Part shown: piece by piece, positions 1-64,000 of the stretch
Layout: each line of letters begins with the position of its first letter
Position numbering within the stretch: the stretch's first letter is position 1
IMG/VR virus record: IMGVR_UViG_3300042387_002461
Span: 2,517-66,516 of that record
Length of the DNA: 64,000 nucleotides
Source of the DNA: a virus
Direction: 5' to 3' (one strand)
Program-made: the position numbers and the translations under genes
Notes under the pieces: model-generated
Databases searched by the model: none
What the model saw: the letters and a program-made list of their open reading frames with translations, nothing else
What the model was told of the DNA's origin: nothing

Positions 1-163
1 AATCGTTCTTCGAAAGCATTGTCTTTACATCAATCTTCAAGTGCTCTGAAAGCGTTCTTGAAGAGCAAGTCGGACACTTGGCAGGAACTGCTCTACCATT
101 ATACAAAACAGGATTCTTTGGATACTTGTTATTCCAATGTGCTTCTAATTCTTCAGGAGTCAT
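1..163 (-). CDS. hypothetical protein, 3' truncated by window edge (MTPEELEAHWNNKYPKNP...CPTC)
   Basis: Open frame from ATG 163 to window edge, preceded by late-type GATAAGTA 5 nt upstream; CxxC motif. Confidence 0.6.
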   Translation of the reverse strand, partial: MTPEELEAHWNNKYPKNPVLYNGRAVPAKCPTCSSRTLSEHLKIDVKTMLSKND

Positions 164-177
164 GCAATTACTTATCA

Positions 178-216
178 AAAAGGGAAAGGAGAGATCTTTT
201 TTGAATCTCTCCTTTC
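178..216 (-). terminator. intrinsic terminator
   Basis: GAAAGGAGAGAT/ATCTCTCCTTTC stem followed on minus strand by CCTTTT, just after 239..709. Confidence 0.7.
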
Positions 217-238
217 TTCTGTGTTATGAACAACGAAT

Positions 239-709
239 TTATTTTACAGGCACTGCTTTATAAAAAACAAAATTGTTTGGAATTTTTTCGTGGCGCTGTT
301 GTTGCTCTGTTGGTTCGATGCGAACAATTTTAAAATCATTAAATTTGCCAGAGAAGGTTTGACCTTCTAGTACCTTTGGGTCGCTCAGCAAGCTTGTAAT
401 ATCTTTGAACTTTCTCTTTGCAAATATACTGTCACTGGATCCAAGAGCTGGACCAGAGAATACCCAAAGGATTTTTCCTTTTCTTTCCATAATGTCATTC
501 TTGAAAGCATAATCAATAGAGGAGTATTTGCTGTCTCTTTCATTTAGACCAGCATTTCGTTCTTGGTTTCGGAGAACAGGAAGAGTGTCTTCAGGTTCTT
601 TAGGTTCTGGACGCTCTATATAACCCTGCACGTTTGGAAGAGTGATGGTTGGAGTTTCTTCGTTAATTTTGCGAAGAGTAGCGGATACAAGTTTGTCGAA
701 TTTTGTCAT
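239..709 (-). CDS. hypothetical late protein, putative internal head protein
   Basis: TAAATA upstream; N-terminus MTKFDKLVSATLRKINE of the CTS-like class. Confidence 0.6.
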   Translation of the reverse strand: MTKFDKLVSATLRKINEETPTITLPNVQGYIERPEPKEPEDTLPVLRNQERNAGLNERDSKYSSIDYAFKNDIMERKGKILWVFSGPALGSSDSIFAKRKFKDITSLLSDPKVLEGQTFSGKFNDFKIVRIEPTEQQQRHEKIPNNFVFYKAVPVK

Positions 710-723
710 ACTATTTTATTTAA

Positions 724-1017
724 TCAAACTCTTCCAATAATTCGTTCTTCAGAATGAGCAATAGCACTAATCACATCTGCAGCACGCTTTGATATATTAT
801 CAATATCAAACACGGAATAATTTGCAGCAAGTCCTTGCAAGTCGTCATTGAGCTCTTGTAGAAGAGCCAGAGGACCTTGGCGAGGATCTTGCTCTGTATT
901 GATTTGTTCAGAAGCAATTCTATATTCCATCAACAAAGTATCAATAATCTTTTCTAGAGTATTAAGGCTCTGTTTTGTTTCTCCAACTAGGTTGTGTATA
1001 GTGTAGGGTTTGTTCAT
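724..1017 (-). CDS. hypothetical protein
   Basis: 97 aa ORF in tight minus-strand operon. Confidence 0.7.
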   Translation of the reverse strand: MNKPYTIHNLVGETKQSLNTLEKIIDTLLMEYRIASEQINTEQDPRQGPLALLQELNDDLQGLAANYSVFDIDNISKRAADVISAIAHSEERIIGRV

Positions 1018-1155
1018 AAAGGTTTCTTTAAATTTTGCTGAAGTTTTTGAAGTTCTTTGAGAGCTTTCTTATATTCTACAGAATCGGTCTCGTGCTGATC
1101 AAGAACATCACAGACCTTCGAAACTGCTTCTTTAAGTTCCTTCTTCGTCATTTTG

Positions 1156-1698
1156 TTAGATCTTAGAGCTTTTTTGATTTAGCTCAACAGTAATTCCGTT
1201 CTCAATAAACTCTTGCACTTCCTCATCAATAATTGCTCCTCCGTTATGAACAATGCTAACAACTTCTTTATAAATCTTAAAAGCCTGCCTCTCAAAGAAT
1301 GCATTAGCTTTTTCGATGCCCATTTGCTCATACCAACATTGAATCTGAGGAAATTGAGGGGAAGCATGAAAGATACATCCATTATGAAAGTTCCCAAGCC
1401 AGCAAATCATAAAGATTCCTCCCTTGACTCCTTTCTCTCTGCACATAAACTCCCAACACACTGCACGCTCTTCAGAAGGAAGATTCTTATAACGATTCAG
1501 AGTTGTGTCATACTTTCCGTCTAAAAAGATAATCGAGCGCCCTTTCTTTGTAACAAATTCTTTAAGAGCCGGCACATTGCTATCATCCATATAGGCTCCA
1601 CGAATTGTTGGCCACTTAACTTTCTCTTTCCTTATTGAAAAGAACGGAGACGTTAGCTTGCGGCGATTCATTGAAATCTTCTTTTGAGGTTTGTCCAT
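1156..1698 (-). CDS. hypothetical protein
   Basis: 180 aa ORF directly behind a TTGACCTGTCC promoter. Confidence 0.75.
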   Translation of the reverse strand: MDKPQKKISMNRRKLTSPFFSIRKEKVKWPTIRGAYMDDSNVPALKEFVTKKGRSIIFLDGKYDTTLNRYKNLPSEERAVCWEFMCREKGVKGGIFMICWLGNFHNGCIFHASPQFPQIQCWYEQMGIEKANAFFERQAFKIYKEVVSIVHNGGAIIDEEVQEFIENGITVELNQKSSKI

Positions 1699-1742
1699 GC
1701 CAAGAAGATTATAGAACTTTTAAGGACAGGTCAATAAAAGAT

Positions 1743-2165
1743 TCAACGCTTATTAGGTTGAATGTATTTGTCTAAAAAATCTCCACCATTGCCAACCATT
1801 TCAGCAGCCCTTATCTTTTGTATTTGCTGCGGAGTAAGGCTTTCGATTCGTTTCAAATATTCTGCTACTGTTATATTATCAATCGTATGGCTTGGATTGC
1901 TTGCAACCATTTTAGAAAATGCTGCATGCTTTTTCTTTAAGAACTCGTCTCTTGGTCCAAGTTTACTTAGGAAGTCGCTTTTAGAAGCCTTTGCTTCGAT
2001 CGGAACAGGTTGTTGAGTCTTTGAACAAGAATCATCCTTACAAGCAGCACCGCCAAGAGCAATTGCTCCAGCAGCGAGAGCACCCTTCACGCCATTCCAA
2101 TTCAATTCGCTCAAAAGAATTTCGTTATAAGCTTCTTCAAGTAGGATTTGGTCTTTTGATTTCAT
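1743..2165 (-). CDS. MKSKDQxLLEEAY-family protein with internal hydrophobic/lipobox-like segment
   Basis: MKSKDQILLEEAY then KGALAAGAIALGGAAC. Confidence 0.8.
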   Translation of the reverse strand: MKSKDQILLEEAYNEILLSELNWNGVKGALAAGAIALGGAACKDDSCSKTQQPVPIEAKASKSDFLSKLGPRDEFLKKKHAAFSKMVASNPSHTIDNITVAEYLKRIESLTPQQIQKIRAAEMVGNGGDFLDKYIQPNKR

Positions 2166-2920
2166 TTTTGTTGAGTGAGCAATTTAGACAAGAATTGTAG
2201 TTCTTGGGAAAGTTTAGTTGCAGTGAATTGAGCTGCCCCTGCACCAGTCGGACCTGCCGAGCTACCCATCGATTTAGTCAACCACCCTAAAAGTCCTCTA
2301 ATTCTCTCCTTTGTTGACCCTTGTACTTTGGCGTCTAGCGATTTAAGCATATTGAGCGCCGTTTCTATATTTCTCTGTTGAGGCATACGTTTATTCAGAA
2401 GATCATTGCTTAAGCGACTTAGTTCTAGAGCAAACCGCTTTTGATCGAAACTCGTGCCGGATGCAGGAGCTGGTTTACTAACAGCAGCAGGAGTCTGTTT
2501 AGCGAACTGTCGAGTTTGAGGCAATTGCTGCTTATTGTTAGGAGATTGCTGGGTTGCAGAAGAGGCACTAGCATTTATTTTGCCAAGTGCTTGAAAGGTG
2601 TCGATAGTTCTCTTTATTTGAGAAGTGGGAGCACCCACTCCAGAGGAGTATTTGTCTGCATCAGTAGGGTTGTATTGCGTCTCAAGACTTTTTTGTAAAG
2701 ACAATAGAGCATTTATTACCTCCTGCGTTTTTTCTGCCTCGTACACGTTCCATAGATCTAACGTATCGCTCCATTGTGTGTACAAACTTTTTACTGAAGG
2801 AGATTGTCTCATGCTTGCATCCAAAGCAGACATGGACTTTGTAATTTTGTCTATTGCAGACTTATTATTCACAATTTGCCCGTAAGCTTCTTCTAACAAT
2901 GTTTGGTCTTTGGACTTCAT
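2162..2920 (-). CDS. MKSKDQxLLEEAY-family protein (putative internal head protein)
   Basis: AATAAATAAACTCATG start context; shared N-terminus. Confidence 0.8.
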   Translation of the reverse strand: MKSKDQTLLEEAYGQIVNNKSAIDKITKSMSALDASMRQSPSVKSLYTQWSDTLDLWNVYEAEKTQEVINALLSLQKSLETQYNPTDADKYSSGVGAPTSQIKRTIDTFQALGKINASASSATQQSPNNKQQLPQTRQFAKQTPAAVSKPAPASGTSFDQKRFALELSRLSNDLLNKRMPQQRNIETALNMLKSLDAKVQGSTKERIRGLLGWLTKSMGSSAGPTGAGAAQFTATKLSQELQFLSKLLTQQK

Positions 2921-2943
2921 GAGTTTATTTATTATAAATTTGT

Positions 2944-3231
2944 TTAGTACTTTAGTCTTGCAAGAATGTCTCTATTCTTTTCCATGATCTCTGTTAGGAT
3001 TTCTATACAAACGTCTCCCCATTGTTGACGTGACACCTCGCCCTTTTCATATTTCTTAAAAGTATTCCAGAAATTTCTTACATGTATTGATTCAATTCGG
3101 GACGGAACTTGATCTTCAGGGTGATGTTCGCTATCTTCTTCTGCTTCCTGTGGGTTAAAAAACTTATCTAAAATTCCTTCAGTAATGTTTTTATAAGCTT
3201 CTTCTAATAGTGTTTGGTCTTTTGATTTCAT
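2944..3231 (-). CDS. MKSKDQxLLEEAY-family protein
   Basis: Start corrected to ATG 3231 (TAAATAAACTTATG); shared N-terminus. Confidence 0.8.
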   Translation of the reverse strand: MKSKDQTLLEEAYKNITEGILDKFFNPQEAEEDSEHHPEDQVPSRIESIHVRNFWNTFKKYEKGEVSRQQWGDVCIEILTEIMEKNRDILARLKY

Positions 3232-3239
3232 AAGTTTAT

Positions 3240-3491
3240 TTAAGCTTTCTTCCAAGAAATTCTCTTTGAACCTTTCTTCTTTCTCATTGAATAAGTGCAT
3301 TGAGCCATTGTTGGCCTGCATGCTGGATAACCTTTTCGCTTTTCTCCTTTTTGCCTACCACAAGGCTTTCCTGACTTACAATCAACCCAACCCTTCCCTT
3401 TGTTGCTCGAGAACCAACCATGCAGTCCTTGTTCCTTCTCTGCCTTGAAGGCTTCTTCTAACAATTCTAAGACCAGACTTTGAAAGTTCAT
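3240..3491 (-). CDS. small basic Cys-containing late protein (GLHGWF...WVDC...PCGR...YPACRP)
   Basis: Start at 3491 by ATGA overlap; motif resembles small conserved proteins of T4-like phages. Confidence 0.7.
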   Translation of the reverse strand: MNFQSLVLELLEEAFKAEKEQGLHGWFSSNKGKGWVDCKSGKPCGRQKGEKRKGYPACRPTMAQCTYSMRKKKGSKRISWKKA

Positions 3492-3643
3492 TTCTTTTTC
3501 CAGATCTTTCCTTTTCTGCACTTTACTACAGCACCAGATTTATAAGCACTGGTCTTCTTGCCATATGCTTCATCAGCCTTTCGCAAGCAGCGGTCTCTCT
3601 TAACTTTTTCAAGAATAAAGTTTACAAGGTCATCAAATTGCAT
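3488..3643 (-). CDS. small basic late protein, 51 aa (MQFDDLVNFILEKVKRDRCLRK...SAYKSGAVVKCRKG)
   Basis: Not in ORF track; GATAAATA promoter; ATGA-coupled to next gene. Confidence 0.7.
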   Translation of the reverse strand: MQFDDLVNFILEKVKRDRCLRKADEAYGKKTSAYKSGAVVKCRKGKIWKKK

Positions 3644-3651
3644 GAACTTAT

Positions 3652-3891
3652 TTATCGATCTTCCTCAATCATCTGACTCAGAAACTTATTAACACGAACC
3701 ATTGCTCCCAATTCCTTTTGATAACCTTCGAAGTCTTGCAAGGCTTCAATCATTGTTAGTTCTCCTTCTCTATACATTTCAACAATCTCTTGTAAATGCT
3801 CGTTTGGTAGTTCATCAATCGGAACAACATTCAGCAGAAAAAGTTTAGTTTGTTCAATTGCAATTACTTCATGCGCTTCGTTATTTGTCAT
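3652..3891 (-). CDS. hypothetical protein
   Basis: 79 aa acidic ORF in operon. Confidence 0.65.
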   Translation of the reverse strand: MTNNEAHEVIAIEQTKLFLLNVVPIDELPNEHLQEIVEMYREGELTMIEALQDFEGYQKELGAMVRVNKFLSQMIEEDR

Positions 3892-4098
3892 CAGAAAATT
3901 ATTCTTCTTTTTGAGACATTGTCACGAACGGAATCCATATCTCTTCTCCGTGGAGCAACACATCTAGACCATAAAAGTCTACATTAGTCACAGTCCCTTC
4001 TTGTATTCCGTCTTCATTGCGCCAACGGACTTTATCTCCCACCTTATACTTCAGCGTTTCTGGATTGTTATACATAATTTTAAAAGTGCTTCTAATGA

Positions 4099-4338
4099 CT
4101 AAACCGGAACAACTTCGTCAAACACTCCGCAATCTTTCCAGAATTGTTTAGAAAAAGTTAGTCCCCAAGTATTGTTTCTAATCTTAATTCCTTTAAAGGT
4201 CATGTCTCTTGTCTCTTTGTTCCGCACCATGAAGGTTATATCGTCCACTTCAATAAGATGATTTGCTTTCTGAGCCTTGTTCAGAAGATCCTTTGTGAAG
4301 GCACTCGAGCAAAGCTTGACAAATGTGTTGTCCATCAA
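4099..4338 (-). CDS. hypothetical protein, paralog of 10620..10862
   Basis: Similar layout NTF/NSF...MVR...F.GI......W...FS...W. Confidence 0.7.
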   Translation of the reverse strand: MMDNTFVKLCSSAFTKDLLNKAQKANHLIEVDDITFMVRNKETRDMTFKGIKIRNNTWGLTFSKQFWKDCGVFDEVVPV

Positions 4339-4385
4339 AGAAGTCTCCGCTATCTTTCGATAGACTTCAACAGACTATTTCTTGC

Positions 4386-4586
4386 TTATTCTCCTCCGCC
4401 ATCGCCGCCACCTTCTGATCCTGCTCCGACATCATGAAGACTGTTATCATATCCTCCCCAGTAGCCCCAAGGTCCCCACGGCCAACCTTTAACAGATTTG
4501 TTTGATCTCTTCCTTTTCTTGGATTTTTTCTTAGTCTTTGCTTCTTGCAGAATGGATTCGCACAACTGATCAAACTTTGGAGTCAT
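4386..4586 (-). CDS. small late protein, basic then Gly/Trp-rich
   Basis: AATAAATAAGTTCATG; MTPKFDQLCESILQE N-terminus. Confidence 0.65.
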   Translation of the reverse strand: MTPKFDQLCESILQEAKTKKKSKKRKRSNKSVKGWPWGPWGYWGGYDNSLHDVGAGSEGGGDGGGE

Positions 4587-4851
4587 GAACTTATTTATTC
4601 AAATCAGAATCACTTCAATATCAGAACAACAATCTTTCTGATCATCTGACAAACCTTTCCAAACAATTTGACGAGCTTCTTTCTCGCTCTGCGCTTCTAC
4701 AAAGCGAATTAGTTCTCTTCCCGTTCCAAACTCAATAATTACTTCGTAATGATTCATATTTAAAATACTCTCTTTTTGTGGGTTTCTATGATATGATTAA
4801 AGATACTTCAAGACAACAACAAAAAGTAAACAATTTTAGTTAAATAGTATT

Positions 4852-6303
4852 ATGGCTATCATCAATCAATATCTCAGCACACTTACATATAGTGATCCGA
4901 CAACTGCAACACTTCAAAAAATCTTTGAAGAAGATATTCTCGGAGACAGCGCTGATACTTACTTTGAAGTTCCTCTTCCCTTTCCGATTAGTTATTTTGG
5001 AAACTCCTACAATTCTGTATTTGTTTCTTCTAATGGTTATATTACTTTTGGAGAAGGTTCGGGCAGCACTCCTGACTGGGCACAAGACTTAATGGAAGAC
5101 CATACTCCTTTTGTTTCTGTTGCAGCAGGTGATGATAGAATTAAGGAGCTCTGGGCAACAAACTCTGAACTCTCTGCAGACGCTGAGGAATTTCGCATAA
5201 GATTCAACGGCTGGTATCCTTATAATATTGAAGGTTATGGCGACGAACCGCCTACTCCTACAAATCTTACCTACGACCTTACTTTTTATAAAAACTTGCC
5301 AGAGCAGATCGATCTTCAGATTATCTCTCAGCCTGTTACAGGAATTGATGTCGAAGTCTTCAGAGATCAAGAATTTATCCCAAATGTTATTGTCAGCGAA
5401 GGCTTCTCAATACTTGCGCTTGCAGACAATGCTGCAGAGCAAGGGTTCAGAATTACTGCCAGCCTTCCAATTTCTTATCCTTACTTGAGCGGACTCAATG
5501 GCGTGCTCTATAATGGTTACTTTGAAGGTAATCCAGAGTTCTTCAAGACAGCCACTAGAGAAGGAACAACTGAAGCAAGAAATACTTTCAACGGACTCAG
5601 TGAAACCGTTGATGCTTCTTGGCAATGGACTGGATATCTCCTTTCTCCTGAAACCAATTATTATTCCTTTAATGGCAATTCCGAACATGCTTTCTGTATG
5701 TGGCTTGGTGCATCTGCTCTTGAAGCAAACTATTCATCTTCGAATATGCTTGTATCTGCAGACAATTATCAAGACTTTAATACAAGAGAAGAAAGAGTAA
5801 CATTTGCTGGATATACTCAATCAACTAATGAATTCACATTTGCTCCAGAAGTCAGCGCAAAGTTCTCTTATCTGTCTGCTGGTTCAAGAGTTGCTGGTTA
5901 TAGTCAAGTAACCGATACGAACTTTGTTCTTACTGTTGCTTCCAGAGACACCGTTACTGGAACAATCTCTGCCACCACAGACGTTATTGGACAAGATGAT
6001 ATTGGAAACGCGGACAGCTGTCTTAAAATTCCAAAAGGCATTCTTCTTCAAGGAGGAGAGTACTATCCGATCAGAATTCAATGGGGCCATCCTCCAGAAC
6101 CAACTGGAGCCAATCTTTACATAAACTTCCGCCAACTAGATGGTTACGATCCCGAGACTGGAGAAACTTATGATACAAATTCTACATCAGATTGGACCGG
6201 TCTAGCTTGGAGAGATCCAGAAACTGACGGACCAGAAAGAATCTGGAACATCTATGGAGGAATTAGCAATTACTTGAGACTCAGACTACTTGGTCACTTC
6301 TAA
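4852..6303 (+). CDS. putative virion-surface adhesin with PA14-like carbohydrate-binding domain
   Basis: GLNGVLYNGYF...SWQWTGYL...YSF...MWLG...GEYYPIRIQWG is PA14-like; N-terminal LPFPISYFGNSY..VFVSSNGYITF resembles nidogen-type domain; TAAATA promoter. Confidence 0.7.
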   Translation: MAIINQYLSTLTYSDPTTATLQKIFEEDILGDSADTYFEVPLPFPISYFGNSYNSVFVSSNGYITFGEGSGSTPDWAQDLMEDHTPFVSVAAGDDRIKELWATNSELSADAEEFRIRFNGWYPYNIEGYGDEPPTPTNLTYDLTFYKNLPEQIDLQIISQPVTGIDVEVFRDQEFIPNVIVSEGFSILALADNAAEQGFRITASLPISYPYLSGLNGVLYNGYFEGNPEFFKTATREGTTEARNTFNGLSETVDASWQWTGYLLSPETNYYSFNGNSEHAFCMWLGASALEANYSSSNMLVSADNYQDFNTREERVTFAGYTQSTNEFTFAPEVSAKFSYLSAGSRVAGYSQVTDTNFVLTVASRDTVTGTISATTDVIGQDDIGNADSCLKIPKGILLQGGEYYPIRIQWGHPPEPTGANLYINFRQLDGYDPETGETYDTNSTSDWTGLAWRDPETDGPERIWNIYGGISNYLRLRLLGHF

Positions 6304-6503
6304 AAATACTTCAAGACAACAAAAGATTGCTTCTGTTCACCTTTCCATAAGAAAGTTAGAAGGTCTCTGCCTGAAGAATCTTCTTCACAGTTCAGAGTCT
6401 CTATGTTCTTTACAGGAACACACCTTCCTTCAACAATAACACAAGGAACTTGTTCAGGAAACCAGTTCTTCGATGAGTAATAATCTTTCTCTGGCTTTGT
6501 CAT
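6300..6503 (-). CDS. hypothetical protein, paralog of 7700..7882
   Basis: Shared VPCV...ED..G.DL.TF...G...QS. Confidence 0.7.
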   Translation of the reverse strand: MTKPEKDYYSSKNWFPEQVPCVIVEGRCVPVKNIETLNCEEDSSGRDLLTFLWKGEQKQSFVVLKYF

Positions 6504-6846
6504 TTATTAGCAAAATTTCTTAATCAAATATATAACGCCGACCCAAAAGCCAATGCATCCACACAAACCTGCTAACAAAACTTTTCCTCTAAAAGACATA
6601 ATCTTCCTTTCTAATTTAGAATTGCTACCCTATTATGAATTATTGGATGCAAGTCTGGATCATTATTATTAGCTCGAATAAATTCTCGTGCCTCTTCTTC
6701 TGTCATAATCTTAGCGAAAGATGGTCTGCAAGCAATAGATAATAAGAGCTCCGAAAACTATTCCAGAAAGGAAGAGTTGCAAGCAATCAATATGTGATGT
6801 TTTGTTTTTGTTCATAATTCAAATGTAGGACATGAAGCAGGACTTG

Positions 6847-7047
6847 TCAACAAACCTTTGAAAAGAATTTGGAAACTTTTCTTGTAAGCCACATAGGAAT
6901 AAGCTTATAAGATCGATCAAGATCTTCAAAGCTTCTCTCACAAGAGGGACAAATTGGCTCTCTAGAACGATCTTCTAAAGAATTGTTCCTTCTGCCTTTT
7001 CTTTTACAGACCTTGCAGACATATCGCCTTGAAGGAAGTTTGTTCAT
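6847..7047 (-). CDS. small Zn-ribbon protein
   Basis: CKVC...CPSC; start corrected to ATG 7047. Confidence 0.55.
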   Translation of the reverse strand: MNKLPSRRYVCKVCKRKGRRNNSLEDRSREPICPSCERSFEDLDRSYKLIPMWLTRKVSKFFSKVC

Positions 7048-7052
7048 CGATT

Positions 7053-7289
7053 TCAAACAATCCGAGCAGTCTTCACAGAACCTTCGAGAGGTCGAAAGAA
7101 GTAGCAATGATTAGAGTCAGAATTCCACCCACTGAAGACAAAGTCTTTTCCATCAAACTTCAGAACCTTCTTTGTGAGCTTCTTAACTTCATCCCAACCA
7201 TCTACATCAATCTCTAGAAACTCCCTCCGAACATCCGGACGAATTGAATGACGGACTGATAACTCTTCAGTAATTGTTGCTTTCTTCAT
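7053..7289 (-). CDS. hypothetical early protein
   Basis: Behind TTGACTTGTCC promoter. Confidence 0.75.
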   Translation of the reverse strand: MKKATITEELSVRHSIRPDVRREFLEIDVDGWDEVKKLTKKVLKFDGKDFVFSGWNSDSNHCYFFRPLEGSVKTARIV

Positions 7290-7333
7290 TACTCAAAAGC
7301 ATCCTCGAGAGACTCGGACAAGTCAACAAAAGT

Positions 7334-7681
7334 TTATTTCATCTTTTCTTCTCTGCAAGCCTTAACATCCTTCTTGCATTCGCTAGCAGATTTAAACTTG
7401 CCAGCAAGCTTTGGAAAGATCTCTTCAATCTTTTCTAGTGCACAGTCTTTAATAATTACTGTATAACGACCTTGAGAATCTTGAGAAACCGAAAATACTT
7501 TGCTGCAGCTCTTAACCTTATCCATTACTTCTTCGGATTGATTAACAAATTGACCTTTTGCAAGCTTCTTGATAAGATCTCCGCAGTCTTGAACTTCTTT
7601 TTCAATAGAACTATTGCTATCTTTCTTTTCGAGAATTGATTGATAGGCTTCTTCTAAGAGTGTTTGGTCTTTTGATTTCAT
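7334..7681 (-). CDS. MKSKDQxLLEEAY-family protein
   Basis: TAAGTA promoter; shared N-terminus. Confidence 0.8.
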   Translation of the reverse strand: MKSKDQTLLEEAYQSILEKKDSNSSIEKEVQDCGDLIKKLAKGQFVNQSEEVMDKVKSCSKVFSVSQDSQGRYTVIIKDCALEKIEEIFPKLAGKFKSASECKKDVKACREEKMK

Positions 7682-7699
7682 ATGGGTTACTTAATCAAA

Positions 7700-7882
7700 T
7701 TAATAAGCTGGTCGAGAAGTAATTCGAGATTGCATCTCTTTGCCTTCATAGATAAAAGTCATAAGATCATATCCCTGAAAGTCTTCCGAGATGTCAACGA
7801 ACTCTACCTTGTCAGTAGCAATCCATTCTCCATCTCCGACGTGCACACAAGGAACAGTCTCCATAAAGTATTCGTCTTTCAT
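7700..7882 (-). CDS. hypothetical protein, paralog of 6300..6503
   Basis: Sequence similarity; TAATATG coupling. Confidence 0.7.
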   Translation of the reverse strand: MKDEYFMETVPCVHVGDGEWIATDKVEFVDISEDFQGYDLMTFIYEGKEMQSRITSRPAY

Positions 7883-7883
7883 A

Positions 7884-8231
7884 TTATTTGTTTTTTTTTT
7901 GGTAGAAGTCATGGTAAACTTTATAAGCTGCTACTTGACCTTTCAAGACGCTTAATTCTGCATGCGACCACTTTAGCAATTCATTACGGTCCTTTTCAAG
8001 GCTGCGACATTTTTCTTCAAGTGCTTCTGTGTATCCGATTGCAGAAGGATCTCCTGCCCATTTATTTTTCAAAGCATCTGTCTCCGGTGTGTCTCCTAGC
8101 GCTACTGGATAGTATTCTCTCATTGTGTTCCTAAAACTTTCCTTTAGGGAACTTGTATCTAGCGTATTGGTGGGCGAAGAAAAGAACTTCGCTACAGGAT
8201 TGTCTTCTCCTTTAGTTATTTCGATTATCAT
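7884..8231 (-). CDS. hypothetical protein
   Basis: Likely start MIIEITKGED at 8231. Confidence 0.6.
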   Translation of the reverse strand: MIIEITKGEDNPVAKFFSSPTNTLDTSSLKESFRNTMREYYPVALGDTPETDALKNKWAGDPSAIGYTEALEEKCRSLEKDRNELLKWSHAELSVLKGQVAAYKVYHDFYQKKNK

Positions 8232-8721
8232 TTCGCTCCTCCAATGCTTCGCGAGCAATGTTGCCCATCGTTCTCCAGTCCTCGTAAGTATCTTCTCCAT
8301 CAACGAAGACTGTCTCAATCTTTGATAACGCTTCGAACAGTTCGTTACGCTCGCGTTCTGCTTGAGCCCATCCTTCCAAGGCTTTCGTGTGCGCTTCATC
8401 GTAGATGTGTGCAGATTTCAGTGCTACATCTCTTGCGCTAATCGCCTCATCTCGCTCTTTATAAACACGCTCGAGTTCTTCATATTGCGCGTTTGAAAAG
8501 TTATTCATGTCTTTGATTTGCTTTTCGAGACTCTCGATTCGCTCTGCAAAAATTCGCATTGCTGCCTCGGATACATCTTCTTTTCCTTGACAGTGCTCAG
8601 ACAAATTATAAGCTGCTCGCCCGTATTCCGACGAATTTTCAGGATCTTTAATAGGGCTACACTCTAGTAAAGCAAAAGCTCTACATAAAGCTAGCTCTGA
8701 TGTTGCATTTGTATCACTCAT
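8212..8721 (-). CDS. hypothetical coiled-coil protein
   Basis: Start MSDTNAT by ATGA overlap; ERDEA-type heptads. Confidence 0.65.
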   Translation of the reverse strand: MSDTNATSELALCRAFALLECSPIKDPENSSEYGRAAYNLSEHCQGKEDVSEAAMRIFAERIESLEKQIKDMNNFSNAQYEELERVYKERDEAISARDVALKSAHIYDEAHTKALEGWAQAERERNELFEALSKIETVFVDGEDTYEDWRTMGNIAREALEERNDNRNN

Positions 8722-8927
8722 TTCGTGCCCTCCAAAGCATCCCATAGCTTTTTCCTGAACTCGTTCCGCGCTCGCTCCTCCGCCATCCAATCACGAGCGT
8801 CCGCTACATTTGGTGTAGCTTTCAAGACACCCTTTGTCATACGGATAGCTGTAAGAATAGCGTCACAATCATCTAATCGTGTATCTTTCTCGAGCAAGAC
8901 TGTTATTGTGTTTATTCTGTCACTCAT
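8718..8927 (-). CDS. hypothetical protein
   Basis: ATGA-coupled both sides. Confidence 0.7.
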   Translation of the reverse strand: MSDRINTITVLLEKDTRLDDCDAILTAIRMTKGVLKATPNVADARDWMAEERARNEFRKKLWDALEGTK

Positions 8928-9355
8928 TTTGCAATCTCCTTCACTTCAATAATATATGGATATTCTTGAAAGTACCAATTAAGAATCTTATTGCCTTTAA
9001 TCTTAATAGTATACTTCTCTCCTACTTTCAGACTACTATAGATCTCATCACTATTCCAAATCTGGATAGGAAACATAAGGTTTGATACTTCATAGACTCC
9101 CTTATCGGTTCCTACCATATAGTGAGAAGACTCTCCTCCATCTACATATAACCTCTCAATGGTTATAACTTGTTCCTCTTCTGGACCAAAGCCATTCACT
9201 CCATATGCATAATCAATAGCTACAAATGGAAGATACATTGCCAGTACCATTATGGTAGCAGCTACCGTTGCTCCTAGAAAGATGAATATAGGATGACATT
9301 GAATAGCCCAATCAATTAGTCTATCGATTAGTGGTTCTTTTTTATTCATATTCAT
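8924..9355 (-). CDS. membrane-anchored protein (DUF1523-like)
   Basis: N-terminal TM helix; YMVGTDKGVYE...NSDEIYSSLKVGEKY...YPYII. Confidence 0.55.
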   Translation of the reverse strand: MNMNKKEPLIDRLIDWAIQCHPIFIFLGATVAATIMVLAMYLPFVAIDYAYGVNGFGPEEEQVITIERLYVDGGESSHYMVGTDKGVYEVSNLMFPIQIWNSDEIYSSLKVGEKYTIKIKGNKILNWYFQEYPYIIEVKEIAK

Positions 9356-9542
9356 GTTTTATAACTCCTTTAAGTGACACTGCACCGCAAACACTGCAGT
9401 CAATATCTTCCAAGGCATCAATTAGTTTAGAGATTGCTGTAGCTTCTGGATGCTTATCAAGATGAGCAATCTTCGCAGCAGCTACCAAAGCGTCATGTGC
9501 CTGTTCGAAGCAACACATTAGTTCGTACTCAGTCGTTGTCAT
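9342..9542 (-). CDS. hypothetical protein
   Basis: ATGA-coupled ORF. Confidence 0.6.
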   Translation of the reverse strand: MTTTEYELMCCFEQAHDALVAAAKIAHLDKHPEATAISKLIDALEDIDCSVCGAVSLKGVIKHEYE

Positions 9543-9757
9543 TGATTCTCCTCTAGCCACTTCTTCTCTTCTTCGATTATTCCCTTGAGCTGTTTAGTAG
9601 TTTGTTTCAAGACATCTAGCTCATATCCTTGTAGTTGGAGTTTCTGTAGAGTCTCATATATGGCCCCGATAAGGTACTGATGGCCTTGATTCAAACCACA
9701 AACCTGACTAGCCCTTTCGTCTAAGGCCCCCAGGTAGTCTTTAATAATGTCGTTCAT
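9539..9757 (-). CDS. hypothetical early protein
   Basis: Behind TTGACTTGTCC promoter. Confidence 0.7.
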   Translation of the reverse strand: MNDIIKDYLGALDERASQVCGLNQGHQYLIGAIYETLQKLQLQGYELDVLKQTTKQLKGIIEEEKKWLEENQ

Positions 9758-9792
9758 GCTGCCATAATCGTATCAGACTATGGACAAGTCAA

Positions 9793-10089
9793 CTATCTAT
9801 TATCAGTAATACCTTCTGGATTGTGCCTCTCGAAAGCATCAACAATTTGCTCGATATCGTCCGGGTTATCGTAACGATCATAGTCCTTGTGATTAGGAGG
9901 CTGATAGATATAAGCAACAGTATGATATGTTGCATCCCCTTCCCAATCTTCATCAGTCAATGTCTCGAGAGTTACCTCAAAAGACTTCGGATCCTTTAAA
10001 GCAGCTTCGAAATAATCAACTCTATTGCTAAGTCCCTCACAAACTTTAGTATAAGCTTCTTCTAACAATGTCTGGTCTTTAAACTTCAT
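9793..10089 (-). CDS. MKxKDQxLLEEAY-family protein
   Basis: MKFKDQTLLEEAY. Confidence 0.8.
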   Translation of the reverse strand: MKFKDQTLLEEAYTKVCEGLSNRVDYFEAALKDPKSFEVTLETLTDEDWEGDATYHTVAYIYQPPNHKDYDRYDNPDDIEQIVDAFERHNPEGITDNR

Positions 10090-10090
10090 G

Positions 10091-10348
10091 CTATTTTATT
10101 TCTATTCCTCCACCTGGTCCTTGTTCGTAAATCTTGATCTTAAAAGCTTCAGGATAGGCCATTCCTTGAAGCCATGCATGTGCCACTTGCTCACTAAAGA
10201 AAGCCTCCTTGAAGATATCACCTTCCTTGTCTGGTCTGACAATAATATAAACCCTCACTTTCTCGTTATGTTCGCCTTCTTGCTCATTGACGGGCAATTG
10301 GATCTTTGCATAAGCTTCTTCTAATAATTGTTGGTCTTTGGACTTCAT
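10091..10348 (-). CDS. MKSKDQxLLEEAY-family protein
   Basis: TAAATAAACTCATG; shared N-terminus. Confidence 0.8.
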   Translation of the reverse strand: MKSKDQQLLEEAYAKIQLPVNEQEGEHNEKVRVYIIVRPDKEGDIFKEAFFSEQVAHAWLQGMAYPEAFKIKIYEQGPGGGIEIK

Positions 10349-10356
10349 GAGTTTAT

Positions 10357-10602
10357 TTAAGCGTTATGCATTCCAAATTGATAAGCAGCAGCCATAGCAT
10401 CTCTTACGCTTGGGTCTGATACTAGATTCGGAATATTAAAATTGCTTGCAATCGTGTCCAATAATTTTTGAGTCTCAGAATCCAATGAGTGATAAGAACG
10501 CGGCTGTAAACTATAGTAAGATTTCAATTTTTGTTTTTCTGCTTCTGTTCCGCGCAGAGACGTATAAGCTTCTTCTAATAATGTTTGGTCTTTGGACTTC
10601 AT
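10357..10602 (-). CDS. MKSKDQxLLEEAY-family protein
   Basis: GATAAATAAACTCATG; shared N-terminus. Confidence 0.8.
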   Translation of the reverse strand: MKSKDQTLLEEAYTSLRGTEAEKQKLKSYYSLQPRSYHSLDSETQKLLDTIASNFNIPNLVSDPSVRDAMAAAYQFGMHNA

Positions 10603-10619
10603 GAGTTTATTTATCTAAC

Positions 10620-10862
10620 TCAAGCTAACATCTCTGGTTCTTGCCAATATAAAGTTGAGAAGTTAGCAAGCCATCCTCCAGACGAGTGCCGAATGCCTGA
10701 GAAGACCTTAGAACCAGACTGATCATCCCGAACCATATAAAAGTCTCCCTTCTCTCCTTCAACATTATACTTGACCCTGCGAGCCTCTTTAATAAGCTCC
10801 ATGAAGTGCTTGTGAGGAACGACTCGAGTGAATGAATTGTGAATTGTTTGCGCAGTTGTCAT
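10620..10862 (-). CDS. hypothetical early cassette protein
   Basis: Start corrected to ATG after promoter. Confidence 0.75.
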   Translation of the reverse strand: MTTAQTIHNSFTRVVPHKHFMELIKEARRVKYNVEGEKGDFYMVRDDQSGSKVFSGIRHSSGGWLANFSTLYWQEPEMLA

Positions 10863-10898
10863 GCGATTGATATTCAGGAAAGGTCTTGGACAGGTCAA

Positions 10899-11123
10899 CT
10901 ATCGAGGCAAAGAAGGTCCTGCTACTACAATCTCTTTAGTATCTGGATCATAAGCCATTGCTGCATACTGATCTACAGGTCGCTTGAAGTCCCAGAACTG
11001 ACCAATGGCACAATCTAATGCTTTGTTCCAGTCTACTTCTTTAGGCAGTCCATCCTTATCGACTATCTTCATTCCCTCGAGAATGTTTATCACTTCTTCG
11101 TTTGTCCAGTTGTCTCTTTTCAT
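10899..11123 (-). CDS. hypothetical early cassette protein
   Basis: Own promoter at ~11149. Confidence 0.7.
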   Translation of the reverse strand: MKRDNWTNEEVINILEGMKIVDKDGLPKEVDWNKALDCAIGQFWDFKRPVDQYAAMAYDPDTKEIVVAGPSLPR

Positions 11124-11159
11124 TGTTTAGATCTTAGTTTCCTTTGTTGGACGAGTCAC

Positions 11160-11390
11160 CTATCGACCCACTCCCATTCCTCCATACTTCAGCATAGAAT
11201 TTGTCAAATAGAATTGAAGAGATCTTGTTGAGTCTAGTGGGGAGATATCTAAAGCAATCTTGCGCTTATCAAGCTGCTTAATGGAAGAACTCTCCACGAC
11301 CTCTTTGATCTTTGCTTTGAGGTCCTCGCAATTTTGGATCTCCATAAGTTGATTGAAGTGCTTCAGGAAGATAGAGCTGATTTGTTTCAT
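11160..11390 (-). CDS. hypothetical early cassette protein
   Basis: Start corrected to ATG after promoter. Confidence 0.7.
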   Translation of the reverse strand: MKQISSIFLKHFNQLMEIQNCEDLKAKIKEVVESSSIKQLDKRKIALDISPLDSTRSLQFYLTNSMLKYGGMGVGR

Positions 11391-11426
11391 AAGATAGATA
11401 TTAGAAGTTGAGGGTGGACAAGGCAA

Positions 11427-11693
11427 CTATTGCTTTGCCATCCAATCTTGCTTAACCTTATTGTACCACTGTGGATTCTTCTCTCTAAGGATTTCCAAAG
11501 GAGCCTTGCGATCAATGTTCAAATCAAAGAAGTAATCTTCAACACTATGAGAAGCAACTAGCTCTTTCTTGAACTTAGTCATTGAGACTGGACCGCTATG
11601 CTTGAACCTAGCAACAAACTGACGCTTCGGTCCGTAAGTGAGGTAGGCTCCTTCTTTGTGAAGCTCTGCAAGAGTGAATTTAGTAGGAATCAT
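11427..11693 (-). CDS. hypothetical protein
   Basis: TAATG-coupled to upstream gene. Confidence 0.7.
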   Translation of the reverse strand: MIPTKFTLAELHKEGAYLTYGPKRQFVARFKHSGPVSMTKFKKELVASHSVEDYFFDLNIDRKAPLEILREKNPQWYNKVKQDWMAKQ

Positions 11694-11875
11694 TATTTTG
11701 AAAATACTTTAACAAAGCTTACAACAATAGCCAAAAGAACGAACATAAGAGCTAGTCCAAGCTGAGCAATCATTGGAGACATAACCCACCACCAAGACCA
11801 ATCAATATGGTTCGTAAGCTTCAGACCAACAAAGAGGATTGTGAGAAGAGATAAGAATGACAGATTGATTTTCAT
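11693..11875 (-). CDS. small two-TM membrane protein (LKL..IDWSWWWV.SP family)
   Basis: Motif typical of phage Tmemb_185A/Fragile-X-F-like small membrane proteins; start corrected. Confidence 0.7.
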   Translation of the reverse strand: MKINLSFLSLLTILFVGLKLTNHIDWSWWWVMSPMIAQLGLALMFVLLAIVVSFVKVFSK

Positions 11876-11927
11876 TACAGAGATGATCTTAGAGGTTGAT
11901 AGTGGACAGGTCAAGCTCCAGTGTTCT

Positions 11928-12146
11928 TCACAGACTACTGTTTGGGCACTTGTTCCAAAGGCATTTGACATTAGGCAAGCAATACTTGCAAGTAGAGTGC
12001 CAACCTTCTTTAGGCCAAGTATGCTTTGGTTGATTGCTGTGTTGTACAGTGCTGCAGAATGTTTTGAAGTCTGTTTGAGCTTGATTGACTGTTGAGCAGG
12101 CCGACAAGAGTGCTCCTGTTATAATTGCAAGTGCAATGTGTTTCAT
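11928..12146 (-). CDS. putative small lipoprotein with C-terminal 4-Cys motif
   Basis: MKH-hydrophobic-LLSAC lipobox; CxxC-x5-C-x4-CPN. Confidence 0.7.
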   Translation of the reverse strand: MKHIALAIITGALLSACSTVNQAQTDFKTFCSTVQHSNQPKHTWPKEGWHSTCKYCLPNVKCLWNKCPNSSL

Positions 12147-12191
12147 GGTGTTGATTGTATGTTGGGTTGATGGACAGGTCAATAAAAGTTC

Positions 12192-12495
12192 TTACCAGCG
12201 ATTGTTGTAATAACCTCTTGCTGGTTGGGAGTTATAGATGATTGTTTGCTGGGGATAATAAACTGGCTGCATCTGCTGATAAGGCCTCATATAAACCGTT
12301 TGCGGAACACTATAAACAACATTCTGCTGATAATATGTCCTAGTCTGGTAGGTTGGATAACATTGATTGTTCTGATTGTTTCCCCATTGGAATCTAGCAC
12401 CATTGCCAAGAGTAAAGCCCCAGGAAGGCCCTGCTTGAACTTTAGAAGCAAGAAGAACAATTGTCAGAACAGAGAATGCGAGTAGTTTTTTCATT
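12192..12495 (-). CDS. secreted Q/Y/P-rich protein
   Basis: Signal peptide MKKLLAFSVL...VQA; start corrected to 12495. Confidence 0.7.
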
Positions 12496-12529
12496 GTGAA
12501 AATAATCTTAGAGATTGTTTGAGGACAGA

Positions 12530-13017
12530 TCAAGCTGCTTTGGCAAATTTTGGAAGTTTCTTCAGAGCACTCAAGCAAATACTGAAGTAAGCACAACCAT
12601 CGCAACGTCTTCCGTTATTCAGAAATATGTCTGGTCGCAAGCAAGCTGATTTATAGATTCTTGAGTAAGTTGTTCTGAACTCATTGGAACGGGCTGATAT
12701 TTAAATGTAGGCAATTCATAGATTACTTCTTCCTTCTGAACTTCTGCAAGAGGCTGTTTCTTTGGAGAAGCTTCCTTCCTTTTATAATTCCTCAGAAGGT
12801 TCTCGAGACCACCATACTCTTTAATCTTCTTATCCTTCCAAGGACCCACGCAAGTTGTGAGCTTTCCAGTAGCATTGCAAGGAAGCTTGTTACCAGGAAT
12901 TGTATTATGGACCTTGTAAAACTCAATAAATTGCTTGATCTGCTCTTCGCTCAAGAGCTTGCCAGCAACCGCTTTGAATTGTTTTGCGGAACCTTTTTTA
13001 GCACGATTGGACTTCAT
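12530..13017 (-). pseudogene. Cys-containing protein with apparent 1-nt frameshift near 12650
   Basis: Frame from ATG 13017 stops at 12619; alternative frame continues SACLRPDIFLNNGRRCDGCAYFSICLSALKKLPKFAKAA to TGA at 12530. Confidence 0.55.
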
Positions 13018-13049
13018 GAGGATAATCTTAGAGAGTTGTCGTGGACAGC

Positions 13050-13223
13050 TCAAGCTTCTTGGTACATCAGTTCGTCTAACTGAAGTTCTTCTCCTCCTCG
13101 GACTGTCAAGCCACCTGGCAAACGAACTTCGTACATATTCACACAATAATCAAGACGCTTTACAACATAACCTCGGAAGCCATCTTTCGTGACAATATAA
13201 TCTTTTGGATTGAATGTATTCAT
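13050..13223 (-). CDS. hypothetical early cassette protein, 57 aa (MNTFNPKDYIVTKDGFRGYV...)
   Basis: Not in ORF track; own promoter; stop overlaps next -35 TTGA. Confidence 0.7.
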   Translation of the reverse strand: MNTFNPKDYIVTKDGFRGYVVKRLDYCVNMYEVRLPGGLTVRGGEELQLDELMYQEA

Positions 13224-14013
13224 AACAGAAAAGATCTTAGAGAGTAGTTGCGGACAAGTCGAGAATTATTTTTGAAGTTGTCTTGTCCTTTTGAATAGTT
13301 GCCAATAAATCCATCGAAAGGATGGAAGGATGGCTTTCAGGAAGCGCTCTCGTCTCTCCACCGAATGCGCTGGTAGCACGGCAGAGAGAAAAGCTATGGA
13401 GAGAAACTTTGAGAGAGAAAGTCTCTTAATCTCTTTCGTTCTTCCATTTAGACCTCTTATAGTCTTTTGCAGACTTGAAGGCTCTTGGAGCTGGAAGAGT
13501 TGGTTTACGAATTGATTTAAGACATTCTAGCTGAGTTGGAAGCTTTTTCATACAACAGACCTTCAAGAAACCTTCTGGACATCTCAACTATTTTTTGGGT
13601 TGCTTGAAGGGAATCAAACCCTCTCCGTCTCCGCCACAAGGAGAAGTGCTAATCGTTACACCACAAGCAACATATGAAATTAACTCTTCTTTCGCGGCCT
13701 TCCAACTTTCTTTGCAAGAACTTTCTTCTTTGAAGGATAAACTGTGCTCATGAACTTTGGCATCTCCTCACTTGCACAAGACCTAATAATCCTCAGATAA
13801 GCCTCTGGAGGCAGACAAGTTTGGTAATTGTTCTCAGAAGCAGAATTAAAGCCGTTCATAGAATTTCAAAAAGATAATCTGGTTCCAATCCATTTTCGTA
13901 AAGAACTTCTTCAGGATCTTCACCATCAAGTACCATCAATCTCATTTCCTTGATTGAGTGCTTTGCTTCTTGTTCCGTCAGGCCTTGGCCAGACATTAGT
14001 GCTTCTTTGAGGC

Positions 14014-14175
14014 TCATCGTGTTGTTTCTTTAATTGTTTTTTGGAGATAGTTTGAAGATTCTTCCGGAGTCATCTCTTCGAGAGCTTGCACCATTGCACT
14101 CATGTAGCCAATGATATAGTCTTTAGACTCACCTTTATCTTCAAGATTCTTGATAATTTGATTGATTTTGTTCAT
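14014..14175 (-). CDS. hypothetical early cassette protein
   Basis: Start corrected. Confidence 0.65.
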   Translation of the reverse strand: MNKINQIIKNLEDKGESKDYIIGYMSAMVQALEEMTPEESSNYLQKTIKETTR

Positions 14176-14215
14176 AACAGGAATGATCTTAAAGGTTGAT
14201 TGAGGACAAAGCAAC

Positions 14216-14458
14216 TTAAAAGGTCTTGTCTGCAATTGTCAGTTCATCCACTTCAATGAACAAAGACTGCACATAAGACTCAGTGCGACGGAAAGGGTCA
14301 GACAAGTCTCCTTCTTCGCTTTTTACAAGAGTCCTCTTTCCTTTGTAAGTACAAAAGATTGGACAGAAGTTTCCAATTTGTTCAGAACGAAGCTTGCGCT
14401 TGATTGTGTTGATGATTTGACCAGTTGGCTTGAAGCGGACTTGGATAAGTTGTTTCAT
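14216..14458 (-). CDS. hypothetical early cassette protein
   Basis: Own promoter at ~14485. Confidence 0.7.
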   Translation of the reverse strand: MKQLIQVRFKPTGQIINTIKRKLRSEQIGNFCPIFCTYKGKRTLVKSEEGDLSDPFRRTESYVQSLFIEVDELTIADKTF

Positions 14459-14468
14459 GAGTTTGATC

Positions 14469-14699
14469 CTAGAGATTGTTCAGGGACATGTCAAGAAGAT
14501 TCATCAGCTTTTTGTTGTTGTTAACATATTCAAGGAGTTCATCCGCACATTCTTCTTGCAGATAAGCAATTGCTTCTGTAACATCTATCAAATTTGCTCG
14601 AAAGTCTTCAACAATTCTTTGTGATGTCTCACTTGCGAGTTCCTCTAGAGGAATTTCTTCAAGCCAGTCAACAATTGCTCCTTCTATTGTAGTTGTCAT
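14469..14699 (-). CDS. hypothetical acidic protein
   Basis: TAATATG coupling. Confidence 0.65.
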   Translation of the reverse strand: MTTTIEGAIVDWLEEIPLEELASETSQRIVEDFRANLIDVTEAIAYLQEECADELLEYVNNNKKLMNLLDMSLNNL

Positions 14700-14700
14700 A

Positions 14701-15024
14701 TTATAACTTTCCAATCTCTACACTACCGGATACCTCTGTGATCTCATTTCGTCCTTCAACCTTAAAGGACCAACCGCTCGCTGTCTTTTGGAATGGCTTA
14801 TCAGACACAAAGCGATCAATAACTTTTCCTTGCTCATCTTTCACACGCACCCTATACAGTGGGCCTCCCCAGCCATGAAACTTTTTAAGGACCGAGATAC
14901 CTTCAGAATGTTCAAAAAGAACAATTCCTTCTCGAGTATCCAATTTATTCTTTGGAAGAGTCGTTGGAGATTCTTTTTGAGGAACGACCGTGGAGATCAG
15001 AACTGCAGCTAGTAGTGTTTTCAT
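14701..15024 (-). CDS. hypothetical secreted/membrane protein
   Basis: MKTLLAAVLIS N-terminus; start corrected. Confidence 0.65.
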   Translation of the reverse strand: MKTLLAAVLISTVVPQKESPTTLPKNKLDTREGIVLFEHSEGISVLKKFHGWGGPLYRVRVKDEQGKVIDRFVSDKPFQKTASGWSFKVEGRNEITEVSGSVEIGKL

Positions 15025-15110
15025 AAAAGAGATCTTGGAGGATGAACAAGGACAGCTCAAGAAGATTTTTTGAAATGTTTTGGAAAAGTTTCTTTTAGTT
15101 CGTAGTGAGA

Positions 15111-15154
15111 CATGGCGATTCTTGGCACTAGGATCGTTTATAAGGCGTTTTGTT
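15111..15154. repeat. 44-bp dispersed intergenic repeat, copy 1
   Basis: CATGGCGATTCTTGGCACTAGGATCGTTTATAAGGCGTTTTGTT. Confidence 0.85.
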
Positions 15155-15162
15155 TGAGAACA

Positions 15163-15203
15163 GGAAAAGGACCTTTGAAAGGGTTTAATTTTTCAAAGGT
15201 CCT
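15163..15203 (-). terminator. intrinsic terminator downstream of tmRNA
   Basis: AGGACCTTTGAAA/TTTCAAAGGTCCT stem plus T tract. Confidence 0.75.
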
Positions 15204-15309
15204 CAGTGTTATGAACAAAGTTTGTTAGCAAGGTCTTCATTGGCTACCAGGTCTTAAACCTGCTGGACGAAGATTACTTTTTAGCCTGCCTACTCGGCAC
15301 TAACTAAAG

Positions 15310-15980
15310 TGGTGGAGGCGAGGGGACACTTACCCACAAATTTCTCTGTGGCGTGGACTATGTCTTCAACCCTGTGGGCTGACGGATGCTTATTTTTAAA
15401 TGAGCGAGATGCTCATTTTTTACCTGTACTCAGGTAGTCTCTGAACGTTCTTCTTTTTTAAGAAGCTCCGCTTAACGTTGCCATGCAACTTTTTAGTTGT
15501 TTAGGTTTCACTAAATTCTTCCGTTTTTTTCATCAAGCATTACTGCTTGAGGCGACGATTTTCATCGCACCCCTGTCTTTATAACGTTTACATAATAACT
15601 CTTCACATGCTTGGAAGGATTTAGCATTTGTTGACAAAAGGCTGCTATGGCTCAACGGCCTATCTTTTAATGTCTGCCTACACGAGCGAAAGGTCTCGTA
15701 TTACCTCTGTGCTTGTTTTTCCATGATCTATAACAGTTCATCAAAACCTCTGCAGTTCAAAGTAGATTTAGAGGATCCTCTACTAGGCTCTTAGGCAGCA
15801 AGAACTTCGCAGCCAAAGCTAGCGAGGATCTCGTCAGCGTTGTTTACAATGCTCTCGGCTTCTGCCAAGATATCAGAATTAGATTCTGCTTTTAGTTTTT
15901 AATCGATTTTAACGTGGCCATCGATCAACCACGGCATGCGTCATTAGTATCAATCATAAATCGATATCTATTGCGCCCCC
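15310..15980 (-). ncRNA. ssrA: tmRNA (exons 15980..15564 and 15326..15310)
   Basis: 5' GGGGGCG pairs with 3' CGCCTCC-A-CCA incl. G3.U70; pk1 CCGTGG/CCACG and TTGATCGAT/ATCGATTAA; tag frame 15889..15791 ending LAA-stop; T-arm AGGGG-TGCGATT-CCCCT after intron removal. Confidence 0.95.
15327..15563 (-). mobile_element. group I intron (237 nt, no ORF) in tmRNA T-loop
   Basis: P1 GCGAU/GUCGC with U.G at 5' splice site; CAGAGACTA and AAGACATAGTCC (P7 GACUA/UAGUC); terminal G. Confidence 0.92.
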
Positions 15981-16225
15981 ACGTAAATTATTTGTCAAAG
16001 ATCATTTGAAACCATTCGGTCTCTTTCTGCAACTACTATCTCTTACTTATCTCAAAAGTCTATTGTTAATTTCCGAAACTCTTCAAACTGCTCGCTGCAA
16101 CAACATTTCTCAAGTTCTCATTCTCTTGCCGGACCTTCTCTAGTTCTTTCTGAAGGTCTTCACAAAGCTTCCGAAAAGCTTCTCTTTCATTCCAAAGTTT
16201 GTCAAATTGTTGATGATTCACTCAT

Positions 16226-16420
16226 CTACTTAATCTCTTGAATCTCTTCTTGAAGTTCTTCAGGAGTCTTCATTCGAAAGTTTCCATTCGGAAGTTCGAT
16301 TGCAAAACCCTCTTCGACCAAGTATTTCAATTGCAATTGAATCTCTTGCTCCAGATCTTCTTGAGAATTAATTCCAAGAGCTTCAAATGTTTCTAGTGTC
16401 TTTTTAGCGTGTTTGTTCAT
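16226..16420 (-). CDS. hypothetical protein
   Basis: Likely start MNKHAKK. Confidence 0.6.
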   Translation of the reverse strand: MNKHAKKTLETFEALGINSQEDLEQEIQLQLKYLVEEGFAIELPNGNFRMKTPEELQEEIQEIK

Positions 16421-16438
16421 TTTAGAATGTCTTTCCAA

Positions 16439-16651
16439 TTAGTTTTTGTTCAGTGCATTAGGACAAGAAGGAACTTTACAACGAGTGTTGATAAGACACC
16501 AAGAGCAATTTGGATCAGCTTGAAGAGGCTCGAATGTTCCGAAAACTGCCCGAACAATTTTATCAGCTTGTCGCTTGCCATCTTCTTGTCGAGGAGTTGT
16601 CTGACATGCTGAGAGTGCTACTACTGCTATAAGGAGGATTGCTTTTTTCAT
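16439..16651 (-). CDS. putative small lipoprotein with 4-Cys motif, paralog of 11928..12146
   Basis: ALSAC lipobox; CSWC-x5-C-x4-CPN. Confidence 0.7.
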   Translation of the reverse strand: MKKAILLIAVVALSACQTTPRQEDGKRQADKIVRAVFGTFEPLQADPNCSWCLINTRCKVPSCPNALNKN

Positions 16652-16690
16652 TTGAAAGAACTTTAGAGATTTCCTTTGGACAGTTCAATG

Positions 16691-17059
16691 CTAATCTTGC
16701 AAATGTTTCAGAAGTTGAATTGTATTTCCATCAAACTTCTCCCAACCAAAGGATTTGCAAAGATAATATTCAGGAAGGCTCGAATTAGAGTTTTGAAGAT
16801 AAGGAGCCACTCGAACAATATCTCCAACAGACAAAGAAGGTCCTTTGAACTCTAGACGCTTTAGAAGACGTTTCTGATCTTCTTCCAAGATCTCTTCTGG
16901 AGCATTTGTAAGATGAAAAGCAAGCTCTGCAGCCTTCTCTCCGCTCTCTTCGCAATCAAAAGAAATATGCTGATTGCGATCTACAAACCAGTTCTCACGA
17001 ATTTTATGATATTCCATTGTCCAAGGAAGATGAAAGGCTGTGACTTTTGTTTGTTTCAT
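16691..17059 (-). CDS. hypothetical protein (SLSVGDIV...YLC...GW motif)
   Basis: YodL-like C-terminal motif. Confidence 0.6.
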   Translation of the reverse strand: MKQTKVTAFHLPWTMEYHKIRENWFVDRNQHISFDCEESGEKAAELAFHLTNAPEEILEEDQKRLLKRLEFKGPSLSVGDIVRVAPYLQNSNSSLPEYYLCKSFGWEKFDGNTIQLLKHLQD

Positions 17060-17071
17060 ATGTTTATAAGT

Positions 17072-17419
17072 TCACCCTAAAACCCAAATTCCGTTTTCGT
17101 CCTCACTAACTTCAAAGTGTTTGTCTTTTTTTATCTTTTCAAGAACTTTATAGACATTTTCGTTAAAAATTCTTCCGTGACTAAAGTAAGCTGGTTTGCC
17201 GAGTTGCTTGATAAGTTCTTTAATCTTTTCAGAAGCAATTCCTTTACCTTGATGCTTTGGTTTAATCTGAAGATGCATCTCGATATAATCTGTTCCTTCA
17301 CGAGATTTTTCTTTAAACAGAATCTCTCCTTCTGGAAATGATGCTTTAGAAAACTCTGAGCTTTTAGTAATTTTCAAGCTTTCTTGAATTTGTTCAACTA
17401 AGCGATCGAATTGTTTCAT
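17072..17419 (-). CDS. GNAT-family acetyltransferase-like protein
   Basis: LQIKPKHQGKGIAS acetyl-CoA-binding motif A. Confidence 0.6.
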   Translation of the reverse strand: MKQFDRLVEQIQESLKITKSSEFSKASFPEGEILFKEKSREGTDYIEMHLQIKPKHQGKGIASEKIKELIKQLGKPAYFSHGRIFNENVYKVLEKIKKDKHFEVSEDENGIWVLG

Positions 17420-17501
17420 GTAGGAACTCTAGAAAGTTTTTGTGGACAAGGCTAGTTCTTTTTACGGTTTTTTTATCTGGCTTACCGTAAACCTTCTTCA
17501 A

Positions 17502-17774
17502 TCAAACAAAAAGCTTTGAAAGCTTCTGATGAATTGCTTTCAGGTGCTCTTCGCAAAAGTTCTGAGCAGCTTCTTGTGTTTTGAAAGTCTTCTTAGAAAT
17601 CCTTGTCTCGTCTGCAAAGTCATTCACAAAGAGGAATGTTGCAAATTGTTTGGTGTCCCAATCAATATCAACAACATAAGTCCAGTTGAGTGCTTTGACG
17701 TCTGCTTCGAGCCATCCAGCAGAATTGTCATCACAAGACTTTTTCTTCCATTTCAGAATGTTTTTAGTGTTCAT
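17502..17774 (-). CDS. hypothetical protein
   Basis: 90 aa ORF. Confidence 0.65.
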   Translation of the reverse strand: MNTKNILKWKKKSCDDNSAGWLEADVKALNWTYVVDIDWDTKQFATFLFVNDFADETRISKKTFKTQEAAQNFCEEHLKAIHQKLSKLFV

Positions 17775-17922
17775 TAGAAAATCATCCGATTTTGTATTAT
17801 TCGCGTATTCGCAAATTTTCAGATCTTCGGGAACTGTTAATATGATTGGTTCTGTTTTTTATGTTGAAGTTATTTCACTTCTATCAGTCCAGCGACTGCT
17901 GATTGACTACTCTTTTAATATC

Positions 17923-18309
17923 TCACAGACTGGTGGAATTGTCAACCTCTTTTTCAAAAATATTTCCAATAATTTTTATCTCTTCAAAGTCTGCCAAGCA
18001 ATTATCTTCTTGCAGAATCATTGCCCAGTTTTGTTCAATCTCTTTCAAACGGAATGCAGAGTCCTTATAGACTACTTCAAACTTTCCAAAGCCGTGAGGT
18101 TGCTTATTGATGATTACTTCGACAAGATCTCCTTCTGTTATCAGAATGTTGTTGATGTCTCTTTTATCAGAAACGAGAAGAGCAGCTGAGAAGGAGTCAA
18201 TAATCGTCGAGAATTCTGAGCAATCGACAATATCTTGCAGAGACATGCTCTTTCCGTTGTTCAGAAAAGAGTTTGTTTTGTTGTCCCAGATTTTAAAGTG
18301 ATGCTCCAC
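17923..18309 (-). CDS. YopX-family protein
   Basis: FKIWD...DK....I.EGD.V...V.Y....F...IKIIGNIFE. Confidence 0.75.
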   Translation of the reverse strand: MEHHFKIWDNKTNSFLNNGKSMSLQDIVDCSEFSTIIDSFSAALLVSDKRDINNILITEGDLVEVIINKQPHGFGKFEVVYKDSAFRLKEIEQNWAMILQEDNCLADFEEIKIIGNIFEKEVDNSTSL

Positions 18310-18349
18310 AGCATTATTTTAGAGCGCTTGGAAGATTTTTCAAGGCAAA

Positions 18350-18381
18350 GAAAAAGCCCTCTGTTTAGAAAGGGCTCTTCT
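18350..18381 (-). terminator. intrinsic terminator
   Basis: AGAGCCCTTT/AGAGGGCTTT plus T tract. Confidence 0.7.
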
Positions 18382-18407
18382 TATATTATGGACTTAGAGA
18401 TTTTTTA

Positions 18408-18725
18408 TCAGGAAAGTTGTTCAGAAGAGACTGGAAGAAGAGTAGAGGCTTCTTCCATTGAAATAACTTCTACTTGAGCAAAGAGATCGTTATCAAGAAG
18501 ACCAAAGCCCTGAGAGTAAAGACCTCCAGGCTGGATTTCAGTAAGAAGATCAGCACAGAGCATGAATTTTCCATCTGTAAGTTCTACAGGAGAAGCTTTA
18601 TGTTGGCTGTTGAATGTTTCTTGAGTAGCTTCTAAAATTTCTTTTAGAGAAGAATTGAATACCAATGCAAGATTTTTGAGTTCTTCGTATGATTTGTTTT
18701 GAGTAATGAGTTCTTGTAAATTCAT
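18408..18725 (-). CDS. hypothetical protein co-transcribed with 18737..19555
   Basis: 105 aa ORF. Confidence 0.7.
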   Translation of the reverse strand: MNLQELITQNKSYEELKNLALVFNSSLKEILEATQETFNSQHKASPVELTDGKFMLCADLLTEIQPGGLYSQGFGLLDNDLFAQVEVISMEEASTLLPVSSEQLS

Positions 18726-18736
18726 ATTAGTAAAAA

Positions 18737-19555
18737 TTAAATTGCTGCGTTGATTGCTGTCATAAGAGCAGAGACTCTTGTATCAAGAAGGGCGAGGTTG
18801 AGGTTTTCTCCGATGGAGTAGAAGGAGATTCGTGCATCGGATCTTTGACCGCCGGGGATTCCTCTGGAAAAAACTCCAAGCCCTGAACTTGAAGGAGTTG
18901 TTGAATTTATGCTTCTTGAAGTCGAAGAGCCGTTAAGCCTTTGAATCATTACTGAAGAGGAAAGTCTACTCGCTCCAAACAGACCTAATGTGCTTTGTGA
19001 GTGAGTAGTATTAAAGTTAGAGCTATTAATTCCGAAAGGAGCCTGCGTTGAGGTGGTTCCTAAAAACGATTGACCCGTTGCAAACGGGTTTGCTATTGCT
19101 GTTCTGACAGTTGTTCCTGACTTGCTTTCTGACTCAGTTTGGTAAACAGCAATGTGCTTTGAGTCTTGAGGGTCTTCATTGTTTCTTCTTTTGGGGTCCA
19201 AATATTTTGTAGATGCATCACCCTTCAATCCGGTCTCGCGGTTATAGTCTGCGGACACAAAATTAAAATTGATCGGGGCGGTGCCAACAAGTGGGACAAG
19301 CGCACCGTTAAGCGTGCGTGCGCCAGCGAGAATGCAGGAGGCTTTGAGGGCGTTCCAGATGCCATCGGATTTGCAGCCGACAATAAAATCGTTGTAAGCA
19401 ATTTTTATGGAATTTTCTAAGGCTTGACCATCAGCAGCTTCAACGGCGGCAATATAAGCAGCAGCAGTAGAGTCATAAGAAGGACTACTTTCTGTTTCGA
19501 ATACAGTTTTGCTAAGAAACTTAGCATTGTCGAGAATTTTGATTAAGGATGCCAT
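18737..19555 (-). CDS. putative virion structural / lectin-like protein
   Basis: GATAAATA promoter; AAAYIAAVEAADGQALE...GLKGDASTKYL; S/T/G-rich beta content. Confidence 0.6.
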   Translation of the reverse strand: MASLIKILDNAKFLSKTVFETESSPSYDSTAAAYIAAVEAADGQALENSIKIAYNDFIVGCKSDGIWNALKASCILAGARTLNGALVPLVGTAPINFNFVSADYNRETGLKGDASTKYLDPKRRNNEDPQDSKHIAVYQTESESKSGTTVRTAIANPFATGQSFLGTTSTQAPFGINSSNFNTTHSQSTLGLFGASRLSSSVMIQRLNGSSTSRSINSTTPSSSGLGVFSRGIPGGQRSDARISFYSIGENLNLALLDTRVSALMTAINAAI

Positions 19556-19849
19556 AAGACATTTTTATTTATCTCAATTTGTTTTTTTTTTGCTCTAAAA
19601 GCAAAATATTTTCAAAAAAGTTTTGAGGAGCAAGGCACTCCTCTTCAAAAGCTCTTTTGCAAGCTCCTCAAAGAACTTCCGAATTTGAACATTTCATCTT
19701 CTTTTCTAGAATCAGAAGATGGGGATAATTCGTTCAACCTTCTCAGAATGATCCCTCCGAAAGATCCTTCCTGAGCTTGGCGCCAAAGGCTTTTCTTCTC
19801 CCTGCAATTTGAAAGTCACCTTTCAAAAGGCCTTGAAAACTGTCTTTTT

Positions 19850-20116
19850 TTATTTATCTGTAATCTTCTGCAAAGCCCTTCCAAGAGCAATTGAATTTCC
19901 AAGCTTCCTGTTCCAATTGTCTTTTTTAGAGCAGACTGCTTCTCCGTAAACATTCTCTCCAGAAGGAGTTGTTATCTCAATCCTCGTAAGACCTCCATTA
20001 GCAGAAAGCTCTTCAAAGACTCCTCCAATCTTTTGAACCTTCTTATAGTTCCTTGTATGAAGAACTCGGACTTTATAACCGCTTCGACGTAGTGTTGCAA
20101 TTGTTGGAATGTTCAT
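19850..20116 (-). CDS. conserved phage protein (G.AVC...D.WNRKLG..IALGRA)
   Basis: Motif common in phage small proteins. Confidence 0.7.
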   Translation of the reverse strand: MNIPTIATLRRSGYKVRVLHTRNYKKVQKIGGVFEELSANGGLTRIEITTPSGENVYGEAVCSKKDNWNRKLGNSIALGRALQKITDK

Positions 20117-20117
20117 T

Positions 20118-20321
20118 TTAAATATTTAGTGCAAGTTTCTCGCAATGTTCATAAATTTCCCAAGCTTCATCATCAGCTCCAAAATCGCTGTGACCAATGA
20201 TTGAGACAAGCTCTTCTTCATTGATTTGTTCAAAATTGTCTCCAATCTTAATCCTCTTTGCAATCTTGCTCAGAGTGCTTCCAGAAATAAGAGATCCGTT
20301 AGAAGTTGTAAAGTAACTCAT
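20118..20321 (-). CDS. hypothetical protein
   Basis: 67 aa ORF in operon. Confidence 0.6.
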   Translation of the reverse strand: MSYFTTSNGSLISGSTLSKIAKRIKIGDNFEQINEEELVSIIGHSDFGADDEAWEIYEHCEKLALNI

Positions 20322-20743
20322 CTTCTGTCTCTTAGCGCTTGCTCCAAAGGATGTCTTTCAAGTAAGGCTCTTGCATATGACGTTCAATCCAGGTGGTTTG
20401 GACAAAAACTGAGCACCTTCCAAAAGACTCAACAGGAAACAATTTCGAAAGGATTGTTTCAATGATAGTTTTAAAGTTCTTATTCATTCTCGTCCTCCAC
20501 GTTTGTTGCAACAACCAAGCTCCATCCAAGCATTTCCAAAGCTGCTGAGCAAGGATCTTCTCCTTCTGCAACTTGGAAGTCAATTGTGTCATTTCCATCA
20601 TGTTCATTGATTAGGCGATATGTTGTCATGTTATTACTTTGTTTTGTTGATTCCAACTTTAATTGATGTTTTAGTGACTTTGAAGTATGTTGTGGTTTTG
20701 TTCATGAGTTTTATATTAGAGATTGATGACGGACAAGGCAAGA

Positions 20744-20923
20744 TTAAGCTTCCCAAACTTGCCACTCTTCTTCACTCATTGTGTAGTCATATTGACTTTC
20801 TGGAACATCTCCTGAAAGCAAGATCTGCTCTGCCTTGATCTTTGCCTCTTCCTCAGAAGAAGCTTCAACAGCAATGATGGTTTTGTATACTTCTTTAACA
20901 GCTACTTCGTATTTTTTATTCAT
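20744..20923 (-). CDS. DpnD/PcfM-like small protein
   Basis: KYEVAVKE.....VEASSEEEA; start corrected. Confidence 0.65.
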   Translation of the reverse strand: MNKKYEVAVKEVYKTIIAVEASSEEEAKIKAEQILLSGDVPESQYDYTMSEEEWQVWEA

Positions 20924-20958
20924 AACAGGATTGATGTTAGAGATTGATTGTGGACAGA

Positions 20959-21312
20959 TCAATATGAAAGATCTTCGTGCGAGACAATTTCGACACTTCC
21001 GTCAGCTTTAGTAATAACTACTTGAAGATTCTCTTCTCCCGGAAATTTTGGTTTATCGAACCATTCTTCTACAAATTCAAAGTCTTTAGGATCAAGGAGT
21101 ACCATAGTATATCCTTCTTTGAACAATTCCACAAAACCGAGCTTGCTGATGTCTTGAATTGCTGCGCTCAACCTATGAACATCATGTTCAAAGAATTTGA
21201 CATTATCTTCTTTAAGACCATCAGTAAGGATGTCTGTATAAGAAGCATAGAGATTCCTTTTGAGCTGCTCTTCGGTTGTTTTGATTGTGTGCAGTTTGGT
21301 AGTAGTAATCAT
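20959..21312 (-). CDS. hypothetical early cassette protein
   Basis: Start corrected; stop overlaps next -35. Confidence 0.75.
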   Translation of the reverse strand: MITTTKLHTIKTTEEQLKRNLYASYTDILTDGLKEDNVKFFEHDVHRLSAAIQDISKLGFVELFKEGYTMVLLDPKDFEFVEEWFDKPKFPGEENLQVVITKADGSVEIVSHEDLSY

Positions 21313-21347
21313 AACAGGATTTATATTAGAGGTTGATTGTGGACAGC

Positions 21348-21680
21348 TCAAGCAATTTTAAATTTGAACTGCTTGAGTTGAGTTTTGGTCCACCTGTTGT
21401 GCAGATTAGAACCAGACTCAAGAGCCTTCTCAAGAGTATTCATGACGTTCCCGTTTACAAATGCATGACAATCAAGCTCATACGTACCTTCAATATATTC
21501 AGCACCAATTACACTATACTGTTTAATGTTGCTAAGGATCTCAGCCTGAATGATATCTCCAGTCTTAATCTCTCGTCCGAAATGTTTAGTAAGAAATTCT
21601 GTAAATGATTGAAGCTTGAGAAGCTTCTTCTCTTGCTTGAGTTGATTGATCTGTTGTGTGAGTTCTTTTTGTTTGTTCAT
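21348..21680 (-). CDS. hypothetical early cassette protein
   Basis: Own promoter; stop overlaps next -35. Confidence 0.75.
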   Translation of the reverse strand: MNKQKELTQQINQLKQEKKLLKLQSFTEFLTKHFGREIKTGDIIQAEILSNIKQYSVIGAEYIEGTYELDCHAFVNGNVMNTLEKALESGSNLHNRWTKTQLKQFKFKIA

Positions 21681-21722
21681 TACTCAAAAGATATTAGAGA
21701 TTGTTGAAGGACAAGTCGAGAA

Positions 21723-21905
21723 TTATTTTGACTTAATGATTTGTATTTGAAATTCCGAATTATCACGCATCTTCAAGACAATTCCAGAATTGTTTGTAAG
21801 AAGACCTTTTGCTTCAAACGTTTCAAAGTCTTTGATCATTCCATCTTCATTTTGCGCAAAGCCAAAAACTTCCATCAAATAACTTTCTAGTTCGAATGCT
21901 TTCAT
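21723..21905 (-). CDS. hypothetical early cassette protein
   Basis: Start corrected; TFEAKGLLTNNSGIVL. Confidence 0.7.
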   Translation of the reverse strand: MKAFELESYLMEVFGFAQNEDGMIKDFETFEAKGLLTNNSGIVLKMRDNSEFQIQIIKSK

Positions 21906-21968
21906 GGTTTTTATTCTAGAGATTGTTGAAGGACAGCTCAACGAAATTTTCTACAGTTGTGTAGTGGC

Positions 21969-22175
21969 TCAATCAAGAAATACAGGAGTGGCTTCTCCAA
22001 CATATGCTCCTGCAACATTAAATTCAAAGCATTCCAGAGCCTCTTCCTCTGTCATATCTCTTTGAAAGATTTCCAGAACTTTTGCTTTAGAATAAACTGC
22101 AACAGGCTGATTGAATTGCTTGCCGGTTCCAATCAAAGCCTCTTCCAAACCATCACAAAACAATATTTCTTTCAT
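21969..22175 (-). CDS. conserved phage protein (DG.EEALIG...AVY...EEA.E.FEFN..GAYVGE.TP)
   Basis: Recognisable widespread phage motif. Confidence 0.75.
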   Translation of the reverse strand: MKEILFCDGLEEALIGTGKQFNQPVAVYSKAKVLEIFQRDMTEEEALECFEFNVAGAYVGEATPVFLD

Positions 22176-22424
22176 AATCAATTCAACCAAGCTTTTTGTT
22201 CAAGTCCTTTTGCAGTTAGTTCAGAAAGTGCTTTCAAATATTCTTCTGTTGTCGGATCTTGCTTGAAGGCTTTTGAAAACAATTCAAGGAAGTCAAAACC
22301 TCCAAAGTCCTTCTCTTGTTCTTTTGAGATAATAGTCATACAAAAACTTTCTGAAATCTTTTTGGACTCGACAACAATTATTTTGAATTATTTTCAAGAA
22401 GGTCTTTTAAAGCCCGTGCACAGA

Positions 22425-22468
22425 CATAGCGATTCTTGGCACTAGGATCGCTTTAAAATCGTTTTGTT
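22425..22468. repeat. 44-bp dispersed intergenic repeat, copy 2
   Basis: CATAGCGATTCTTGGCACTAGGATCGCTTTAAAATCGTTTTGTT. Confidence 0.85.
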
Positions 22469-22782
22469 TAGTTTTTGGGAATTATGGTCGACTCAGCATC
22501 AAATTCCCTGAGAAGTGTGAATTCTTCCTCATCACCGTCAGAATTGATAAGCGTCAGAGTGCTTCCTTCAATCAGAGCAACTTGGTTGTCGCCTTCATAA
22601 AAAGAAATCTCTACAGTCAGATTCTCATCATCAAATTCCTCTTCCCAAGAAACATACATGAATTCATTTGAGTCATCATCCTGCACTCCCATCAAGGTTG
22701 GTTCAATTAAACGACCTTCCAGAACAATAGCAGTGCTCAGTTGGAGTAGGTCATAGGCTTGATGTAGATTTACTTCTTTCAC
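22468..22782 (-). CDS. hypothetical acidic protein
   Basis: GTG start behind TTGACTATCC promoter. Confidence 0.7.
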   Translation of the reverse strand: MKEVNLHQAYDLLQLSTAIVLEGRLIEPTLMGVQDDDSNEFMYVSWEEEFDDENLTVEISFYEGDNQVALIEGSTLTLINSDGDEEEFTLLREFDAESTIIPKN

Positions 22783-22884
22783 TCGAAAAGTCTCAATGCT
22801 TTTGGAGGATAGTCAAGCGAAGCGTGAGGAATATTTTTTTTGAAAATAGTTTGTTGATTAGGGTTGAAGAGATCTCTAATTATC

Positions 22885-23340
22885 CTCAGACAAATATCTC
22901 AAACCATCTCTGTAGTGCAAAATGGTTTGACGAGATCGAGCAAACTGAATGATCGAATCGCAGTTGGCATAGGCCAATGAACAAATTGCTTCTCGTTAAA
23001 AAACACCCATGGTGAAAGTTCTGGCTGGATCGTAATCATGGACTGCAGGATATCCGACGTTAAAAATCTCAAGACTGTTCCGAGACGAGGGAACAATTCA
23101 ATCCAAATGACTGCTTATATAGGAACCGGAGGCAGTGGTGTTTTGATACCAAAAGAATTGTGGCTTACAGACCTGATGTGCGAAAAGGCCCGTACTAAGA
23201 GTACGAAATTTGCATAGTTCATTCTTTCCATTTGACGGAGGGATGAACTATGCTCAAGAACCCACCGAAGAGTATCCTTAGTAGTTGATAATAAAGAAGT
23301 TAGTCTGAAAGCTAACGCCTTCGGTGTGAAGAAATAAAAA
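22885..23340 (+). ncRNA. large structured non-coding RNA (family unassigned)
   Basis: At least nine hairpins with G.U pairs on + strand; promoter-like TTGATT-N17-TAATTA upstream; no credible ORF. Confidence 0.7.
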
Positions 23341-23366
23341 AGAGTTGCTGCTCTAAGAAAAAAAAA

Positions 23367-23444
23367 ACTCAAGTCCTACACTAATAACAATTTTATTGCT
23401 TAATATGAAAAAAGTAATGAAAAGTAGGACTTGAGTGATAAGTA
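23367..23444 (+). promoter_or_regulatory. long hairpin abutting late promoter GATAAGTA of HNH gene
   Basis: ACTCAAGTCCTAC/GTAGGACTTGAGT 13-bp inverted repeat; same architecture at 34855 and 62295. Confidence 0.7.
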
Positions 23445-23447
23445 CTT

Positions 23448-24407
23448 ATGCTTAATATGAATAAAATAAACCTACGTAACCAAGATGGCTCTCTGTCTCC
23501 AGAGGCACAACTATTACTATCAATTGACCTAAAGTCTTTTTCAACCGTAGAAGAAAAGAAAGCCGCTCGAAAACTTTTAGATGAATTTAGAGCTAAACTT
23601 TCTAAAGAGGACGTAAAAGAGTTTCAGAGATTGAAGAAATGCATAAGAAGTAAAAAATGGGCTGCTGAAAATCCTGCAAAATGCAGGGCAAGTGACGCAA
23701 AGTGGAGAGCTAAGAATCCTGAAAAAGTAAAGCAAGACAGTGCAAAATGGTGGGATGAAAATCCTGACTATGCTGCTGCTTGGCGGGAGAAAAATCCTGA
23801 AAAGACGAAGGAAAGCAATGCAAGATGGTATGCTAAGAATCCTGAAAAGTCAAAGAAAAACAGCGCAAAGTGGAAAGCTGAAAATCCAGAGAAAGCAAAT
23901 GAAAGCAGCGCAAAGTGGAGAGCTGAGAATCCTGACTATGCTGTTGCTTGGAGAGCTGAGAATCCGGACTACCATGATGATTGGAGAGCTGAGAATCCCA
24001 GACACCATGCTGAATGGCGCGCAGCTAATCCCGAAAAGGTAAAAAAAGAACGAAGCAAACCTAAAAATAAATTAAGAAATGCTGTCCTCACAGCTTTCAA
24101 AAGAATAGGTCAAAACAAACCAACAAACACTCTCAAACTGTTAGGATGCACTTGGGAAGAAGCTAAAGCTCACTTTGAAAGTCTTTTTCTGGAAGGAATG
24201 ACTTGGGAAAATCATGGAAGAGGAGAAGGTAAGTGGCACATTGATCACATCCGTCCTGTAGCTTCTTTCAAGGGAGCTAGCGAGGAGGAATTAAAACAAA
24301 TGAATCACATTTCTAATCTCCAGCCTCTTTGGTCAGCTGATAATATCAGAAAAGGAGATAAATGGGATGGAGAATTAAACTCTGAAATATTAAACTTTGA
24401 AGTCTAA
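23448..24407 (+). CDS. HNH endonuclease with W(R/Y)AENP tandem repeats
   Basis: LLGCT...EGMTWEN.G...WHIDHIRP...NHISNLQPLW..DN; about 11 repeats of 10-14 aa. Confidence 0.85.
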   Translation: MLNMNKINLRNQDGSLSPEAQLLLSIDLKSFSTVEEKKAARKLLDEFRAKLSKEDVKEFQRLKKCIRSKKWAAENPAKCRASDAKWRAKNPEKVKQDSAKWWDENPDYAAAWREKNPEKTKESNARWYAKNPEKSKKNSAKWKAENPEKANESSAKWRAENPDYAVAWRAENPDYHDDWRAENPRHHAEWRAANPEKVKKERSKPKNKLRNAVLTAFKRIGQNKPTNTLKLLGCTWEEAKAHFESLFLEGMTWENHGRGEGKWHIDHIRPVASFKGASEEELKQMNHISNLQPLWSADNIRKGDKWDGELNSEILNFEV

Positions 24408-24411
24408 TCTT

Positions 24412-24840
24412 TTAAGGAACAAAAAGATCTCCTTGAAAAATGTAACCTGTAATCCAACACCTCGAAGCGTCCTTCACAAAAATGTGCTCCGAGGACAATT
24501 TAGCAGACTCACAGTCCGTGGCGATAATCAATACAACATCACCCTCAGAGGCAGCTCTTACAAAATCTCTCAGAACATTCAAACCATTCTTCAGAGACAA
24601 TGAAGAACCATTGTACCATCTTACATTTTTGAAAACCCAACGTTCAAGTTCTTCATCTCTCATGTCATTCAAAAGTTCTCCGAAGCAATCTTTTAGAATT
24701 GCTTTATTGAGAGGGTCAACTGAAGGCTTTAAAAAGTTGTCTTTGAGAATTTGTTTTGAGTCCTCAATTGAAACTCCTTTATAGCCAATGAAGTTTGGGT
24801 CCTTAGTGAGATTATAAAGATCTTTGAAGTTGTTTGACAT
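24412..24840 (-). CDS. hypothetical late protein, weak ADP-ribosyltransferase-like N-terminus
   Basis: GYKGVS.....I.....LKPS pattern. Confidence 0.55.
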   Translation of the reverse strand: MSNNFKDLYNLTKDPNFIGYKGVSIEDSKQILKDNFLKPSVDPLNKAILKDCFGELLNDMRDEELERWVFKNVRWYNGSSLSLKNGLNVLRDFVRAASEGDVVLIIATDCESAKLSSEHIFVKDASRCWITGYIFQGDLFVP

Positions 24841-24875
24841 GCTTTTAAATTATCTTACAACAGCTTTAGAATTTT

Positions 24876-25184
24876 TCAAATCGTTTGATGAATTGTTGGC
24901 AAGCCAAGAACAAATCCAACTTTCTCAACTACTCTGTGACCCTTTCCGCCAATATGCCAAAGATAATCTCCAGAAGGAATCTCACTTACCTTCCAATCAT
25001 AAATCGTTGCAACAGTATCTTCGTCAAATTCTAGAATCCATTCACAAGTCACCTTTCCGTCTCCAGAATGATCTCGAATTGGTTCACCAAGCTTCTTGAT
25101 AAGAGTTTCAAGATTTGCTTTAACATAGCCCCTCAAAGAGGTTTCGTTTGATACTGATGTGTCTGTAGTTACTTTGTAGTTCAT
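24876..25184 (-). CDS. conserved phage protein (TSLRGY...GEP...DGKV..EW...ATIYDWK...WHIGG)
   Basis: Recognisable widespread phage motif. Confidence 0.8.
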   Translation of the reverse strand: MNYKVTTDTSVSNETSLRGYVKANLETLIKKLGEPIRDHSGDGKVTCEWILEFDEDTVATIYDWKVSEIPSGDYLWHIGGKGHRVVEKVGFVLGLPTIHQTI

Positions 25185-25426
25185 TTTGTAATAATGTAGT
25201 TGTCTAGAATATATTCAGAAGGATTTTCAATTCCAATCTCCTCTTCCAGAACTGCTCGCAAGTCATCAATTGATTCGCAATCATCAAACTTCTTTTTGAG
25301 AGGATCGTGCACATCTTTCTTCCACTCTGCAAGCTCTTTTTTGTCTTCGCAATATTCTTCAGCCTGGCTGAGAAGAAATTCAAGTTCTTGTTTCGCAACT
25401 TTTTCGATAAGGTCTTTAAGATTCAT
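25181..25426 (-). CDS. hypothetical early cassette protein
   Basis: Start corrected. Confidence 0.7.
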   Translation of the reverse strand: MNLKDLIEKVAKQELEFLLSQAEEYCEDKKELAEWKKDVHDPLKKKFDDCESIDDLRAVLEEEIGIENPSEYILDNYIITK

Positions 25427-25467
25427 AACAGGATTGATATTAGAGATTGTTGATGGACAGCTCAAGA

Positions 25468-25725
25468 TTATTCTTCAACTGCTCCAACCAAATTGACTGT
25501 TTCGTTTACGATATCAATTGACACAATAGTTTTGAAAAGCTCTTCGAATGTTTCAATAATCTCATTGAATTTACTCTTGCTTTCTCCATCCCATTCTTCT
25601 CCAGTAATTGCAAGATGAGTTTCACTGAGACCAATTTGACTGTCTCCTCGCTCCTCCCAAAGTTCGTTGCAAAGCTGATTTGCAAATTCGTAATCCAGAC
25701 CTTTTGTAGTTTGATTAGTTGTCAT
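25468..25725 (-). CDS. hypothetical early cassette protein
   Basis: Own promoter. Confidence 0.7.
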   Translation of the reverse strand: MTTNQTTKGLDYEFANQLCNELWEERGDSQIGLSETHLAITGEEWDGESKSKFNEIIETFEELFKTIVSIDIVNETVNLVGAVEE

Positions 25726-25763
25726 TGAGAAATAATTTAGAGATTTGTTGAGGACAGCTCAAC

Positions 25764-25952
25764 TTAGTTTCTGCAAGATCCTTCACAATCCATCTCGCGC
25801 TCTGAGTCTAATATAAACCTCAGAGCCTCAAGAGATTGCTTCACATAACCTCTTGAAGCACCAGACTTGTTTCTATTAGGAAAGTGCTGCATGATAGTAA
25901 GATAGAGAGACGTCACTATAGATCGTCTAATGTTGAGAGGTGTGTCGTTCAT
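25764..25952 (-). CDS. hypothetical early cassette protein
   Basis: Start corrected. Confidence 0.65.
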   Translation of the reverse strand: MNDTPLNIRRSIVTSLYLTIMQHFPNRNKSGASRGYVKQSLEALRFILDSEREMDCEGSCRN

Positions 25953-26031
25953 AACAAAATTGATCTTAGAGATTGATGTTGGACAGTTCAAGAACCTTTT
26001 TGAAGATCTTTTCAATATCTCCGTGTGCAAA

Positions 26032-26075
26032 CATAGCGATTCTTGGCTCTAGAATGCGTTTAAAATCGTTTTGTT
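26032..26075. repeat. 44-bp dispersed intergenic repeat, copy 3
   Basis: CATAGCGATTCTTGGCTCTAGAATGCGTTTAAAATCGTTTTGTT. Confidence 0.85.
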
Positions 26076-26156
26076 GATTGATCTGTGATTTGCCTCAGAA
26101 AGCAGGAAAGGATCTCAAAAAGAGATCCCTCCTCGAAGTTGTTTGAAAATTTTGAA

Positions 26157-26462
26157 TCAGAGACTGAATTGAACCTTTGGCTTATAATAGACACAATATG
26201 TTGGACCTCCATAAGCAAAAGGACCAGCGTTTGTCTTCCAGTTCATTACTGTGACGTTCAGAAATGGTCGACGCTTTTCAATAAAGCTCTGAAGTTTGAA
26301 CAGATCATCAATAGTGAGATCATTGTCTCGTGAAGTATAGAACTTGATGCGTCGTTGATTCTTCGTAGCATCATTGAAGTAATAAAAGAAGTCTTTGTTC
26401 AACTCTTTCAATCCTTCGCGAATGTCCGAGATCCAGGTTTGGTGTTTTGGAGTGTTTGTCAT
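26157..26462 (-). CDS. hypothetical early cassette protein
   Basis: Own promoter; followed by hairpin at ~26105-26133. Confidence 0.75.
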   Translation of the reverse strand: MTNTPKHQTWISDIREGLKELNKDFFYYFNDATKNQRRIKFYTSRDNDLTIDDLFKLQSFIEKRRPFLNVTVMNWKTNAGPFAYGGPTYCVYYKPKVQFSL

Positions 26463-26500
26463 GGTTTTGATATTAGAGATTGTTCAGGGACAGATTAATA

Positions 26501-26689
26501 CTAAATATTGCTGTAATGAGTCGGATTGTTCCACATGATGATGTTGTCTGTATTGTATTTTTCTTTTGCTGCAGCAATCGTTGTGCTTTCATCATTTGAA
26601 GCACAATCACAATCCCACAGACCATTAACAAGAACTGAGAATCGTGGATAAGAATTATTCATTGCAATTTGAAGAGTAGGTTTGTTCAT
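26501..26689 (-). CDS. hypothetical early cassette protein
   Basis: Start corrected. Confidence 0.65.
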   Translation of the reverse strand: MNKPTLQIAMNNSYPRFSVLVNGLWDCDCASNDESTTIAAAKEKYNTDNIIMWNNPTHYSNI

Positions 26690-26729
26690 AACAGAATTGA
26701 TATTAGAGATTCTTTGTGGACAGTTCAAG

Positions 26730-27215
26730 TCAAATCATCATCGAAGAAAGAGTCTCAGATTCTTTCTTAGAAGCATACTCAAGCTGACGTTGTTTCTTCT
26801 CTTGCTCCTTTGAAGGAGAAGTCACTGTCAGCCAAATGGTTTGCCGACCATAATCTTTAGAAACCCAACTTGGGCTGCACCCGCAGCTGCACATGGCTGT
26901 ACGAGACCACTTTAGCTCTTTAGCAATATTCTCATCAAGCAAACCATCTTTGACAGCTTGATTGATGATAACTCGTTGAATCCCAAGCTCTGCTTTGTTA
27001 TATTTTCTCCAGAGCTTATCATTATCCTTATCTTCTCCTTTGTTAGAATACTCTGGGCGTTGCGTAATTCCATTCCAGTTAAGCTCTTCAGGATCAAAGG
27101 GATTGGAAATACTAACAAGTGTGTGCTCGCGCTTCGAAGTATAAGGCTCAGCTTTGCGATGGCTCGTAAGAGAGCAGACTTCTTCGTTGAACTTGATAGA
27201 GGTAGTAGTGTTCAT
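26730..27215 (-). CDS. phage protein with WS..A.CSCGCSP motif
   Basis: Start corrected; Cys cluster. Confidence 0.75.
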   Translation of the reverse strand: MNTTTSIKFNEEVCSLTSHRKAEPYTSKREHTLVSISNPFDPEELNWNGITQRPEYSNKGEDKDNDKLWRKYNKAELGIQRVIINQAVKDGLLDENIAKELKWSRTAMCSCGCSPSWVSKDYGRQTIWLTVTSPSKEQEKKQRQLEYASKKESETLSSMMI

Positions 27216-27250
27216 AACAGAAAAGATCTTAGAGAGTCTTGTTGGACAGC

Positions 27251-27490
27251 TCAAGCTTCAAAGCAAGCTTCTTCGAATTGATTGACAAAGCTTTTTGATA
27301 AATCCCAGCTAGAGATGAACTGCAGACCACAGCTTTCGTTGAATGCTTTCTTTAACTCTTTGATTGGGAGAATATCATAACCACAATCTCGAGCTTCTTC
27401 TCGATCGTTCTCAGACTCAAGAATGTATATCTTGTGGCAATCGTCGTATGCAAAATGTGTTGCTTTAGTTTGTTGGCCGTTTATTGTCAT
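27251..27490 (-). CDS. conserved phage protein (FAYDDCHKIY...SCGLQFI..WDL)
   Basis: Own promoter; stop overlaps next -35. Confidence 0.75.
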   Translation of the reverse strand: MTINGQQTKATHFAYDDCHKIYILESENDREEARDCGYDILPIKELKKAFNESCGLQFISSWDLSKSFVNQFEEACFEA

Positions 27491-27660
27491 GTTTTTAATA
27501 ATAGAGTTTTGTTGTGGACAGGTCGAGAAATTATTCTTCTAAACAATTTTGAGCCCATTCTCGACAATCTTGCATCCATTCTTCATATGTGCAAGTCTTT
27601 TCTTCCATTCCTTCAAAGTCTCCTTCTCCATAAGCTTCTTCATAGTTAAACATTTTATTG

Positions 27661-28875
27661 CTAAATGTTCATTTCTTGGCTACTCTGGACTATAAGCTCA
27701 GAGCCATCAGTTTTAAAGAACCCATCAGGCTTCCAATAAAAGCCGTCACCGAGATTCAATTTCTGACCAAGAAAAGCAAAAGGTACTGGAGAAAGATCTT
27801 GCTCATGATTTAGAGCTGCGTTTAAATCAGCATCTATCTCATTCTTGCATCCTTTACAGGAATAAACTTTCTTTTTCCTATTCGCTTTTCTTACCAGTCC
27901 ACAATTAGAGCATCTCTGAGAGCGATAAGCACAAGACTGCTCTACAACTGGAACCTCCAGCTCTTCACATCTGCGTTTAATCTTATCACGTATCTCAGGA
28001 TTGCTCCAATGGGACATACTTCTAGAGGTAGATTTTCCAAGTCTTATATTAGAGACCTTTTCAAGACGAACCTCTTTTACGTCTTTAAAATTGAGTTGGT
28101 TAACAGAGTAGTTAACGAAATTCTTTTTGTGAGTACAAGCTTTCTTGAAAGCCTTAGAGCCTTTCTTTTTTCTAGAAAGCTTTGCAATAATGCTTTCGTA
28201 AGAATGTCCGTGAGGACAATACTTGGGTGTAGTTTGTCCATCACTCAGCGTACAAAGATCTTTCATTCCTTGATCAATGCCGATAATCTTGTCTCCTTGC
28301 TCGTGTGGATTGCGTTCCCAGTCCCAAGAGAGTTGAAAGCGATCTTTAAAAAGTTTTAGCGATCCGCACAAAGTGGCTTTTCTGTCCTCTTTCCATTTAT
28401 CATATTGAGAACTCTTGTTGATAGGAATTAAAATTTGTCCATATTTAGAACCAACGTGACGAATTCTAACAAATCCTTCAAAATGACCTTCTTTGTCTAT
28501 TTCAAAATCAACACAATTGGAACTGAGTTGAGGAGCCACAAACACGATATTTGGCTTAGAGAACTTAACGTCTTTTACGTCTTTGTTTTTATGTTCTTTG
28601 ATCCAATTCTTTCTTCTTTGTTTTTCGATAGCAGAACGAATAATTGCTCCTGCTTGATTGACAGCACATTGAAAAGCTTTTCGACTCAGCTCAGTTTCTA
28701 CAGGAATTGTCTTGTAGTCAGGAAATTTAGGTAATTCTAGCTTCTCATTTAAGTTATCCCAAAGATAATCTATAGACGCGAGACAGGCTTTGCTATAATC
28801 TTCAACAAAAACAAGGAGACGATCTTGCTTGTCTTTATTTGCAAAGGTATAAGAATGTCTTGTTGAACCGATCAT
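27661..28875 (-). CDS. tnpB: TnpB RNA-guided endonuclease
   Basis: RuvC-I IIGIDQG, RuvC-II VRLE, Zn finger CSNC/CKGC, RuvC-III DADLNAALN; all three acidic residues present. Confidence 0.92.
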   Translation of the reverse strand: MIGSTRHSYTFANKDKQDRLLVFVEDYSKACLASIDYLWDNLNEKLELPKFPDYKTIPVETELSRKAFQCAVNQAGAIIRSAIEKQRRKNWIKEHKNKDVKDVKFSKPNIVFVAPQLSSNCVDFEIDKEGHFEGFVRIRHVGSKYGQILIPINKSSQYDKWKEDRKATLCGSLKLFKDRFQLSWDWERNPHEQGDKIIGIDQGMKDLCTLSDGQTTPKYCPHGHSYESIIAKLSRKKKGSKAFKKACTHKKNFVNYSVNQLNFKDVKEVRLEKVSNIRLGKSTSRSMSHWSNPEIRDKIKRRCEELEVPVVEQSCAYRSQRCSNCGLVRKANRKKKVYSCKGCKNEIDADLNAALNHEQDLSPVPFAFLGQKLNLGDGFYWKPDGFFKTDGSELIVQSSQEMNI

Positions 28876-28897
28876 TTTAAAGTGTAAATATATTTCG

Positions 28898-28961
28898 TAG
28901 AGGACAGCCAGTTTTAAAGTGTGCTGGTTTCTTTAAAGTTGGACCTTTAAAGATTACTCTA
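28898..28961 (-). ncRNA. three-way-junction leader motif upstream of tnpB
   Basis: TAGAG-TAA-[TCTTTAAAG GTCCAA CTTTAAAGA]-AA-[CCAG..CTGG]-CTGTC-CTCTA; same motif at 50145..50219. Confidence 0.65.
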
Positions 28962-29242
28962 TATTTTATTTAATCAAAATGATCAAATTTTCTTCTGTTT
29001 GCAGAAAATATTTTTGGGCTAAGATGTTGTTATGAAAGTTTACTAATATGAACTATTTTGCACTAAAAAATGTTAATGTATGTTATACTCTTTTAAGCTC
29101 ATTGCAAAGAGAGGACTATCAAACATAATGTCTATGAGATTTGGATCCTCGTTATTGAGAAGACTTTGCAACTCTTCTTCGTTTTTAACATCTGTGAGGT
29201 TAACAATGATTTCTCCTTCTTGGTCCAAAATTTTCATAAGTT

Positions 29243-29446
29243 TTAGATAATGTTGTTGCGGAGATAATTCAGTGCTTCTACATAAAGCACATTCATGCGA
29301 TCTTCATAGCAATCGTCAAATCCTTCGTCTTCTTCGTTCTTGTCACTCATGTCTGGAATGCAAATGTCTTCTTGAAGTGCTGGAAGGATTGTAGATTCAA
29401 GGAGATAATTGAGTTGATCAATTTGAGTTTGTGATAGTTTTGTCAT
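29243..29446 (-). CDS. hypothetical early cassette protein
   Basis: Own promoter. Confidence 0.7.
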   Translation of the reverse strand: MTKLSQTQIDQLNYLLESTILPALQEDICIPDMSDKNEEDEGFDDCYEDRMNVLYVEALNYLRNNII

Positions 29447-29478
29447 GGTTTTGATATTAGAGATTTGTTATGGACAGC

Positions 29479-29730
29479 TCAAGCTCTTTTGATAACTTGA
29501 AATTTGTCGAGTTCAATATAAACACGATACACTCGACCAGTCCTGTCTTGCACATCAAAGGTCTTGTTGCTCACTTTAACTACGACAGCCTGATGAGAAT
29601 AAGGAGGTACGATCTCGATTGTAGAATGAAATGCGGGAATGTTAGTAGGAGGATAGTAGAAGATTTCATCTCCTACAGACACAAGAAGTTTAGCTTTTGG
29701 CTCTTGATCAGATTCTTTGATTAGTTTCAT
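29479..29730 (-). CDS. hypothetical early cassette protein (SH3/KOW-like)
   Basis: VGDEIF...VVVKV...FDV; own promoter. Confidence 0.7.
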   Translation of the reverse strand: MKLIKESDQEPKAKLLVSVGDEIFYYPPTNIPAFHSTIEIVPPYSHQAVVVKVSNKTFDVQDRTGRVYRVYIELDKFQVIKRA

Positions 29731-29781
29731 AACGAGAATGATATTAGAGATTGTTTGTGGACAGGTCGAGAAAAAGTTCTC

Positions 29782-30105
29782 TCAATCGATACTAAATAAA
29801 CAAGCATAGTAATTTTTCTTTGCATTCATCCATGCTGGTTTAATCTTTGGAAATGTGAAGGTTCTGTAAGAATCATTAACAAAGTTTTTGCTTAACTTCA
29901 CACTCAAATACTCTTCGTACTCCTTAACTTCTTCAATCATACCGTTTTCCTCCCATTTAGCAATCTTATTTTTAACTCGCTCTAAAACTTTATCTTCTTC
30001 AATGTCAACATTACATTCATACGAACCTCTGCCTGAGTGAGTTGATTTTCCTTTTACGTTCAACTCTTTTCTCATCCAACTGACCGCACTTTGTAGTTTT
30101 TTCAT
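29782..30105 (-). CDS. hypothetical protein, paralog of C-terminal half of 33368..33952
   Basis: L..KG...H.GRG.Y...KI..W...YRT. Confidence 0.75.
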   Translation of the reverse strand: MKKLQSAVSWMRKELNVKGKSTHSGRGSYECNVDIEEDKVLERVKNKIAKWEENGMIEEVKEYEEYLSVKLSKNFVNDSYRTFTFPKIKPAWMNAKKNYYACLFSID

Positions 30106-30140
30106 AACAGGAATGATATTAGTGATTGTTTGTGGACAGA

Positions 30141-31061
30141 TCAATCAATTTTCTTATAAGTTGCTTCTGCTCCTCGGCCTTCTTTAGAAGCCTTGCCTTC
30201 TGTGACGAGCTGACGAAGGATTGTGTTCAGGTATGCTCCGTTCACTTCAGACTCTCGAACGATCTGAGCAACGGTCTTGGGCTCTGTGAGTAGTTCAAGG
30301 ACTTGGTCGGCTTTAGAGGCTTTTTTTGCGGCAGATTTACGATCCGGACTGTTATCAGCTGCTACTGCTTCGAATGTATATCCATTTGCTCCGAATGGGA
30401 AAGTAGTGTAAGAGCAAGCTCCGAAGCGATTTTTGTGTAAGATCAAATCTCGAAGATTGTGATCGTCCTCGTTTTTAATCAAAGTAGCGAAAATATCAAT
30501 GGAATGAATTATGCCTGTACCACCTTTAAAATTGCCTCCCTTAGTGAAGTGCATAATAATTAACATGCATACTTCACGCTCTTTAGCAAGGTTTACAAGA
30601 CGGCCAGTAATATATTCCTCCCTTTCTCGAGAGTTCATGTCCTTCTTCTTTGTAGAGATAGTTGGAAAAGAATCAATCACAATAAAATCCAAGCCCATCT
30701 CGATCACTGCTTCTTCAATATCTTCTACATATACAAGATTTGCAATAGGAACCGACAAAGCATTCAACCTCTTCGCAGCAAATGCCACTTGCTCAAGAGT
30801 CTCTTCTCCGGAGATGTATGCAGTCTTCTTTCCAGTCTCTTCGAGAGCTTGGAGCAGCTGCAAAGAAATAGAGCTCTTGCCAACGCCTGCTGGAGCCGCC
30901 AGGGTGATCACAGAACCCGGAAGAAAGCCTTCTTGGCCGAAGGCTTCGTCAAGATCAGGAATGCCGGTCTTGAACTTGCGGTTATAAATTTCTGGAACTC
31001 GGACTTCTCCAGCTCTCGTGAAGTTCTTGTTAACAGTATTTTTTGATTGGATTGCTTGCAT
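30141..31061 (-). CDS. RadA/Sms-like RecA-fold ATPase with C-terminal wHTH
   Basis: Walker A APAGVGKS, YISGEE, Walker B IVIDS, KNRFG; start corrected to 31061. Confidence 0.85.
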   Translation of the reverse strand: MQAIQSKNTVNKNFTRAGEVRVPEIYNRKFKTGIPDLDEAFGQEGFLPGSVITLAAPAGVGKSSISLQLLQALEETGKKTAYISGEETLEQVAFAAKRLNALSVPIANLVYVEDIEEAVIEMGLDFIVIDSFPTISTKKKDMNSREREEYITGRLVNLAKEREVCMLIIMHFTKGGNFKGGTGIIHSIDIFATLIKNEDDHNLRDLILHKNRFGACSYTTFPFGANGYTFEAVAADNSPDRKSAAKKASKADQVLELLTEPKTVAQIVRESEVNGAYLNTILRQLVTEGKASKEGRGAEATYKKID

Positions 31062-31162
31062 AATGGTTGAATCTTTAAATACTCTCAATGCTCTTGAAGG
31101 ACTCCTCAAGATTCTTTTTTTGAAAACTGCTCTCTGAATTGCTCTCAAAGACCGCAGGCATT

Positions 31163-31206
31163 CATAGCGATTCTTGGCGCTAGAATGCGTTTAAAATCGT
31201 TTTGTT
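31163..31206. repeat. 44-bp dispersed intergenic repeat, copy 4
   Basis: CATAGCGATTCTTGGCGCTAGAATGCGTTTAAAATCGTTTTGTT. Confidence 0.85.
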
Positions 31207-31231
31207 GAATTTTTGGAAGACTGCTCTGGAA

Positions 31232-31264
31232 AAAGGAAAGGACCTCCTTTTTAGAGGTCCTTTC
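31232..31264 (-). terminator. intrinsic terminator
   Basis: GAAAGGACCTC/GAGGTCCTTTC plus T tract. Confidence 0.75.
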
Positions 31265-31314
31265 GCAACAGTTGTTGGCTTCTATGACGAATTAAATGAC
31301 TTCAGCCGGCTTTG

Positions 31315-31614
31315 TTAATCTCGAATCACTCGTCCGTTGTTGCCGAGAAATATCAACGATTGCGGAGGAATGTCTCCAGGATCCTTCATGCCACCGAAGC
31401 GGACCAGGGCCCTTTTTAACTCCGTCCACAATTCTGGATTTTCGCCGTGTGTTCGAATCAATTCCACAATATCCTGACGTAACTTATGAGCCAACTCTTT
31501 TGGATGTTGCCCTGGAGGATGTGATGAGGGGTTCTCTTTTGGGAGCACATGAGCTTCTTCGAGTAATTGTGTATTGAGGACTTTGTCTACGAGTTGATCG
31601 AATTTACGTTTCAT
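31315..31614 (-). CDS. late protein with CTS-like N-terminus
   Basis: TAAATA; MKRKFDQLVDKVLNTQLLEEA. Confidence 0.7.
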   Translation of the reverse strand: MKRKFDQLVDKVLNTQLLEEAHVLPKENPSSHPPGQHPKELAHKLRQDIVELIRTHGENPELWTELKRALVRFGGMKDPGDIPPQSLIFLGNNGRVIRD

Positions 31615-31680
31615 ATTGTTTATTTAACTAAAATGATCTCAGAGTTTGTTTGCGGACACTTCAAGAAGATTTTTAATCTT

Positions 31681-31792
31681 TGGAAGGAGACTTTGGTTGG
31701 GATCGAACCAACGGCTTGTGCTTGTTCCCCAGCATTTGGTCCTTCACCTTGAGGGGGCTACTGCTCTGCCAACTGAGCTACAAAGTCTTCTC
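31681..31792 (-). tRNA. non-canonical tRNA-like element (no assignable anticodon)
   Basis: Acceptor GACTTTG/CAAAGTC, TA, D-arm GCTC-AGTTGGCA-GAGC, T-arm GTTGG-TTCGATC-CCAAC; 49-nt atypical anticodon/variable region; 3' TCCTTCCA. Confidence 0.7.
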
Positions 31793-31942
31793 GAATTTTT
31801 CTTTTGCTTCCTGACTGCTCTGCAAAACTTTTCCTACACACATTCGTTCATCTTCTGACAAAAAGTTCCACATGGACTGCTCTGTCAGAATCTTCACGAG
31901 ATCAAACAAATTTGTTTCGAGTTGTTCAATATAAGTGTTCAT
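31778..31942 (-). CDS. 54-aa protein whose last codons overlap the tRNA-like acceptor stem
   Basis: MNTYIEQLETNLFDL...EKFEKTL-TAG; ATGA-coupled upstream. Confidence 0.6.
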   Translation of the reverse strand: MNTYIEQLETNLFDLVKILTEQSMWNFLSEDERMCVGKVLQSSQEAKEKFEKTL

Positions 31943-31992
31943 CGTTTGACAATTAAGACGATTAGAATGAGGAGGAGAAGAATGTCAGTCAT
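31939..31992 (-). CDS. 17-aa hydrophobic micropeptide MTDILLLLILIVLIVKR
   Basis: Exactly fills gap; TAATATG upstream and ATGA downstream coupling. Confidence 0.5.
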   Translation of the reverse strand: MTDILLLLILIVLIVKR

Positions 31993-31993
31993 A

Positions 31994-32344
31994 TTAGAAA
32001 TTGATTTCGTTTTCTTTAACTCGATCGATAAAGCATTCTCCATCATAGACTTCTATAACAAGCTCTTCATTGTCTCCTTTGTTATCAAAGAAGTTTTCAA
32101 CAAAGTTAATTTCTTCAGAAGTCAAACAAAGATAAGTGTTTCCTTCTGCAAAGATTTTTGAATAATTTCCATTAACTGCATCTTGCACAAGAGTCTTTGA
32201 AGACTGGAGATGTTCAAGAATCTCATCCATCGAACTGTCTCTAAGAACGTCTTGAAACATATCTGAAGTGTTTTCTCGAATGTTCTTGTCAATTGAGTCT
32301 CGTTGGAGTTTCAAAGTATGGACTGATTTAGAAGTAATGTTCAT
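31994..32344 (-). CDS. hypothetical protein
   Basis: 116 aa ORF. Confidence 0.7.
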   Translation of the reverse strand: MNITSKSVHTLKLQRDSIDKNIRENTSDMFQDVLRDSSMDEILEHLQSSKTLVQDAVNGNYSKIFAEGNTYLCLTSEEINFVENFFDNKGDNEELVIEVYDGECFIDRVKENEINF

Positions 32345-32348
32345 AAGT

Positions 32349-32504
32349 TTAATTGTTTTGTTTGACCTCTACAGCAACTGTCATTTTTCCTTCTTGCAGC
32401 TCGAAAGCTTTTCCGAGATAATAATTCTTTGCTTCTTCCAGAGTTGCATTCATTGATGTGGTGACTGAATTTCCGTCTTTAAAACGAATAGTGAAGTTGT
32501 TCAT
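32349..32504 (-). CDS. hypothetical early cassette protein
   Basis: Start corrected; T.MN.TLEEA..YYLG. Confidence 0.7.
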   Translation of the reverse strand: MNNFTIRFKDGNSVTTSMNATLEEAKNYYLGKAFELQEGKMTVAVEVKQNN

Positions 32505-32546
32505 AACAGAAAAGATCTTAGAGATTGTTTGTGGACAGTTCAAGAA

Positions 32547-32864
32547 TTATTTTTGCAAACATGCTAAAATTCTTCCATAAAATGCATCAAATCCATCAAA
32601 GCTTTTAATCTTAAATTGGTCATTATCAAGTTGTTTGAGAACATTTTCTTCTAAACCAATCCTGATAACGTCTTCTATAGTAAGTCCTTCCTTTACTAAC
32701 TTTACAGTTACATGCTTGCATTGTTTCCATGTTTTGCAATCTTCCCAACTGAGCAAAATAGCAACTTTGCCTTGGTAATAACCTATGCAGAAGTCTCTAT
32801 AAACGTTTTTGACTACTTGGACTTCGTTGACTTTAACATTATAATAAGTGTGAGGTTTGTTCAT
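32547..32864 (-). CDS. hypothetical early cassette protein
   Basis: Own promoter. Confidence 0.7.
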   Translation of the reverse strand: MNKPHTYYNVKVNEVQVVKNVYRDFCIGYYQGKVAILLSWEDCKTWKQCKHVTVKLVKEGLTIEDVIRIGLEENVLKQLDNDQFKIKSFDGFDAFYGRILACLQK

Positions 32865-32904
32865 AACAAAAAAGATAATAGAGATTGTTCAGGGACACTA
32901 CAAC

Positions 32905-32942
32905 AAAAAAAGTCTCTGTAACCTTTTGGATTACAGAGACTC
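32905..32942 (-). terminator. intrinsic terminator
   Basis: AGTCTCTGTAA/TTACAGAGACT plus T tract. Confidence 0.8.
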
Positions 32943-32969
32943 TTATAACTCTTTCTAGCTTAAATTATT

Positions 32970-33332
32970 TCACAGTTTGTAAGCAATTTTTCTAATAGTT
33001 TCATTATTAGCAAATAAACGTACTACAGCTAAACTCATATCATACTCTACACCCCAAGTTCTCCAAACTCCTTTAAAACCAACCTTTTCCTTCAACTTAA
33101 GCAACTTACTTTCAACTTCATTAATATCTTCTTCTTCAGCATTACAATCTAACATATACTCTTTCAACTCTTTAAGCCCTTCTTCAAAAGTTACTTCTGC
33201 ACTAGTATCTTCATCTTCAACAAATTCAACAAACTCTGTAAGCCCTTGAGAATCATCAAGCACTTCTCCAGAATCTGCACTATAACCAACGCTTTTAATT
33301 ACTGTGATGTAGTTTTTAGTAGTAGTATTCAT
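32970..33332 (-). CDS. hypothetical acidic early cassette protein
   Basis: Start corrected. Confidence 0.75.
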   Translation of the reverse strand: MNTTTKNYITVIKSVGYSADSGEVLDDSQGLTEFVEFVEDEDTSAEVTFEEGLKELKEYMLDCNAEEEDINEVESKLLKLKEKVGFKGVWRTWGVEYDMSLAVVRLFANNETIRKIAYKL

Positions 33333-33367
33333 AACAGAAAAGATCTTAGAGATTGCTTGTGGACAGA

Positions 33368-33952
33368 TCAAACTTCTTTTTCAAGTTGTTTAACTAGTCT
33401 GAGAAATTCGTCTTCAGATATTCCGTACTTTGTTTCAGCATCCAATGGACTAGCACTAAATATAACGCCAAAACAATTATCTCGTTTACAAAATGCTGCA
33501 GTTCTGTAGTTCTCATCAAAGTATTCGTTTGTGAATACAATCTTTACGTCCTGCTTATTAAACTCAATATCTTCAATGAGTTTGAGTTCTTTCCATTCCT
33601 CGATCTTTTTATTTAAACGTTCTGAAACAACATCCCACTTTTCATTGAATCCTCCAATATAAGCTCCTCTGCCTGTATGTTCTGTAGATCCTTTAATTTT
33701 AAGTTGTTGTCTCAAGAAAGTATTCAAACTTCTTTTCTTCCAATATGCACAACCATGCCTTGAATCAAGATATAGATTAAGCTCTTGTTTTGTTTTAAAA
33801 TTCAAACCCATCAATTTTTCAGCTTGATCGATACAATCTCTCGTACTTGTTCCTTTTATTTTAAAAGCTATTTTAGTTAACCTTACTTTTTTATCATGCA
33901 GCCAAATTTCAAGTTCTGTTGGATTAGCAATTTGTTTTTTTGGTTTGTTCAT
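33368..33952 (-). CDS. hypothetical early cassette protein
   Basis: Start corrected to 33952. Confidence 0.75.
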   Translation of the reverse strand: MNKPKKQIANPTELEIWLHDKKVRLTKIAFKIKGTSTRDCIDQAEKLMGLNFKTKQELNLYLDSRHGCAYWKKRSLNTFLRQQLKIKGSTEHTGRGAYIGGFNEKWDVVSERLNKKIEEWKELKLIEDIEFNKQDVKIVFTNEYFDENYRTAAFCKRDNCFGVIFSASPLDAETKYGISEDEFLRLVKQLEKEV

Positions 33953-33992
33953 AACAGGACTGACTATCGACAAGCTGAGAGGACAAAGCAAC

Positions 33993-34021
33993 AAAAAAAG
34001 AGGTCCAAAGGACCTCTTTTT
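33993..34021. terminator. bidirectional intrinsic terminator
   Basis: AAAAAAAGAGGTCC AAA GGACCTCTTTTT. Confidence 0.75.
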
Positions 34022-34043
34022 GTTATTAAACTGTTTGAGTGTA

Positions 34044-34520
34044 TCAACCAACAATACCTAAACCAGCAAAACGAGCTGGAGAGTCACCAAAAAACGTAAA
34101 GACAGTTCCTTGACCAGAGTCTGGGTGATACTCTCGTTTCATATCTTGCAAGCTACGTTTTAGTTTATTTAAATCAAAATTACCCGCTTCCTTGCCTACT
34201 CTTGAATACTCTCTCAATTGTTGTTCTGCAAATTCTATAACTTGTTGTGCACCTGCATCGAAAGAGTCAGGAAACTCAACTGAATCCATATCTATGTCTT
34301 CTATATTCCTAAGAATTCTCACCGGTTTAATTATTCCTGTTCGATGCCCATTCACGTAACCACCATGCTCAAAATCATTGAAATCCCAAGCAACAGCATC
34401 CATGAATTCGCTTATATCTATGCCTACGTCAGGATGTTCTTTGTCAATTGAGACAAACGTTCTGCTGGGTTTGGCTTCGTTAAGAATTTTTGATACTAAT
34501 TTATTGAATTTTGTTTTCAT
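34044..34520 (-). CDS. late protein with CTS-like N-terminus
   Basis: GATAAATA; MKTKFNKLVSKILNE. Confidence 0.7.
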   Translation of the reverse strand: MKTKFNKLVSKILNEAKPSRTFVSIDKEHPDVGIDISEFMDAVAWDFNDFEHGGYVNGHRTGIIKPVRILRNIEDIDMDSVEFPDSFDAGAQQVIEFAEQQLREYSRVGKEAGNFDLNKLKRSLQDMKREYHPDSGQGTVFTFFGDSPARFAGLGIVG

Positions 34521-34604
34521 ACAATTTTATTTATCTATTTTTGTTTTTTTTTTGCGGAAATCTCTAATTTATTTAAAAAATATTAGAGATTGTTCAGGGA
34601 CAGT

Positions 34605-34811
34605 TCAAGAATTATCTTCTGGAACATAACTCATGAGTGCTTCTTCAAACCCTCCAAAGTTCTTGAACAAATTTATTAAGCTCTCTTCAATTGCTTCTCT
34701 GGTCACCTTGGACTCTTGCATCTGAAGGTTTGAAGAAACTATTTGCAAAAGATAGTCAGCACTTTCTCTGTCAAGCTTTTGAAAGGCTTCTAGAATTTCT
34801 TGGTTGGTCAT
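34605..34811 (-). CDS. hypothetical early cassette protein
   Basis: Own promoter; stop overlaps next -35. Confidence 0.7.
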   Translation of the reverse strand: MTNQEILEAFQKLDRESADYLLQIVSSNLQMQESKVTREAIEESLINLFKNFGGFEEALMSYVPEDNS

Positions 34812-34854
34812 CTTTTGAGAGTATTGAGGATTGAGAAGGACACTTCAAGAAAAA

Positions 34855-34935
34855 ACTCGAGCCTTGCTCCAACAAGAATTTATATCGACCAAAATATGAA
34901 AAGTATGTCGGAAAGCAAGGCTTGAGTGATAAGTA
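34855..34935 (+). promoter_or_regulatory. long hairpin abutting late promoter GATAAGTA of HNH gene
   Basis: ACTCGAGCCTTGCT/AGCAAGGCTTGAGT. Confidence 0.7.
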
Positions 34936-34949
34936 ATTATGACCAAATT

Positions 34950-35924
34950 ATGAAAAGTTTATCATTATATAACCTAGATGGCTCTCTGTCTCTAGAGGCA
35001 CAGCAGCTACTATCACATAGACCCGACGGCGTGTCAATAGCGGATTGGAGGAAAACGTTAAAAAAATTTAGAGATCAGCTGTCTCCAGAAGATCTTAAAG
35101 AGTTTGAAAGACTCAGAAACAATAAGCGATATGCAAAACGGAGAGACACAAAACGCAAACGTAAAGAACAGCAGATTACCGAACCTCTGGCGAAAGTAAG
35201 TTTATATGAACAAGACAGAGTTTTGCGTGCAGAAGCACAGCAGCTACTATCACATAGACCTGATGGCGTGTCAATAGCGGATTGGAGGAAAATGCTAAAA
35301 GATTTTAGATCGCAACTTTCCTCAGAAGATTGCAAAGAATTTCAAAGACTCAGAAAAAATAAGCGAGATGCAAAACGGAGAGCTGAGAATCCTGAAAAAA
35401 TAAGAACGGAAAATGCAAAATGGAGAGCTGAAAATCCTGAAAAAGTAGCAAAATGGTATGCTGAAAATCCCGAAAAAGCAAAAGAAACCAATGCTAAATG
35501 GAGAGCTGCAAATCTTGACCACACGAACAACTACCACAAGCAACGCAGAGCTACAGACCCTCTCTTCCATCTTCATTGCAATATGAGAAGTAATTGCAGG
35601 AGAGTTGTTAAACAGCTATCTCTCGGAAAGAAACCTGTAAGCACATTTAAATGGATTGGATGCTCTCCAGAGGAACTTAAAGCTCATCTCGAATCTCTCT
35701 TCACAGAAGGAATGACTTGGGAAAATTATGGCAAAGACGGTTGGCACGTTGATCACATTCGTCCTGTGTGCTCATTCACTGCAGAAGAATGGGAACAGGT
35801 CAATCACTATACTAACCTCCAACCTCTTTGGGCTGAAGACAATCTTGCTAAGATAGTTTTTGATAAACGACAAAGAGTAAAGAAAGAGACTCCTGCACAA
35901 GAAGAGTCTCCTCCATTGTTATGA
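34950..35924 (+). CDS. HNH endonuclease with duplicated N-terminal domain and W(R/Y)AENP repeats
   Basis: EAQQLLSHRPDGVSIADWRK twice; GCS...EGMTWENYG..GWHVDHIRP...NHYTNLQPLW..DN. Confidence 0.85.
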   Translation: MKSLSLYNLDGSLSLEAQQLLSHRPDGVSIADWRKTLKKFRDQLSPEDLKEFERLRNNKRYAKRRDTKRKRKEQQITEPLAKVSLYEQDRVLRAEAQQLLSHRPDGVSIADWRKMLKDFRSQLSSEDCKEFQRLRKNKRDAKRRAENPEKIRTENAKWRAENPEKVAKWYAENPEKAKETNAKWRAANLDHTNNYHKQRRATDPLFHLHCNMRSNCRRVVKQLSLGKKPVSTFKWIGCSPEELKAHLESLFTEGMTWENYGKDGWHVDHIRPVCSFTAEEWEQVNHYTNLQPLWAEDNLAKIVFDKRQRVKKETPAQEESPPLL

Positions 35925-35926
35925 AA

Positions 35927-36778
35927 CTACTTCGAAATCTTTCCTTTCTTCTTATCCTTCACCAAAATATCCATTAGTCGTTTATTAAGTTCTTTGTTAC
36001 TAAATTGCAGAGCAGTCTCTGTTCCTTTCCAAAGCAACTGATTAACGCGAGTAGAATCAAAGCCTCGCATTGGACGAGTTACTCCTTCAACTCCTCGAAT
36101 GACATTCTCTTGCACTCGGTTAAAGACTTCCCAAGCAGAAGATCCTTCGTCTTCCTTGCGTCGAGGTGTCAGAAGCAAGTTACTCATTTTATCAAGATCT
36201 CCAAAAGACTTTGGAAGTGATTGGCGATACAAATAGCGGCCCTTAATTGCGTACTCTGCAAAGGAACGTTGCTCAGACTCTGTCAATTGACGAGACTTAA
36301 ATCCTTCAATGATTTCAAGAATCTTTGGAAAGCGTTCCGACAATTCGACAGTCTGATCAAGAATTGCTTGCAAGCGGTTATCAGAAAAGCGGTGCTTTGT
36401 TTTGAAGCTTGTAGTTGGGCCTGTTGATACAATTAAGCCGTTACTACACGCGAATTTAAAGTAACCCATCACCATCATGAACTTTTTTGTTTTGTTATGT
36501 GCATTCATGAGCTCCAAACGAAGAATTCCTTCTTGATTATTATTTGGATCAGCAGCCAGAGCGAGATCTTTATCATGCACTAATGTTACCTTATGTGACG
36601 CATAAGGAGAACGGCCTTGAGCACTTGCCTGAGTAATGTTCCAACCATTCTCAAGAACATGCTCCAAAATGTTTCGAGTGGAAACGAATTGATATTTTCC
36701 GGAGGTATTGTCGCCTCCACGTGTTGCTCCAATTGATGGAACTGTTTCAATGGCTTCTTGCAGTGAGTAAGTTTTCAT
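35927..36778 (-). CDS. DUF932 family protein
   Basis: S.KY.FV.T...GW...L.N.H.......GYFKFACSNGLIV...WEVFNRVQEN. Confidence 0.8.
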   Translation of the reverse strand: MKTYSLQEAIETVPSIGATRGGDNTSGKYQFVSTRNILEHVLENGWNITQASAQGRSPYASHKVTLVHDKDLALAADPNNNQEGILRLELMNAHNKTKKFMMVMGYFKFACSNGLIVSTGPTTSFKTKHRFSDNRLQAILDQTVELSERFPKILEIIEGFKSRQLTESEQRSFAEYAIKGRYLYRQSLPKSFGDLDKMSNLLLTPRRKEDEGSSAWEVFNRVQENVIRGVEGVTRPMRGFDSTRVNQLLWKGTETALQFSNKELNKRLMDILVKDKKKGKISK

Positions 36779-36883
36779 AATTTTGATTTGTTAGTGTGTT
36801 TAACTTCAAATTTGATCTTAGACTCTTTTGAAAGGACAAGCAACGACATTTTGAACTCACTAAGGAAAATTATTCAAAAGAGA

Positions 36884-37447
36884 TCAATCCTCAGCAAAGT
36901 AATGGAGTCTAGAAATTTTCTTAAAGATTTTTTCTCCTCGCCTAGCGATACCGCAACATTCCTTTTGGATGTAATTCACTGGATTTTTTATTTCAAACAT
37001 GAAAGCAAACATATTGCCATACAAAAATTGTTTTTTCCTGTCGTTGTAGCCGGCAAAATAATTAATAAAATTTACTGAAGCCAGTGAGAGCTCTCTAGCA
37101 AATAGTTCGATGCTCTCCTGAATTGTTTCTTCTTCTGAAAGAGTTTGGTCGCAAAACTGACTTCTCAATATCAATTTGTCTAGCGTTACTTTATTTTTCA
37201 ACAAATTCGTTCGAAACGTTTCCCAAGTATAATTTCTACATTCCTTTAGCCTTTTGTAAATGTTTGTAGACACATAAAAATCATAAAAGTCTTTCTTTTT
37301 GATATTCCGTTCGTCCATTTCAGCAGCAATTGAGCAGGCATAGCCAGAACTCTCGCTGCTCACAAAAAAGCTCTTCGACAAAAAGTCAAAAAATGGCTCG
37401 TGAAATATGATATTGTCTTTTTCTATAAACGGCTCGTCAAAGTGCAT
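36884..37447 (-). CDS. hypothetical protein
   Basis: 187 aa ORF. Confidence 0.6.
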   Translation of the reverse strand: MHFDEPFIEKDNIIFHEPFFDFLSKSFFVSSESSGYACSIAAEMDERNIKKKDFYDFYVSTNIYKRLKECRNYTWETFRTNLLKNKVTLDKLILRSQFCDQTLSEEETIQESIELFARELSLASVNFINYFAGYNDRKKQFLYGNMFAFMFEIKNPVNYIQKECCGIARRGEKIFKKISRLHYFAED

Positions 37448-37456
37448 TTGAATTAA

Positions 37457-37840
37457 TTATTTTGTTTTGAGTTTCCAAGCATGCTTAACAATAGACCTCG
37501 GAGTAGCATCTCCTGGCATATCAAAAACATCTCCATCAACAATCGCAAAGGCATGATTTCTCTTCCTAGCATAAAAGGAGCCTTTTGAATACTTCTTGCA
37601 GAACTTTTGAATCGTGACTGGCTTGCGAAGCTTTACAGGAACGAGCTTTGCTTCCGAATCCTTATTAAAGAAGTCGATAAGCTTCTTTGAACAGAAACCT
37701 CTCTTCAGCTTTCTGCCAGCTTTTTTAGAAATTTCAAGACACTGCTGGTAAGGAATTTTTGTGGAAACACTCAGAGCTACTACTGTGCAGTTGTTTTTCT
37801 CTACTTTGTAACCTTCTAAAGTCGGCTTGATAAAGTTCAT
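37457..37840 (-). CDS. papain/C39-like Cys-His protein
   Basis: NNCTVVAL...PY...HAFAIVDG. Confidence 0.55.
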   Translation of the reverse strand: MNFIKPTLEGYKVEKNNCTVVALSVSTKIPYQQCLEISKKAGRKLKRGFCSKKLIDFFNKDSEAKLVPVKLRKPVTIQKFCKKYSKGSFYARKRNHAFAIVDGDVFDMPGDATPRSIVKHAWKLKTK

Positions 37841-37879
37841 ACAAGTTTAGAATGAAATTTTGAAGAGGACAATTCAATC

Positions 37880-39397
37880 CTAAAAACCATCCAAGGCACT
37901 CATATCGAATTCTTTTTCAAGAGTGCTCAACATTTTCTTTCTCTGTTGAACCCATTTCTCTACTTCATTTGCTTTATCTGGACTTAGATCATACAATGCA
38001 TAGTGCTTTGCTTCAGGGATTTCCTTATATGAACTTGGCCCCTTATTAACTATCAACATTCCGTTAATGACAGTATTTTCTCCTCCCGCAAAAGATTCGA
38101 CTTTGTCCATTTCACAATCTCCGTTTATTACTTTTGGAAATCCTTTAAGCGACAAAACGTTACGAACAACAAGTTTGTGATTCAATTCTGGAGGAAGTCC
38201 TTCATATGATTTTACTGGACCGCCAATTCTTACTTCGCAGTTCTTAGACAATTTTGGAAATCCTTTTAGGTTTTCAATTTTTGATTCTGAATCTGCTACA
38301 CAAAGCTCTCCTTTAACTTCTTTTGGAAAAACGAATTGTCCGTTTACTAAGCATCGTGTGCTCAAGCTACCTTCGAAAATATAATTTTTAAAAGCATTGA
38401 TATCTTTGGTTATGCTTTCATGCACGAGAGTTAACTTATGATAAAAATCAGCATTTTCTGGAACAATTTTGAGACTGCCTTGTGTTTTGACATTATTAAT
38501 TAGATCAAAGTATGCCATTCCGTCTTTTAACTTTTCGAGCTCTTTGATTTTTTGTGATTCATTATAAACCTTTACAAGGCCCTTTGAAGTATTGATTGCC
38601 ATCTTACTGTACATTACGCCTATCACATTTAACTTTCCGTCAACAAAAGTTGTTGAATCTGAGCGATGTTCAGGCACGGACATTCCATAAGCAGAAGACA
38701 TGCTTTGGTGATTGAACGAGGCAGTCTTTACAAGCTTGTTAGAAATCAAATCAACCTTTTTATAAAAAATTTGACTCTCTCCAATTTCTTTTGGAATGAT
38801 TGAAGGACAATTGTTGAAAATATCGTCTCCACTAAAGGTTGGCTTATAAGCAAGAATCATTACTCTAATTTTGCCATCAATAAAAGAAAGCGGTTCAGTA
38901 AGCCAAGCAAACTCTCCTTCTTTTACGAAGAGCTTCTTAAAAGTATTTTCTATGTCTTCGTTTGATTCTATTTCTGTTGCTGCCTCTGCATGTCTTTTAT
39001 GGTCTTCTGGAGCAATATCGTTTGATGTTAGTTCTTTCCTGCCTTGATACTTCTTGGCAGCTTGAATAGATCTAAAAGGTCCAACGAGCAACAAAGACTT
39101 GGCCTTGCCAATCTTTCCGTCCTCAAATTCTAAAGCAAATTCCGTTGTAATATAGCTTCCGCTGCCAATAGCACGATGACCAATTACTCTACCAACAGCA
39201 TTAGTATAATCATGCAAATACTTTGGCATGTTCCTCTCGACATAGTCTTTATCAGAAGGCTGCGGATTTTGAATGAGCACAACATCTCCGAGTTGATACT
39301 TTGCTCTTGGAGGCGGAACACTAAACTTCTCTGGAGGTGGCGGAAGATTTGCTTCGCTCTCTACAGATTCAAAGAAGAATTGTTTGAATGATTTCAT
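37880..39397 (-). CDS. late protein: CTS-like N-terminus, KOW-like domain, SLKGFP repeats, EFDMSALDGF tail
   Basis: GATAAATA; MKSFKQFFFES; tail shared with 42630-50088 cluster. Confidence 0.8.
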   Translation of the reverse strand: MKSFKQFFFESVESEANLPPPPEKFSVPPPRAKYQLGDVVLIQNPQPSDKDYVERNMPKYLHDYTNAVGRVIGHRAIGSGSYITTEFALEFEDGKIGKAKSLLLVGPFRSIQAAKKYQGRKELTSNDIAPEDHKRHAEAATEIESNEDIENTFKKLFVKEGEFAWLTEPLSFIDGKIRVMILAYKPTFSGDDIFNNCPSIIPKEIGESQIFYKKVDLISNKLVKTASFNHQSMSSAYGMSVPEHRSDSTTFVDGKLNVIGVMYSKMAINTSKGLVKVYNESQKIKELEKLKDGMAYFDLINNVKTQGSLKIVPENADFYHKLTLVHESITKDINAFKNYIFEGSLSTRCLVNGQFVFPKEVKGELCVADSESKIENLKGFPKLSKNCEVRIGGPVKSYEGLPPELNHKLVVRNVLSLKGFPKVINGDCEMDKVESFAGGENTVINGMLIVNKGPSSYKEIPEAKHYALYDLSPDKANEVEKWVQQRKKMLSTLEKEFDMSALDGF

Positions 39398-39443
39398 TGA
39401 AGTTATTTATCTCTAAAAAGTCTTTCTGACGCCCGTCGCAAGA

Positions 39444-39487
39444 CATACTGATTCTTGGCACTAGGATCGTTTTAAAAGCGTTTTGTT
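39444..39487. repeat. 44-bp dispersed intergenic repeat, copy 5
   Basis: CATACTGATTCTTGGCACTAGGATCGTTTTAAAAGCGTTTTGTT. Confidence 0.85.
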
Positions 39488-39544
39488 GATAAATCAAGAG
39501 AGGTCCCAGGAAAACCCGGAACCCCTCCTTCTGTTATGAAATTT

Positions 39545-39709
39545 TTAGTTTGGTTGCAGGAACTTGCTGATCTCTTCGAGCTTCTGCAGAACATGTTGCA
39601 AATCACTTGGACAAGGTTTGTTTGGTGAGAAGTCATAAAAACGCTCTGTGCGCTGTTTGATGACTTCAACTTCTCCGTAGATTGCTTGCAATGTTTTATT
39701 GGTGTTCAT
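39545..39709 (-). CDS. hypothetical early cassette protein, 54 aa
   Basis: Not in ORF track; MNTNKTLQAIYGE behind own promoter. Confidence 0.65.
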   Translation of the reverse strand: MNTNKTLQAIYGEVEVIKQRTERFYDFSPNKPCPSDLQHVLQKLEEISKFLQPN

Positions 39710-39744
39710 AACGAGATTGATATTAGAGGTTGATTATGGACAGG

Positions 39745-39969
39745 TCAAGCGACTAGTTTATCCCAATTTTCATCAATATAATTCATGATGTCTTCTCGAA
39801 TCTGCCCTTCCTCTCCTTCATAATCGAGCTCTTCCTCATTGAAAAAGATCTGCTCATCATAAAATTTACCATCCTTCGTATAAACAATGACCTCGTAGGT
39901 GTTGCCTTCATGTTCAATGTTGAACACATAATTATTTACTTCGTTTTTATTTGTTAGTGTTGTTTTCAT
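39745..39969 (-). CDS. hypothetical acidic early cassette protein
   Basis: Start corrected; stop overlaps next -35. Confidence 0.7.
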   Translation of the reverse strand: MKTTLTNKNEVNNYVFNIEHEGNTYEVIVYTKDGKFYDEQIFFNEEELDYEGEEGQIREDIMNYIDENWDKLVA

Positions 39970-40004
39970 AACAGGATTGATCTTAGAGGTTGTTGTTGGA
40001 CAGC

Positions 40005-40148
40005 TCAATCAAAAATTTCTTCCCACTCTACTTTATATTGTTGATCTTTAAGAACAAGGATCAGTTCTTCTCTCTCGCTCTCCGTGTCGACAACGAATGT
40101 TTGTGGTTTTTGCCAAGCTGAATATGCTTTGATTTCGTAATGTTTCAT
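40005..40148 (-). CDS. hypothetical early cassette protein
   Basis: Start corrected; stop overlaps next -35. Confidence 0.65.
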   Translation of the reverse strand: MKHYEIKAYSAWQKPQTFVVDTESEREELILVLKDQQYKVEWEEIFD

Positions 40149-40242
40149 AACAGGAATGATTCTAAGAATCCTTTGAGGACAGCTCAAGAATTCTTTTGAG
40201 AAGACTGTTCAAAAGCTCCTGCAGATTGCGCTTTTAAAGCGT

Positions 40243-40269
40243 CTAGGATCGTTTTAAAATCGTTTTGTT
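40243..40269. repeat. dispersed intergenic repeat, partial copy 6
   Basis: CTAGGATCGTTTTAAAATCGTTTTGTT. Confidence 0.75.
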
Positions 40270-40393
40270 CTCTCAAACGTAGTCTGACTCGTTTTTGAGT
40301 TCAAGATCAAGTCTGAGTTGATCTATTTGCTAAGAAGCAAGAAAAGTCTCTGAAATTAATCAAAGACTCTTCTCTTTTTGAATTTTTAGAAGT

Positions 40394-40600
40394 TCAAGCT
40401 ACAAGCTGAAGAAAATCTTCTAGCTGTTTGATTGCTTCTTCTTTTGTATCTGCTTGAGACATAATAATATCATCAATTTGTTGCAGACCATTTTCAATTG
40501 AAAGACCACCAAACCAATAATCTTGAGCAAGAACATCTTCAGAGCTCTTAACTTCGATTGTGTCGTCGCTGTAGAGGAAACCAATGTATTTTTTAATCAT
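40394..40600 (-). CDS. hypothetical early cassette protein
   Basis: Start corrected. Confidence 0.7.
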   Translation of the reverse strand: MIKKYIGFLYSDDTIEVKSSEDVLAQDYWFGGLSIENGLQQIDDIIMSQADTKEEAIKQLEDFLQLVA

Positions 40601-40653
40601 AACAGAATTGATATTAGAGATTGGATGAGGACAGTTCAAGAATTATTTCAAGA

Positions 40654-40992
40654 CTACTTCAAGAAGTCTCGAAGCTCTTCAACGTGTCCTCTGTTAGCTA
40701 GATTGTTGATGTACTTGTCTGCACTAGCAACGTGCTTGAACAGATTGTCAAGAACTACTTCACTAAATTTGTTCAGCTCATAAGAATCTTCGCTGCAATC
40801 AAGATCAGCTGCATCGACATACGAAGCAATTGCTTCATCGTCTGTAAGAAAAATATCTATGACTTTTTGATCATCTCTGAGACAGCGACATGTTGCTAGA
40901 CCATTGTGGTCAAACAAGTTAACTTTCTTGCAATTATTATTCAGCAAATCGACTACTCGTTGCTGATCTGGATTTAGTGTGATGTTGTTCAT
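40654..40992 (-). CDS. hypothetical early cassette protein
   Basis: Start corrected. Confidence 0.7.
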   Translation of the reverse strand: MNNITLNPDQQRVVDLLNNNCKKVNLFDHNGLATCRCLRDDQKVIDIFLTDDEAIASYVDAADLDCSEDSYELNKFSEVVLDNLFKHVASADKYINNLANRGHVEELRDFLK

Positions 40993-41088
40993 GACAAGAT
41001 CCATCTTAGAGACTGATTGAGGACAGTCCAACGGAAAGATTGACGAAGATTGTTCTTGAAGTGTCCATGAAGATTCTCGAATATATAT

Positions 41089-41206
41089 GAACAGTTAAGC
41101 AAGAGTGAGTCTCGACTCTTAAAATCAGGACGAACGAGAGGTCAAACTCTTTTAAGGTTTGTTACTGGAGGCTGCTCTAATATAAACAGGAGCGTTGACC
41201 TGTCCA
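41089..41206 (+). ncRNA. candidate small multi-branched RNA
   Basis: Plus-strand early promoter at 41056 with no ORF behind it; three hairpins inside a closing stem. Confidence 0.4.
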
Positions 41207-41687
41207 CTAAAAGAGTCTCCAATCAATGCATGAACAAAAAGCAAGCAGTTTAAAGTTGTGTTGTCCTTTTAATTGTTGGTCAATTGAAGAGCAGCTCAGA
41301 ATCTGTCGTAAAGCTTTGCAAATCAACATTTGATTAAAGTGTTGATAAGGAAGCCTCATGATCTCTTTGAGAAGGAAGGAGTTATGCAAATTTGTATAAA
41401 CCCTTGAAGCACTGTAGAGAGAGAAAAACAGTTTGGGAGAGAAAAGTTCAAAAAGAAAGCTCTAGTTGTTCGGGAGAGAAAGTTCGGACTATTTCAGAGA
41501 TTTGTTTTGCGCTCTCTTCGAACTCTTTCCAAATGTCTGTTGAACGAACTTCTTCTTTCTGAGAATATTCAAAAACAAATTCGAGCTGTTCCATAATGAC
41601 ATCTTCAAACATTTTTCAAAAAGGACAACAATTGTCCAAAAGATTTTGTTGTGTTGTCCGAAAATAATCTTTAGAGTCTTTTCTGTT

Positions 41688-42602
41688 ATGAACGTACTAA
41701 GCAATCAATCATCTGCTAACAAGCAATTCACGAGAGCTTCGGAAGTAGTTATTCCGGATATCTTTAATAGGAGGTTCTTTACAGGCAAAGAAGAACTTGA
41801 TAACGTCTTCGGAGGAAGTGGTTTCGTTCCAGGTTTTACATTTACTCTTGCAGCAGCACCTGGAACTGGTAAGACAACTTTTTGTTTGCAAACGCTTGAG
41901 TTGCTGGAGCTTAACGGAAAGAGAACAGCATACATTTCCGGAGAAGAGACTCAAGAGCAACTTGCATTTACTTCAAAACGTATTAATGTTCAAAGAGTTC
42001 CACTTGCTAACTTGACTGACGTAGATGAGATTTGTAATGCAATGAGAGAGAATAAGTTTGATTTTGTCATTCTGGATTCTCTTCCAGCACTTACTGTCAA
42101 GCATAAGATGAGCTCTAGAGAGAAAGAAGAGTATGTTACAACAAAGCTTATTCAGACTGCTAAAGAGAATGAGATTTGTATTGGAGTGATTTTGCACTTT
42201 ACTAAAAATGGTACGTATAAAGGCAGTACTTTATATCCGCACAGTTGCGATTGCACGCTAATTATGCAGCGAAATGATGAGGATGAATCTCTGAGAGATA
42301 TTGAATCCACCAAGAATCGCTTCGGAGGGACTGGGTTAATGACTATTGAAATGTCTGCAAGAGGTTTTACTTTTGAGAAAGTTGACGAAAGCAGAGTGCA
42401 ACCAAAAGAGAAAGCAAAGAAAGCTTCAAAGCGCGACGTTGTTCTACAAGCTCTTGAAGAGGGAGAGAAAACCATAGCAGATCTTGCGAGAGAGACTGGA
42501 GTCAATGGTCAGTATCTTGTAGCAATCTTGAGAGATCTATCAAACGAAGGAGTTGTTTCAAAAGAAGGCAAAGGAGCTCAAGCAGTCTTCAAGAAGCTCT
42601 GA
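41688..42602 (+). CDS. RadA/Sms-like RecA-fold ATPase with C-terminal wHTH, paralog of 30141..31061
   Basis: AAPGTGKT, YISGEE, VILDS, KNRFG; start corrected. Confidence 0.85.
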   Translation: MNVLSNQSSANKQFTRASEVVIPDIFNRRFFTGKEELDNVFGGSGFVPGFTFTLAAAPGTGKTTFCLQTLELLELNGKRTAYISGEETQEQLAFTSKRINVQRVPLANLTDVDEICNAMRENKFDFVILDSLPALTVKHKMSSREKEEYVTTKLIQTAKENEICIGVILHFTKNGTYKGSTLYPHSCDCTLIMQRNDEDESLRDIESTKNRFGGTGLMTIEMSARGFTFEKVDESRVQPKEKAKKASKRDVVLQALEEGEKTIADLARETGVNGQYLVAILRDLSNEGVVSKEGKGAQAVFKKL

Positions 42603-42629
42603 GAGAGAAACAAACATTAAATAATCTTC

Positions 42630-43310
42630 ATGAACAAAGACCAGAAACTTTTAGAAGAAGCTTATCAGAGTATTTGCGAATCTTCTGAACAAGAGTTGCT
42701 CACTCACATCAAAAGAGAAACTGCTAAGCTGAAAGATCCTTCTGATCCAATTTCTATGGAACTAGGAACAGACGAGAAAGGAAGCTTTGTTTATAAATCA
42801 AGTATTTATAAACCAGGTGGAGTCTATAAGTCTTATATTGGAAGTTTGTTTAGTCCAGACCTAAAAGAAGTTCCTCGCAGCACTCCAATTAAAGAAGGAA
42901 TGATGTGGACAGAGCAAGACATCAATACAAAGATTGTTTACAGAGCAACAATGATTGACGGAAGGTTGATGAAGAAGATGGTCCCTCCTCAGGAAGCAAG
43001 AGAAAAAGGATTGACAAACTTGATATCAAAGTATGCTCTTGAAAAAGAAGCAGAGAGAAAGCATAAAGGCAATATTGATCTTGCAAGAGGTTGGCGTATT
43101 ATTAATGCTCCAGTAGATTTCAATGTAAAGTTTTATAGTCCTGAAGAAATTTTTAAAAGTTTAGAAGCATTATATAAAGATGGAAAGTATAAGAAGGAGT
43201 ACGAAAAAATTGTTGGAATCTACAAACAAAAGTTAAAGGAGAGAGAAATTGATGCGAAGCTTTCTGATACTTTTAATCAAGATGACTTAGAAGCTTTGAA
43301 AGACTTTTGA
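42630..43310 (+). CDS. MNKDQxLLEEAY-family protein with DDLEALKDF tail
   Basis: TAAATA promoter; shared termini. Confidence 0.85.
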   Translation: MNKDQKLLEEAYQSICESSEQELLTHIKRETAKLKDPSDPISMELGTDEKGSFVYKSSIYKPGGVYKSYIGSLFSPDLKEVPRSTPIKEGMMWTEQDINTKIVYRATMIDGRLMKKMVPPQEAREKGLTNLISKYALEKEAERKHKGNIDLARGWRIINAPVDFNVKFYSPEEIFKSLEALYKDGKYKKEYEKIVGIYKQKLKEREIDAKLSDTFNQDDLEALKDF

Positions 43311-43322
43311 TAATTACTCTTC

Positions 43323-43931
43323 ATGAACAAAGATCAAAAGCTGTTAGAAGAAGCATACAATAAGATTTGCGAATCAACAAAAGATGATACTTTGCTTGCT
43401 TCAGAAGAAGAATTAATTCACTTAATAGCAGACTTGCTTATAGAGTCAATCGGAAGAGAAGAGCCTCGTTTGAGCAGAAGCAACGGAATCGTACCTCTTG
43501 ACCAACTTCTGTCTTCTTTCGATTTTTTCAAAGAACATCTGAATGAAAAATTTTTAAAAGCTATCAACTGTCCTCCGGGCTTACAAACAGCATGCGGAGA
43601 TATTTATTTAGAGTACGGTTATGGACCGTTTAGTGCTAATAGTCATTTTCATTTCTTTGGAGCTAACAAACGTTTTACTGACAAAAGTTTCTTAGAATTA
43701 ACTCTTCTGGACGGAAGTAAAGTCAAAGCAGACTATAAAGACAAACAAGCTATTCAAACAGTTCTACGGGATTACATTATTAGAGCAACTGATGAAAGTC
43801 TCAATAATAGTGCAAGAGTAAATCCTTACCATAAAAGATTTTTTGAATGGAGAAAGAAAAAGATGCAAGAGCTTCAAAGAGACAAGCAACTCTCTAAGGA
43901 TTTTGATATAAGTGCTCTCGAAGGCTTCTAA
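43323..43931 (+). CDS. MNKDQxLLEEAY-family protein with DFDISALEGF tail
   Basis: Shared termini. Confidence 0.85.
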   Translation: MNKDQKLLEEAYNKICESTKDDTLLASEEELIHLIADLLIESIGREEPRLSRSNGIVPLDQLLSSFDFFKEHLNEKFLKAINCPPGLQTACGDIYLEYGYGPFSANSHFHFFGANKRFTDKSFLELTLLDGSKVKADYKDKQAIQTVLRDYIIRATDESLNNSARVNPYHKRFFEWRKKKMQELQRDKQLSKDFDISALEGF

Positions 43932-44404
43932 CAACCAAATGCTTCACAAAGAACTTCTTCGATTGTCTTCTCTTTAACTTCTACTTGAGCTTTTTCTGAA
44001 TAGTAATCTCCATAAGGATCATCCATCAGAACATCTGAAGCAGTTTGTGTCACTTGAACTTTCTTTGAAGCACAAGCTTGCGGAACCAATCTCTTAACTT
44101 TTTCGAGTATGATGATCAGCAGTTGATGGAAGTGCAGTTGGTTTGTTGAGCCTTTGACAAACTCTAGAACGTCTTCCTTTGAGAATTTTCCTTTGAGCTC
44201 TGAGAAAGGATTTTCATAACTAGAAAAAACGAGAAGAGGAATATAAGAAACAGCAACTTGAGCAGAGTCTTTGATTACATGAGCAGCTGATGGATTGTTA
44301 ATTGTAATTCCGATGGAGGGATCTTCAGAAGCCTTCTTAGCTGCTTTGTAGAGCTTTGCTTGTTTCAGAGAACTATTTTCTAGTAAGACATCGATAAATT
44401 TCAT
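43928..44404 (-). CDS. hypothetical late protein
   Basis: MKFIDVLLEN; TAATTA upstream. Confidence 0.7.
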   Translation of the reverse strand: MKFIDVLLENSSLKQAKLYKAAKKASEDPSIGITINNPSAAHVIKDSAQVAVSYIPLLVFSSYENPFSELKGKFSKEDVLEFVKGSTNQLHFHQLLIIILEKVKRLVPQACASKKVQVTQTASDVLMDDPYGDYYSEKAQVEVKEKTIEEVLCEAFGC

Positions 44405-44425
44405 AGAGAGAGAATAATTAATAAA

Positions 44426-45013
44426 GTGTACAAGAATTTAAAAATATTGCTAGAGAATTATGGATCGAAAGAGCCAGCTTATTTTGGTCCTCTAGATAAG
44501 AAAGAAGCCTTTATGAATTGGCTTAAGAGATTAGATTATGAAGTGCATGAAGATGGTTCTGTGAGTGTTAAAGGAGATGTAGATTTTAGATATAACGAGC
44601 AGGGACAGTTTCGTGTATGTATATCTGACAACATAGAAAAGTATATCGTTTCTAGGCTTCCATTCAACTTTCGAAAGGTTACTGGTGACTTTATGTGTCC
44701 AAAGCAGATTACGACTTTAACGGGATCTCCGAGATACGTTGGCGGAACCTTTACATCTGGTCCTGATAATCAAAACATTTCTTCTTTAGAGGGAGCTCCG
44801 GATTATGTTGGAAAAGACTTTTGGTGCATGAGTGCTAAATTAACAACTCTAGAAGGAGCTCCGGAAGTTATTAAAGGATACTTTGGAACCAAATGGTTTT
44901 CAAAAGAAGATTATAGAGAGTATGCAGAAAAGGCAGCAAGAGAGAAAAGAATTCAAAAGAAACTAGATAAAGAACTAGATCCAGAGTTTGATGTAGATTT
45001 GAAAGACTTTTGA
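44426..45013 (+). CDS. SLEGAP-repeat (LRR-like solenoid) protein with EFDVDLKDF tail
   Basis: LxxLEGAPxxVGxxFxC repeats. Confidence 0.8.
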   Translation: MYKNLKILLENYGSKEPAYFGPLDKKEAFMNWLKRLDYEVHEDGSVSVKGDVDFRYNEQGQFRVCISDNIEKYIVSRLPFNFRKVTGDFMCPKQITTLTGSPRYVGGTFTSGPDNQNISSLEGAPDYVGKDFWCMSAKLTTLEGAPEVIKGYFGTKWFSKEDYREYAEKAAREKRIQKKLDKELDPEFDVDLKDF

Positions 45014-45024
45014 TAATTACTAGA

Positions 45025-45579
45025 ATGAATAAAGACCAAAGATTACTAGAAGAAGCTTATCAGAGTATTTGCGAGTCTTTAAAAGAGCCTCTTTATTTTG
45101 GTCCAAAGAAAGATAAAGAAGGATGGTTATTGTGGCTGAAGGATTATGTACATGAGGTGCATGAAGATGGCTCTGTGAGCATTGATGGAGACGTGAATTT
45201 TATGGTGAATACTTTATCAGTATTTCCTTTCAAGTTCAAAAAGGTTACTGGAGATTTTTCATGTTTTAATCTAAAGCTTACAACTTTGGAAGGAGCTCCA
45301 GAAGAAGTAGGAGGAGATTTTTTATGCTCTTATAATATGTTTAAAACTTTAAAAGGAGCTCCAGAAAAAGTTGGAGGATCTTTTTATTGCTTTCATAATT
45401 CTAAAAAGTTAATGATTGCTTCCTTAGAAGGAGCTCCGGCAGAAATTGGAGGAGAATTTGAGAGCAATAGGTTTACTGACGAGGATTACAGAAGGTACGC
45501 AAGAGAGAAAAAAATTAAAAAGAAGCTAGATAAAGAACTCGATAAAGATCTAAATGTAGACTTGGGAGATTTTTCTTAA
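45025..45579 (+). CDS. MNKDQ-family SLEGAP-repeat protein
   Basis: Start corrected; repeats and tail. Confidence 0.85.
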   Translation: MNKDQRLLEEAYQSICESLKEPLYFGPKKDKEGWLLWLKDYVHEVHEDGSVSIDGDVNFMVNTLSVFPFKFKKVTGDFSCFNLKLTTLEGAPEEVGGDFLCSYNMFKTLKGAPEKVGGSFYCFHNSKKLMIASLEGAPAEIGGEFESNRFTDEDYRRYAREKKIKKKLDKELDKDLNVDLGDFS

Positions 45580-45899
45580 AATATTTTTGTATCCAAACGA
45601 AAAAAGTCAACCGTTTGAGATAAATAAAATAAGAAGACTCGAAAGAGGATTTAAAAAAGTAGTTATCTAGGATACACATAAAGCCCATGAGGTAGTGATT
45701 AATGCCACAGCACTGACGAAACTTTAAAGACTCCGGAATCTTCTAAAGACATAAGAAGAATTTAAAGACTTAAAAATCTTTGGGCGCTTCTAAAATATAA
45801 AAGAATCAGAAACTTCATTATCGCGGCCACAGTTCAAAGAAAGTTTGATGTCTGGGACAATACTACCCGCCAAACACTACAACCTCGAATTGGGAAGAG

Positions 45900-47000
45900 A
45901 GAAAGATTCTAAGAGGAATAAAGAAGAAGATTATATAAAAATTTATAGAGAGAAAAAGATTGAGCATTAAGATCCCTCAGAATGCTTTTGAAACTTCGCG
46001 TGTCTTTAAAAAAGGATATAAGAAGTTTTGAAATATTTTGCGGGCAATAGAAGCAGAACATAATCTACATAGAGAGAAAGAAGCTAATAGAAAAGATAGT
46101 AACATTCTTCAGAAGACAGAGAGAAACATTATAAAAAGCCCTAGAGAGAATTTTAAATATTTGGAACCTTTGTGTCTTTATAGAGGGAGAGAGAAGAGAT
46201 CTACATAGAGAAGAGAGAGGAGACTTTTCCTGAGGGACTGTTAATTACTTGCATGGAACTTAATCAAACCAACTTAGAATATGCAGTGACTACTATTACT
46301 TTGAAGAAAGCTTTGGAGTTCTGCAAGAGGTACTTTGGAAGGATTGAATGGAACTTTTTGCAAGAGCTAGGCTTCGGAGATCTGCAGAGAGAGCAGGTTA
46401 TGAGCATTTATTCAAAGATTGCAAATCTTGATGGGCGCTGAGAGAGGGAGAGATTCAAGTGTTTCAGGAACTGAAGAAGTTTTGAAGGGAGAGAGGGAGA
46501 GAAGATTTTGAAAAGATTTTGGAAAATTTTTCGAGGGCCTCTGAGGGCCTTATAAGGATTTTTTAAAAAGTTTTGTAAGAAATGTTTAGAAAAGCTAACT
46601 GTTTTTCAAAAGATCTCTAAAAATCTTTCAAAATTCCTCCAAAATCTTCCGAAAATTCTCTAAAAAGTTCTCTTAAAATATACTTTTCACTATTTTGGAC
46701 ACTCTCTATTTTTAAAAAACCTCTGTATTTTCTAAGTTTCCTTCTTAATTTTCACTGCGGGAAACGCGCTAAAAATACTTCAAAAATATTCCAAACATTT
46801 CCCCGCAGGGAATTAATTTCTTTAGATCTCTTTAGACTCTTGCACAAAGGCTCCATAAAGCTTTTTCTGAATTATTTCTTCTCTCTCCGGAGTTTCTTTA
46901 TAGTATTTTTAAGCTTCTCTCCCGTACCAAAAGTGCTATTTTAATGCAATAAAAATACTCTCCAGAAATTACTAATAAAAACTCTCTTATTCACATTTCT
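45900..47000. other. candidate replication origin / large non-coding control region
   Basis: Mostly non-coding; GAGAGA motifs flip to TCTCTC across ~46600; imperfect inverted repeats 46501-46530 vs 46620-46660. Confidence 0.45.
46253..46441 (+). CDS. hypothetical protein
   Basis: TAATTACTTGCATG start context. Confidence 0.55.
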   Translation: MELNQTNLEYAVTTITLKKALEFCKRYFGRIEWNFLQELGFGDLQREQVMSIYSKIANLDGR

Positions 47001-47014
47001 GATTAAATAAGATA

Positions 47015-47566
47015 ATGAAGTTTAGCAATTTTGTGCAAGACAAACAAATTTTAAGATATCTCAAAGAAAGTCCGGATGTAGTTAATGACAAGTATCACAG
47101 AAGAAATTATAACTTTGATTTATTCTTAGGAGATTCAGAAGGAATTATTATTGTTCCAAAGAAAGACTTTGAATTTGATACTCATGCAGATATCATTCGT
47201 TATTTCTTTGAAACGGGACTAGCAGATAAAAAAACTAAAAAATTAAAAATGTTTCAAGGTTTAAGAAAACTTAAAAATCTTCTAACTGCTAATTATTTGA
47301 AGATGAAAGTAATCGGCAGTCCTAAATCTATATCTCTAGCTTATATGGGAATTATTCTACCAAAACAAAATGGAAAGCGGGTAGCAGAAGGAAAAAAACC
47401 TTATAAAGATGTGGACGGAACTTATATTTCATTCTGGGATAAAAAAGGAAGCACGGAAGGAATTTCTTGTCAGCTCTTAAAGGATTATTGCAAAAAGCAT
47501 TATTCTGCTCCTTACTTTTTAGAAGTAATGGAAAGCGAATTTACTTCGACTGTATCAAGCTTTTAA
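47015..47566 (+). CDS. late protein with CTS-like N-terminus
   Basis: TAAATA; MKFSNFV...YLKESPD. Confidence 0.75.
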   Translation: MKFSNFVQDKQILRYLKESPDVVNDKYHRRNYNFDLFLGDSEGIIIVPKKDFEFDTHADIIRYFFETGLADKKTKKLKMFQGLRKLKNLLTANYLKMKVIGSPKSISLAYMGIILPKQNGKRVAEGKKPYKDVDGTYISFWDKKGSTEGISCQLLKDYCKKHYSAPYFLEVMESEFTSTVSSF

Positions 47567-47753
47567 GCTCATCATTTCTGATCTTCAAAAGCTTTCAGAG
47601 TACATACACATAAACAAATCAGTCCAATTGCTAAAAGATATTCTGGAAGTAAACAAAGGCTGAAGAGGGACAAGGCAATTCCAAAACAATAAGTGACTTT
47701 CATAATTTCAATTTAAGGGCTTTTAATGGACAAGGCAAGAGATAATTACTATA

Positions 47754-48374
47754 GTGAACAAAGATCAGAGACTACTTGAAGAGGCTTATCATTTAATTAC
47801 TGAGCGGTCTCTTTCTCTTCCAATTATCATTATTGATGTTCAGCCTGCTTATGATAAGTTCTGTTCTTCTATTATGGCTGATCTTGCTTCCTTTCTGAAC
47901 TCTGCGAAGGGTTCGATTACTTGTTTCTTTAATGGTCCAGATGTTGGTGTAGAAGATTCTATTCAATCTGTTGCTTATTATTATTCAGAGCACGGAGTGA
48001 ATGAAGAAGTTATCGAAAGGATTGACTTTAAGGAAAAATCTTATGCATTCTTCCGGAATTGGATGGATGCTGGAATGGATCGAAAGCATTTGATTAAAGC
48101 AATTCGTTTTATGGTTATGGAAAGAATTGTTGATAGTCGAGATGTCTCTTCTGATCAATGGAAAGAACTGTTTGGAGAAGACTATGAAGAGCTCTCTTCT
48201 GTTATTGAGTCTGAAGATAACATTAATCTTCCTGATATTTCTTTGAGTGCTTTAAAGTCTCTTGGCGGCTGTTATCTTTGCGGAGGAGCCAAGGACGAAT
48301 GTTTATCAGAATTTCGTTTTCTTCTTGAGTCTTTTAATATTCCTTATAAACTTGTTAGTAGTCTAATTTATTAA
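47754..48374 (+). CDS. MNKDQ-family protein with isochorismatase-like (cysteine hydrolase) fold
   Basis: IIIIDVQP...K.Y.F...LCGGAKDECL. Confidence 0.65.
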   Translation: MNKDQRLLEEAYHLITERSLSLPIIIIDVQPAYDKFCSSIMADLASFLNSAKGSITCFFNGPDVGVEDSIQSVAYYYSEHGVNEEVIERIDFKEKSYAFFRNWMDAGMDRKHLIKAIRFMVMERIVDSRDVSSDQWKELFGEDYEELSSVIESEDNINLPDISLSALKSLGGCYLCGGAKDECLSEFRFLLESFNIPYKLVSSLIY

Positions 48375-48382
48375 GTATGCTT

Positions 48383-48913
48383 ATGAACAAAGATCAGGTA
48401 TTACTTGAAGAAGCATATAAGGCTATTTATGAAAGTGCTTCGGAGCCTTTATATATTGGCAAACCAAACAGAAAGAAATATTTTTTAGATTGGTTGAGCG
48501 TCCGTGATTATGAAGTTCTTGCTGATGGTTCTCTAAAAGTTGAAGGCAACATTTTGTTTAACCATCTTAATCTTACAAAAATTCCTTTTAAATTTGATCA
48601 AGTGAATGGTTATTTCATGTGCACCCACAACAAGCTTTCTTCTCTCGAAGGTTCTCCTCGAATTGTCAATGGATCTTTTTTTTGCGATGACAACAAGCTT
48701 TCTTCTCTGCAAGGAGCTCCAAAAATCGTCGAAGGAAATTTTGTTTGCACAAGCAATCCTCTTCAATCATTAGAAGGAGCTCCGGAGATTATTAAAGGAG
48801 AGTTTCGAAGTGATCAGTTCTCTGATAAGGATTATAGAGACTTTATCAAGCACGAAAAGTATGTTAAGGGAAAGCTCGAGAAGGACTTTGATATCGATCT
48901 GCAGGATTTTTGA
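48383..48913 (+). CDS. MNKDQ-family SLEGAP-repeat protein
   Basis: Repeats; DFDIDLQDF tail. Confidence 0.85.
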   Translation: MNKDQVLLEEAYKAIYESASEPLYIGKPNRKKYFLDWLSVRDYEVLADGSLKVEGNILFNHLNLTKIPFKFDQVNGYFMCTHNKLSSLEGSPRIVNGSFFCDDNKLSSLQGAPKIVEGNFVCTSNPLQSLEGAPEIIKGEFRSDQFSDKDYRDFIKHEKYVKGKLEKDFDIDLQDF

Positions 48914-48914
48914 T

Positions 48915-49430
48915 ATGAATAAGGATCAGAAATTACTTGAAGAAGCTTATGAATCAATCTATAATGATTCTCTAACTTCTTTTGAAGAATCTCTCGTTAA
49001 GAAAGCTGCTCAGGATATAACTGCTCTTTATTTTCGCACCAAGCGAGATGTTAAGAAGATGCTTGTTCTTTTCAAAGACTTGCTTGATTTGAAAGAAGCA
49101 ACTGAAATTCTCAATTCTTCTGATGACATTAAAGATTTTCTTTATAAGAAATTTCAGAACTCTCTTTGGGACATAGCTTTCAATAAAGGCACATTTGCAT
49201 ACCGAGCATCATCAAGAACCGGAACGCTCACAGGCACAGAAGACAATCTTGAAGAATTTCTTTATAAAGTCTTTTCTGATGCCATTCTTGGATTTTTTGC
49301 TGTTATGAAAAAAGTTGATAGCGGAATTCATCCAAAAATTCTTGATTATATTAAAAATACACGAGAAATGCAGAAAAAAGTTGATAAGGAACTGGATAAA
49401 GACTTTGACATCGATTTGGAGGATTTTTAA
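48915..49430 (+). CDS. MNKDQ-family protein with unrelated helical core
   Basis: Start corrected; DFDIDLEDF tail. Confidence 0.85.
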   Translation: MNKDQKLLEEAYESIYNDSLTSFEESLVKKAAQDITALYFRTKRDVKKMLVLFKDLLDLKEATEILNSSDDIKDFLYKKFQNSLWDIAFNKGTFAYRASSRTGTLTGTEDNLEEFLYKVFSDAILGFFAVMKKVDSGIHPKILDYIKNTREMQKKVDKELDKDFDIDLEDF

Positions 49431-49431
49431 T

Positions 49432-50088
49432 ATGAACAAAGATCAAAAATTACTCGAAGAAGCTTATAGTTCAGTTTGTGAAGGAGCAAGAGCTCCTTTT
49501 TATTCTAAGACTCCTCAAAAAGAACCTTTGTATTTTGGTAAATTGGAACACAAAGGCTACTGGCGGAATTATCTCGGATTGTTTCACCCCGAAATAACAG
49601 AAGATGGATCAGTTCGCATCAAAGGAGACTTTAGTTATTATGGAGGCAACTCTGAAGAAATTTCTGCAAATATGGATCGTTTGCCATATAATTTTGAATC
49701 AGTCGACGGAGACTTTTCGATAAGCAACTGTATCAATCTCGGATCTCTGGAAGGCTCTCCCAAGTTTGTTCCAGGTTCATTTGTTTGTGATGCTTGTGAC
49801 TTGAAGACTCTCAAAGGTGCTCCAAGAAAAGTTGGCAAGTATTTTCAGTGCGATACTAATCAACTAACAAGCTTGGAAGGAGCTCCAGAGCATGTTGGAA
49901 CAAATTTTTGGGCCAATGAAAATCCAATTACTTCTCTTAAAGGAGCTCCAGAATTCATTGGAGGGAAGTTTGCTTCTGATAAGTTTTCTCATCAAGATTA
50001 TGAGAAGTTCAAGAGAGATCGCAGGGTTCAAAAGAAAGTTGAAAAAGAACTTGATAAAGATTTTGATATTGATTTGGAAGATTTTTAA
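49432..50088 (+). CDS. MNKDQ-family SLEGAP-repeat protein
   Basis: Start corrected; repeats; DFDIDLEDF tail. Confidence 0.85.
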   Translation: MNKDQKLLEEAYSSVCEGARAPFYSKTPQKEPLYFGKLEHKGYWRNYLGLFHPEITEDGSVRIKGDFSYYGGNSEEISANMDRLPYNFESVDGDFSISNCINLGSLEGSPKFVPGSFVCDACDLKTLKGAPRKVGKYFQCDTNQLTSLEGAPEHVGTNFWANENPITSLKGAPEFIGGKFASDKFSHQDYEKFKRDRRVQKKVEKELDKDFDIDLEDF

Positions 50089-50144
50089 GTCTTTTTTTGA
50101 GTCTTTTGACGAAAAAATTTGACGGGATTTGATAAGTAATTAAA

Positions 50145-50219
50145 GGAAACAAGAGTTAGAGCAGACGTTCCAAGGCGTCTCTCAACCGTGAATAACAAAG
50201 CGGCTGTCCTCTTGCTTCT
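50145..50219 (+). ncRNA. three-way-junction leader motif upstream of HNH gene
   Basis: CAAGAG-TTA-[GAGCAGACGT TCCAAG GCGTCTCTC]-AA-[CCGT..GCGG]-CTGTC-CTCTTG after GATAAGTA. Confidence 0.65.
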
Positions 50220-50230
50220 CAAAATTAATT

Positions 50231-50962
50231 ATGAATAACAATTCCCAAAATCCAGAAAATCCTGAAAAGAAGCCTTTTGACAGAGCAGAGTATAACCGAA
50301 ATTATCAAAAGGAATACAGAAAAAAGAACATTGAGAAGAAAAAAGCTTATGATAAACAGTACAAACAAGAGCACAGAGAAGAAAATAAAGCTTATCAAAG
50401 AGAGCGTCAACAAAACAACCCTGAAAAGAACAGAGCTGCTAATAAGAAGTCCAGAGAGGCTCACCTAGAAGAAAGAAAAGCTTATGACAAGCGGTACAAA
50501 GAAGAGCACAGAGAAGAAAATAAAGCTTACGGAAAGGTTTATCGAGAGGAGCACAAGGAAGAGGCTAGAGCGTACAGACAAGGACGTGCTGAGGAGACAA
50601 GAGTTTATAATAGGGAATATGTAAGAGAGAAAAGAAAAACCGATCCGACATTTAGACTCATCGAAAATATGAGATCAAGAGTGAGCAGCGCTCTTAGGTG
50701 CAAAGACTCTACAAAGAATAAAACTACGATCGATTTGCTTGGCTGCACTCCCGAATTTCTTAAAAACTACTTAGAGTCTTTGTTCGCCGAAGGAATGACT
50801 TGGGACAATTACGGTAAGAAGGGTTGGCACGTTGATCACATAATCCCCTGTGCTAGTTTCGATTTGACTAAAGAAGAAGAGCAGAAAGAATGCTTTCACT
50901 ATACAAACTTGCAACCCCTTTGGTGGTTAGACAATATTAAAAAAAGTGACAAGATTTTGTAA
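50231..50962 (+). CDS. HNH endonuclease with Y(K/R)EEHREE repeats
   Basis: LLGCT...EGMTWDNYG..GWHVDHIIP...FHYTNLQPLW..DN. Confidence 0.85.
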   Translation: MNNNSQNPENPEKKPFDRAEYNRNYQKEYRKKNIEKKKAYDKQYKQEHREENKAYQRERQQNNPEKNRAANKKSREAHLEERKAYDKRYKEEHREENKAYGKVYREEHKEEARAYRQGRAEETRVYNREYVREKRKTDPTFRLIENMRSRVSSALRCKDSTKNKTTIDLLGCTPEFLKNYLESLFAEGMTWDNYGKKGWHVDHIIPCASFDLTKEEEQKECFHYTNLQPLWWLDNIKKSDKIL

Positions 50963-51007
50963 TCGATTAGCAAAAAAAGTCAACAAAATAGATAAGTAAT
51001 ATTACTA

Positions 51008-51117
51008 TGAGCAATAGAGGCGAATGCAACCATAAAAGAGAGAAACGTAAGCCGAAACAAGCAGGTTCCAAATCTTCAAACAAGGGCGCGAATAAAAAGA
51101 AAAACAAGGGCAAATAG
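51008..51117 (+). CDS. very basic small peptide (about 36 aa)
   Basis: GATAAGTA promoter; MSNRGECNHKREKRKPK... Confidence 0.45.
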
Positions 51118-51167
51118 TCCTTTTCTTCAACAAAACCCTTTGGAGGCCCTTTAAAACGTTTTAATCC

Positions 51168-51503
51168 ATGATTTTAAAGCGCATCAAAGACGCCATCCAA
51201 GGCAAAGCACCTTTGAAGACCAAAAGATCTTCAAAATGGCCTGCGGTTCGCAAGAATCATCTGGCTAAGCATCCTTGTTGTGCAGTCTGTGGAGGAACCG
51301 AAAAGGTGGAAGTGCATCACATAATTCCCTTTCATCAAGATCCTTCTCTAGAACTAGAGCCAACAAATCTGATAAGCCTTTGCGAATCAAAAAGCTTTGG
51401 AATTGTTTGTCATCTTTTGATAGGACACTTAGGAAATTACAGAAAAACCAATCCAGATGTCATCAAAGACGCAAAAGTTTGGAACGAAAAATTGCAAAAC
51501 TGA
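51168..51503 (+). CDS. small Zn-binding HNH endonuclease
   Basis: CAVC...VHHIIP...NLISLC...CHLLIGH. Confidence 0.8.
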   Translation: MILKRIKDAIQGKAPLKTKRSSKWPAVRKNHLAKHPCCAVCGGTEKVEVHHIIPFHQDPSLELEPTNLISLCESKSFGIVCHLLIGHLGNYRKTNPDVIKDAKVWNEKLQN

Positions 51504-51524
51504 TTCTTTTCCTTAAATAACTTC

Positions 51525-52073
51525 ATGAAACAATTTGATTTGGTTTATGAACAAGCAATGGACTACTTGCGGGAGCAGGTAACAGTAATCGACAAATATT
51601 CTGATCTTGCTAATAATATTTTAAAGCTCGTTGGAGTTCTTCAGCAAAGAGATTATTTGGATGATGAACAAACTCCGGAAGAAATTCGTGATGAAGTTAT
51701 TCAAAGGTCTCCTCTAACTCTTCTCATCGGAACTGATAAAAAAGCTTATCTTCCTGAAACTGAACTAACATTCCTCGAAAGCGACAATGTTGATGAATTC
51801 ATTGTCAAGACTCAAATCATCGACAAAAAGAAATTTGCTAATATTCCAACAGAAAAAACCTTCGGAGAACTCAAACTTCCTTCTGAAGTAATTCCAGACA
51901 TTCTTGATTATCTTGAACTTGTTAAAAAAGAATCTGTAGCAAATACTCAAGCAGTTGATGAAATGCCTGCAGAGGAAGGTGGCAATGCTCAACCGGGCGG
52001 AGGTGAATCTGCTCTTCCTGGACTTGGTTCTGAAGAAGCTCCGCAAGTTCCTCCTGCTGTTCCTAATGTCTAA
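51525..52073 (+). CDS. hypothetical late protein
   Basis: TAAATA; MKQFDLVYEQ. Confidence 0.75.
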   Translation: MKQFDLVYEQAMDYLREQVTVIDKYSDLANNILKLVGVLQQRDYLDDEQTPEEIRDEVIQRSPLTLLIGTDKKAYLPETELTFLESDNVDEFIVKTQIIDKKKFANIPTEKTFGELKLPSEVIPDILDYLELVKKESVANTQAVDEMPAEEGGNAQPGGGESALPGLGSEEAPQVPPAVPNV

Positions 52074-52075
52074 AT

Positions 52076-52843
52076 ATGGCTGAAATCTTCGAGAATCGGA
52101 TTCCCTACTTCTTTCAGATCCTCAATACTCCTGCAGGATCTCTTCCGAAAGGAGCCCAATGGGTTGCTGTATTCGAAGATCTTCCTAAAAGAATTTTGCC
52201 CGGAATTGCAAAAGCTTTGACATATGAAGGACATGAATGGAAGATTGCTAAAGCTGCTGAAATAGTTACAAACGACAATTACCAGAAGACGAGTGGTTGT
52301 GTGTTCTGTCAAGCAATTGGTTTGCCAAGAGATGGTATAACTACTATGCAAGAAGGAGGAAACATTAGAACAAATGGATTTCTAGGATCTCAAGTTGGTC
52401 AAACAAGAGTGCTTGAGCAAACGCTCAGAGCTACATTTCTTGACACTAATGTCAGCTTCGTAGACAACTTTTTAAGACCTTGGTCACTATCCACAGCTAA
52501 TTTTGGATTAATTGCACGACCAGAAGGTTCTGTAGAAAATTATAGAACAAATGCTCACTTTTATAAACTTGGTAGCTATTCAAGCAGTCTTCCTCCAGTA
52601 GTAACTATGAAGGTTTCTTTTTATGGTCTTTGCTGTATTGATGTGACTGCTGAAGAATACACTTATCAAACAGCTAGTTCGCCAGTTCTTCGTGAATCGA
52701 CATTTGTATACAACCATTATGCAATTGATACGGAAACTGGCAATATGTTTTTAAATCCTCCTTTGCCTGCTGGATCTCCAATTGTTACTCAGTCTGCACC
52801 TGCAGCTAGAGCAGGCATTCAATCAGTTCAAGCTATTGCATGA
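52076..52843 (+). CDS. tail-tube-fold baseplate protein (T4 gp54-like)
   Basis: FCQAIGLP...L..TFLDTN.SF.D...RPW...F.Y..Y; position before hub genes. Confidence 0.55.
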   Translation: MAEIFENRIPYFFQILNTPAGSLPKGAQWVAVFEDLPKRILPGIAKALTYEGHEWKIAKAAEIVTNDNYQKTSGCVFCQAIGLPRDGITTMQEGGNIRTNGFLGSQVGQTRVLEQTLRATFLDTNVSFVDNFLRPWSLSTANFGLIARPEGSVENYRTNAHFYKLGSYSSSLPPVVTMKVSFYGLCCIDVTAEEYTYQTASSPVLRESTFVYNHYAIDTETGNMFLNPPLPAGSPIVTQSAPAARAGIQSVQAIA

Positions 52844-53757
52844 AATTTATTTCAGATCTTTCAAGTCACAAGCTCGTCTGCTCTGAACTAACTGTAGCAG
52901 ATTACAAACAAATTTTAAAATGTTCCTTTGGTGATGAACCAGATTTTGAACTATTTTCTGAAACAATTTGTGATGTTATCGGAAAGTTAACAAATAAGCC
53001 TGCAGAATTTGTTAAGAGTTTACCAATGAGCGATGTTCTTTGTATTCTAATTGATTTAAGACTGAAGTCAATGGGCGATGTAGTAACTGTTTCTGTAAAG
53101 AGTGAAGAGAAGCAAATGTCTCTTGATTTAAATCTGAGCACCATAAAAGAAGACATCAAACAATTCTATAAACCATTTTGTTGCTCAAAAATTACTCAAA
53201 AAGATTTGGAGATTGTCTTATCAGTTCCTTCAATCGAAATGCTCTCAACAAAGACAGATGACGAATATTTGTATTTTATTAAGAGTGTGCTGTTGAAGAA
53301 GAGCGCTTTTGAGATTTCTAATATTGAAGAAGCTTCTGCTTTATTTGAAAAAATTTCTGCAAAGGTTGCTTCGCAAATTATTTCTCACTGCAGACAGTTT
53401 ATTGAAAGCGTCAAAGAATTAAACTTACTTGCTCGCTATGAAGGAATTGAGCAGAAGCTTGGATTTGTTCCGACAATTGAAAACTTACTCTGGTTTGTAA
53501 AATTGTTGTTCAATGAACCGCTCGATGCTTTTTATGATAATATTTTTTATCTTTCAAAGCATGTTAATATGACTCCGCAATATATTGAAAGTTGCACACC
53601 AGGTGAGTATATCTACTTTACGAAAAAGTTAGAAGCTTCGATTGCTGCTCAGAACCAAGGAAATGGACAGCAAACTGACTACCAGCAAAGTTCTGAAGGA
53701 TTTCCAGAAGATTTGCAGGATGAATATGTTCCGGATGATGGTTATGTTGATTTGTGA
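52840..53757 (+). CDS. baseplate hub assembly protein (gp26/gp51-like)
   Basis: ELTV.DYK...LIDLR.KSMGD; C-terminal Y..IFYL...TP.E...F. Confidence 0.6.
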   Translation: MKFISDLSSHKLVCSELTVADYKQILKCSFGDEPDFELFSETICDVIGKLTNKPAEFVKSLPMSDVLCILIDLRLKSMGDVVTVSVKSEEKQMSLDLNLSTIKEDIKQFYKPFCCSKITQKDLEIVLSVPSIEMLSTKTDDEYLYFIKSVLLKKSAFEISNIEEASALFEKISAKVASQIISHCRQFIESVKELNLLARYEGIEQKLGFVPTIENLLWFVKLLFNEPLDAFYDNIFYLSKHVNMTPQYIESCTPGEYIYFTKKLEASIAAQNQGNGQQTDYQQSSEGFPEDLQDEYVPDDGYVDL

Positions 53758-54539
53758 AAGGATTTGCTTTAATTAGCACCATGGAAAAGAACTTTAATGA
53801 ACTACTTGCAGCACTTGCTGATACAGAAACATTTGAAATTGCTCTGACAGACGGAAAGACTTATAAATTTCGTCAACTAACAACAAATCAACTCAAAGAA
53901 CTTGTCAAGACCGTTGTTGATTCTCCTCTCACTCAATCAGTTTTCAATACAACTCTTTCAAAAATTATGAAAGAATCTCTGGTTGGTGAAGGATCCTTTA
54001 ATGTGATTGATCGTTTGCTATTTGCAATCGAAACAAGAATTCAATCTCTTTCTCCTTCTGTAACTATTACTCAAGATGAAAAGAGCACAACAATTGATTT
54101 GATCGAAGTGCGCAACAAGCTCATTAAAGCAATTGCAGACAACTCTGCTCTGCTAGAAGACAAATCCTTTGAAACTTCCCAGCTCAAGCTAACATTCGGA
54201 GTTCCTTCTGTAAAGACTGAAACTCAACTGAACGAAGAGCTTTATAAAAATGTTGATATCAATGTGCAGACGCCTGAAGAGCTCCGAAAGATTCTTGGTG
54301 ATGCATTTATCAATGAAATTGCAAAAGCAATCAAAACTATTGAAATTTCTGACAAAACAATGGATCTTTCTTCGGTTAACTTTAAAGCTCGCTTGAAGAC
54401 TGTTGAGTCTCTTCCTGCTTCATCTATTCAAAAAGTTATCGAATATATTGAGCAGCACAAGAAAGCAATTGAAGATTGTCTGATTGTTTCAGAAGGAGTT
54501 TCTGTACCGATTGATGGCTCTTTGTTCTCCCTTCGTTAA
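53754..54539 (+). CDS. baseplate hub assembly protein (gp26-like)
   Basis: KFRQLT..Q.K...DRL.....R..S; IDGSLF end; likely start MEKNF at 53781. Confidence 0.6.
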   Translation: MKGFALISTMEKNFNELLAALADTETFEIALTDGKTYKFRQLTTNQLKELVKTVVDSPLTQSVFNTTLSKIMKESLVGEGSFNVIDRLLFAIETRIQSLSPSVTITQDEKSTTIDLIEVRNKLIKAIADNSALLEDKSFETSQLKLTFGVPSVKTETQLNEELYKNVDINVQTPEELRKILGDAFINEIAKAIKTIEISDKTMDLSSVNFKARLKTVESLPASSIQKVIEYIEQHKKAIEDCLIVSEGVSVPIDGSLFSLR

Positions 54540-54563
54540 TTTTTGTGATAAGTAATTGGCAAG

Positions 54564-57500
54564 ATGGCCAATGGACAAAACATGACAGCAGAAGAGTTTA
54601 CAACCTCTGTTGCTGAAGCAATTGCTGCACAACTAAAAATTGATGCAAGTGCTCTTGTTACTCGTCTTGTTGATTCTTTGTCAAAGGGCCTGATAAAGGA
54701 ATTTACAAAGAAAGGTCCGCTTCTTGCTGAAAAGTCAAAGCCTGCTGAAACTACTAAGCAAGCAGAAGCACCCAAAACAACAAAGCAAGAGGCTGCCAAA
54801 CCTCAAAAGATAGAAATTGCTTTGCCGAAAATGCTGGAAACACAATTTAGCAAATTAGACGACATCAGTAAGTCTCTTAATAAGCTAATTGATAATACTG
54901 CTCCAGTTAAGAAAGAAGATAAATTTCCTGAAATTTTTAAAAGATTGGTTGATAAAAAGCCAGCAGACAACAAAACTGTAAATACAGCCGAGTCTTCAGA
55001 AAAGTCTTCTTTTGGAGTTCTTGGCAATACGCTTCAAAAAATTTTAAATTCTTTCAAGTCTTCTTCACAGCCAATTCCTCCAGCAGATAACACTGCAAGC
55101 AAATCACCAAATTTATTGCAAAAGGTTCTTAACGACACGAGAAATCCTTTTGAAGGATCTTCTAAGATCATTAAAGATACTTTAGAAGGCTTTAGAAAAA
55201 GCCTAAAGAATCCTTTCGAAGGAATGAAGAATCCTTTTAAAGATATTGGAAATCCTTTTGAAGGATCTTCTAAGATCATTAAAGATACTTTAGAAGGCTT
55301 TAGAAAGTCTCTCAAAAATCCTTTTAAAGATATTGGAAATCCTTTTGAAGGATCTTCTAGAATCGTTAAAGATACTTTAACGGCTTTTAAAAACTCTTTG
55401 AAAAGTCCTTTTGAAAAAGTTACTGTTAAAGATTCTGAAAAGCCTACAGAAAAGTCTACTGCAGGAGTTTTTGGAAATTCGTTTCAAAAATTTATAGAAG
55501 CTTTTAAATCTTCTTATAAAGGAACTCCAGAAGAGGTTAAGGTTGTTGATAAACCAATTGAAGGACTTGCTGTATCTGCTCCGGTCGAAAAAACAAACGA
55601 GAAGCCAGAACAGCCCGTTCCTCCAAAGTCTTTGCTAGAAGAAAAAGTAGAAGCAAAACCAGTAATCATTGCCGGCATAAGCGAAAGCGGTCTAAAAGAT
55701 CTTTCTGAGCATCTTCCTTCTATTATTAGACAAGGCATGGAAGGACTATTTGATTTCTTGCAAGAAGATCCGAAGAAAAAGAAAGAAGGCAGAGGATTTG
55801 AGTTTCCTGGAATGGGAATTATTGGAGGCGCTCTTGGTGTTCTTTCAACAATTGGTGGATTGTTTACTCTTTTGTATGGCTTACAAACAGAAGGTCCTTT
55901 CAAAGGTCTTGCAAAACTTGTTGGTAAAGGAATGTTAGCAATCGGAGATGCACTGACAAAGCCTTTGCAAAATTTTATTAAAAACATTGGAGGAATGTTG
56001 ATTGACATTCCAATCAGCATGATTAAGAGTGCTGGAGAAAACATTACAAAGCAATTTAAAACGTTTTCTGATTTTGTTTCAAAAATTGGATCAAGCAAAC
56101 TTATTGCTCCTTTAAAAGACTTTGCGAAGAACATTGCTGAAAAGCTAATTGCTGTTCCGCTTTCAATGTTTGATGCGTTCAAATCTTCTATTGGTGATTT
56201 ATTTGGAAAATTTGGTGGAGAAGCAGTTCAGACAGGCCTTGGTAAACTTGGAGGTTTTGCTGGAAAGTTTTTAGGAGGTCTTGCCAAGGTTCTTAAAAAA
56301 GTTCCGATTGTCGGAAGCTTGATAAGCATTGCTTTTGCTGTTAGCAGATTTAAATCCGGAGACTATGTTGGAGGAGGTCTGGATATTTTATCAGGAATAG
56401 CAGCAATGATTCCAGGAATTGGAACAGGAGTAGCTATTGCTATTGATGCTCTGAATGCTTTTCTTGATTTTAAAGCAGGAGGAATTGGAGAAGGTAAAAA
56501 AGGAAAAGGTTCAATAATAATGGATTGGGTTGGTGGAATGGTTAAGTGGGTCGGACAAAAGCTTTATAAAGTTATTACTTTCCTTCCTATAGTTGGTCCT
56601 GCTTTGAAGTCTGTTGAAGCTCTTACTCAAGGAAAGTGGTTAGAGGCTTTAAAACAATTTGCATATGTTAATCCAGCATTTGAATTTCTTGGAGCAATGT
56701 TAGGAGACGAAAGTGCAAGCACTACAACAAAAGCGGCTGCTGGAATTGCTGGAGGAGCAATGGAATGGATTGGAGGAATGAGTGCTTGGATTGGTGAAAA
56801 AATGCTTAACCTTCCAATTATCGGACCAGCTATTAAAGCAGTCCAGGCTCTTTTTGCTGGAGACTTTTCTGAAGCTCTGAAACAATGGACTCGCATCAAT
56901 CCAATGGTCGGAATGTTAGAATCATTCTTGCAAACCGATACTGGAAAAGATATTTCTAAAAAAGCATCTGGCGGACTTTCGAAAGCAATGGACTTTTTCT
57001 CGAGCATGAAAGATAATATTCTGAGCAAAGTTCTTGAATTTATTCCTGAAACTGTTTGGGGATATCCTTTAAGAGCAAAAGTTGCAGAACTTTTCGGAAT
57101 TGGACCGAAGGCAAATATTCCTGAAAGTGCTCCAATAACAACCGGAGCTCCTTCTGAACCAACGCCTCCCGTTAAACAAGTTGGAGACGCAAAAGTAAAG
57201 CCTGACGGTGGTCTTGTAGTATCTTCTCCAACAGAAGGTTCTTTGTATCAATTGAGCAAAAATGATGGAATTGTTGCTGGACCAGTTACAGATGATCCTT
57301 CTGCTCCTAAATCTTCCTCAATTGCTTCAACAGCAGCAAACATTGGAAATTCTGACAAAATCTTAACAAAAATTGCAATTAATACAGAAACTACAAATAA
57401 ATCTATTGCTGGTCTTGCAAATGGCTTTAATGTTCTTGCCAAATCGCTTGAAAGACTTGGAGTATCCGTTGCAAATCAATCTCCAACAGTCATTAACAAT

Positions 57501-57623
57501 GTTTCAGGAGGAAGCAAGGGAGGCTCTGCTAAAATAAGCTCTACACAAATTGCAAGTGCAGGCAATAGTGCAATTTCAAGTTTCCGGTCAGGAATCGAAG
57601 CTTCTAGATTTGTTCCAGCTTAA
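54564..57623 (+). CDS. tape-measure-like / baseplate hub protein (gp29-like)
   Basis: 1019 aa; Gly/Ala-rich amphipathic repeats (KKVPIVGSLI, LPIIGPA); position in baseplate module. Confidence 0.7.
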   Translation: MANGQNMTAEEFTTSVAEAIAAQLKIDASALVTRLVDSLSKGLIKEFTKKGPLLAEKSKPAETTKQAEAPKTTKQEAAKPQKIEIALPKMLETQFSKLDDISKSLNKLIDNTAPVKKEDKFPEIFKRLVDKKPADNKTVNTAESSEKSSFGVLGNTLQKILNSFKSSSQPIPPADNTASKSPNLLQKVLNDTRNPFEGSSKIIKDTLEGFRKSLKNPFEGMKNPFKDIGNPFEGSSKIIKDTLEGFRKSLKNPFKDIGNPFEGSSRIVKDTLTAFKNSLKSPFEKVTVKDSEKPTEKSTAGVFGNSFQKFIEAFKSSYKGTPEEVKVVDKPIEGLAVSAPVEKTNEKPEQPVPPKSLLEEKVEAKPVIIAGISESGLKDLSEHLPSIIRQGMEGLFDFLQEDPKKKKEGRGFEFPGMGIIGGALGVLSTIGGLFTLLYGLQTEGPFKGLAKLVGKGMLAIGDALTKPLQNFIKNIGGMLIDIPISMIKSAGENITKQFKTFSDFVSKIGSSKLIAPLKDFAKNIAEKLIAVPLSMFDAFKSSIGDLFGKFGGEAVQTGLGKLGGFAGKFLGGLAKVLKKVPIVGSLISIAFAVSRFKSGDYVGGGLDILSGIAAMIPGIGTGVAIAIDALNAFLDFKAGGIGEGKKGKGSIIMDWVGGMVKWVGQKLYKVITFLPIVGPALKSVEALTQGKWLEALKQFAYVNPAFEFLGAMLGDESASTTTKAAAGIAGGAMEWIGGMSAWIGEKMLNLPIIGPAIKAVQALFAGDFSEALKQWTRINPMVGMLESFLQTDTGKDISKKASGGLSKAMDFFSSMKDNILSKVLEFIPETVWGYPLRAKVAELFGIGPKANIPESAPITTGAPSEPTPPVKQVGDAKVKPDGGLVVSSPTEGSLYQLSKNDGIVAGPVTDDPSAPKSSSIASTAANIGNSDKILTKIAINTETTNKSIAGLANGFNVLAKSLERLGVSVANQSPTVINNVSGGSKGGSAKISSTQIASAGNSAISSFRSGIEASRFVPA
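55142..55410 (+). repeat. in-frame tandem repeats NPFEGSSKIIKDTLEGFRKSLK
   Basis: Near-identical DNA units starting ~55143, 55251, 55338. Confidence 0.85.
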
Positions 57624-57633
57624 TTACTAGATT

Positions 57634-58845
57634 ATGAGCACAGCAATTCCTTTAACTCAAAAAGCTGTTAATTTTGCGGATTTGATGAGAGACGTGTCTG
57701 TTAATGCTATTGCAAACGGAGCAGGATGGACGTTAGACCAACTCGGAAAAGGGGCTGGTTTATTAAATCGGTCTAAAGATATGGATGGCAGTCTTGTTGC
57801 CAACAAAGACGTCAATGACGGATCTACTTACGGAGCAATGAGAAATGTTGTGAAAGATTATAGATGGACGCTTTCTAAAACAAAAAATAGAGATGATGTT
57901 CCTTATATTCGTTTGATGGAGTTCAGAGCAAACGAAACAGTTATTCAAAAGCAAATAAACTTGTATTCGCAATTAGCTCCGAGCACAATAGGAAATGCTT
58001 TTGGTGCAACACAGCCTAAAGCGTCAACTCTTCAGCCATATGAAGAAATTTTTCCCAAAACAGACCCGACTGGCTTCTCATATTGGTTTCCGTATTTTAG
58101 CAAAACGAGCTTAGAACTTACTACTCCTAATTGGGAAAAAATTGACGGAGCAGCAGGAGCAATCATGAAAACTACAGAAAGCATGGCAGAAACTTGGCTC
58201 GGAAAAGGTGCTGGAGAAAAGGCTTCAATGATTTCTTCTGTATTCGAAGGAGCGGCTACAGCGGCAAACATTGCAGCAGCAGCTCAATATCCAGTTGTTG
58301 GTGCATTTGATAGACCAAGAATTTTTACGAGCCATTCTGAAAGAAATATAACAATTTCTTTCCCACTTTTCAATACAGTAGAAGAGGGAGACTGGGTCAA
58401 AAACAGAGAACTGATATATCTCTTAATGGAACAAAATCTTTATAACAAAAGAGACTATACAACAGGTCTGCCTCCAGTATTTTATGATGTATATATTCCA
58501 GGGCAATATTATTGCTTTGCAAGTTGTATTACTCAGATCAATGTAGAAAATTTAGGAAACACGAGACTGTTATATAATGAATTTATTGTACCAGATGCTT
58601 ATCAAGTAACTCTTACTCTGAGTGAAATGACAATGCCGAGTAAAAATCAATTTGCTGCTATTTTTAACGGCGAAGCTCGAAACCAAGTTAAAACTTCAAC
58701 TGCTGTTAAAACTCCTGTATCTTCTCCGCTAAGTGAAGGACCAACTGTAAGAGCAGCAGAAATAAGATCACAACAACGACAAGCTCAGGCTGCTTATAAC
58801 GAGAGGCCTCGAACTTTTACGTCCATTCAAGGAGGTAATCCGTGA
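57634..58845 (+). CDS. baseplate tail-tube cap-like protein (gp48-like)
   Basis: R.I...F.L.N...PP..Y.V.IPG......I....V; position. Confidence 0.55.
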   Translation: MSTAIPLTQKAVNFADLMRDVSVNAIANGAGWTLDQLGKGAGLLNRSKDMDGSLVANKDVNDGSTYGAMRNVVKDYRWTLSKTKNRDDVPYIRLMEFRANETVIQKQINLYSQLAPSTIGNAFGATQPKASTLQPYEEIFPKTDPTGFSYWFPYFSKTSLELTTPNWEKIDGAAGAIMKTTESMAETWLGKGAGEKASMISSVFEGAATAANIAAAAQYPVVGAFDRPRIFTSHSERNITISFPLFNTVEEGDWVKNRELIYLLMEQNLYNKRDYTTGLPPVFYDVYIPGQYYCFASCITQINVENLGNTRLLYNEFIVPDAYQVTLTLSEMTMPSKNQFAAIFNGEARNQVKTSTAVKTPVSSPLSEGPTVRAAEIRSQQRQAQAAYNERPRTFTSIQGGNP

Positions 58846-59189
58846 AACAAAACCAAATACAAGATTTAGAAAAGCTAAGAGAAGAAAATTTTGAAAATAT
58901 TTTTAATGTTTATCAAGATCAAGATGGCATGTATTTTTATAATTTGTTACAAACTGTTGTATTTCCACAAGATCTTCCCGCAAATTTGTTTAACTATTAC
59001 AATGTTGCTTACGGAGATACCTGGCCATTCATATCATTCAAAACGCTCGGTAGTCCAAATCTTTGGTGGATAATTTTGCTTGCAAACAACATTCAAAATC
59101 CTCTACAACCTCTTGTGAATGGAACGCAAATAAGAATTCCAATTAAAGACGTTGTAAGGGAAATCTTAACACAAATAAGGAGAGGCTAA
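58842..59189 (+). CDS. baseplate wedge protein gp53-like (LysM-type)
   Basis: YNVAYGDTW..IS....G..NLWWIILLANNI.NP.....G..I.IP. Confidence 0.8.
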   Translation: MKQNQIQDLEKLREENFENIFNVYQDQDGMYFYNLLQTVVFPQDLPANLFNYYNVAYGDTWPFISFKTLGSPNLWWIILLANNIQNPLQPLVNGTQIRIPIKDVVREILTQIRRG

Positions 59190-59192
59190 TTT

Positions 59193-61061
59193 ATGGTTAA
59201 ATTTGACATGAGTGCTGCTGCAGGTAATGTAGCTACTATTCCTTCCCAGACTGTTAATACAACTGCTCTTGCAAGCGGACCTCTGAACCCAACTTTGACA
59301 AATTCTTTTGATGGATCTCGAAAACTTGAAGTAAACTCTCCTCCTGTCAATCCAAAAAGCATGTTTGCAAACGGGAGAATGATTGAGCAAAAATACAATC
59401 AGCTCTTTTATGATGTTCAATTGTATCTTTGTAATAGTGGCAACTTCGATAACGTTGAAGATACATATAGATATTATCTTAATCCTGCAGCAGTTCTTGG
59501 ATTTGGAATGTCTGACACAGTAACTGATTGGGTGGTTGACGGTTCTTTAACGTTCATGTATCTTCCTGAAGATGCTAAACCCAAGCAAGGAAAGCTTACA
59601 GGAAATGAAGCAAGAACAGTAACTGCTGCTTCAGAAAATGCTGAGACCGTGAAGTCTTATCAATTTAGAAGCGATGGTTATGACCTTCTTCGTGTACTTA
59701 TAACTCCAAAATCAACTCCAAAGACAGGAGAACTAGGAGTGGAGTTGGATGGCAAAGATCCAAAATGGACACTGAGTTATTTGTTTTCGGTTTATGATGT
59801 AGAAGATGTCAATGACGTGCCAGCACTCAAAGGTCCGATGTCTACTTATATGAAGTGCTTGAAATTAAAATTTCATGATGTGCGCTATCATATGCTCAAG
59901 ACTGCAAATATTGAATATTCTACAGCAATGCCAAAGGATCCAGCAATTGGCACACCAAACTTTCAATCTTCTCTGAGCAATCAAGGAACTCTAAAAACTG
60001 GGGAAGCGATTTTAGATATTTTAAATTTTGTTTTAGCAAAAACAGAAAACGGAGGATGCGAAGAGTTCCGTCAGTTTATGCCAAATGCAAACGTTCCTGA
60101 AGAAATTACGGAATGGGAGAAAGGCGAAAGTGAAATTTTTTATACTTCTCCAGCACAGAGCTCAGCATATGACGATATTAGTTATCTTTATTCTCACCAT
60201 GTTAGCAATAAGCCTTTATTAGGAATCGAAGATACGAAAGATCTAAGTTTGTTCCATACAAACAGAAACAAAAATTTTGGTTATATTGAAAAAATTTGTT
60301 TGACTCCTTTGACTGATTTTTTTAAAAAAGCTCTTGATGGAGATCAACCAGGTGAACTCCAAAAGGAACATTTCTTTGTTACGTCACATACAACAGAAGA
60401 CGACTCAGCAAAAGGCTACAGAGCTCCCATTGGAGGAAATGGTAAGGACATTGATTTAAAAACTTTCAAATACGGACAAATTGTTTCATACAGCTTTGTT
60501 GATATGTCTCCAGAAATGAACAATGATGCCTTCAGAACAAAGCCAGTTTATTCTGTAGACATTGGCAAGCGGACGTTCAATATGCAATTTAAGAACAATG
60601 ATGTGCTATCTGCTCGCAAAGCTATTACAGAATCTTATATAAAAGGTCTTTATAAAGAAGGAGAAGGGGAAAAATTATTTCTTCCAACACTTCATAAAAC
60701 AAAGAAGTCTCTGAATGTCTTTCCAACATTTTCTCTGAACGGTGAAAATAATGAACAAGGAAAAATTTTAAGGCAGAAGAACGGTATTCATAATTTGCTT
60801 TATACTGGAATCTTTCAAAATGCTTGCATTTCTTTTAAGACTTATGGACTGACTTTAAGAGAGTCTGGAACATTCATTGCAATTGATAAAGCATCTGGTT
60901 GTGATGATAATGATTATAATAACAAACTGTACGGTCAGTGGTTTGTTGTTCGAGTCGATCATTTATTTGAAGCGGGCATTTATATGAACGTCATTTATGC
61001 GGTTAAGCTCCATCGCTTCAAAGAGATGCAAACTGCTTTCAAAGAAACAATTGACGGCTAA
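59193..61061 (+). CDS. baseplate hub protein (gp27-like)
   Basis: C-terminal G...R..G.FI.I...KL.G.WFV..V.H.F. Confidence 0.6.
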   Translation: MVKFDMSAAAGNVATIPSQTVNTTALASGPLNPTLTNSFDGSRKLEVNSPPVNPKSMFANGRMIEQKYNQLFYDVQLYLCNSGNFDNVEDTYRYYLNPAAVLGFGMSDTVTDWVVDGSLTFMYLPEDAKPKQGKLTGNEARTVTAASENAETVKSYQFRSDGYDLLRVLITPKSTPKTGELGVELDGKDPKWTLSYLFSVYDVEDVNDVPALKGPMSTYMKCLKLKFHDVRYHMLKTANIEYSTAMPKDPAIGTPNFQSSLSNQGTLKTGEAILDILNFVLAKTENGGCEEFRQFMPNANVPEEITEWEKGESEIFYTSPAQSSAYDDISYLYSHHVSNKPLLGIEDTKDLSLFHTNRNKNFGYIEKICLTPLTDFFKKALDGDQPGELQKEHFFVTSHTTEDDSAKGYRAPIGGNGKDIDLKTFKYGQIVSYSFVDMSPEMNNDAFRTKPVYSVDIGKRTFNMQFKNNDVLSARKAITESYIKGLYKEGEGEKLFLPTLHKTKKSLNVFPTFSLNGENNEQGKILRQKNGIHNLLYTGIFQNACISFKTYGLTLRESGTFIAIDKASGCDDNDYNNKLYGQWFVVRVDHLFEAGIYMNVIYAVKLHRFKEMQTAFKETIDG

Positions 61062-61069
61062 GTAATTTT

Positions 61070-61339
61070 ATGAAATACAAGCTAAAAATTGTTCCGCAAG
61101 ACGGAGGCTATGTTGGTTATGCTCTTCAGAATGATGAAGTAACTTATACAACAAGTGTGCATAAAGATACAATAATGGCTTCTCGAGAGCTTTCTAAATT
61201 TGTTGGCAATCAAGATAAACCACAAACAATATCTCCTGTGCCCTTTCAAAGAGCAAATTCAGCAATTCCAATTCCTTCAGCAACGGTCAGAAGCAATTCC
61301 AGACCAGTTACTAATACAAAGTGTTGTGGCAGAGGCTAA
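61070..61339 (+). CDS. hypothetical protein
   Basis: TAAGTA start context; ends KCCGRG. Confidence 0.6.
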   Translation: MKYKLKIVPQDGGYVGYALQNDEVTYTTSVHKDTIMASRELSKFVGNQDKPQTISPVPFQRANSAIPIPSATVRSNSRPVTNTKCCGRG

Positions 61340-62265
61340 AAGGCTTTGGAAAGGCTTATAAGCGCTGAGAAGAAGTTGATTTCTTTGTCAATTGCTAAGG
61401 AATGATTTTCAAGCGATTTTGAAACAATCATAAGCATGTTCAGCTTTTTCTCATAATCAATTGAAGATTGAAAGATTACTTCGAATAATTGTTTGAGAAG
61501 CAAACCATAATCATTTGAAAAGACCTTTTCATTTTCGATGACTTCTTTGCGTACTTGCAGAAGATCTTGTTTCTGAATTTTTTTAAAAAGTCCTTCCGCA
61601 AATTCTGAACAATCATCAAAGCGGATGTTGAGCACTCCTGATACACTGAACTTCTGAATATCTCCAATTATTCGGCGGAGATCCGGAAGATTCTTTTTGA
61701 TGTGATTTAGAAGAAGAGGTTTCTGATCTGGAGGAATTGTTATGTTCTCTTTTTTGAGGATTTCGACGACTCTTCCAACAATGCCGTTGAGGGGTGGATT
61801 GAGATTTATGACTTGGCAACGGCTTTGAATTGCTGGAATAACACGATTAAGGTGATTTGCCGTCAATATGAACCTTGTGTTTTCTGCAAAGGATTCCATT
61901 AGATTTCTCAGACATTTCTGTCCTTCTACTGAAAATTGGTCAAACTCATCACAAATAATAATTTTTATGCTGCCGTCAATTGATTTTGTTTGAGCAAAGT
62001 TTGAAATAACGCCACGAACCGTATCAATTCCATTGGTATCAGAAGCGTTGATTATGGTGTAAGAAGCTGGAGCAAGCCGTTTTGCAATAATCAAACTTAA
62101 AGAAGTTTTTCCCAAACCTGGCGAGCCGGCAAATAATAGATGAGGGATTTCTTTTTTTGTTAGCAAAGACTCAAAGAATTCTCTGTCCTCTGAAGAAAGA
62201 ACAATGTCTTCAAGAGTGTGTGGACGATATTTTTCTACGAAGAGACTACCGAAGGGTTCTGACAT
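61336..62265 (-). CDS. sliding-clamp loader AAA+ subunit (T4 gp44 / RFC-small-like)
   Basis: VEKYRP, GSPGLGKT, INASD, DEFD, IQSRC, DLRR. Confidence 0.92.
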   Translation of the reverse strand: MSEPFGSLFVEKYRPHTLEDIVLSSEDREFFESLLTKKEIPHLLFAGSPGLGKTSLSLIIAKRLAPASYTIINASDTNGIDTVRGVISNFAQTKSIDGSIKIIICDEFDQFSVEGQKCLRNLMESFAENTRFILTANHLNRVIPAIQSRCQVINLNPPLNGIVGRVVEILKKENITIPPDQKPLLLNHIKKNLPDLRRIIGDIQKFSVSGVLNIRFDDCSEFAEGLFKKIQKQDLLQVRKEVIENEKVFSNDYGLLLKQLFEVIFQSSIDYEKKLNMLMIVSKSLENHSLAIDKEINFFSALISLSKAF

Positions 62266-62294
62266 GAAATAATAATACTCTTTAAAAGAAAAAA

Positions 62295-62367
62295 CTCAAG
62301 CGCTCAAAATGGTGAAATGAGATTGCAATGACAAACCACCAAAAATTCGAGCGCTTGAGATAAGTAA
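62295..62367 (+). promoter_or_regulatory. long hairpin abutting late promoter GATAAGTA of GIY-YIG gene
   Basis: CTCAAGCGCTC/GAGCGCTTGAG with inner TGGTG/CACCA. Confidence 0.7.
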
Positions 62368-62374
62368 TTATGCA

Positions 62375-63364
62375 ATGACAAACAAAAATCAAAAAATACC
62401 TGCAAATTCTATGTACTATGTATATGTTCTCATAGACCCACGAAATGATCAACCTTTTTATGTTGGCAAGGGAAAAGGAAAACGTGTCGAAGCTCATTAT
62501 TATAATTGGGCTTCTGATAGAATGGACAATCCTTACAAATCCAAAAAAATAGAAAAACTAAAAAAGCTCGGTTATCAACCAAAATATGAAATTGTATTTG
62601 AACACACGGATGTGAGGCTTGTGTACGAAGAAGAAAAAAGATTGATTGCTAAGTGGGGAAGACATCGTTACGACAAAGGAGGAATACTGACTAATATTAG
62701 ACTTGGAGGAGAAGGAAGTCCAGAAGCTTGTAGGCCAGTTAAACAATATAATTTGTTTGGAGAATACATTCAAACTTTTTCGAGCTGCTTAGCTGCAATT
62801 AAATCATGCGGAAAAGAAAATAGCTCGCTAATTATAGGGTGTTGCAAAAAGAAACCTTCACACAAATCAGCATTTGGTTATTTTTGGACTTATGCTGAAG
62901 AAGAATTAGATTTAGAATGGTGCTTCGGAGGCAAAAAGAAGCCAGTATATCAATGGGATTTAGAAGGCAACTATATAGACCGTCACGTAAATATACGTGC
63001 TGCAGAACAAAGTATGAATAAACCTCACGGTTCTCTGAATAGCGTTATTAAATCAAAAACTAGCATTTGGGGATTTCAGTGGACCAAAAAATTTGTATCT
63101 CCAGGAAAATACGTACCAAAAACTAGACCTTTAAAAATAACGTCTGTATATCAATGGTCGTTGGATGGAACGTTGCTAAAATTTTATAAAAGCATGAAGG
63201 ACGTAGCGACAGAATTAAATCTCTCATCCAAAGCTCTAGCGAACATCAGAAAATGCGTACAAACTAGAAATTCATCTTATGGGTTTAGATGGAGTTATGA
63301 TAATATGTCTCCAGGAAGTTTTAAGAAATTCACAAAGTCTTCGAAAATTCTAAATCAAACTTGA
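62375..63364 (+). CDS. GIY-YIG (LEM-3-like) homing endonuclease with three NUMOD1-like repeats
   Basis: YYVYVLIDP...PFYVGKG...R...E..LI...LTN; V.Q..L.G.....A.......GF.W three times. Confidence 0.85.
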   Translation: MTNKNQKIPANSMYYVYVLIDPRNDQPFYVGKGKGKRVEAHYYNWASDRMDNPYKSKKIEKLKKLGYQPKYEIVFEHTDVRLVYEEEKRLIAKWGRHRYDKGGILTNIRLGGEGSPEACRPVKQYNLFGEYIQTFSSCLAAIKSCGKENSSLIIGCCKKKPSHKSAFGYFWTYAEEELDLEWCFGGKKKPVYQWDLEGNYIDRHVNIRAAEQSMNKPHGSLNSVIKSKTSIWGFQWTKKFVSPGKYVPKTRPLKITSVYQWSLDGTLLKFYKSMKDVATELNLSSKALANIRKCVQTRNSSYGFRWSYDNMSPGSFKKFTKSSKILNQT

Positions 63365-63879
63365 TATTTTTTATCGTGTTCTTTGTGATTGCCATAGGAA
63401 CCATCATACATATGAAGAGACTCTGCGTCAAACAATAAAAACTGTGCAATTCGAGTACCCTTTTGAATTTTGGCAGGACCAGTTCCTACACACATACAAC
63501 CAGCCATCACGCCTCCTACGATCTTTCCGGTTTTAGCGTCATAACCATAGCCGGAATCATACAACGAGCTATAAACGCGTATATTCGACCTATTTAATGT
63601 GCTTCTAGTTACAACCCAGCCTGCTTCCATTTTGGATATTGAAATGTTATTCATCATAGTAACTTCATAATCTCCTACCTCGAGATTAAAATAACCTTCT
63701 TCGTCAGGCAAAATTTCTTTCACATCTCTCATCTTTTTGTGTTTTTCAGAAATCTCAAAAACGGTTGGAAGAATCTTAAAAACTTTATCCAAACGAAGAT
63801 CAACAGCATTGGGTTGACTATCTCCTTCTTGAACATTCGTAAGAGTGCTTCTTGAATTAGGTCCTAGAATATGTTTCAT
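63355..63879 (-). CDS. trimeric dUTPase / dCTP deaminase family protein
   Basis: QPNAVDLRL, RSTLNR, YDSGY, G.RIAQ, YDGSY. Confidence 0.85.
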   Translation of the reverse strand: MKHILGPNSRSTLTNVQEGDSQPNAVDLRLDKVFKILPTVFEISEKHKKMRDVKEILPDEEGYFNLEVGDYEVTMMNNISISKMEAGWVVTRSTLNRSNIRVYSSLYDSGYGYDAKTGKIVGGVMAGCMCVGTGPAKIQKGTRIAQFLLFDAESLHMYDGSYGNHKEHDKKYQV

Positions 63880-64000
63880 AAATCTTAAAACTCCCCCTTA
63901 AAAATTCCTTCAGAAATCAATTGACGACCTGCATAATTTTGTGAGCCTCCTTGTTCTTGAACAGGCTGTTGACCAGCTTTTATGGCATTGTTTTGTAGCC

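Follow-up and report, generated by a model that had tools for sequence, protein, structure and literature searches.

Does the 665-nt gap (22783-23447) that precedes an HNH endonuclease gene in this phage hold an RNA gene in its own right, a leader of the nuclease message, a partner of the nuclease, or nothing of function? The window, by which we mean the whole 64,000-nt stretch of DNA that was analysed, is a fragment of an uncultured virus record of 66.5 kb, estimated to be 37% complete, and sequence of this phage occurs in lake and freshwater metagenomes, with parts of the locus in ~20 public runs. To our knowledge, only a small number of large structured RNAs have been described from phages (ROOL, GOLLD and a few orphans), none of them with a known function. 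On balance, we consider it rather probable that the stretch is a separate gene, encoding on the plus strand a structured non-coding RNA of an uncatalogued family with two members, and that the HNH gene is a passenger cassette beside it.

Genomic setting, coding content and promoter

The gap lies in an array of small genes that occupies the minus strand from ~10.8 to 41 kb, and in which 34 genes have a near-identical promoter upstream (cTTGAnCTGTCC-N-AATCTCTAAgATC) ending ~10 nt before the ATG. Its flanks are a 104-aa gene on the minus strand (22468..22782) and, on the plus strand, the HNH gene of 319 aa (23448..24407), an ORF layout that bears out the original prediction of an RNA running counter to the minus-strand array and closely preceding an HNH gene. 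On either side, tRNA genes first occur at 13596-13670 and 31688-31787, the closer ~8.3 kb from the RNA.

The longest ORFs within the gap encode 85, 65 and 59 aa, and the two longest have no Pfam or PHROG family match. Codon usage was scored with a measure trained on 30 long ORFs of the window: each of the six frames of the gap falls below zero (-0.09 to -0.55), and seven neighbouring genes score between +0.24 and +0.44 in their true frame. When the window is aligned with the homologue described below, the indels are of 3, 2, 1 and 1 nt, all in the central domain. Because the codon scores are negative and the indels have these lengths, we read the gap as non-coding; the claim that it is so stands, since none of the six frames carries a coding signal. 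A decayed or recoded gene was rejected on the basis of the ORF listing and the codon-usage scores of the gap.

A promoter for the RNA lies at 22854..22882 on the plus strand, composed of TTGATT (22854-22859), a 17-nt spacer and TAATTA (22877-22882). Its geometry is that of the array promoters, with which it also shares the phage-specific ATCTCTAA motif ahead of the -10 element, and their CTGTCC box is absent. By a position weight matrix of the -35 hexamer and extended -10, derived from 22 array promoters, the site comes 42nd among 127,884 positions and 4th among those of the plus strand, so the promoter-like element that had been noted upstream of the RNA is real by the phage's own consensus; a generic sigma-70 scan does not list it. 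Going by its sequence, it is a promoter of the host type, sigma-70-like, and from its position transcription would start at ~22888-22890.

A homologous locus and the pattern of conservation

One homologue was found, on a 5.9-kb lake contig (L106) that matches the window from its position 919 to 1561 with 85.6% identity over 658 nt (nhmmer E 2.8e-132). The counterpart of the RNA body is at L106:1005-1457, and of the 80 metagenome loci retrieved by means of the HNH protein, no other bears the RNA. The gene order is common to both loci: the 104-aa gene (minus strand), the RNA, a hairpin, the HNH gene (plus strand) and a gene of 142/144 aa (minus strand). A second HNH gene lies further along L106.

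The window and L106 are the two full-length sequences of the RNA. Searches of public phage genomes with blastn and megablast gave no match to it, and no homologue was found at 80 loci of HNH relatives among viral contigs, at the loci of relatives of both flanking genes among viral contigs, at 22 loci around relatives of a nearby 272-aa gene, or in five whole related virus records. Word scans, which may omit records very near the window, gave 0 matches for a 20-mer in metagenome contigs, 0 in viral contigs for a 27-mer of the 5' domain and for a 21-mer of the hairpin/start region, and 0 for a 21-mer in prokaryote genomes. The lone match of a 19-mer from the variable middle (L104) lies in glycine-rich coding sequence of a high-GC phage and was put down to chance. 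A covariance model of the 5' domain (R1), run over the window and 184 loci (1.18 Mb), matched the window itself and L106 only; a 21-bit match (L056), inside a 215-aa ORF and with one hairpin missing, was rejected.

Identity to L106, computed in 40-nt bins in window coordinates, is far from uniform. It is 55-85% across the flanking 104-aa gene and its upstream spacer (22440-22839), 88% in the promoter bin (22840-22879), 98-100% in the bins of the 5' domain (22880-23039, with a lone substitution at 22898) and 50-85% in those of the central domain (23040-23279). It is then 90-98% through the 3' domain, an A-rich linker, the hairpin and the first 70 nt of the HNH ORF (23280-23519), with 98% in 23280-23319 and 92% in 23320-23359 of this block, and 40-47% in the remaining HNH ORF (23520 onward). 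The promoter is conserved in L106 from 22845 onward, where the two sequences become nearly identical, with a single substitution within 22845-22884.

The best reading of this pattern is that two domains of the RNA are under purifying selection, although with two sequences recombination between lineages could mimic selection. Taken further, that reservation becomes an alternative in which the RNA has no function: the stretch would be decayed cassette DNA, its identical blocks products of recent recombination or of co-conversion driven by the endonuclease, and the RNA-library contigs described below the result of read-through or DNA carry-over. There is a precedent, in that endonuclease genes bracket high-identity blocks in other phages, according to PMC10448857. 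Nevertheless, a recent homing transfer with co-conversion fails to explain the blocks, because the HNH gene itself has diverged and a diverged middle splits them, unlike a co-conversion tract. In addition, the left edge of the conserved block coincides with the upstream edge of the promoter. We regard the absence of RNA function as improbable.

Structure of the RNA and covariation

The body of the structured RNA is placed at 22889..23340 on the plus strand, from the promoter for its start and from the L106 homologue and RNA-library contigs for its extent; the transcript probably continues beyond 23340. Three domains can be distinguished. The near-invariant 5' domain (22889..23059) has hairpins at 22899-22930, 22963-22978 and 23007-23041, and differs from L106 at 22898 and 23055 only. 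The central domain (23060..23262) is a variable peripheral arm with several hairpins. The conserved 3' domain (23263..23340) is predicted either to supply the 3' strands of long-range helices (23266-23285, 23295-23300 and 23303-23308) or to form a CACCGAAG/CUUCGGUG hairpin. The A-rich linker that follows (23341..23367) is likewise conserved in L106 and ends in ten A residues (23358-23367), which on the minus strand are the T-run after the hairpin. No tandem repeats were found in 22780-23460.

RNAalifold predicts three long-range helices, 22886-22891/23303-23308, 22988-22993/23295-23300 and 23042-23059/23266-23285, which would join the 5' and 3' domains and enclose the variable arm. The last of these would close the variable domain, with 23042..23059 as its 5' strand, and the two substitutions that fall on it (C23055T and T23282C) both retain plus-strand pairing. 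The letters of the 3' domain are invariant, so covariation cannot choose between its alternative predicted pairings; more generally, the invariant 5' and 3' domains yield no covariation between the window and L106.

All ten base-paired segments named in the original prediction were located in the window. With the start of each arm, these are CAAACCAT (22900) with ATGGTTTG (22922), TTGGC (22964) with GCCAA (22973), TGTTCC (23076) with GGAACA (23090), ACTGCTT (23110) with AGGCAGT (23130), GGTGT (23137) with ATACC (23146), CGTACT (23191) with AGTACG (23200), GCATAGTTCAT (23212) with ATGAACTATGC (23243), CACCGAAG (23263) with CTTCGGTG (23319), GTTAGT (23299) with GCTAAC (23311), and the putative long-range pair TCAGAC (22886) with GTCTGA (23303). 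The letters of the long-range pair are present and invariant between the two loci, so that no covariation is seen there, and the predicted start at ~22888-22890 may cut into its 5' arm.

Covariation comes from the variable arm. A 17-bp hairpin (23212-23228 paired with 23237-23253) has been rewritten in L106 with its pairing kept: eight double and six one-sided changes are seen and no pair is broken, a count favoured by the fact that the register of the hairpin in L106 was set by structure. At least 10 pairs with at least five double changes did not occur in any of 300 column shuffles. A stem as long as this one, 17/18 bp and in the same place in both sequences, was reached by 0 of 2000 shuffles of either sequence, and such a rewritten hairpin is not what would be expected of a stretch without RNA function. 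The second case is a 7-bp helix, ACAAUUC (23093-23099) with GAAUUGU (23155-23161), which encloses hairpins 23110-23136 and 23137-23150. Three of its seven pairs are changed on both sides in L106 (GUGAUUC/GAAUCAC), and at least seven pairs with at least three double changes arose in one of 300 column shuffles. Comparison of the two sequences therefore gives a clear positive answer for two helices, the 17-bp hairpin and the 7-bp helix, which covary beyond the column-shuffle control.

In a hand-built model, 58 of 82 pairs are unchanged in L106, 11 have one-sided and 12 double-sided changes, and one is broken. The smaller helices, the TGTTCC/GGAACA hairpin and a putative loop pairing (23077-23081 with 23122-23126) were set aside, since two sequences do not tell them apart from chance. 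When any helix with double changes was admitted, the search came close to its null expectation (19 observed against a shuffle mean of 15.4, not above chance), and this counts in favour of there being no RNA function, as does the folding energy. The dinucleotide-shuffle z-score of the region is -2.69 on the plus and -3.35 on the minus strand. When the GC-corrected residual is compared with those of 210 same-size windows of this genome, 36 of the 210 are lower on the plus and 16 on the minus strand. The region is ordinary within this genome and its folding energy is only weak evidence. Because these residuals are ordinary, the description of the RNA as highly structured cannot rest on energy, by which it is not an outlier; it is upheld instead by the homologue, with its 17/18-bp hairpin and the two covarying helices.

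Strand and presence in RNA libraries

The plus strand is favoured by the promoter, the energies and the one-sided changes. The alifold consensus energy is -99.8 on the plus and -87.2 on the minus strand, and the energy of the L106 hairpin is -21.8 kcal/mol as opposed to -9.3. Each of the 11 one-sided changes leaves a G.U or Watson-Crick pair on the plus strand, and the L106 hairpin contains four G.U pairs that become mismatches if it is read on the minus strand. The earlier suggestion that G.U pairs favour the plus strand is upheld by the one-sided changes and strand energies alike.

Of the readings considered here, a functional RNA on the minus strand, antisense to the one proposed, is the least probable. 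The shuffle z-score is slightly better there, and T22926C and T23215C, two population variants on one DNA contig of run X7, are A.C mismatches in plus-strand stems that would be G.U on the minus strand. G22955A (run X22) is likewise a plus-strand mismatch and a minus-strand G.U pair in one of two predicted local folds. Furthermore, the hairpin with its T10 (23435-23358) reads as a minus-strand terminator. This terminator, however, is upstream of the region on the minus strand and would stop transcription before it entered, no array-type promoter was found on that strand between 21943 and 25426, and the energies and every one-sided change point the other way.

Contigs of two metatranscriptome runs (X22 and X23, from two studies) and of two DNA runs (X4 and X7) were mapped to 21500-25500. 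Run X22 has a 356-nt contig of depth 15.3 covering 22910-23265, with two differences from the window, and a second contig that covers 23248-23412 and then continues into HNH sequence. The two contigs of run X23 cover 22902-23052 and 23262-23376. The RNA-library contigs that closely match the phage are in both studies confined to 22902-23412, and cover starts 12-20 nt downstream of the start expected from the promoter. The depth of both X22 and X23 is zero on 21500-22839, 23510-24045 and 24582-25385, stretches that the DNA runs cover at least partly. Low-depth and more diverged pieces in X22 fall on the 3' part of the HNH gene (24056-24459) and on a promoter repeat (25421-25467), and in one diverged RNA-library contig the 3' domain is joined to the HNH C-terminal region, with 101 letters replacing 643 nt.

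That two studies each assembled just the RNA stretch points to an abundant, stable RNA, with the proviso that the data are contigs, which carry no strand or ends and could include DNA carry-over. The avoidance of the flanking genes by the closely matching contigs in both studies also argues against the absence of RNA function.

Relationship to known RNA families

Searches with Rfam 15 covered the window at the gathering score, and 1.6 kb around the RNA, the 471-nt RNA and the L106 copy at E up to 10. No family was found on the RNA alone by either threshold in the window or L106 copies; the best scores are 10-19 bits, as compared with gathering scores of at least 40. There was no covariance-model match to ROOL (RF03087), GOLLD (RF01998) or OLE (RF01071) in the window, the 1.6 kb, the 471-nt RNA or the L106 copy, and none to HEARO (RF02033) in the 1.6 kb, the 471-nt RNA or the L106 copy at E up to 10. 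No tRNA or tmRNA was found in the RNA stretch. A full-text search, which cannot prove absence from the literature, found no published description of the RNA. The original prediction had offered two alternatives, a divergent member of the ROOL, GOLLD or HEARO classes or a new RNA. With no hit for either copy to these families, OLE or group II introns, the first is not borne out and the second is the correct one.

Likeness to ROOL and GOLLD is nonetheless evident in the phage-borne location, the length of several hundred nt, the many helices with predicted long-range pairings, and the lack of a known protein partner or function. GOLLD consists of a universally conserved part and another that is less conserved (passages of PMC12286853), and the RNA described here similarly has a near-invariant core and a less conserved arm. 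GOLLD can also share a phage-derived tRNA cluster with an HNH gene, as passages of PMC6582537 report. The present RNA differs from both classes in matching neither model, in being shorter and in lying away from a tRNA island, with no adjoining tRNA genes, which GOLLD usually has.

Several further candidates were tried and rejected. A group I intron is not supported, since there is no RF00028 match at E up to 10, a promoter rather than an exon lies upstream, and there is no plus-strand ORF. A group I intron carrying the HNH gene would require exons, of which there are none, and only 4 nt separate the HNH stop from the next gene. (Elsewhere in the window, at 15334-15576, there is a group I intron that matches RF00028 with 66 bits.) For a group II intron, which usually encodes a reverse transcriptase, there is neither an Rfam group II match nor an RT domain in the neighbouring ORFs. 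An omegaRNA of TnpB, which would overlap the 3' end of tnpB or follow it on its own strand, was dismissed because the TnpB-like gene (27661..28875) is 4.3 kb away on the minus strand, opposite to the RNA. An antisense regulator of other phage genes was rejected as well, since no complementary or identical stretch found elsewhere in the window is better than one of 13 nt (E 0.36).

The HNH gene as partner or passenger

The HNH protein is small and stands alone, with N-terminal repeats of the W-x-A-E-N-P-E-K type and a C-terminal HNH motif. It matches phrog_1035 (E 7.6e-11) and also phrog_28061, and has a weak Pfam HNH match (E 0.017, residues 257-305). Domain searches found no RuvC, IscB or bridge-helix features, and no solved relative was found by sequence. 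A paralogue at 34926..35924 is 41% identical, and each of the two phages has two HNH paralogues. Relatives are numerous and patchy in distribution: viral contigs yielded 83 and metagenome contigs 286, many of them in giant-virus bins. In L106, the HNH gene beside the RNA is frameshifted, and tblastn places residues 1-228 and residues 219-319 in two different frames.

The RNA had been proposed as a possible partner of this protein, that is, a guide, cofactor or inhibitor in the manner of the omegaRNA/HEARO and IscB pairs or of a type III antitoxin. As in HEARO/omegaRNA and IscB/IsrB, a structured RNA of a few hundred nt is directly upstream of an ORF with an HNH motif, RNA and HNH gene are adjacent in both full loci, and the layout of promoter, RNA, hairpin and nuclease resembles toxIN-type loci. 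In type III toxin-antitoxin systems, an antitoxin RNA of tandem repeats precedes an endoribonuclease toxin gene. Here the RNA is devoid of tandem repeats and the downstream protein is of the HNH DNA-endonuclease type, so a ToxIN-like system was rejected. The differences from the IscB systems, whose protein has a split RuvC domain with an HNH inserted, are equally plain, as this 319-aa protein lacks RuvC and bridge helix, its HNH match is weak, and neither HEARO nor any other Rfam family is hit. Co-occurrence also fails: the two phages have four related HNH genes, of which two lack the RNA upstream, and the RNA is absent from all 159 other loci of HNH relatives. Partnership does not survive these observations well, the frameshift in L106 included, and we consider it very improbable.

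The core of the RNA in L106 is 98-100% conserved despite its frameshifted neighbour. As judged from these two copies, the HNH protein is shown to be dispensable for the conservation of the RNA. An HNH motif, a patchy multi-copy distribution and a decayed copy are features of a free-standing homing endonuclease, and by analogy the HNH gene is most likely a homing-endonuclease passenger that invades beside a conserved gene and then decays. PMC10448857 describes homing-endonuclease genes as clustering near essential genes, and passages of PMC2988022 describe the free-standing endonucleases of T4 as adjoining their target genes. In the latter source, SegB lies within a tRNA cluster, inserted between tRNA-Arg and tRNA-Ile, and its target is the tRNA intergenic region. 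The arrangement of the present locus resembles that of T4 SegB as described there (passages of PMC2988022), in that an endonuclease gene with an upstream regulatory hairpin sits in a non-coding gap by conserved genes. It differs in that SegB is a GIY-YIG enzyme among tRNAs, whereas here an HNH gene adjoins a 450-nt RNA.

The main rival to a separate RNA gene is a long 5' leader of the HNH mRNA that would act in cis and take in the whole stretch, and in which the alternatives of the 3' domain (23042-23059/23266-23285 versus CACCGAAG/CUUCGGUG), together with the hairpin, would set the timing or level of the nuclease. Such a leader would suit the mutually exclusive pairings predicted in the 3' domain, and T4-family endonucleases are under leader-structure control (passages of PMC2988022). 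No intrinsic terminator separates 23340 from the HNH start, the RNA is directly followed by the HNH gene in both full loci, the conserved block continues unbroken across linker and hairpin to 70 nt into the HNH ORF, and the second X22 contig links 23248-23412 to HNH sequence. Yet the two sister HNH genes without the RNA have the hairpin alone and no 450-nt leader, the 5' domain is much better conserved than the HNH ORF, and in L106 it is the HNH gene that is frameshifted and the RNA that is intact. Contig depth, a weak measure, is also higher on the RNA body than downstream. We think a leader unlikely, though it carries more weight than the other alternatives to a separate gene.

A model for the RNA and its neighbour

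For a separate RNA gene, we propose a near-invariant core made up of the 5' domain (~22889-23059) and the 3' domain (~23263-23340), clamped together by the predicted long-range helices, from which a peripheral arm (23060-23262) would protrude that evolves fast and retains only its helices. That the core is constant at the level of single letters suggests contact with a conserved component; the stable RNA would then act in trans, its invariant core binding such a component of host or phage. The HNH gene would be a homing-endonuclease cassette that stands free, equipped with a leader hairpin of its own, lodged by the conserved RNA gene, expressed via read-through from the RNA promoter and presumably targeting alleles of the locus without HNH. 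The RNA would be released from the HNH message or outlive it, probably through cleavage in the A-rich linker. A processing site in this linker is plausible by analogy with the segB and segG messages, which are processed by RNase E according to passages of PMC2988022.

More tentatively, the two sequences may be the first members of a new class of large phage RNAs that dock to or act on an invariant host machine, or that are catalytic or self-assembling like ROOL and GOLLD; this is a possibility we hold loosely. If it were true, the ribosome, RNA polymerase or an RNase would be candidates for the host machine, and the homing endonuclease would exploit the invariance of the 170-nt 5' domain as its target.

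The RNA has an unusually clean anatomy, in which a separate promoter precedes a nearly invariant core that is interrupted by an arm free to evolve. Together with the environmental RNA-library evidence from two studies and a homing endonuclease that would mark the RNA gene as a conserved target, this makes it a compact candidate (~250 core nucleotides) for structural work and pull-downs. It may also be a further case of selfish nucleases lodged by RNA genes, a recurring pattern that could be used as a search handle for phage RNAs.

The leader hairpin of the HNH cassette

Between the A-rich linker and the HNH gene is a separate hairpin (23368..23435), formed by CTCAAGTCCTAC (23368-23379) and GTAGGACTTGAG (23424-23435). 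Leader hairpins are described for I-TevI, I-TevII, I-TevIII, segB, Aeh1 mobE and seg43(25) in passages of PMC2988022. It is this hairpin, and not the RNA, that resembles the T4-family leaders in being a stable hairpin just before the start codon of a nuclease (passages of PMC2988022), and, like that of seg43(25) as described there, it is upstream of the start region and leaves the start uncovered. It differs in three features not found in those passages of PMC2988022: a copy of the gene start in the loop, a short upstream ORF in the loop, and a T-run after the hairpin on the opposite strand. The loop segment 23397-23409 is a direct copy of the HNH start region at 23449-23461. The same kind of hairpin is upstream of all four related HNH genes of the two phages, where its stems covary and the loop copies change with the start of each gene.

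A hairpin upstream of the HNH genes

Each of the four related HNH genes, two of them paralogues in the window (23448..24407 and 34926..35924) and two carried by L106, a 5.9-kb lake metagenome contig in which a homologue of the window's structured RNA is found in the same gene order, is preceded by a hairpin (window 23368-23435 and 34858-34935; about 1480-1550 and 3680-3750 in L106). The stems covary among the four copies. The loop contains a direct copy, 13-18 nt long, of the first codons of the gene that follows, and this copy and the HNH start vary in step, for example by a change from TAATATG to TAAGATG at both sites. The ATG in the loop opens a short ORF, which terminates in a conserved CTTGAGTGA in three of the four cases. 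On the - strand, the hairpin is followed by a T-run in both window copies and in the RNA-adjacent copy of L106.

In L106 the HNH gene at 1562-2531, which adjoins the RNA, is split into two reading frames, with the break near an A-run; the copy is either decaying or misassembled. The second HNH gene of the window contains an internal duplication, 181 nt long, of its 5' part (34965-35382; family D20).

Other elements of the window

Near-identical promoters serve the array of small - strand genes, with 34 copies on that strand between positions 10859 and 41033 and a single copy on the + strand (41647-41688). All of these end approximately 10 nt upstream of an ATG, a spacing which implies that messages of the small genes should be almost leaderless. 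An element of about 80 nt is present in five copies (family D12; 15074-15154, 22388-22468, 25995-26075, 31126-31206 and 39407-39487); its - strand carries a small GCGAT...ATCGC hairpin immediately 5' of an ATG. One copy lies directly after the 104-aa gene that adjoins the RNA (22468..22782, - strand).

Embedded within the phage gene array is a TnpB-like gene (27661-28875, - strand), with a Cas12f1-like TNB domain (E 2.3e-13) and a match to OrfB_IS605; a guide RNA would be expected at its 3' end. Besides the gap that contains the RNA, another ORF-free stretch, of about 950 nt (15061-16005), includes an Rfam match to a group I intron (66 bits; 15334-15576, - strand), with no evident host gene for the intron. 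A tRNA spanning 100 nt and matched in Rfam (44 bits; 31688-31787, - strand) is absent from the ARAGORN output; its sequence may be interrupted, or it may have a long arm.

At least 13 genes of the window, located at 2119-10619 (- strand), 42618-49484 (+ strand) and 44714-49971, begin with a common peptide, M-N/K-K-D-Q-x-L-L-E-E-A-Y (families D8, D13, D15 and D18). Together with the L-E-G-A-P-E units repeated in several of them, this shared N-terminus suggests a large paralogue family with repeats of the leucine-rich type.

What the first reader, a model, noticed from the sequence alone, without database searches (positions are those of the whole stretch)
28898..50219. New-looking three-way-junction RNA motif shared by the leaders of TnpB and an unrelated HNH endonuclease
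Seen: both leaders start just after a late promoter and read P1(AGAG)-UWA-P2(loop containing UCCAA)-AA-P3(CC..GG)-CUGUC-P1'(CUCU). tnpB (28961..28898, minus): P2 TCTTTAAAG/CTTTAAAGA, P3 CCAG/CTGG. HNH (50145..50219, plus): P2 GAG-AGACGT/GCGTCT-CTC, P3 CCGT/GCGG. Stems differ in sequence while junctions and the P2 loop are conserved, the hallmark of a functional RNA. These are also among the few late genes here with long leaders. CUGUCC matches the early promoter box. Inference: a cis-regulatory switch, ribozyme or scaffold dedicated to selfish nucleases.
Basis: partly seen in the sequence, partly recalled or inferred. Interest (0 to 1): 0.8.

Follow-up and report, generated by a model that had tools for sequence, protein, structure and literature searches.

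The report
Shared structured leader of phage nuclease genes
A small Y-shaped RNA fold sits in front of at least five unrelated kinds of selfish DNA-cutting genes in one group of uncultured lake phages, and one of its arms carries a copy of the start signal of the gene behind it, which suggests a new way of controlling such genes.

Summary
Both window copies (28899-28960 minus; 50150-50214 plus) fold as the three-way junction (3WJ) described. Pattern scans plus a covariance model found 16 more copies in freshwater viral and metagenome contigs (18 distinct). On that alignment 12 of 19 pairs show compensatory changes. No Rfam family matches.

In 16 of 18 copies the downstream ORF is a selfish nuclease: two TnpB types, SegE-like GIY-YIG, DUF7487, or an HNH-like protein. 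One copy is cut by a contig end and one precedes a truncated HNH relative.

The motif follows the phage lineage, not the proteins. None of 80 loci encoding relatives of the HNH-like protein has it. Nearly identical leaders precede TnpBs that are only 23% identical.

New here: the P3 hairpin is a near-copy (7-14 nt) of the translation-initiation region (TIR) of its own downstream ORF, usually with CUG, GUG or UUG locked in the stem. The two copies change in parallel. The reading frame from that pseudo-start stays open to the real start in 15 of 16 leaders.

Corrections: the UCCAA loop is not conserved. CTGTCC is indeed the lineage's early-promoter box.

Best reading: a portable cis-acting leader that controls translation of nuclease mRNAs. 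The mechanism is inferred. Transcription, start site and strand are not shown.

The parts
28966..28978 (-). late-type promoter motif TTTGATTAAATAA, ending 5 nt before the AGAG core of P1
   Evidence: The same motif class stands 5-10 nt before many late-block start codons. Promoter function is inferred.
28896..28963 (-). three-way junction, tnpB copy. P1 28957-28960 with 28899-28902. J1/2 28954-28956. P2 28945-28953 with 28930-28938. J2/3 28928-28929. P3 28924-28927 with 28908-28911. J3/1 CTGTC 28903-28907.
   Evidence: Fold. Model hit of 74.5 bits. Covariation.
28912..28922 (-). X1: ACACTTTAAAA in the P3 loop, a copy of the start region, followed by CUGG (pseudo-start CUG in the P3 3' strand)
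   Evidence: This 11-mer occurs only twice in 64 kb.
28875..28885 (-). X2: ACACTTTAAAA, the real start region. Its last A is the A of the tnpB ATG (28873-28875).
27661..28875 (-). tnpB ORF, 404 aa
   Evidence: Pfam Cas12f1-like_TNB 2.3e-13; OrfB_IS605 3.2e-5, below its cut-off.
50128..50139 (+). late-type promoter motif TTTGATAAGTAA
   Evidence: Promoter function is inferred.
50149..50215 (+). three-way junction, HNH-like copy. P1 50150-50155 with 50209-50214. J1/2 50156-50158. P2 50159-50169 with 50174-50183 (C50162 bulged). J2/3 50184-50185. P3 50186-50189 with 50200-50203. J3/1 CTGTC 50204-50208.
   Evidence: Fold. Model hit of 67.9 bits.
50189..50198 (+). X1: TGAATAACAA in P3. With G50188 it reads GUG AAU AAC AAA, against the ORF's AUG AAU AAC AAU.
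   Evidence: 0 of 2000 shuffles reach the observed match.
50232..50241 (+). X2: TGAATAACAA at the real start (ATG at 50231)
50231..50962 (+). 243-aa HNH-like ORF with KxYxxxN repeats and a C-terminal HVDHIIP..N..N motif
   Evidence: PHROG 1035 'endonuclease VII' 2.9e-8. No Pfam or PDB hit. The motif was read by eye.

Best explanation
It is a portable, structured 5' leader for selfish nuclease genes in one lineage of large freshwater phages.

Anatomy (shown):
- A late-type promoter motif is followed at once by a three-way junction of about 65 nt.
- P1 closes the 5' end.
- P2 is a 9-10-bp hairpin with a conserved base.
- P3 is a replica of the downstream gene's own translation-initiation region. 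Its upstream box or Shine-Dalgarno sequence sits in the loop. A near-cognate start (CUG, GUG or UUG) is usually locked in the stem.

How I think it works (inferred): the leader acts in cis on translation of the late nuclease mRNA.
- When the junction is folded, the upstream replica start is masked.
- When P3 opens, ribosomes load there and read through the 3' strand of P1 and the AU-rich spacer to the real start.
- There they either continue in frame or stop in an AUGA-type overlap, so nuclease synthesis is gated and coupled.

Shown here: the structure, its covariation, the exclusive link with nuclease genes, its portability, the replica and the open frame. Inferred: transcription from the upstream motif, the RNA strand, and every step of the translational mechanism.
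For: Structure:
- 18 distinct copies.
- 93.9% of cells are paired against 79.3% in shuffles (0 of 500 reach it).
- 12 of 19 pairs have changes on both sides. Slid controls give 39-56% paired.

Link to nucleases:
- TnpB of about 400 aa: 4 copies.
- TnpB-like of 536-540 aa: 3 copies.
- SegE_GIY-YIG: 5 copies, plus 1 cut by a contig end.
- DUF7487: 3 copies.
- HNH-like: 1 copy, plus 1 truncated relative.

Portability:
- Leaders of the two TnpB types have 80% mean column identity from promoter to ATG. The proteins share 23% identity over 250 aa.
- 0 of 80 loci with relatives of the HNH-like protein carry the motif.

Replica:
- Each P3 against its own start region scores 9.24 on average (minimum 7, n=17). 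Cross-family pairs score 4.90 (sd 0.91, maximum 8, n=220).
- All 17 beat composition-matched shuffles, at 0-106 of 2000.
- The shared word occurs only twice per locus, 36-52 nt apart.
- Within the TnpB leaders both copies carry the same variants: ACACTT, GACTT, CAATCT, CACACT.

Open frame:
- The frame set by the pseudo-start has no stop before the real ATG in 15 of 16 leaders.
- 8 are in frame with the ORF. 5 stop 4-8 nt past the A of the ATG.
- The fixed GCU-GUC-CUC frame is open in 13 of 16. The other two frames are open in 8 and 6 of 16.

Parallel case: three other endonuclease genes in the window have a long hairpin upstream of their late promoter. Its loop holds a 10-18-nt copy of their own start, ATG included, and opens a 9-11-codon upstream ORF.

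Precedent: T4-family homing endonuclease genes are controlled by late promoters combined with RNA structures and by coupling (passages of PMC2988022 and PMC3014915).
Against: - No expression data cover the leader. The RNA contigs that I laid cover only the 3' part of tnpB.
- The transcription start is inferred from a motif.
- Almost all pairs are Watson-Crick: 319 Watson-Crick, 2 G-U, 10 A-C at stem ends and misaligned rows. So the strand, and RNA against single-stranded DNA, are not settled by the pairs.
- 17 of 18 copies were found with patterns that demanded AGAGTWA, AACC and GGCTGTCC, so junction invariance is partly circular. The one copy found by the model alone (L214 2852-2925) reads CTGTCCCCTCT.
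- Coupling does not explain why the replica must match the real start base for base.
- Exceptions: the pseudo-start frame of L214b closes 18 nt before the ATG. In L057 and L214a it ends 58 and 26 nt inside the ORF. The P3 of L214b matches the start region of L057 (score 13) better than its own (score 9). In the window HNH copy and in L066 the 3' strand of P3 is GCGG or UAGG, which is no start.
- CUG is a poor start codon.
- The copies are not independent. There are about 10 lineages.
- The full junction is the minimum-energy fold in only 8 of 16 leaders once 60 nt of ORF are added (P1 core kept in 11 of 16).
Confidence: 0.45

Rival explanations
1. The element is mainly a DNA-level promoter composite. 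The 3' half (GG-CTGTCC-TCT plus the AU-rich TTATTATAC or ATATATTTAC box) is a weak early- or middle-type promoter that uses the lineage's CTGTCC box. The two repeats flank a promoter, as they do in the window's hairpin-type endonuclease genes. The fold then acts only on read-through RNA, or is secondary.
For: - CTGTCC is the box of about 30 early promoters in the window.
- TTGANCTGTCC occurs 17 and 10 times in the two larger motif-bearing phage records. The reversed control pattern occurs 1 and 0 times.
- In the window HNH copy, CTGTCC-N7-TCTCAAAATT-aatt-ATG resembles the early consensus CTGTCC-N8-TCTCTAAGAT (read by eye).
- In the three hairpin-type genes the repeats do flank the late promoter, and the downstream copy begins 4-5 nt after the promoter hexamer.
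- A semi-conserved AU-rich box follows P1 (listing).
Against: - The TTGA of the early promoters is absent. That position is NNGG, which is fixed by pairing in P3.
- The simple sigma-70 scan finds no promoter over the 3' half of either window copy.
- The distance from CTGTCC to the best TAnnnT varies from 9 to 15 nt, against a fixed 12 in the early promoters (read by eye).
- Covariation in P1, P2 and P3 needs a single-stranded nucleic acid.
Confidence: 0.2
2. It is a recombination module like the promoter-stem-loop cassettes (PeSLs) of T4-like phages. It would be a shared piece of homology that lets nuclease cassettes swap places. It would be conserved because it spreads, and the repeats would be scars of such joins.
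For: - The same leader stands before unrelated genes.
- In L096 the leader keeps a TnpB-type start (ATGATC, now a 36-aa ORF), but a DUF7487 gene follows.
- The P3 of L214b fits the start region of another cassette better than its own.
- PeSLs are described as points of exchange between unrelated sequences (abstract of PMC4122927).
Against: - Homology alone does not need compensatory changes in three stems.
- Scars would decay independently, yet the two repeats change in parallel.
- A join inside the conserved scaffold would bring in the donor's replica, yet 16 of 17 leaders match their own start best or equal best.
Confidence: 0.12
3. It is only a 5' stabiliser. A stem that closes the 5' end would protect the late nuclease mRNA from 5'-end-dependent decay, with no specific recognition.
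For: P1 begins within a few nucleotides of the inferred start of transcription. The structure is stable for its composition.
Against: A stabiliser needs neither fixed junction bases, nor a semi-conserved P2 loop, nor a replica of the start region that co-varies with it.
Confidence: 0.08
4. It is a ligand-binding riboswitch or a small self-cleaving ribozyme.
For: It is a compact three-way junction with conserved junction bases and variable stems.
Against: - No riboswitch or ribozyme model of Rfam 15 matches at E<=10 in either 161-nt stretch.
- No terminator-like site follows.
- The real start codon pairs with a junction segment in 0 of 16 extended folds.
- The junction strands (3, 2 and 5 nt) do not fit the hammerhead core. 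That core is recalled, not tested beyond Rfam.
Confidence: 0.06
5. The two repeats are operators for the encoded nuclease, which would repress its own gene as I-TevI does.
For: - The repeats differ between modules and are identical within one. That is what binding by the gene's own sequence-specific protein would give.
- I-TevI represses its late promoter through an operator that resembles its homing site (passages of PMC2988022).
Against: - TnpB finds DNA through a guide RNA, and no third copy or complement of the repeat lies in the elements.
- TnpB proteins that are 82% identical have different repeats.
- The TnpB-type leader, repeats included, also serves a 23%-identical TnpB and a DUF7487 gene.
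Confidence: 0.05

Closest known systems
Late-promoter plus RNA-hairpin control of homing endonuclease genes in T4-type phages (I-TevI, I-TevII, I-TevIII, segB, Aeh1 mobE)
   Same: A selfish nuclease gene has its own late promoter joined to a leader structure that limits translation. Coupling through overlapping stop and start codons is also described there (passages of PMC2988022 and PMC3014915).
   Different: In T4 a single hairpin hides the real ribosome-binding site, and the late promoter lies inside it, so late RNA escapes. Here a three-way junction lies downstream of the promoter motif. It leaves the real start free and locks a replica of it instead. The same module serves five nuclease families.
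PeSL promoter-terminator cassettes of T4-like phages
   Same: Short conserved regulatory modules between variable genes that serve as points of exchange (abstract of PMC4122927).
   Different: PeSLs join a terminator stem-loop to an early promoter and flank many kinds of genes. This module joins a late-type motif to a covarying three-way junction and is found only before nuclease genes.
Leader ORFs and translational coupling in bacterial and phage operons
   Same: An upstream start whose frame runs to, or overlaps, the main start (AUGA type).
   Different: Here the upstream start region is a base-for-base replica of the main one. It usually has a near-cognate start codon held in a stem of a conserved scaffold. 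I know of no described case. Searches found none.
Leader hairpin that shows the transcription-regulating sequence of nidoviruses (recalled, not looked up)
   Same: A 5' leader hairpin displays in its loop a short sequence identical to one that stands just before a downstream gene.
   Different: That system depends on template switching by an RNA-dependent RNA polymerase of an RNA virus. Nothing of the kind is known for DNA phages. This is an analogy of layout only.
RNAs linked to TnpB and IscB (omega RNA, HEARO, the IS605-orfB motifs of Rfam; names recalled)
   Same: Structured RNA beside tnpB.
   Different: Those lie at or beyond the 3' end of the gene, or guide the nuclease. This one is 5', is shared with protein-only nucleases, and matches no Rfam model.

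Membership tests
T4-type RBS-sequestering hairpin of homing endonuclease genes | The structure pairs with the real Shine-Dalgarno sequence or start codon | tested here: not met
   The start codon pairs with a junction segment in 0 of 16 extended folds. In 5 of 16 it pairs weakly with the AU-rich spacer.
T4-type RBS-sequestering hairpin of homing endonuclease genes | The late promoter lies inside the structure, so that late RNA lacks its 5' arm | tested here: not met
   The promoter motif ends 5-12 nt upstream of the AGAG core of P1. The transcription start itself is not mapped.
Any Rfam 15 family (including hammerhead, twister, pistol, hatchet, riboswitches, HEARO, IS605-orfB motifs) | Score at or above the family's gathering threshold | tested here: not met
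   Nothing at either site at gathering level. The best hits at E<=10 are unrelated sRNA, snoRNA and miRNA models of 10.8-19.5 bits against thresholds of 39-208 bits.
PeSL cassette | Terminator stem-loop followed by an early promoter, between variable genes of any kind | tested here: not met
   No terminator-like site. The promoter motif is of the late type and precedes the structure. Only nuclease genes follow.
Left-end hairpin of IS200/IS605 elements | Subterminal hairpin near the element end, specific to elements moved by TnpA | tested here: not met
The same structure precedes GIY-YIG, DUF7487 and HNH-like genes.
Riboswitch | Aptamer joined to an expression platform (terminator, or start site hidden in an alternative fold) | tested here: not met
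   No terminator. No pairing of the junction with the start. Ligand binding is not testable here.
Leader ORF with translational coupling | An upstream start with an open frame that reaches or overlaps the main start | tested here: inconclusive
   The frame is open in 15 of 16 leaders. 8 are in frame and 5 stop 4-8 nt past the ATG. But the starts are CUG, GUG or UUG inside a stem, and translation is not shown.

The most novel reading that the evidence does not exclude
The junction is a portable scaffold whose job is to display a replica of the downstream start region, and it works through identity as such. One possibility is a switch of template or of ribosome between the two copies, laid out like the leader and body signals of nidoviruses. 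Another is a programmed loss of the 36-52-nt segment between them. This would be a way of controlling selfish genes that has not been described in DNA phages. The shared CTGTCC would tie it to the factor that reads the lineage's early promoters.
Probability: 0.12. Interest if true: 0.9.

Novelty: new variant of a known kind. Interest (0 to 1): 0.72.

Why it matters
Homing endonucleases and TnpB are selfish genes that a phage must keep on a short leash. In T4 each gene has its own hairpin for this. Here one structured module serves five unrelated nuclease families, and it has been passed between genes whose proteins are barely related. That points to a shared control point for selfish nucleases in this phage lineage.

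The replica of the start region, which changes together with the real one, is a form of covariation (identity, not complementarity) that standard RNA-motif methods do not look for. The mechanism behind it is open.

If it holds up, it gives a new RNA family and a testable model for how TnpB and homing endonuclease expression is timed. It would also offer a compact regulatory part for a group of phages whose mRNAs seem to have almost no leaders.

Tried and rejected
Expression. I looked for RNA runs and laid four metatranscriptome contig sets on window 27600-29200. Contigs of relatives (under 90% to 95% alike) cover 27642-28077, 28556-28683 and 28819-28851 only. Nothing covers the leader and there are no joints. 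Contigs cannot show starts, so this says nothing about the leader.

Partner sequence. I searched for a sequence complementary to the repeat. There is no exact reverse complement in 9 loci. A duplex scan of five TnpB elements gave no common position; the best single hit was -13.7 kcal/mol at -208 in L036 only.

Deleted form. A TnpB leader lacking the segment between the repeats has 0 matches in viral contigs. Few TnpB copies of this type are in that collection, so this is weak.

Strand. Counting G-U against A-C pairs gave 2 against 10, mostly at stem ends and in one misaligned row. This is uninformative.

Wider membership:
- The looser viral pattern AAAGAAACC..GGCTGTCCYCT returned the four known viral loci plus two (L223, L224) that the models do not accept.
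- The genome-contig scan gave 105 pattern matches. I scored 98 of them with R1 and left L323-L329 unscored. The best score was 30.4 bits, against at least 48.8 bits for the copies I counted as members.
- A second model built from 18 copies found nothing new in 98 sources.
- L196 and L200 (32-33 bits) were left out of all counts as doubtful.

Isolated phages. There is no DNA match to the region. There is no match to a 622-aa structural-block protein. TnpB relatives reach only 26-35% identity.

Synteny. G004 and G005 are too distant (30-34% identity for one protein, no match for the other), so I could not set the borders of the HNH cassette.

Embedded sigma-70 promoter in the 3' half: not found by the simple scan.

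Literature. Three full-text searches found no description of such a motif. Most subscription papers are not in that library. I did not ask for supplements.

Full report
WHAT IS THERE

The window is 64,000 of the 66,516 bases of an IMG/VR virus record that CheckV rates 37% complete.

On the strand of the gene that follows, both read P1 (AGAG) - UWA - P2 - AA - P3 (CC..GG) - CUGUC - P1' (CUCU). RNAfold returns this three-way junction as the minimum-energy and centroid fold for both. Energies are -15.3 and -23.4 kcal/mol, z -2.82 and -2.95, with 1 and 2 of 200 shuffles folding as well. The composite sequence pattern occurs twice in the window and in none of 100 shuffles. The 3' 11-mer alone would not be significant.

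One gene is a TnpB (Pfam Cas12f1-like_TNB 2.3e-13). The other is a 243-aa protein without Pfam or PDB match. It hits PHROG 1035 'endonuclease VII' at 2.9e-8 and ends in an HVDHIIP...N...N motif that I read by eye as an HNH finger. The Pfam HNH hit found nearby belongs to the next ORF (51168-51503).

THE PHAGE'S SIGNALS

CTGTCC occurs 42 times against 16.3 expected (0 of 100 shuffles). About 30 of these occurrences are part of TTGAsCTGTCC-N12-TAAkAT, which stands 7-10 nt before the ATG of small minus-strand genes.

ORFs of the other block are preceded by TTTG-N-(G)ATAAATAA, GATAAGTAA or TTAATTAC, 5-10 nt before the start codon. If these are promoters, as their layout suggests, most mRNAs of this phage have almost no leader. 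The late-type motif ends 5 nt (tnpB) and 12 nt (HNH-like) before the AGAG core of P1.

RELATIVES

A pattern scan of viral contigs gave 101 stretches, about what chance predicts for that pattern by my own rough estimate. Folding them showed 5 with the same junction.

A covariance model (R1) then found the following.
- It scored the 7 training copies at 64-84 bits.
- It found nothing above 19.9 bits in the single TnpB-relative locus or in the 80 loci that encode relatives (35-59% identity) of the HNH-like protein.
- It found one copy per record in the five viral records, one of which is a complete 217-kb genome.

A stricter pattern scan of metagenome contigs gave 30 stretches. R1 accepted 14 hits at 48.8-78.1 bits. 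Three of these repeat known ones. One hit (L214 2852-2925) was not matched by the pattern. That makes 18 distinct copies.

Bacterial and archaeal genomes gave only chance-level pattern matches. The best of the 98 scored reached 30.4 bits. A second model built from all 18 copies found nothing new. The runs that hold the tnpB region are lake and freshwater metagenomes.

STRUCTURE

On the 18-row alignment 93.9% of cells form standard pairs, against 79.3% after shuffling partners (0 of 500 shuffles reach it). Twelve of 19 pairs show changes on both sides. Sliding the partners by 1-3 columns drops pairing to 39-56%. The alignment was fitted to the model, which favours the structure somewhat.

- P1 is extended by covarying pairs: UA, GC and AU at one position; AU, CG and UA at the next.
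- P2 varies in its outer half.
- P3 varies beyond its CC/GG base.

Two cautions apply.
- 17 of 18 copies were found with patterns that demanded AGAGTWA, AACC and GGCTGTCC. The constancy of those bases is therefore partly built in. The one copy found without the pattern reads CTGTCCCCTCT.
- Nearly all pairs are Watson-Crick (319, with 2 G-U). So the pairs do not tell which strand folds, or whether RNA or single-stranded DNA folds. The sense strand is assigned from the promoter motif and the gene behind.

Only the second loop base, U, is constant.

No Rfam family matches at gathering level or at E<=10.

WHAT FOLLOWS THE MOTIF

- TnpB of 401-404 aa: window, L191, L192, L201. L192 is 82% identical to the window protein. 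L191 and L201 are cut but share the N-terminus.
- TnpB-like proteins of 536-540 aa: L036 (Pfam 1.2e-10), L086, L202.
- SegE-type GIY-YIG proteins: L057, L198b, L214a and L199 by Pfam (E from 2e-4 to 3e-6, two of them just below the cut-off). L214b is assigned by likeness.
- L198a: the contig ends 11 nt into the ORF.
- DUF7487 proteins with weak TnsA_N and DUF559 likeness: L096, L203, L197/L218 (E from 1e-15 to 4e-41).
- The HNH-like protein of the window.
- L066: a 167-aa relative (34% identity) that stops before the catalytic motif.

So 16 of 18 copies precede a recognisable nuclease gene, and none precedes anything else.

THE MODULE IS PORTABLE

The leaders of the two TnpB types have 80% mean column identity from the promoter motif to the ATG. 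Their proteins share 23% identity over 250 residues.

In L096 the same leader, with a TnpB-type start (ATGATC), now opens a 36-aa ORF. That ORF overlaps the start of a DUF7487 gene.

The phages themselves are distant. One protein of the window's late-gene block (182 aa, function not assigned) is 30-34% identical between the window and two other motif-bearing records. Those two records also use the TTGANCTGTCC box, 17 and 10 times, against 1 and 0 for the reversed control.

THE NEW POINT: P3 IS A REPLICA OF THE GENE'S OWN START REGION

In every leader the P3 loop, with part of a stem strand, repeats 7-14 nt of the region around the real start codon.

| Leader | In P3 | At the real start |
|---|---|---|
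| window tnpB | ACACTTTAAAA | the same 11-mer ends in the A of the ATG |
| L197 | GGAATGTGAA | the same, directly before the ATG |
| L199 | TAAGGAATTA | the same |
| L057 | AAGGAAATC | the same |
| window HNH-like | GTGAATAACAAA | ATGAATAACAAT |
| L066 | CTGAACAAC | ATGAACAAC |

Statistics:
- Own pairs score 9.24 on average (minimum 7, n=17). Cross-family pairs score 4.90 (sd 0.91, maximum 8, n=220).
- Against 2000 shuffles of each P3 interior, the observed match is reached 0 to 106 times.
- The shared word occurs just twice in each locus, 36-52 nt apart. No reverse complement is present.
- Within the homologous TnpB leaders both copies carry the same variant: ACACTT, GACTT, CAATCT or CACACT. 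So the two copies evolve together.

In most leaders the place of the ATG is taken by CUG, GUG or UUG, which forms the 3' strand of P3 (NNGG). In the two HNH-type leaders the pseudo-start lies in the 5' strand.

One exception: the P3 of L214b fits the start region of L057 (score 13) better than its own (score 9).

THE FRAME FROM THE PSEUDO-START

Read from the pseudo-start, the frame has no stop before the real ATG in 15 of 16 leaders. Eight are in frame with the ORF. Five stop 4-8 nt past the A of the ATG (AUGA-type overlap). Two run on for 26 and 58 nt. One closes 18 nt early. The fixed GCU-GUC-CUC frame is open in 13 of 16. The other two frames are open in 8 and 6 of 16. The leaders fall into about ten lineages, so this is suggestive, not proof.

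When 60 nt of ORF are added, the start codon never pairs with a junction segment (0 of 16). In 5 of 16 it pairs with the AU-rich spacer. The P1 core is kept in 11 of 16 and the full junction in 8 of 16 by a strict count.

A PARALLEL IN THE SAME WINDOW

Three other endonuclease genes (starts near 23448, 34938 and 62375) have a long hairpin whose 3' arm runs into their late promoter motif.

I find that each hairpin loop holds a 10-18-nt copy of that gene's own start, ATG included: TGCTTAATATGAA; GACCAAA(A/T)TATGAAAAGT; TGCAATGACAAAC. Each copy opens a 9-11-codon ORF that ends in the 3' arm or the promoter (the ORFs were read by eye). There the two copies flank the promoter, and the downstream copy begins 4-5 nt after the promoter hexamer.

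So 'a copy of the start region held in an upstream structure' is a general habit of nuclease genes in this phage, in two different structural settings.

WHAT IT MOST LIKELY DOES

I commit to a cis-acting leader that controls translation of the late nuclease mRNA. The junction masks an upstream replica start. Ribosomes that enter there read through the 3' strand of P1 to the real start and feed or couple into it.

This fits four observations:
- the open frame;
- the AUGA overlaps;
- the ATG-bearing copies of the hairpin class;
- what is known for T4-type phages, where late promoters, RNA structures and coupling restrain homing endonuclease genes (passages of PMC2988022 and PMC3014915).

It does not explain why the replica must match base for base. 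I leave that as the main open point. It is also the reason for the bolder reading given in the section on the most novel reading.

The rivals are a DNA-level promoter composite built on the CTGTCC box, a recombination module of the PeSL type (abstract of PMC4122927), a plain 5' stabiliser, a riboswitch or ribozyme, and autorepression by the nuclease. They are weighed in their own sections.

COMPARISON AND NOVELTY

The nearest known things are the RBS-hiding hairpins of T4-family endonuclease genes. This element shares their purpose and the late promoter. It fails both defining features that I could test: it does not hide the real start, and the promoter motif lies outside the structure.

It matches no curated RNA family. 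Three full-text searches found no description of it. I rate it a new variant of a known kind (leader RNA control of selfish nuclease genes), with an unusual identity-type covariation that deserves an experiment.

LIMITS

There are no expression data for the leader. Transcription starts are inferred. Membership was ascertained largely by pattern. All copies come from uncultured freshwater phages.

Noticed in passing
window 23367-23447, 34850-34937, 62294-62374 (+): Three further endonuclease genes have a long hairpin fused to their late promoter motif. Each hairpin loop holds a 10-18-nt copy of the gene's own start, ATG included, which opens a 9-11-codon upstream ORF. On the opposite strand the hairpin is followed by a T run and would look like a terminator.
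   Followed up: partly
window, whole; for example 47001-47017 (+) and 716-725 (-): Start codons lie 5-10 nt after the late-type motif and 7-10 nt after the TAAkAT of the CTGTCC promoters. Most mRNAs of this phage would therefore be leaderless or nearly so.
   Followed up: partly
window 51148-51180 (+): The small HNH gene (51168-51503; Pfam HNH 6.9e-7) is preceded by a local hairpin (CTTTAAAACG.../...GATTTTAAAG) that pairs with its start codon. This is the classical T4-type arrangement.
   Followed up: no
window 27642-28077 (-): Metatranscriptome contigs of relatives (90-95% alike, depth up to about 60) cover the 3' part of tnpB. Two of them stop matching at 27642, next to the proposed right end of the element. 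An abundant omega RNA would give this picture, but contigs cannot prove it.
   Followed up: no
L096 13082-13192 (-), in the 217-kb record G005: The leader keeps a TnpB-type start that now opens a 36-aa ORF overlapping the start of a DUF7487 nuclease gene. The gene upstream (13318-13767) also carries a YFVDFY...IEIKP motif, which looks like a PD-(D/E)XK nuclease.
   Followed up: partly
L198 and L214 (metagenome contigs): Two junction-led GIY-YIG cassettes lie within 2-6 kb of each other and share at least 60 nt of upstream sequence. They are paralogous cassettes in one genome.
   Followed up: no
window 15334-15576 (-) and 31688-31787 (-): There is a group I intron (Rfam 66 bits) and a tRNA-like hit with a 40-nt insert in the anticodon region.
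   Followed up: no
window 28326-28393 (+): A weak antisense match to the junction model (14.6 bits, E 1.9) lies inside tnpB and contains CTGTCCTCT. It is probably chance.
   Followed up: no

Follow-up and report, generated by a model that had tools for sequence, protein, structure and literature searches.

A phage-associated family of tRNA-shaped RNAs, probably non-decoding, with a conserved structured module in the anticodon domain

The stretch of viral DNA analysed here (64,000 nucleotides, hereafter the window) carries on its minus strand a gene for a tRNA-shaped RNA with an unusual anticodon domain. Related RNAs of about 100 nt form a conserved family with it, which is very likely real and under selection and which, within the reach of the searches, is nearly confined to viral contigs. 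The family may be regarded with fair confidence as non-decoding. Since a structured module of about 34 nt stands in place of the anticodon loop, it probably represents a new RNA and not a broken tRNA. The explanation favoured on balance is a phage-restricted, non-decoding tRNA-like RNA that matures as a tRNA does and in which the module is the selected working part.

A sequence-only reading of the window had claimed a canonical D arm, a canonical T arm and a 7-bp acceptor stem, and all three are present, read on the minus strand (Table 1). The window copy scores 44.1 bits against the Rfam tRNA model RF00005 (E = 4.2e-6 for the window, with a cut-off of 29 bits), with all 71 model positions aligned. 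Its anticodon arm takes up 40 nt against 13 in the model, which bears out the claim that a normal anticodon stem-loop is lacking. The D and T stems are 50 nt apart (the sequence-only reading had counted 49), compared with about 22 in tRNA. The family covariance model R2 (see below) gives the window copy 88.5 bits (E = 4e-18). ARAGORN at default settings does not call it; with the intron option, a check that had been proposed, the program returns nothing but 'Thr(cgt), 3-nt intron', a forced fit in which the stems are mismatched. In single-sequence folding the z value is -0.64, and 57 of 200 shuffled sequences fold equally well, which is not above chance. The case for a structure beyond chance is carried by the comparative data.

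Table 1. Coordinates of the tRNA-shaped RNA gene, its parts and the neighbouring features in the window
Feature	Position	Strand	Remarks
Whole tRNA-shaped RNA gene	31688..31787	-	100 nt; G1 = 31787, discriminator T = 31688
Acceptor stem, 5' strand GACTTTG	31781..31787	-	Partner 31689-31695, 7 bp
D arm GCTC-AGTTGGCA-GAGC	31763..31778	-	Has A14, G15, G18, G19, A21
Anticodon-stem remnant, 5' strand GTAGC	31757..31761	-	Pairs with GCAC 31718-31721; A29 bulged in window copy
Inner helix, 5' strand CCCC	31753..31756	-	Pairs with GGGG 31727-31730
Linker TCA-A	31749..31752	-	Family consensus UCA-N
Core hairpin GGT-GAAGG-ACC	31738..31748	-	Family consensus GGY-NAAGG-RCC, 3 bp
Conserved single strand AAATGCT	31731..31737	-	Family consensus NAAAYGCY
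Inner helix, 3' strand GGGG	31727..31730	-	Partner CCCC 31753-31756
A-rich 3' bulge AACAA	31722..31726	-	A-rich across family
Anticodon-stem remnant, 3' strand GCAC	31718..31721	-	Partner GTAGC 31757-31761
Variable loop AAGCC	31713..31717	-	GCC and G49 invariant in 34/34 members, these bases being unspecified in the search pattern
T arm GTTGG-TTCGATC-CCAAC	31696..31712	-	
Acceptor stem, 3' strand CAAAGTC	31689..31695	-	Partner 31781-31787
54-aa ORF	31778..31942	-	Stop TAG = tRNA positions 8-10
Terminator-like hairpin	31236..31264	-	12 pairs, then T-rich tail; 3' of small ORF 31315-31614; consensus scan only

An acceptor stem extended to about 12 bp and followed by CCA had also been proposed. 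A leader GAGAA... does pair with a trailer ...TCCTT ahead of CCA, with one mismatch and one G-T pair; the extension is, however, peculiar to the window copy and absent in the homologue flanks examined. Positions 74-76 of the window copy read CCT, the downstream CCA lying elsewhere.

Relatives were gathered mainly by sequence-pattern scans of viral contigs, in which specified bases look over-conserved and divergent relatives are missed. Two further long copies (99 and 100 nt) came from searching five related virus records with the Rfam tRNA model. The first motif scan of viral contigs found 41 loci; 38 of these are tRNA-like, and the distinct sequences number 34 with the window's own included. 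Two looser scans raised the number of distinct sequences passing an acceptor and D-arm filter to at least 52, with lengths of 98-122 nt; the counts out of 52 given below cover the matches listed. With five additional relatives from other scans, at least 57 distinct sequences are known in all, again of 98-122 nt. The members were split into class A and class B alignments, and two covariance models, R1 and R2, were built. RF00005 scores at ten loci are mostly between 30 and 48 bits, one member (in G002) falling just under the cut-off at 28.6, and ARAGORN at default settings calls none of the 34 members.

Other searches delimit the family. An exact 35-base pattern and arm-only patterns found nothing in the viral contigs. 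In 596 Gb of prokaryote genomes the identical motif gave 58 matches, of which one was tRNA-like; the one member in a prokaryote bin is L133, and a different contig of that bin has a terminase match. Among GenBank phages, blastn with window positions 29000-35000 or with one class A member gave zero matches, and blastn with one class B member gave matches of D-arm length only, no record covering 80% of the query. The 'tRNA-OTHER' of Serratia phage BF was considered as a relative and rejected, being an ordinary 76-nt suppressor tRNA. A description of the module was not found in a full-text literature search.

All relatives have a common design, consisting of an anticodon-stem remnant, an A-rich 3' bulge, an inner G-C-rich helix, the linker UCA-N, the hairpin GGY-NAAGG-RCC and the strand NAAAYGCY. 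The anticodon domain is thereby about 27 nt longer than that of a canonical tRNA and has a conserved sequence of its own. The homologue alignment, which had been suggested as a check, shows a conserved insert with covarying helices in both classes. In class A, 95.8% of the cells are paired and the covariation score is 0.495, compared with 0.145 in shuffled alignments (none of 500 as high); when the partners are slid by 1-3 columns, just 25-51% of the cells pair. In class B, 99.4% of the cells are paired and the score is 0.571, compared with 0.174 (again none of 500). The acceptor stem sequences have diverged freely, yet 98.6-98.7% of their cells are paired, with changes on both sides in six of the seven pairs. 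All five pairs of the outer helix (the anticodon-stem remnant) have changed on both sides in class A, and three of the five inner-helix pairs are compensatory in class B, where 100% of the cells are paired. The third pair of the hairpin is U-A in 27, U-G in 15 and C-G in 10 of the 52 members, and never C-A. Of the pairings that the sequence-only reading had offered as alternatives, CCCC/GGGG and GGT/ACC persist in the relatives with covariation, while TGCT/AGCA shows no covariation, with 69% of its cells paired, a level reached by 321 of 500 shuffles.

The unpaired parts are also conserved. The linker is UCA-N in 46/52; in the 47 members whose linker is 4 nt long, one of them with UUAU, the last base is U in 31, C in 9, A in 6 and G in 1, and the other five members are longer there. 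The GC ahead of the final base of NAAAYGCY is retained in 50/52. The bulge reads GUAAA (18 members), AUAAA (4), GAAAA (3), AAUAA (3) or other A-rich variants. AAGG and RCC are retained in 32/32 members from a scan leaving both unspecified, and GGY is retained in 20/20 members found only by the scan without a specified 5' half, most of which also have UCA. In the elbow, U8, A14, G15, G18, A21 and the T-loop TTCGA are invariant and G19 nearly so. A relative found in short contigs of a DNA run (X5) differs at N39, at one J3 base, in the bulge and in the outer helix, with the core unchanged; in the short contigs of the four DNA runs no joints were seen. A mutual-information scan of the loop and junction columns for extra tertiary pairs yielded the known helices only.

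Such a pattern may also be expected if the RNA is an aptamer or regulatory RNA on a tRNA scaffold, whose module binds a small molecule or pairs with RNA through the NAAGG loop and whose tRNA body serves processing and stability only. About 25 near-invariant loop and junction bases are arranged around short covarying helices, and an extra hairpin is accepted at one defined site of the module (L233, L270, L255, L247, L314 and L316), as is often seen in folded functional RNAs; the freedom of the acceptor stem to vary points in the same direction. In engineered 'tRNA scaffold' RNAs and in herpesvirus tRNA-miRNA units, a foreign module in or beside a tRNA body is matured and stabilised by the cell's tRNA enzymes. 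Those are laboratory constructs or herpesvirus units, whereas the present family consists of natural phage genes, and the literature search turned up no example of a natural phage RNA with a module in the anticodon arm. The strong conservation of the elbow, the T stem and the variable-loop GCC, however, goes beyond what a passive scaffold needs. No riboswitch, ribozyme or sRNA family of Rfam matches the module: the window element matches tRNA only (E up to 1), and the members at ten loci match tRNA-clan families only (E up to 10). A candidate ligand or target was not found. Likenesses noticed by eye to the sarcin-ricin loop, the pistol and twister ribozymes, the ToxI antitoxin, the preQ1-I aptamer, SRP RNA and 5S rRNA fail position by position, and none is backed by Rfam. 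In class B, the internal loop with GAA opposite UAA may resemble the UAA/GAN motif. A scaffolded aptamer is rather unlikely.

The evidence on decoding and charging supports the claim that the RNA is not an ordinary decoding tRNA. A 5-bp anticodon stem with a 7-nt loop, U33 and a purine at position 37 is absent both in the window copy and in the family layout. The discriminator base is U in 23, A in 21, C in 4 and G in 4 of the 52 members, and pairs 1-72 and 3-70 vary freely, the latter being G-U in 6/52; with the discriminator base and the acceptor pairs so variable, there is no fixed charging identity. Compared with canonical tRNA (RF00005), the family is alike in its 7-bp acceptor, D arm, T arm, elbow, 5-nt variable loop, location in arrays and score, and differs in having neither the 7-nt U33 anticodon loop nor a fixed discriminator base. 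An 'anticodon' C-A-N for the start codons AUG, UUG and GUG was considered and dropped, because N is G in L262 and hairpins are inserted at N. A hidden isoacceptor missing from the arrays (Arg UCU was suspected) was likewise rejected, Arg(UCU) and every other amino-acid family being present in the loci, including the member-holding records.

Decoding might nevertheless be restored if about 27 nt were removed, by a putative bacterial or phage pathway or by self-cleavage and ligation, from a tRNA with a short intervening sequence, leaving for example a Glu(CUC)-like product with C33. All single excisions were examined exhaustively, with a stem of at least four of five pairs, a 7-nt loop, U33 and a purine at 37 as requirements. 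No canonical anticodon arm results in 50/52 members; the two solutions are the atypical members L121 and L088, in which excision gives a fully canonical CUC loop. If C33 is tolerated in place of U33, some 7-nt-loop excision exists in 33/52, and 26/52, mostly of class A, yield 'CUC', but 15 of the 24 class B members still have no solution. The short intron named by the sequence-only reading thus fails as a single excision in nearly all members. Conservation is, moreover, higher in the insert than in the supposed exons, and the discriminator varies. Judged by E. coli tRNAs, the family D arm is of the Lys, Thr or Met type and not the Glu type, and arrays with a member already carry normal tRNA-Met(CAU), Arg(UCU), Glu and more.

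The layout of class A runs from a stem through a 3' bulge and a short helix to a 5' side without pairing, and is in general that of archaeal and eukaryal pre-tRNA introns, which likewise add sequence to the anticodon domain. A bulge-helix-bulge has one 3-nt bulge on each strand, with 4 bp between the two. In the family, by contrast, the 3' bulge is 4-6 nt, the helix is 3-5 bp and on the 5' side a 4-nt linker precedes a hairpin; in class B the stem is 2 bp. The splicing endonuclease PF01974 (EndA) was found in 0/25 member-holding records, which are mostly fragments. The one member in a bacterial bin has a gene for the ligase RtcB at a distance of about 1.8 kb, but as a general feature this link was rejected, PF01139 being present in 1/25 member-holding records compared with 3/15 others. 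A group I intron does not fit: the catalytic core of such introns is about 200 nt or more, the insert is about 27 nt, and Intron_gpI has no match in 31500-32000 at E up to 1. Elsewhere in the window, at 15334-15576, a group I intron was identified with the Rfam library.

In other long tRNAs of similar phages (L311, L312, L313 and L315), the insert leaves a split anticodon loop that can be recognised, and on this ground some form of tRNA splicing may exist in these phage systems. Lak megaphages are reported to have tRNAs that are longer than expected, with highly conserved 'enigmatic introns' and no known splicing route (Devoto et al. 2019, PMC6784885). The present family resembles them as phage tRNA genes with a conserved insert, and they lend the splicing alternative some weight. 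The Lak inserts, however, leave an assignable type and anticodon, Tyr GTA and Thr TGT (PMC6784885), which is what 50/52 family members lack; the comparison is with the published description of the Lak introns. Taken together, a spliced decoding tRNA is quite unlikely.

The genomic context of the family is that of tRNA genes. Other tRNAs occur in the fetched flank of 24 of the 34 loci, invariably on the same strand, and in 19 of the 34 the nearest is at most 16 nt away. Each of the 24 member-holding records has one copy, and no conserved neighbouring protein or co-occurring gene was found around the members. The phage of the window has T4-type baseplate and clamp-loader genes. A locus search with the RadA-like protein as a single sequence found nothing, whereas an alignment-based search succeeded; among the 45 records with RadA relatives, all of them fragments of at most 27% completeness, two have a member. 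In the closest complete relative (G001), a homologue of the 116-aa ORF is the immediate upstream neighbour of the RadA-like gene; neither the 54-aa nor the 99-aa ORF has a match in G001, and no family-type hit was obtained. The absence of both the element and the small ORFs from G001 suggests that the window element may be a movable cassette. A match to the 54-aa ORF occurs at another location in the related record G003 (42% identity over 48 aa, E = 7e-8), and this ORF is not adjacent to other family members.

In the window itself the element lies between two small ORFs on the same strand, and its acceptor region overlaps the end of the first, as the sequence-only reading had correctly described. 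A consensus scan detected no promoter-like site in 31200-32500 but placed a terminator-like hairpin downstream of the second ORF. The element might on these grounds be a processing signal, either RNase P/RNase Z punctuation separating the 54-aa ORF from the one that follows, or the 3' tRNA-like end of the upstream message. The family does not fit this, nor the earlier suggestion of a 3' tRNA-like structure on an mRNA: its other members lie mostly between tRNAs and not ORFs, the flanking ORFs are not linked to them, G001 lacks the small ORFs and the element alike, and the conserved 34-nt module is left unexplained. A processing signal is therefore very improbable. Decay of a tRNA into a pseudogene after a random insertion, with which the silence of default ARAGORN and the chance-level fold of the lone sequence would agree, is rejected as extremely improbable, being contradicted by the family and its covariation: at least 57 distinct relatives retain the insert with compensatory changes in every helix, the completely diverged acceptor stems remain paired, and, opposite to what the sequence-only reading had named as its refutation, the homologues keep the module more strongly than the acceptor stem.

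Among known RNAs that resemble tRNA without being ordinary tRNAs, rnaC and rnaD of phage T4 (the species 1 and 2 RNAs) are alike in being small stable RNAs within the tRNA cluster of a T4-type phage, and rnaC has a T arm and an acceptor-like stem at its end. They differ in length, at 139 and 119 nt, and Rfam does not score them as tRNA: the sole tRNA-clan match of rnaC is to tRNA-Sec (17.5 bits, E = 0.92). The UCA-N-GGY-NAAGG-RCC module was not seen when the T4 sequence was inspected by reading. To our knowledge, the function of rnaC and rnaD is still unknown. YrlA (RF02553) and the tRNA-like domain of tmRNA are likewise non-decoding partial mimics of tRNA. The ends of YrlA lie in a Ro-binding stem, and tmRNA is without a D stem and carries an ORF. 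Neither matches the window element at E up to 1, and weak YrlA matches (19.8-30.8 bits, compared with a gathering threshold of 69) fall mainly on ordinary tRNAs or graze the 5' end of one member.

Under the favoured explanation, a non-decoding phage RNA with tRNA-like maturation, the complete tRNA body would be kept and the 7-nt anticodon loop would have been swapped for the module of about 34 nt, in which a kinked stem (remnant, A-rich 3' bulge and inner helix) would lead through UCA-N to the 3-bp hairpin with its NAAGG loop and back through NAAAYGCY. The RNA would be co-transcribed with neighbouring genes and released by RNase P, 3' trimming and CCA-adding enzymes, as the adjacent tRNAs presumably are. 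It would decode no codon and would not be charged by one fixed synthetase. The tRNA body would provide for maturation, stability and perhaps docking, and the module would form the working surface, binding a putative protein or RNA partner. The leading guess for this partner is a host factor that grips the anticodon arms of tRNAs, such as an immune tRNA nuclease, for which the RNA would be a decoy or inhibitor. This guess is tentative and in itself doubtful. It is weakened by the reported finding that phage tRNAs overcome tRNA nucleases as cleavage-resistant decoders and not as decoys (PMC12445682). The sequence-only reading had likewise offered a decoy or a sensor-binding role, and both are still candidates, as are other roles in which a partner is bound.

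Because standard tRNA finders miss the members or log them as odd tRNAs, phage annotations are blind to the family, which models R1 and R2 now make searchable. Phage tRNA genes are at present seen mainly as substitutes for host tRNAs destroyed by immune nucleases. The family does not fit that picture, since it is widespread in tRNA arrays and keeps the tRNA body while the decoding loop is exchanged for a folded module. If the RNA were spliced after all, it would reveal an undescribed tRNA-splicing route in bacteria or phages; if it were an aptamer on a tRNA chassis, a tool of RNA engineering would have a natural forerunner. As a decoy or inhibitor, it would be a new RNA weapon in the conflict over tRNA: an anti-defence RNA that phages produce through the tRNA machinery of the host to bind and neutralise a host factor, and the first phage effector RNA of natural origin known to be built on a tRNA scaffold.

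The element reads as a tRNA over most of its length. The D arm (GCTC-AGTTGGCA-GAGC), the T arm (GTTGG-TTCGATC-CCAAC) and the 7-bp acceptor stem claimed in the sequence-only reading are present in standard form, and the Rfam tRNA model aligns with the element end to end (44.1 bits, cut-off 29). The D and T stems are separated by 50 nt, compared with about 22 in class I tRNA, and the anticodon arm takes up 40 nt, against 13 in the model. Default ARAGORN on the window does not call the element; the intron option, suggested earlier as a check, forces a 3-nt intron and an unconvincing 'Thr(cgt)' call on it. The overlap with an ORF end is also borne out, the TAG of the 54-aa ORF forming tRNA positions 8-10. 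The extended acceptor stem followed by CCA exists in the window as leader-trailer pairing and a downstream CCA; it is absent from the homologues compared, and positions 74-76 are CCT. Since the single-sequence fold is not better than shuffles (z -0.64), anything past 'tRNA-like stretch' depends on relatives.

Coordinates of the element and of features in the window and related loci
Feature	Location	Strand	Basis or remark
tRNA-shaped element	window 31787 (G1) to 31688 (discriminator)	minus	sequence reading
54-aa ORF	window 31778-31942
Strong terminator-like hairpin	window 31236-31264	minus	12 pairs (6 G-C) and T-rich tail; consensus scan only
TnpB / Cas12f1-like protein	window 27661-28875	minus	PF07282 E 2.3e-13; OrfB_IS605 weak; about 2.8 kb from element
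Group I catalytic intron	window 15334-15576	minus	Rfam RF00028, 66 bits, cut-off 50
Ordinary tRNA-His(GTG)	window 13596-13670	minus	sole default-ARAGORN tRNA of window
RadA-like ATPase, G001	L003:1419-2333		76%
RadA-like ATPase, G001	L006:4001-4891		58%
RtcB-type RNA ligase	L133:1523-2773	minus	PHROG 1075, E 4.7e-140
HNH endonuclease	L133:23-538
tmRNA	L089:3683-4033
tmRNA	L119:1835-2192	minus
tmRNA	L238:3810-4132		beta_tmRNA 73.4 bits, below cut-off 84; tmRNA_permuted passes
tRNA, anticodon CTA	L087:668-743	minus	ARAGORN, labelled Pyl; 283-kb viral record
Over-long tRNA L311	G007:C1:21870-21970	minus	split loop roughly Ile UAU
Over-long tRNA L312	G014:C1:8053-8153	minus	roughly Thr UGU; anticodon buried in long continuous helix
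Over-long tRNA L313	G027:C1:5940-6082		roughly His GUG
Over-long tRNA L315	G029:C1:79179-79289	minus	roughly Gly GCC

Searching five related records with the Rfam tRNA model gave two more long tRNA hits (99 and 100 nt). Both have the T arm and the block CTCAWGGTNAAGGRCC in common with the window copy, yet wholly different, still paired, acceptor stems. The first motif scan of viral contigs matched 41 loci, of which 38 are tRNA-like and three are chance matches in GC-rich coding sequence, and yielded 34 distinct sequences including the window's own. Two looser scans, in which one or the other half of the module was left free, raised the total to at least 52 distinct sequences of 98-122 nt passing an acceptor and D-arm filter (128 candidate stretches listed, 56 passing, 4 ordinary or non-tRNA). 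Five further members lie beyond the 52, and in two of these the T stem is a variant one. In a control scan of 596 Gb of prokaryote genomes, the first motif gave 58 hits, only one of them tRNA-like, and no full-length relative was found in GenBank phages at blastn sensitivity. The lone prokaryote-collection member (L133) is on a metagenome-bin contig of 190 kb, adjoined by an RtcB-type ligase gene and an HNH endonuclease gene; the terminase match of that bin is on a different contig.

After position 26, the parts follow in the order outer helix (the remnant of the anticodon stem), inner helix, UCA-N linker, hairpin GGY-NAAGG-RCC, strand NAAAYGCY, inner return strand, A-rich bulge (GUAAA, AUAAA, AAUAA and similar), outer return strand and variable loop NNGCC. 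Six members (L233, L270, L255, L247, L314 and L316) have an extra hairpin at N. In class A, to which the window copy belongs, the outer helix has 4-5 pairs and the inner helix 3-4; in class B these numbers are two and five, and AA faces GUAAA in an internal loop.

Both classes covary. Standard pairs fill 95.8% of the helix cells in class A (22 rows) and 99.4% in class B (20 rows), falling to 25-51% and 26-45%, respectively, when partners are slid by 1-3 columns. The covariation scores are 0.495 (shuffled mean 0.145) and 0.571 (0.174), and none of 500 shuffles reaches either. Both sides have changed in all five pairs of the class A outer helix and in three of the five of the class B inner helix. 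Among the members listed, the third hairpin pair is U-A in 27, U-G in 15 and C-G in 10, never C-A. Because the members were gathered by patterns, some of the invariance at specified bases is built in, and the fair tests concern bases left free: AAGG and RCC are kept in 32/32 members matched by the scan leaving them free, GGY in 20/20 unique to the scan with the 5' half free, and GCC and G49 in 34/34 of the scan without them specified.

Other tRNAs lie in the fetched flank of 24 of the 34 member loci, always on the same strand, and within 16 nt of the member in 19 loci; no constant neighbouring protein gene is seen among these loci. The class A covariance model gives exactly one hit in each of 24 member-holding records (98-114 nt, 62-115 bits) and at most 62 bits for ordinary tRNAs, the E-values of these home-made models being rough. 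Three of the member-holding arrays include tmRNA genes matching Rfam beta_tmRNA and tmRNA_permuted (73-132 bits), a hint that some of these phages have betaproteobacterial hosts. The CTA tRNA of L087, a phage with a family member, is possibly an amber suppressor.

The window comes from a 66.5-kb IMG/VR virus record of 37% estimated completeness and encodes T4-type baseplate proteins, a gp44-type clamp loader, a dCTP deaminase-like protein, several HNH endonucleases and TnpB. The element is flanked by two small same-strand ORFs, and a RadA-like ATPase gene lies about 540 nt downstream, with the terminator-like hairpin between this gene and the small ORF after the element; a consensus scan found no promoter-like site nearby. 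The closest complete relative is G001 (217 kb), whose RadA is 73% identical by tblastn. There, the 116-aa ORF that lies upstream in the window has its homologue immediately before RadA, the 54-aa and 99-aa ORFs lack a counterpart, and model R2, built from the family, hits only tRNAs of ordinary length in that record. The segment carrying the element therefore behaves like an insertion or deletion. G001 has two RadA-like genes, the tabulated tblastn identities being to a query alignment whose first sequence is the window's protein.

The placement of the element, and the fact that its elbow, acceptor stem and T arm are intact, suggest that the RNA would be transcribed together with neighbouring genes, released by RNase P, 3' trimming and CCA-adding enzymes, and accumulate in stable form at about 100 nt. 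It would not decode, since the anticodon loop and an identity set are missing; to this extent the earlier claim of a non-decoding tRNA stands, the loss of decoding itself being a prediction. The family does not carry a single amino-acid identity: among the 52 members listed the discriminator is U in 23, A in 21, C in 4 and G in 4, and pairs 1-72 and 3-70 vary. Ordinary tRNAs, among them Met(CAU), Arg(UCU) and Glu, are present in the member-holding arrays too, so that no decoder is missing.

From the pattern of constraint, selection would act on the module, T stem and variable loop, leaving the acceptor sequence free. This pattern fits a partner reading the module and the inner face of the L, and also a module folding back onto the tRNA core. 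The leading guess, a weak one, is that the RNA acts as a decoy for, or an inhibitor of, some host factor holding tRNA anticodon arms. The obvious candidates would be immune tRNA nucleases, because many are now known; in cases described in PMC12445682, phage tRNAs counter such nucleases by decoding, not decoying. A tRNA chassis bearing an aptamer or a regulatory RNA is a rival of similarly low probability.

A spliced tRNA, as in the short-intron candidate put forward earlier, is unlikely. When every single excision leaving class I spacing was tried (stem of at least 4/5 pairs, 7-nt loop, U33, purine 37), only 2/52 members listed gave a canonical arm, which rules out a simply removable insert. 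With C33 allowed, a 'CUC' loop becomes possible in 26/52, for the most part class A members, and 15/24 class B members listed still have no product. A splicing endonuclease is found in 0/25 member-holding records, and RtcB in 1/25 versus 3/15 others. A processing mark is very improbable. A pseudogene has next to no probability: the homologues keep the module with covarying helices, contrary to a tRNA with a recent random insertion, and the family, judged by its alignments, is neither accident nor pseudogene.

Other over-long tRNAs (101-143 nt) of like phages carry different anticodon-loop inserts, with a split loop recognisable by eye. TGAGAGT begins the inserts of both L311 and L312, and those of all four tabulated look like true intervening sequences.

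No Rfam family beyond the tRNA clan matches the element. It resembles canonical tRNA in its body and fails at the anticodon arm and identity, and is set apart from bulge-helix-bulge introns, group I introns, YrlA and tmRNA. The nearest published observation, going by its description, concerns Lak megaphage tRNAs with highly conserved introns, termed 'enigmatic', which are described as leaving a typed tRNA (PMC6784885). The nearest classical analogue is the pair of stable RNAs, of unknown function, in the T4 tRNA cluster, which differ in size and module. The element belongs with phage tRNA-like RNAs, and full-text literature searches found no description of it. Comparison of its relatives shows that the RNA is under selection, is folded and has a complete tRNA body; it is carried almost only in viral contigs, among tRNA genes.
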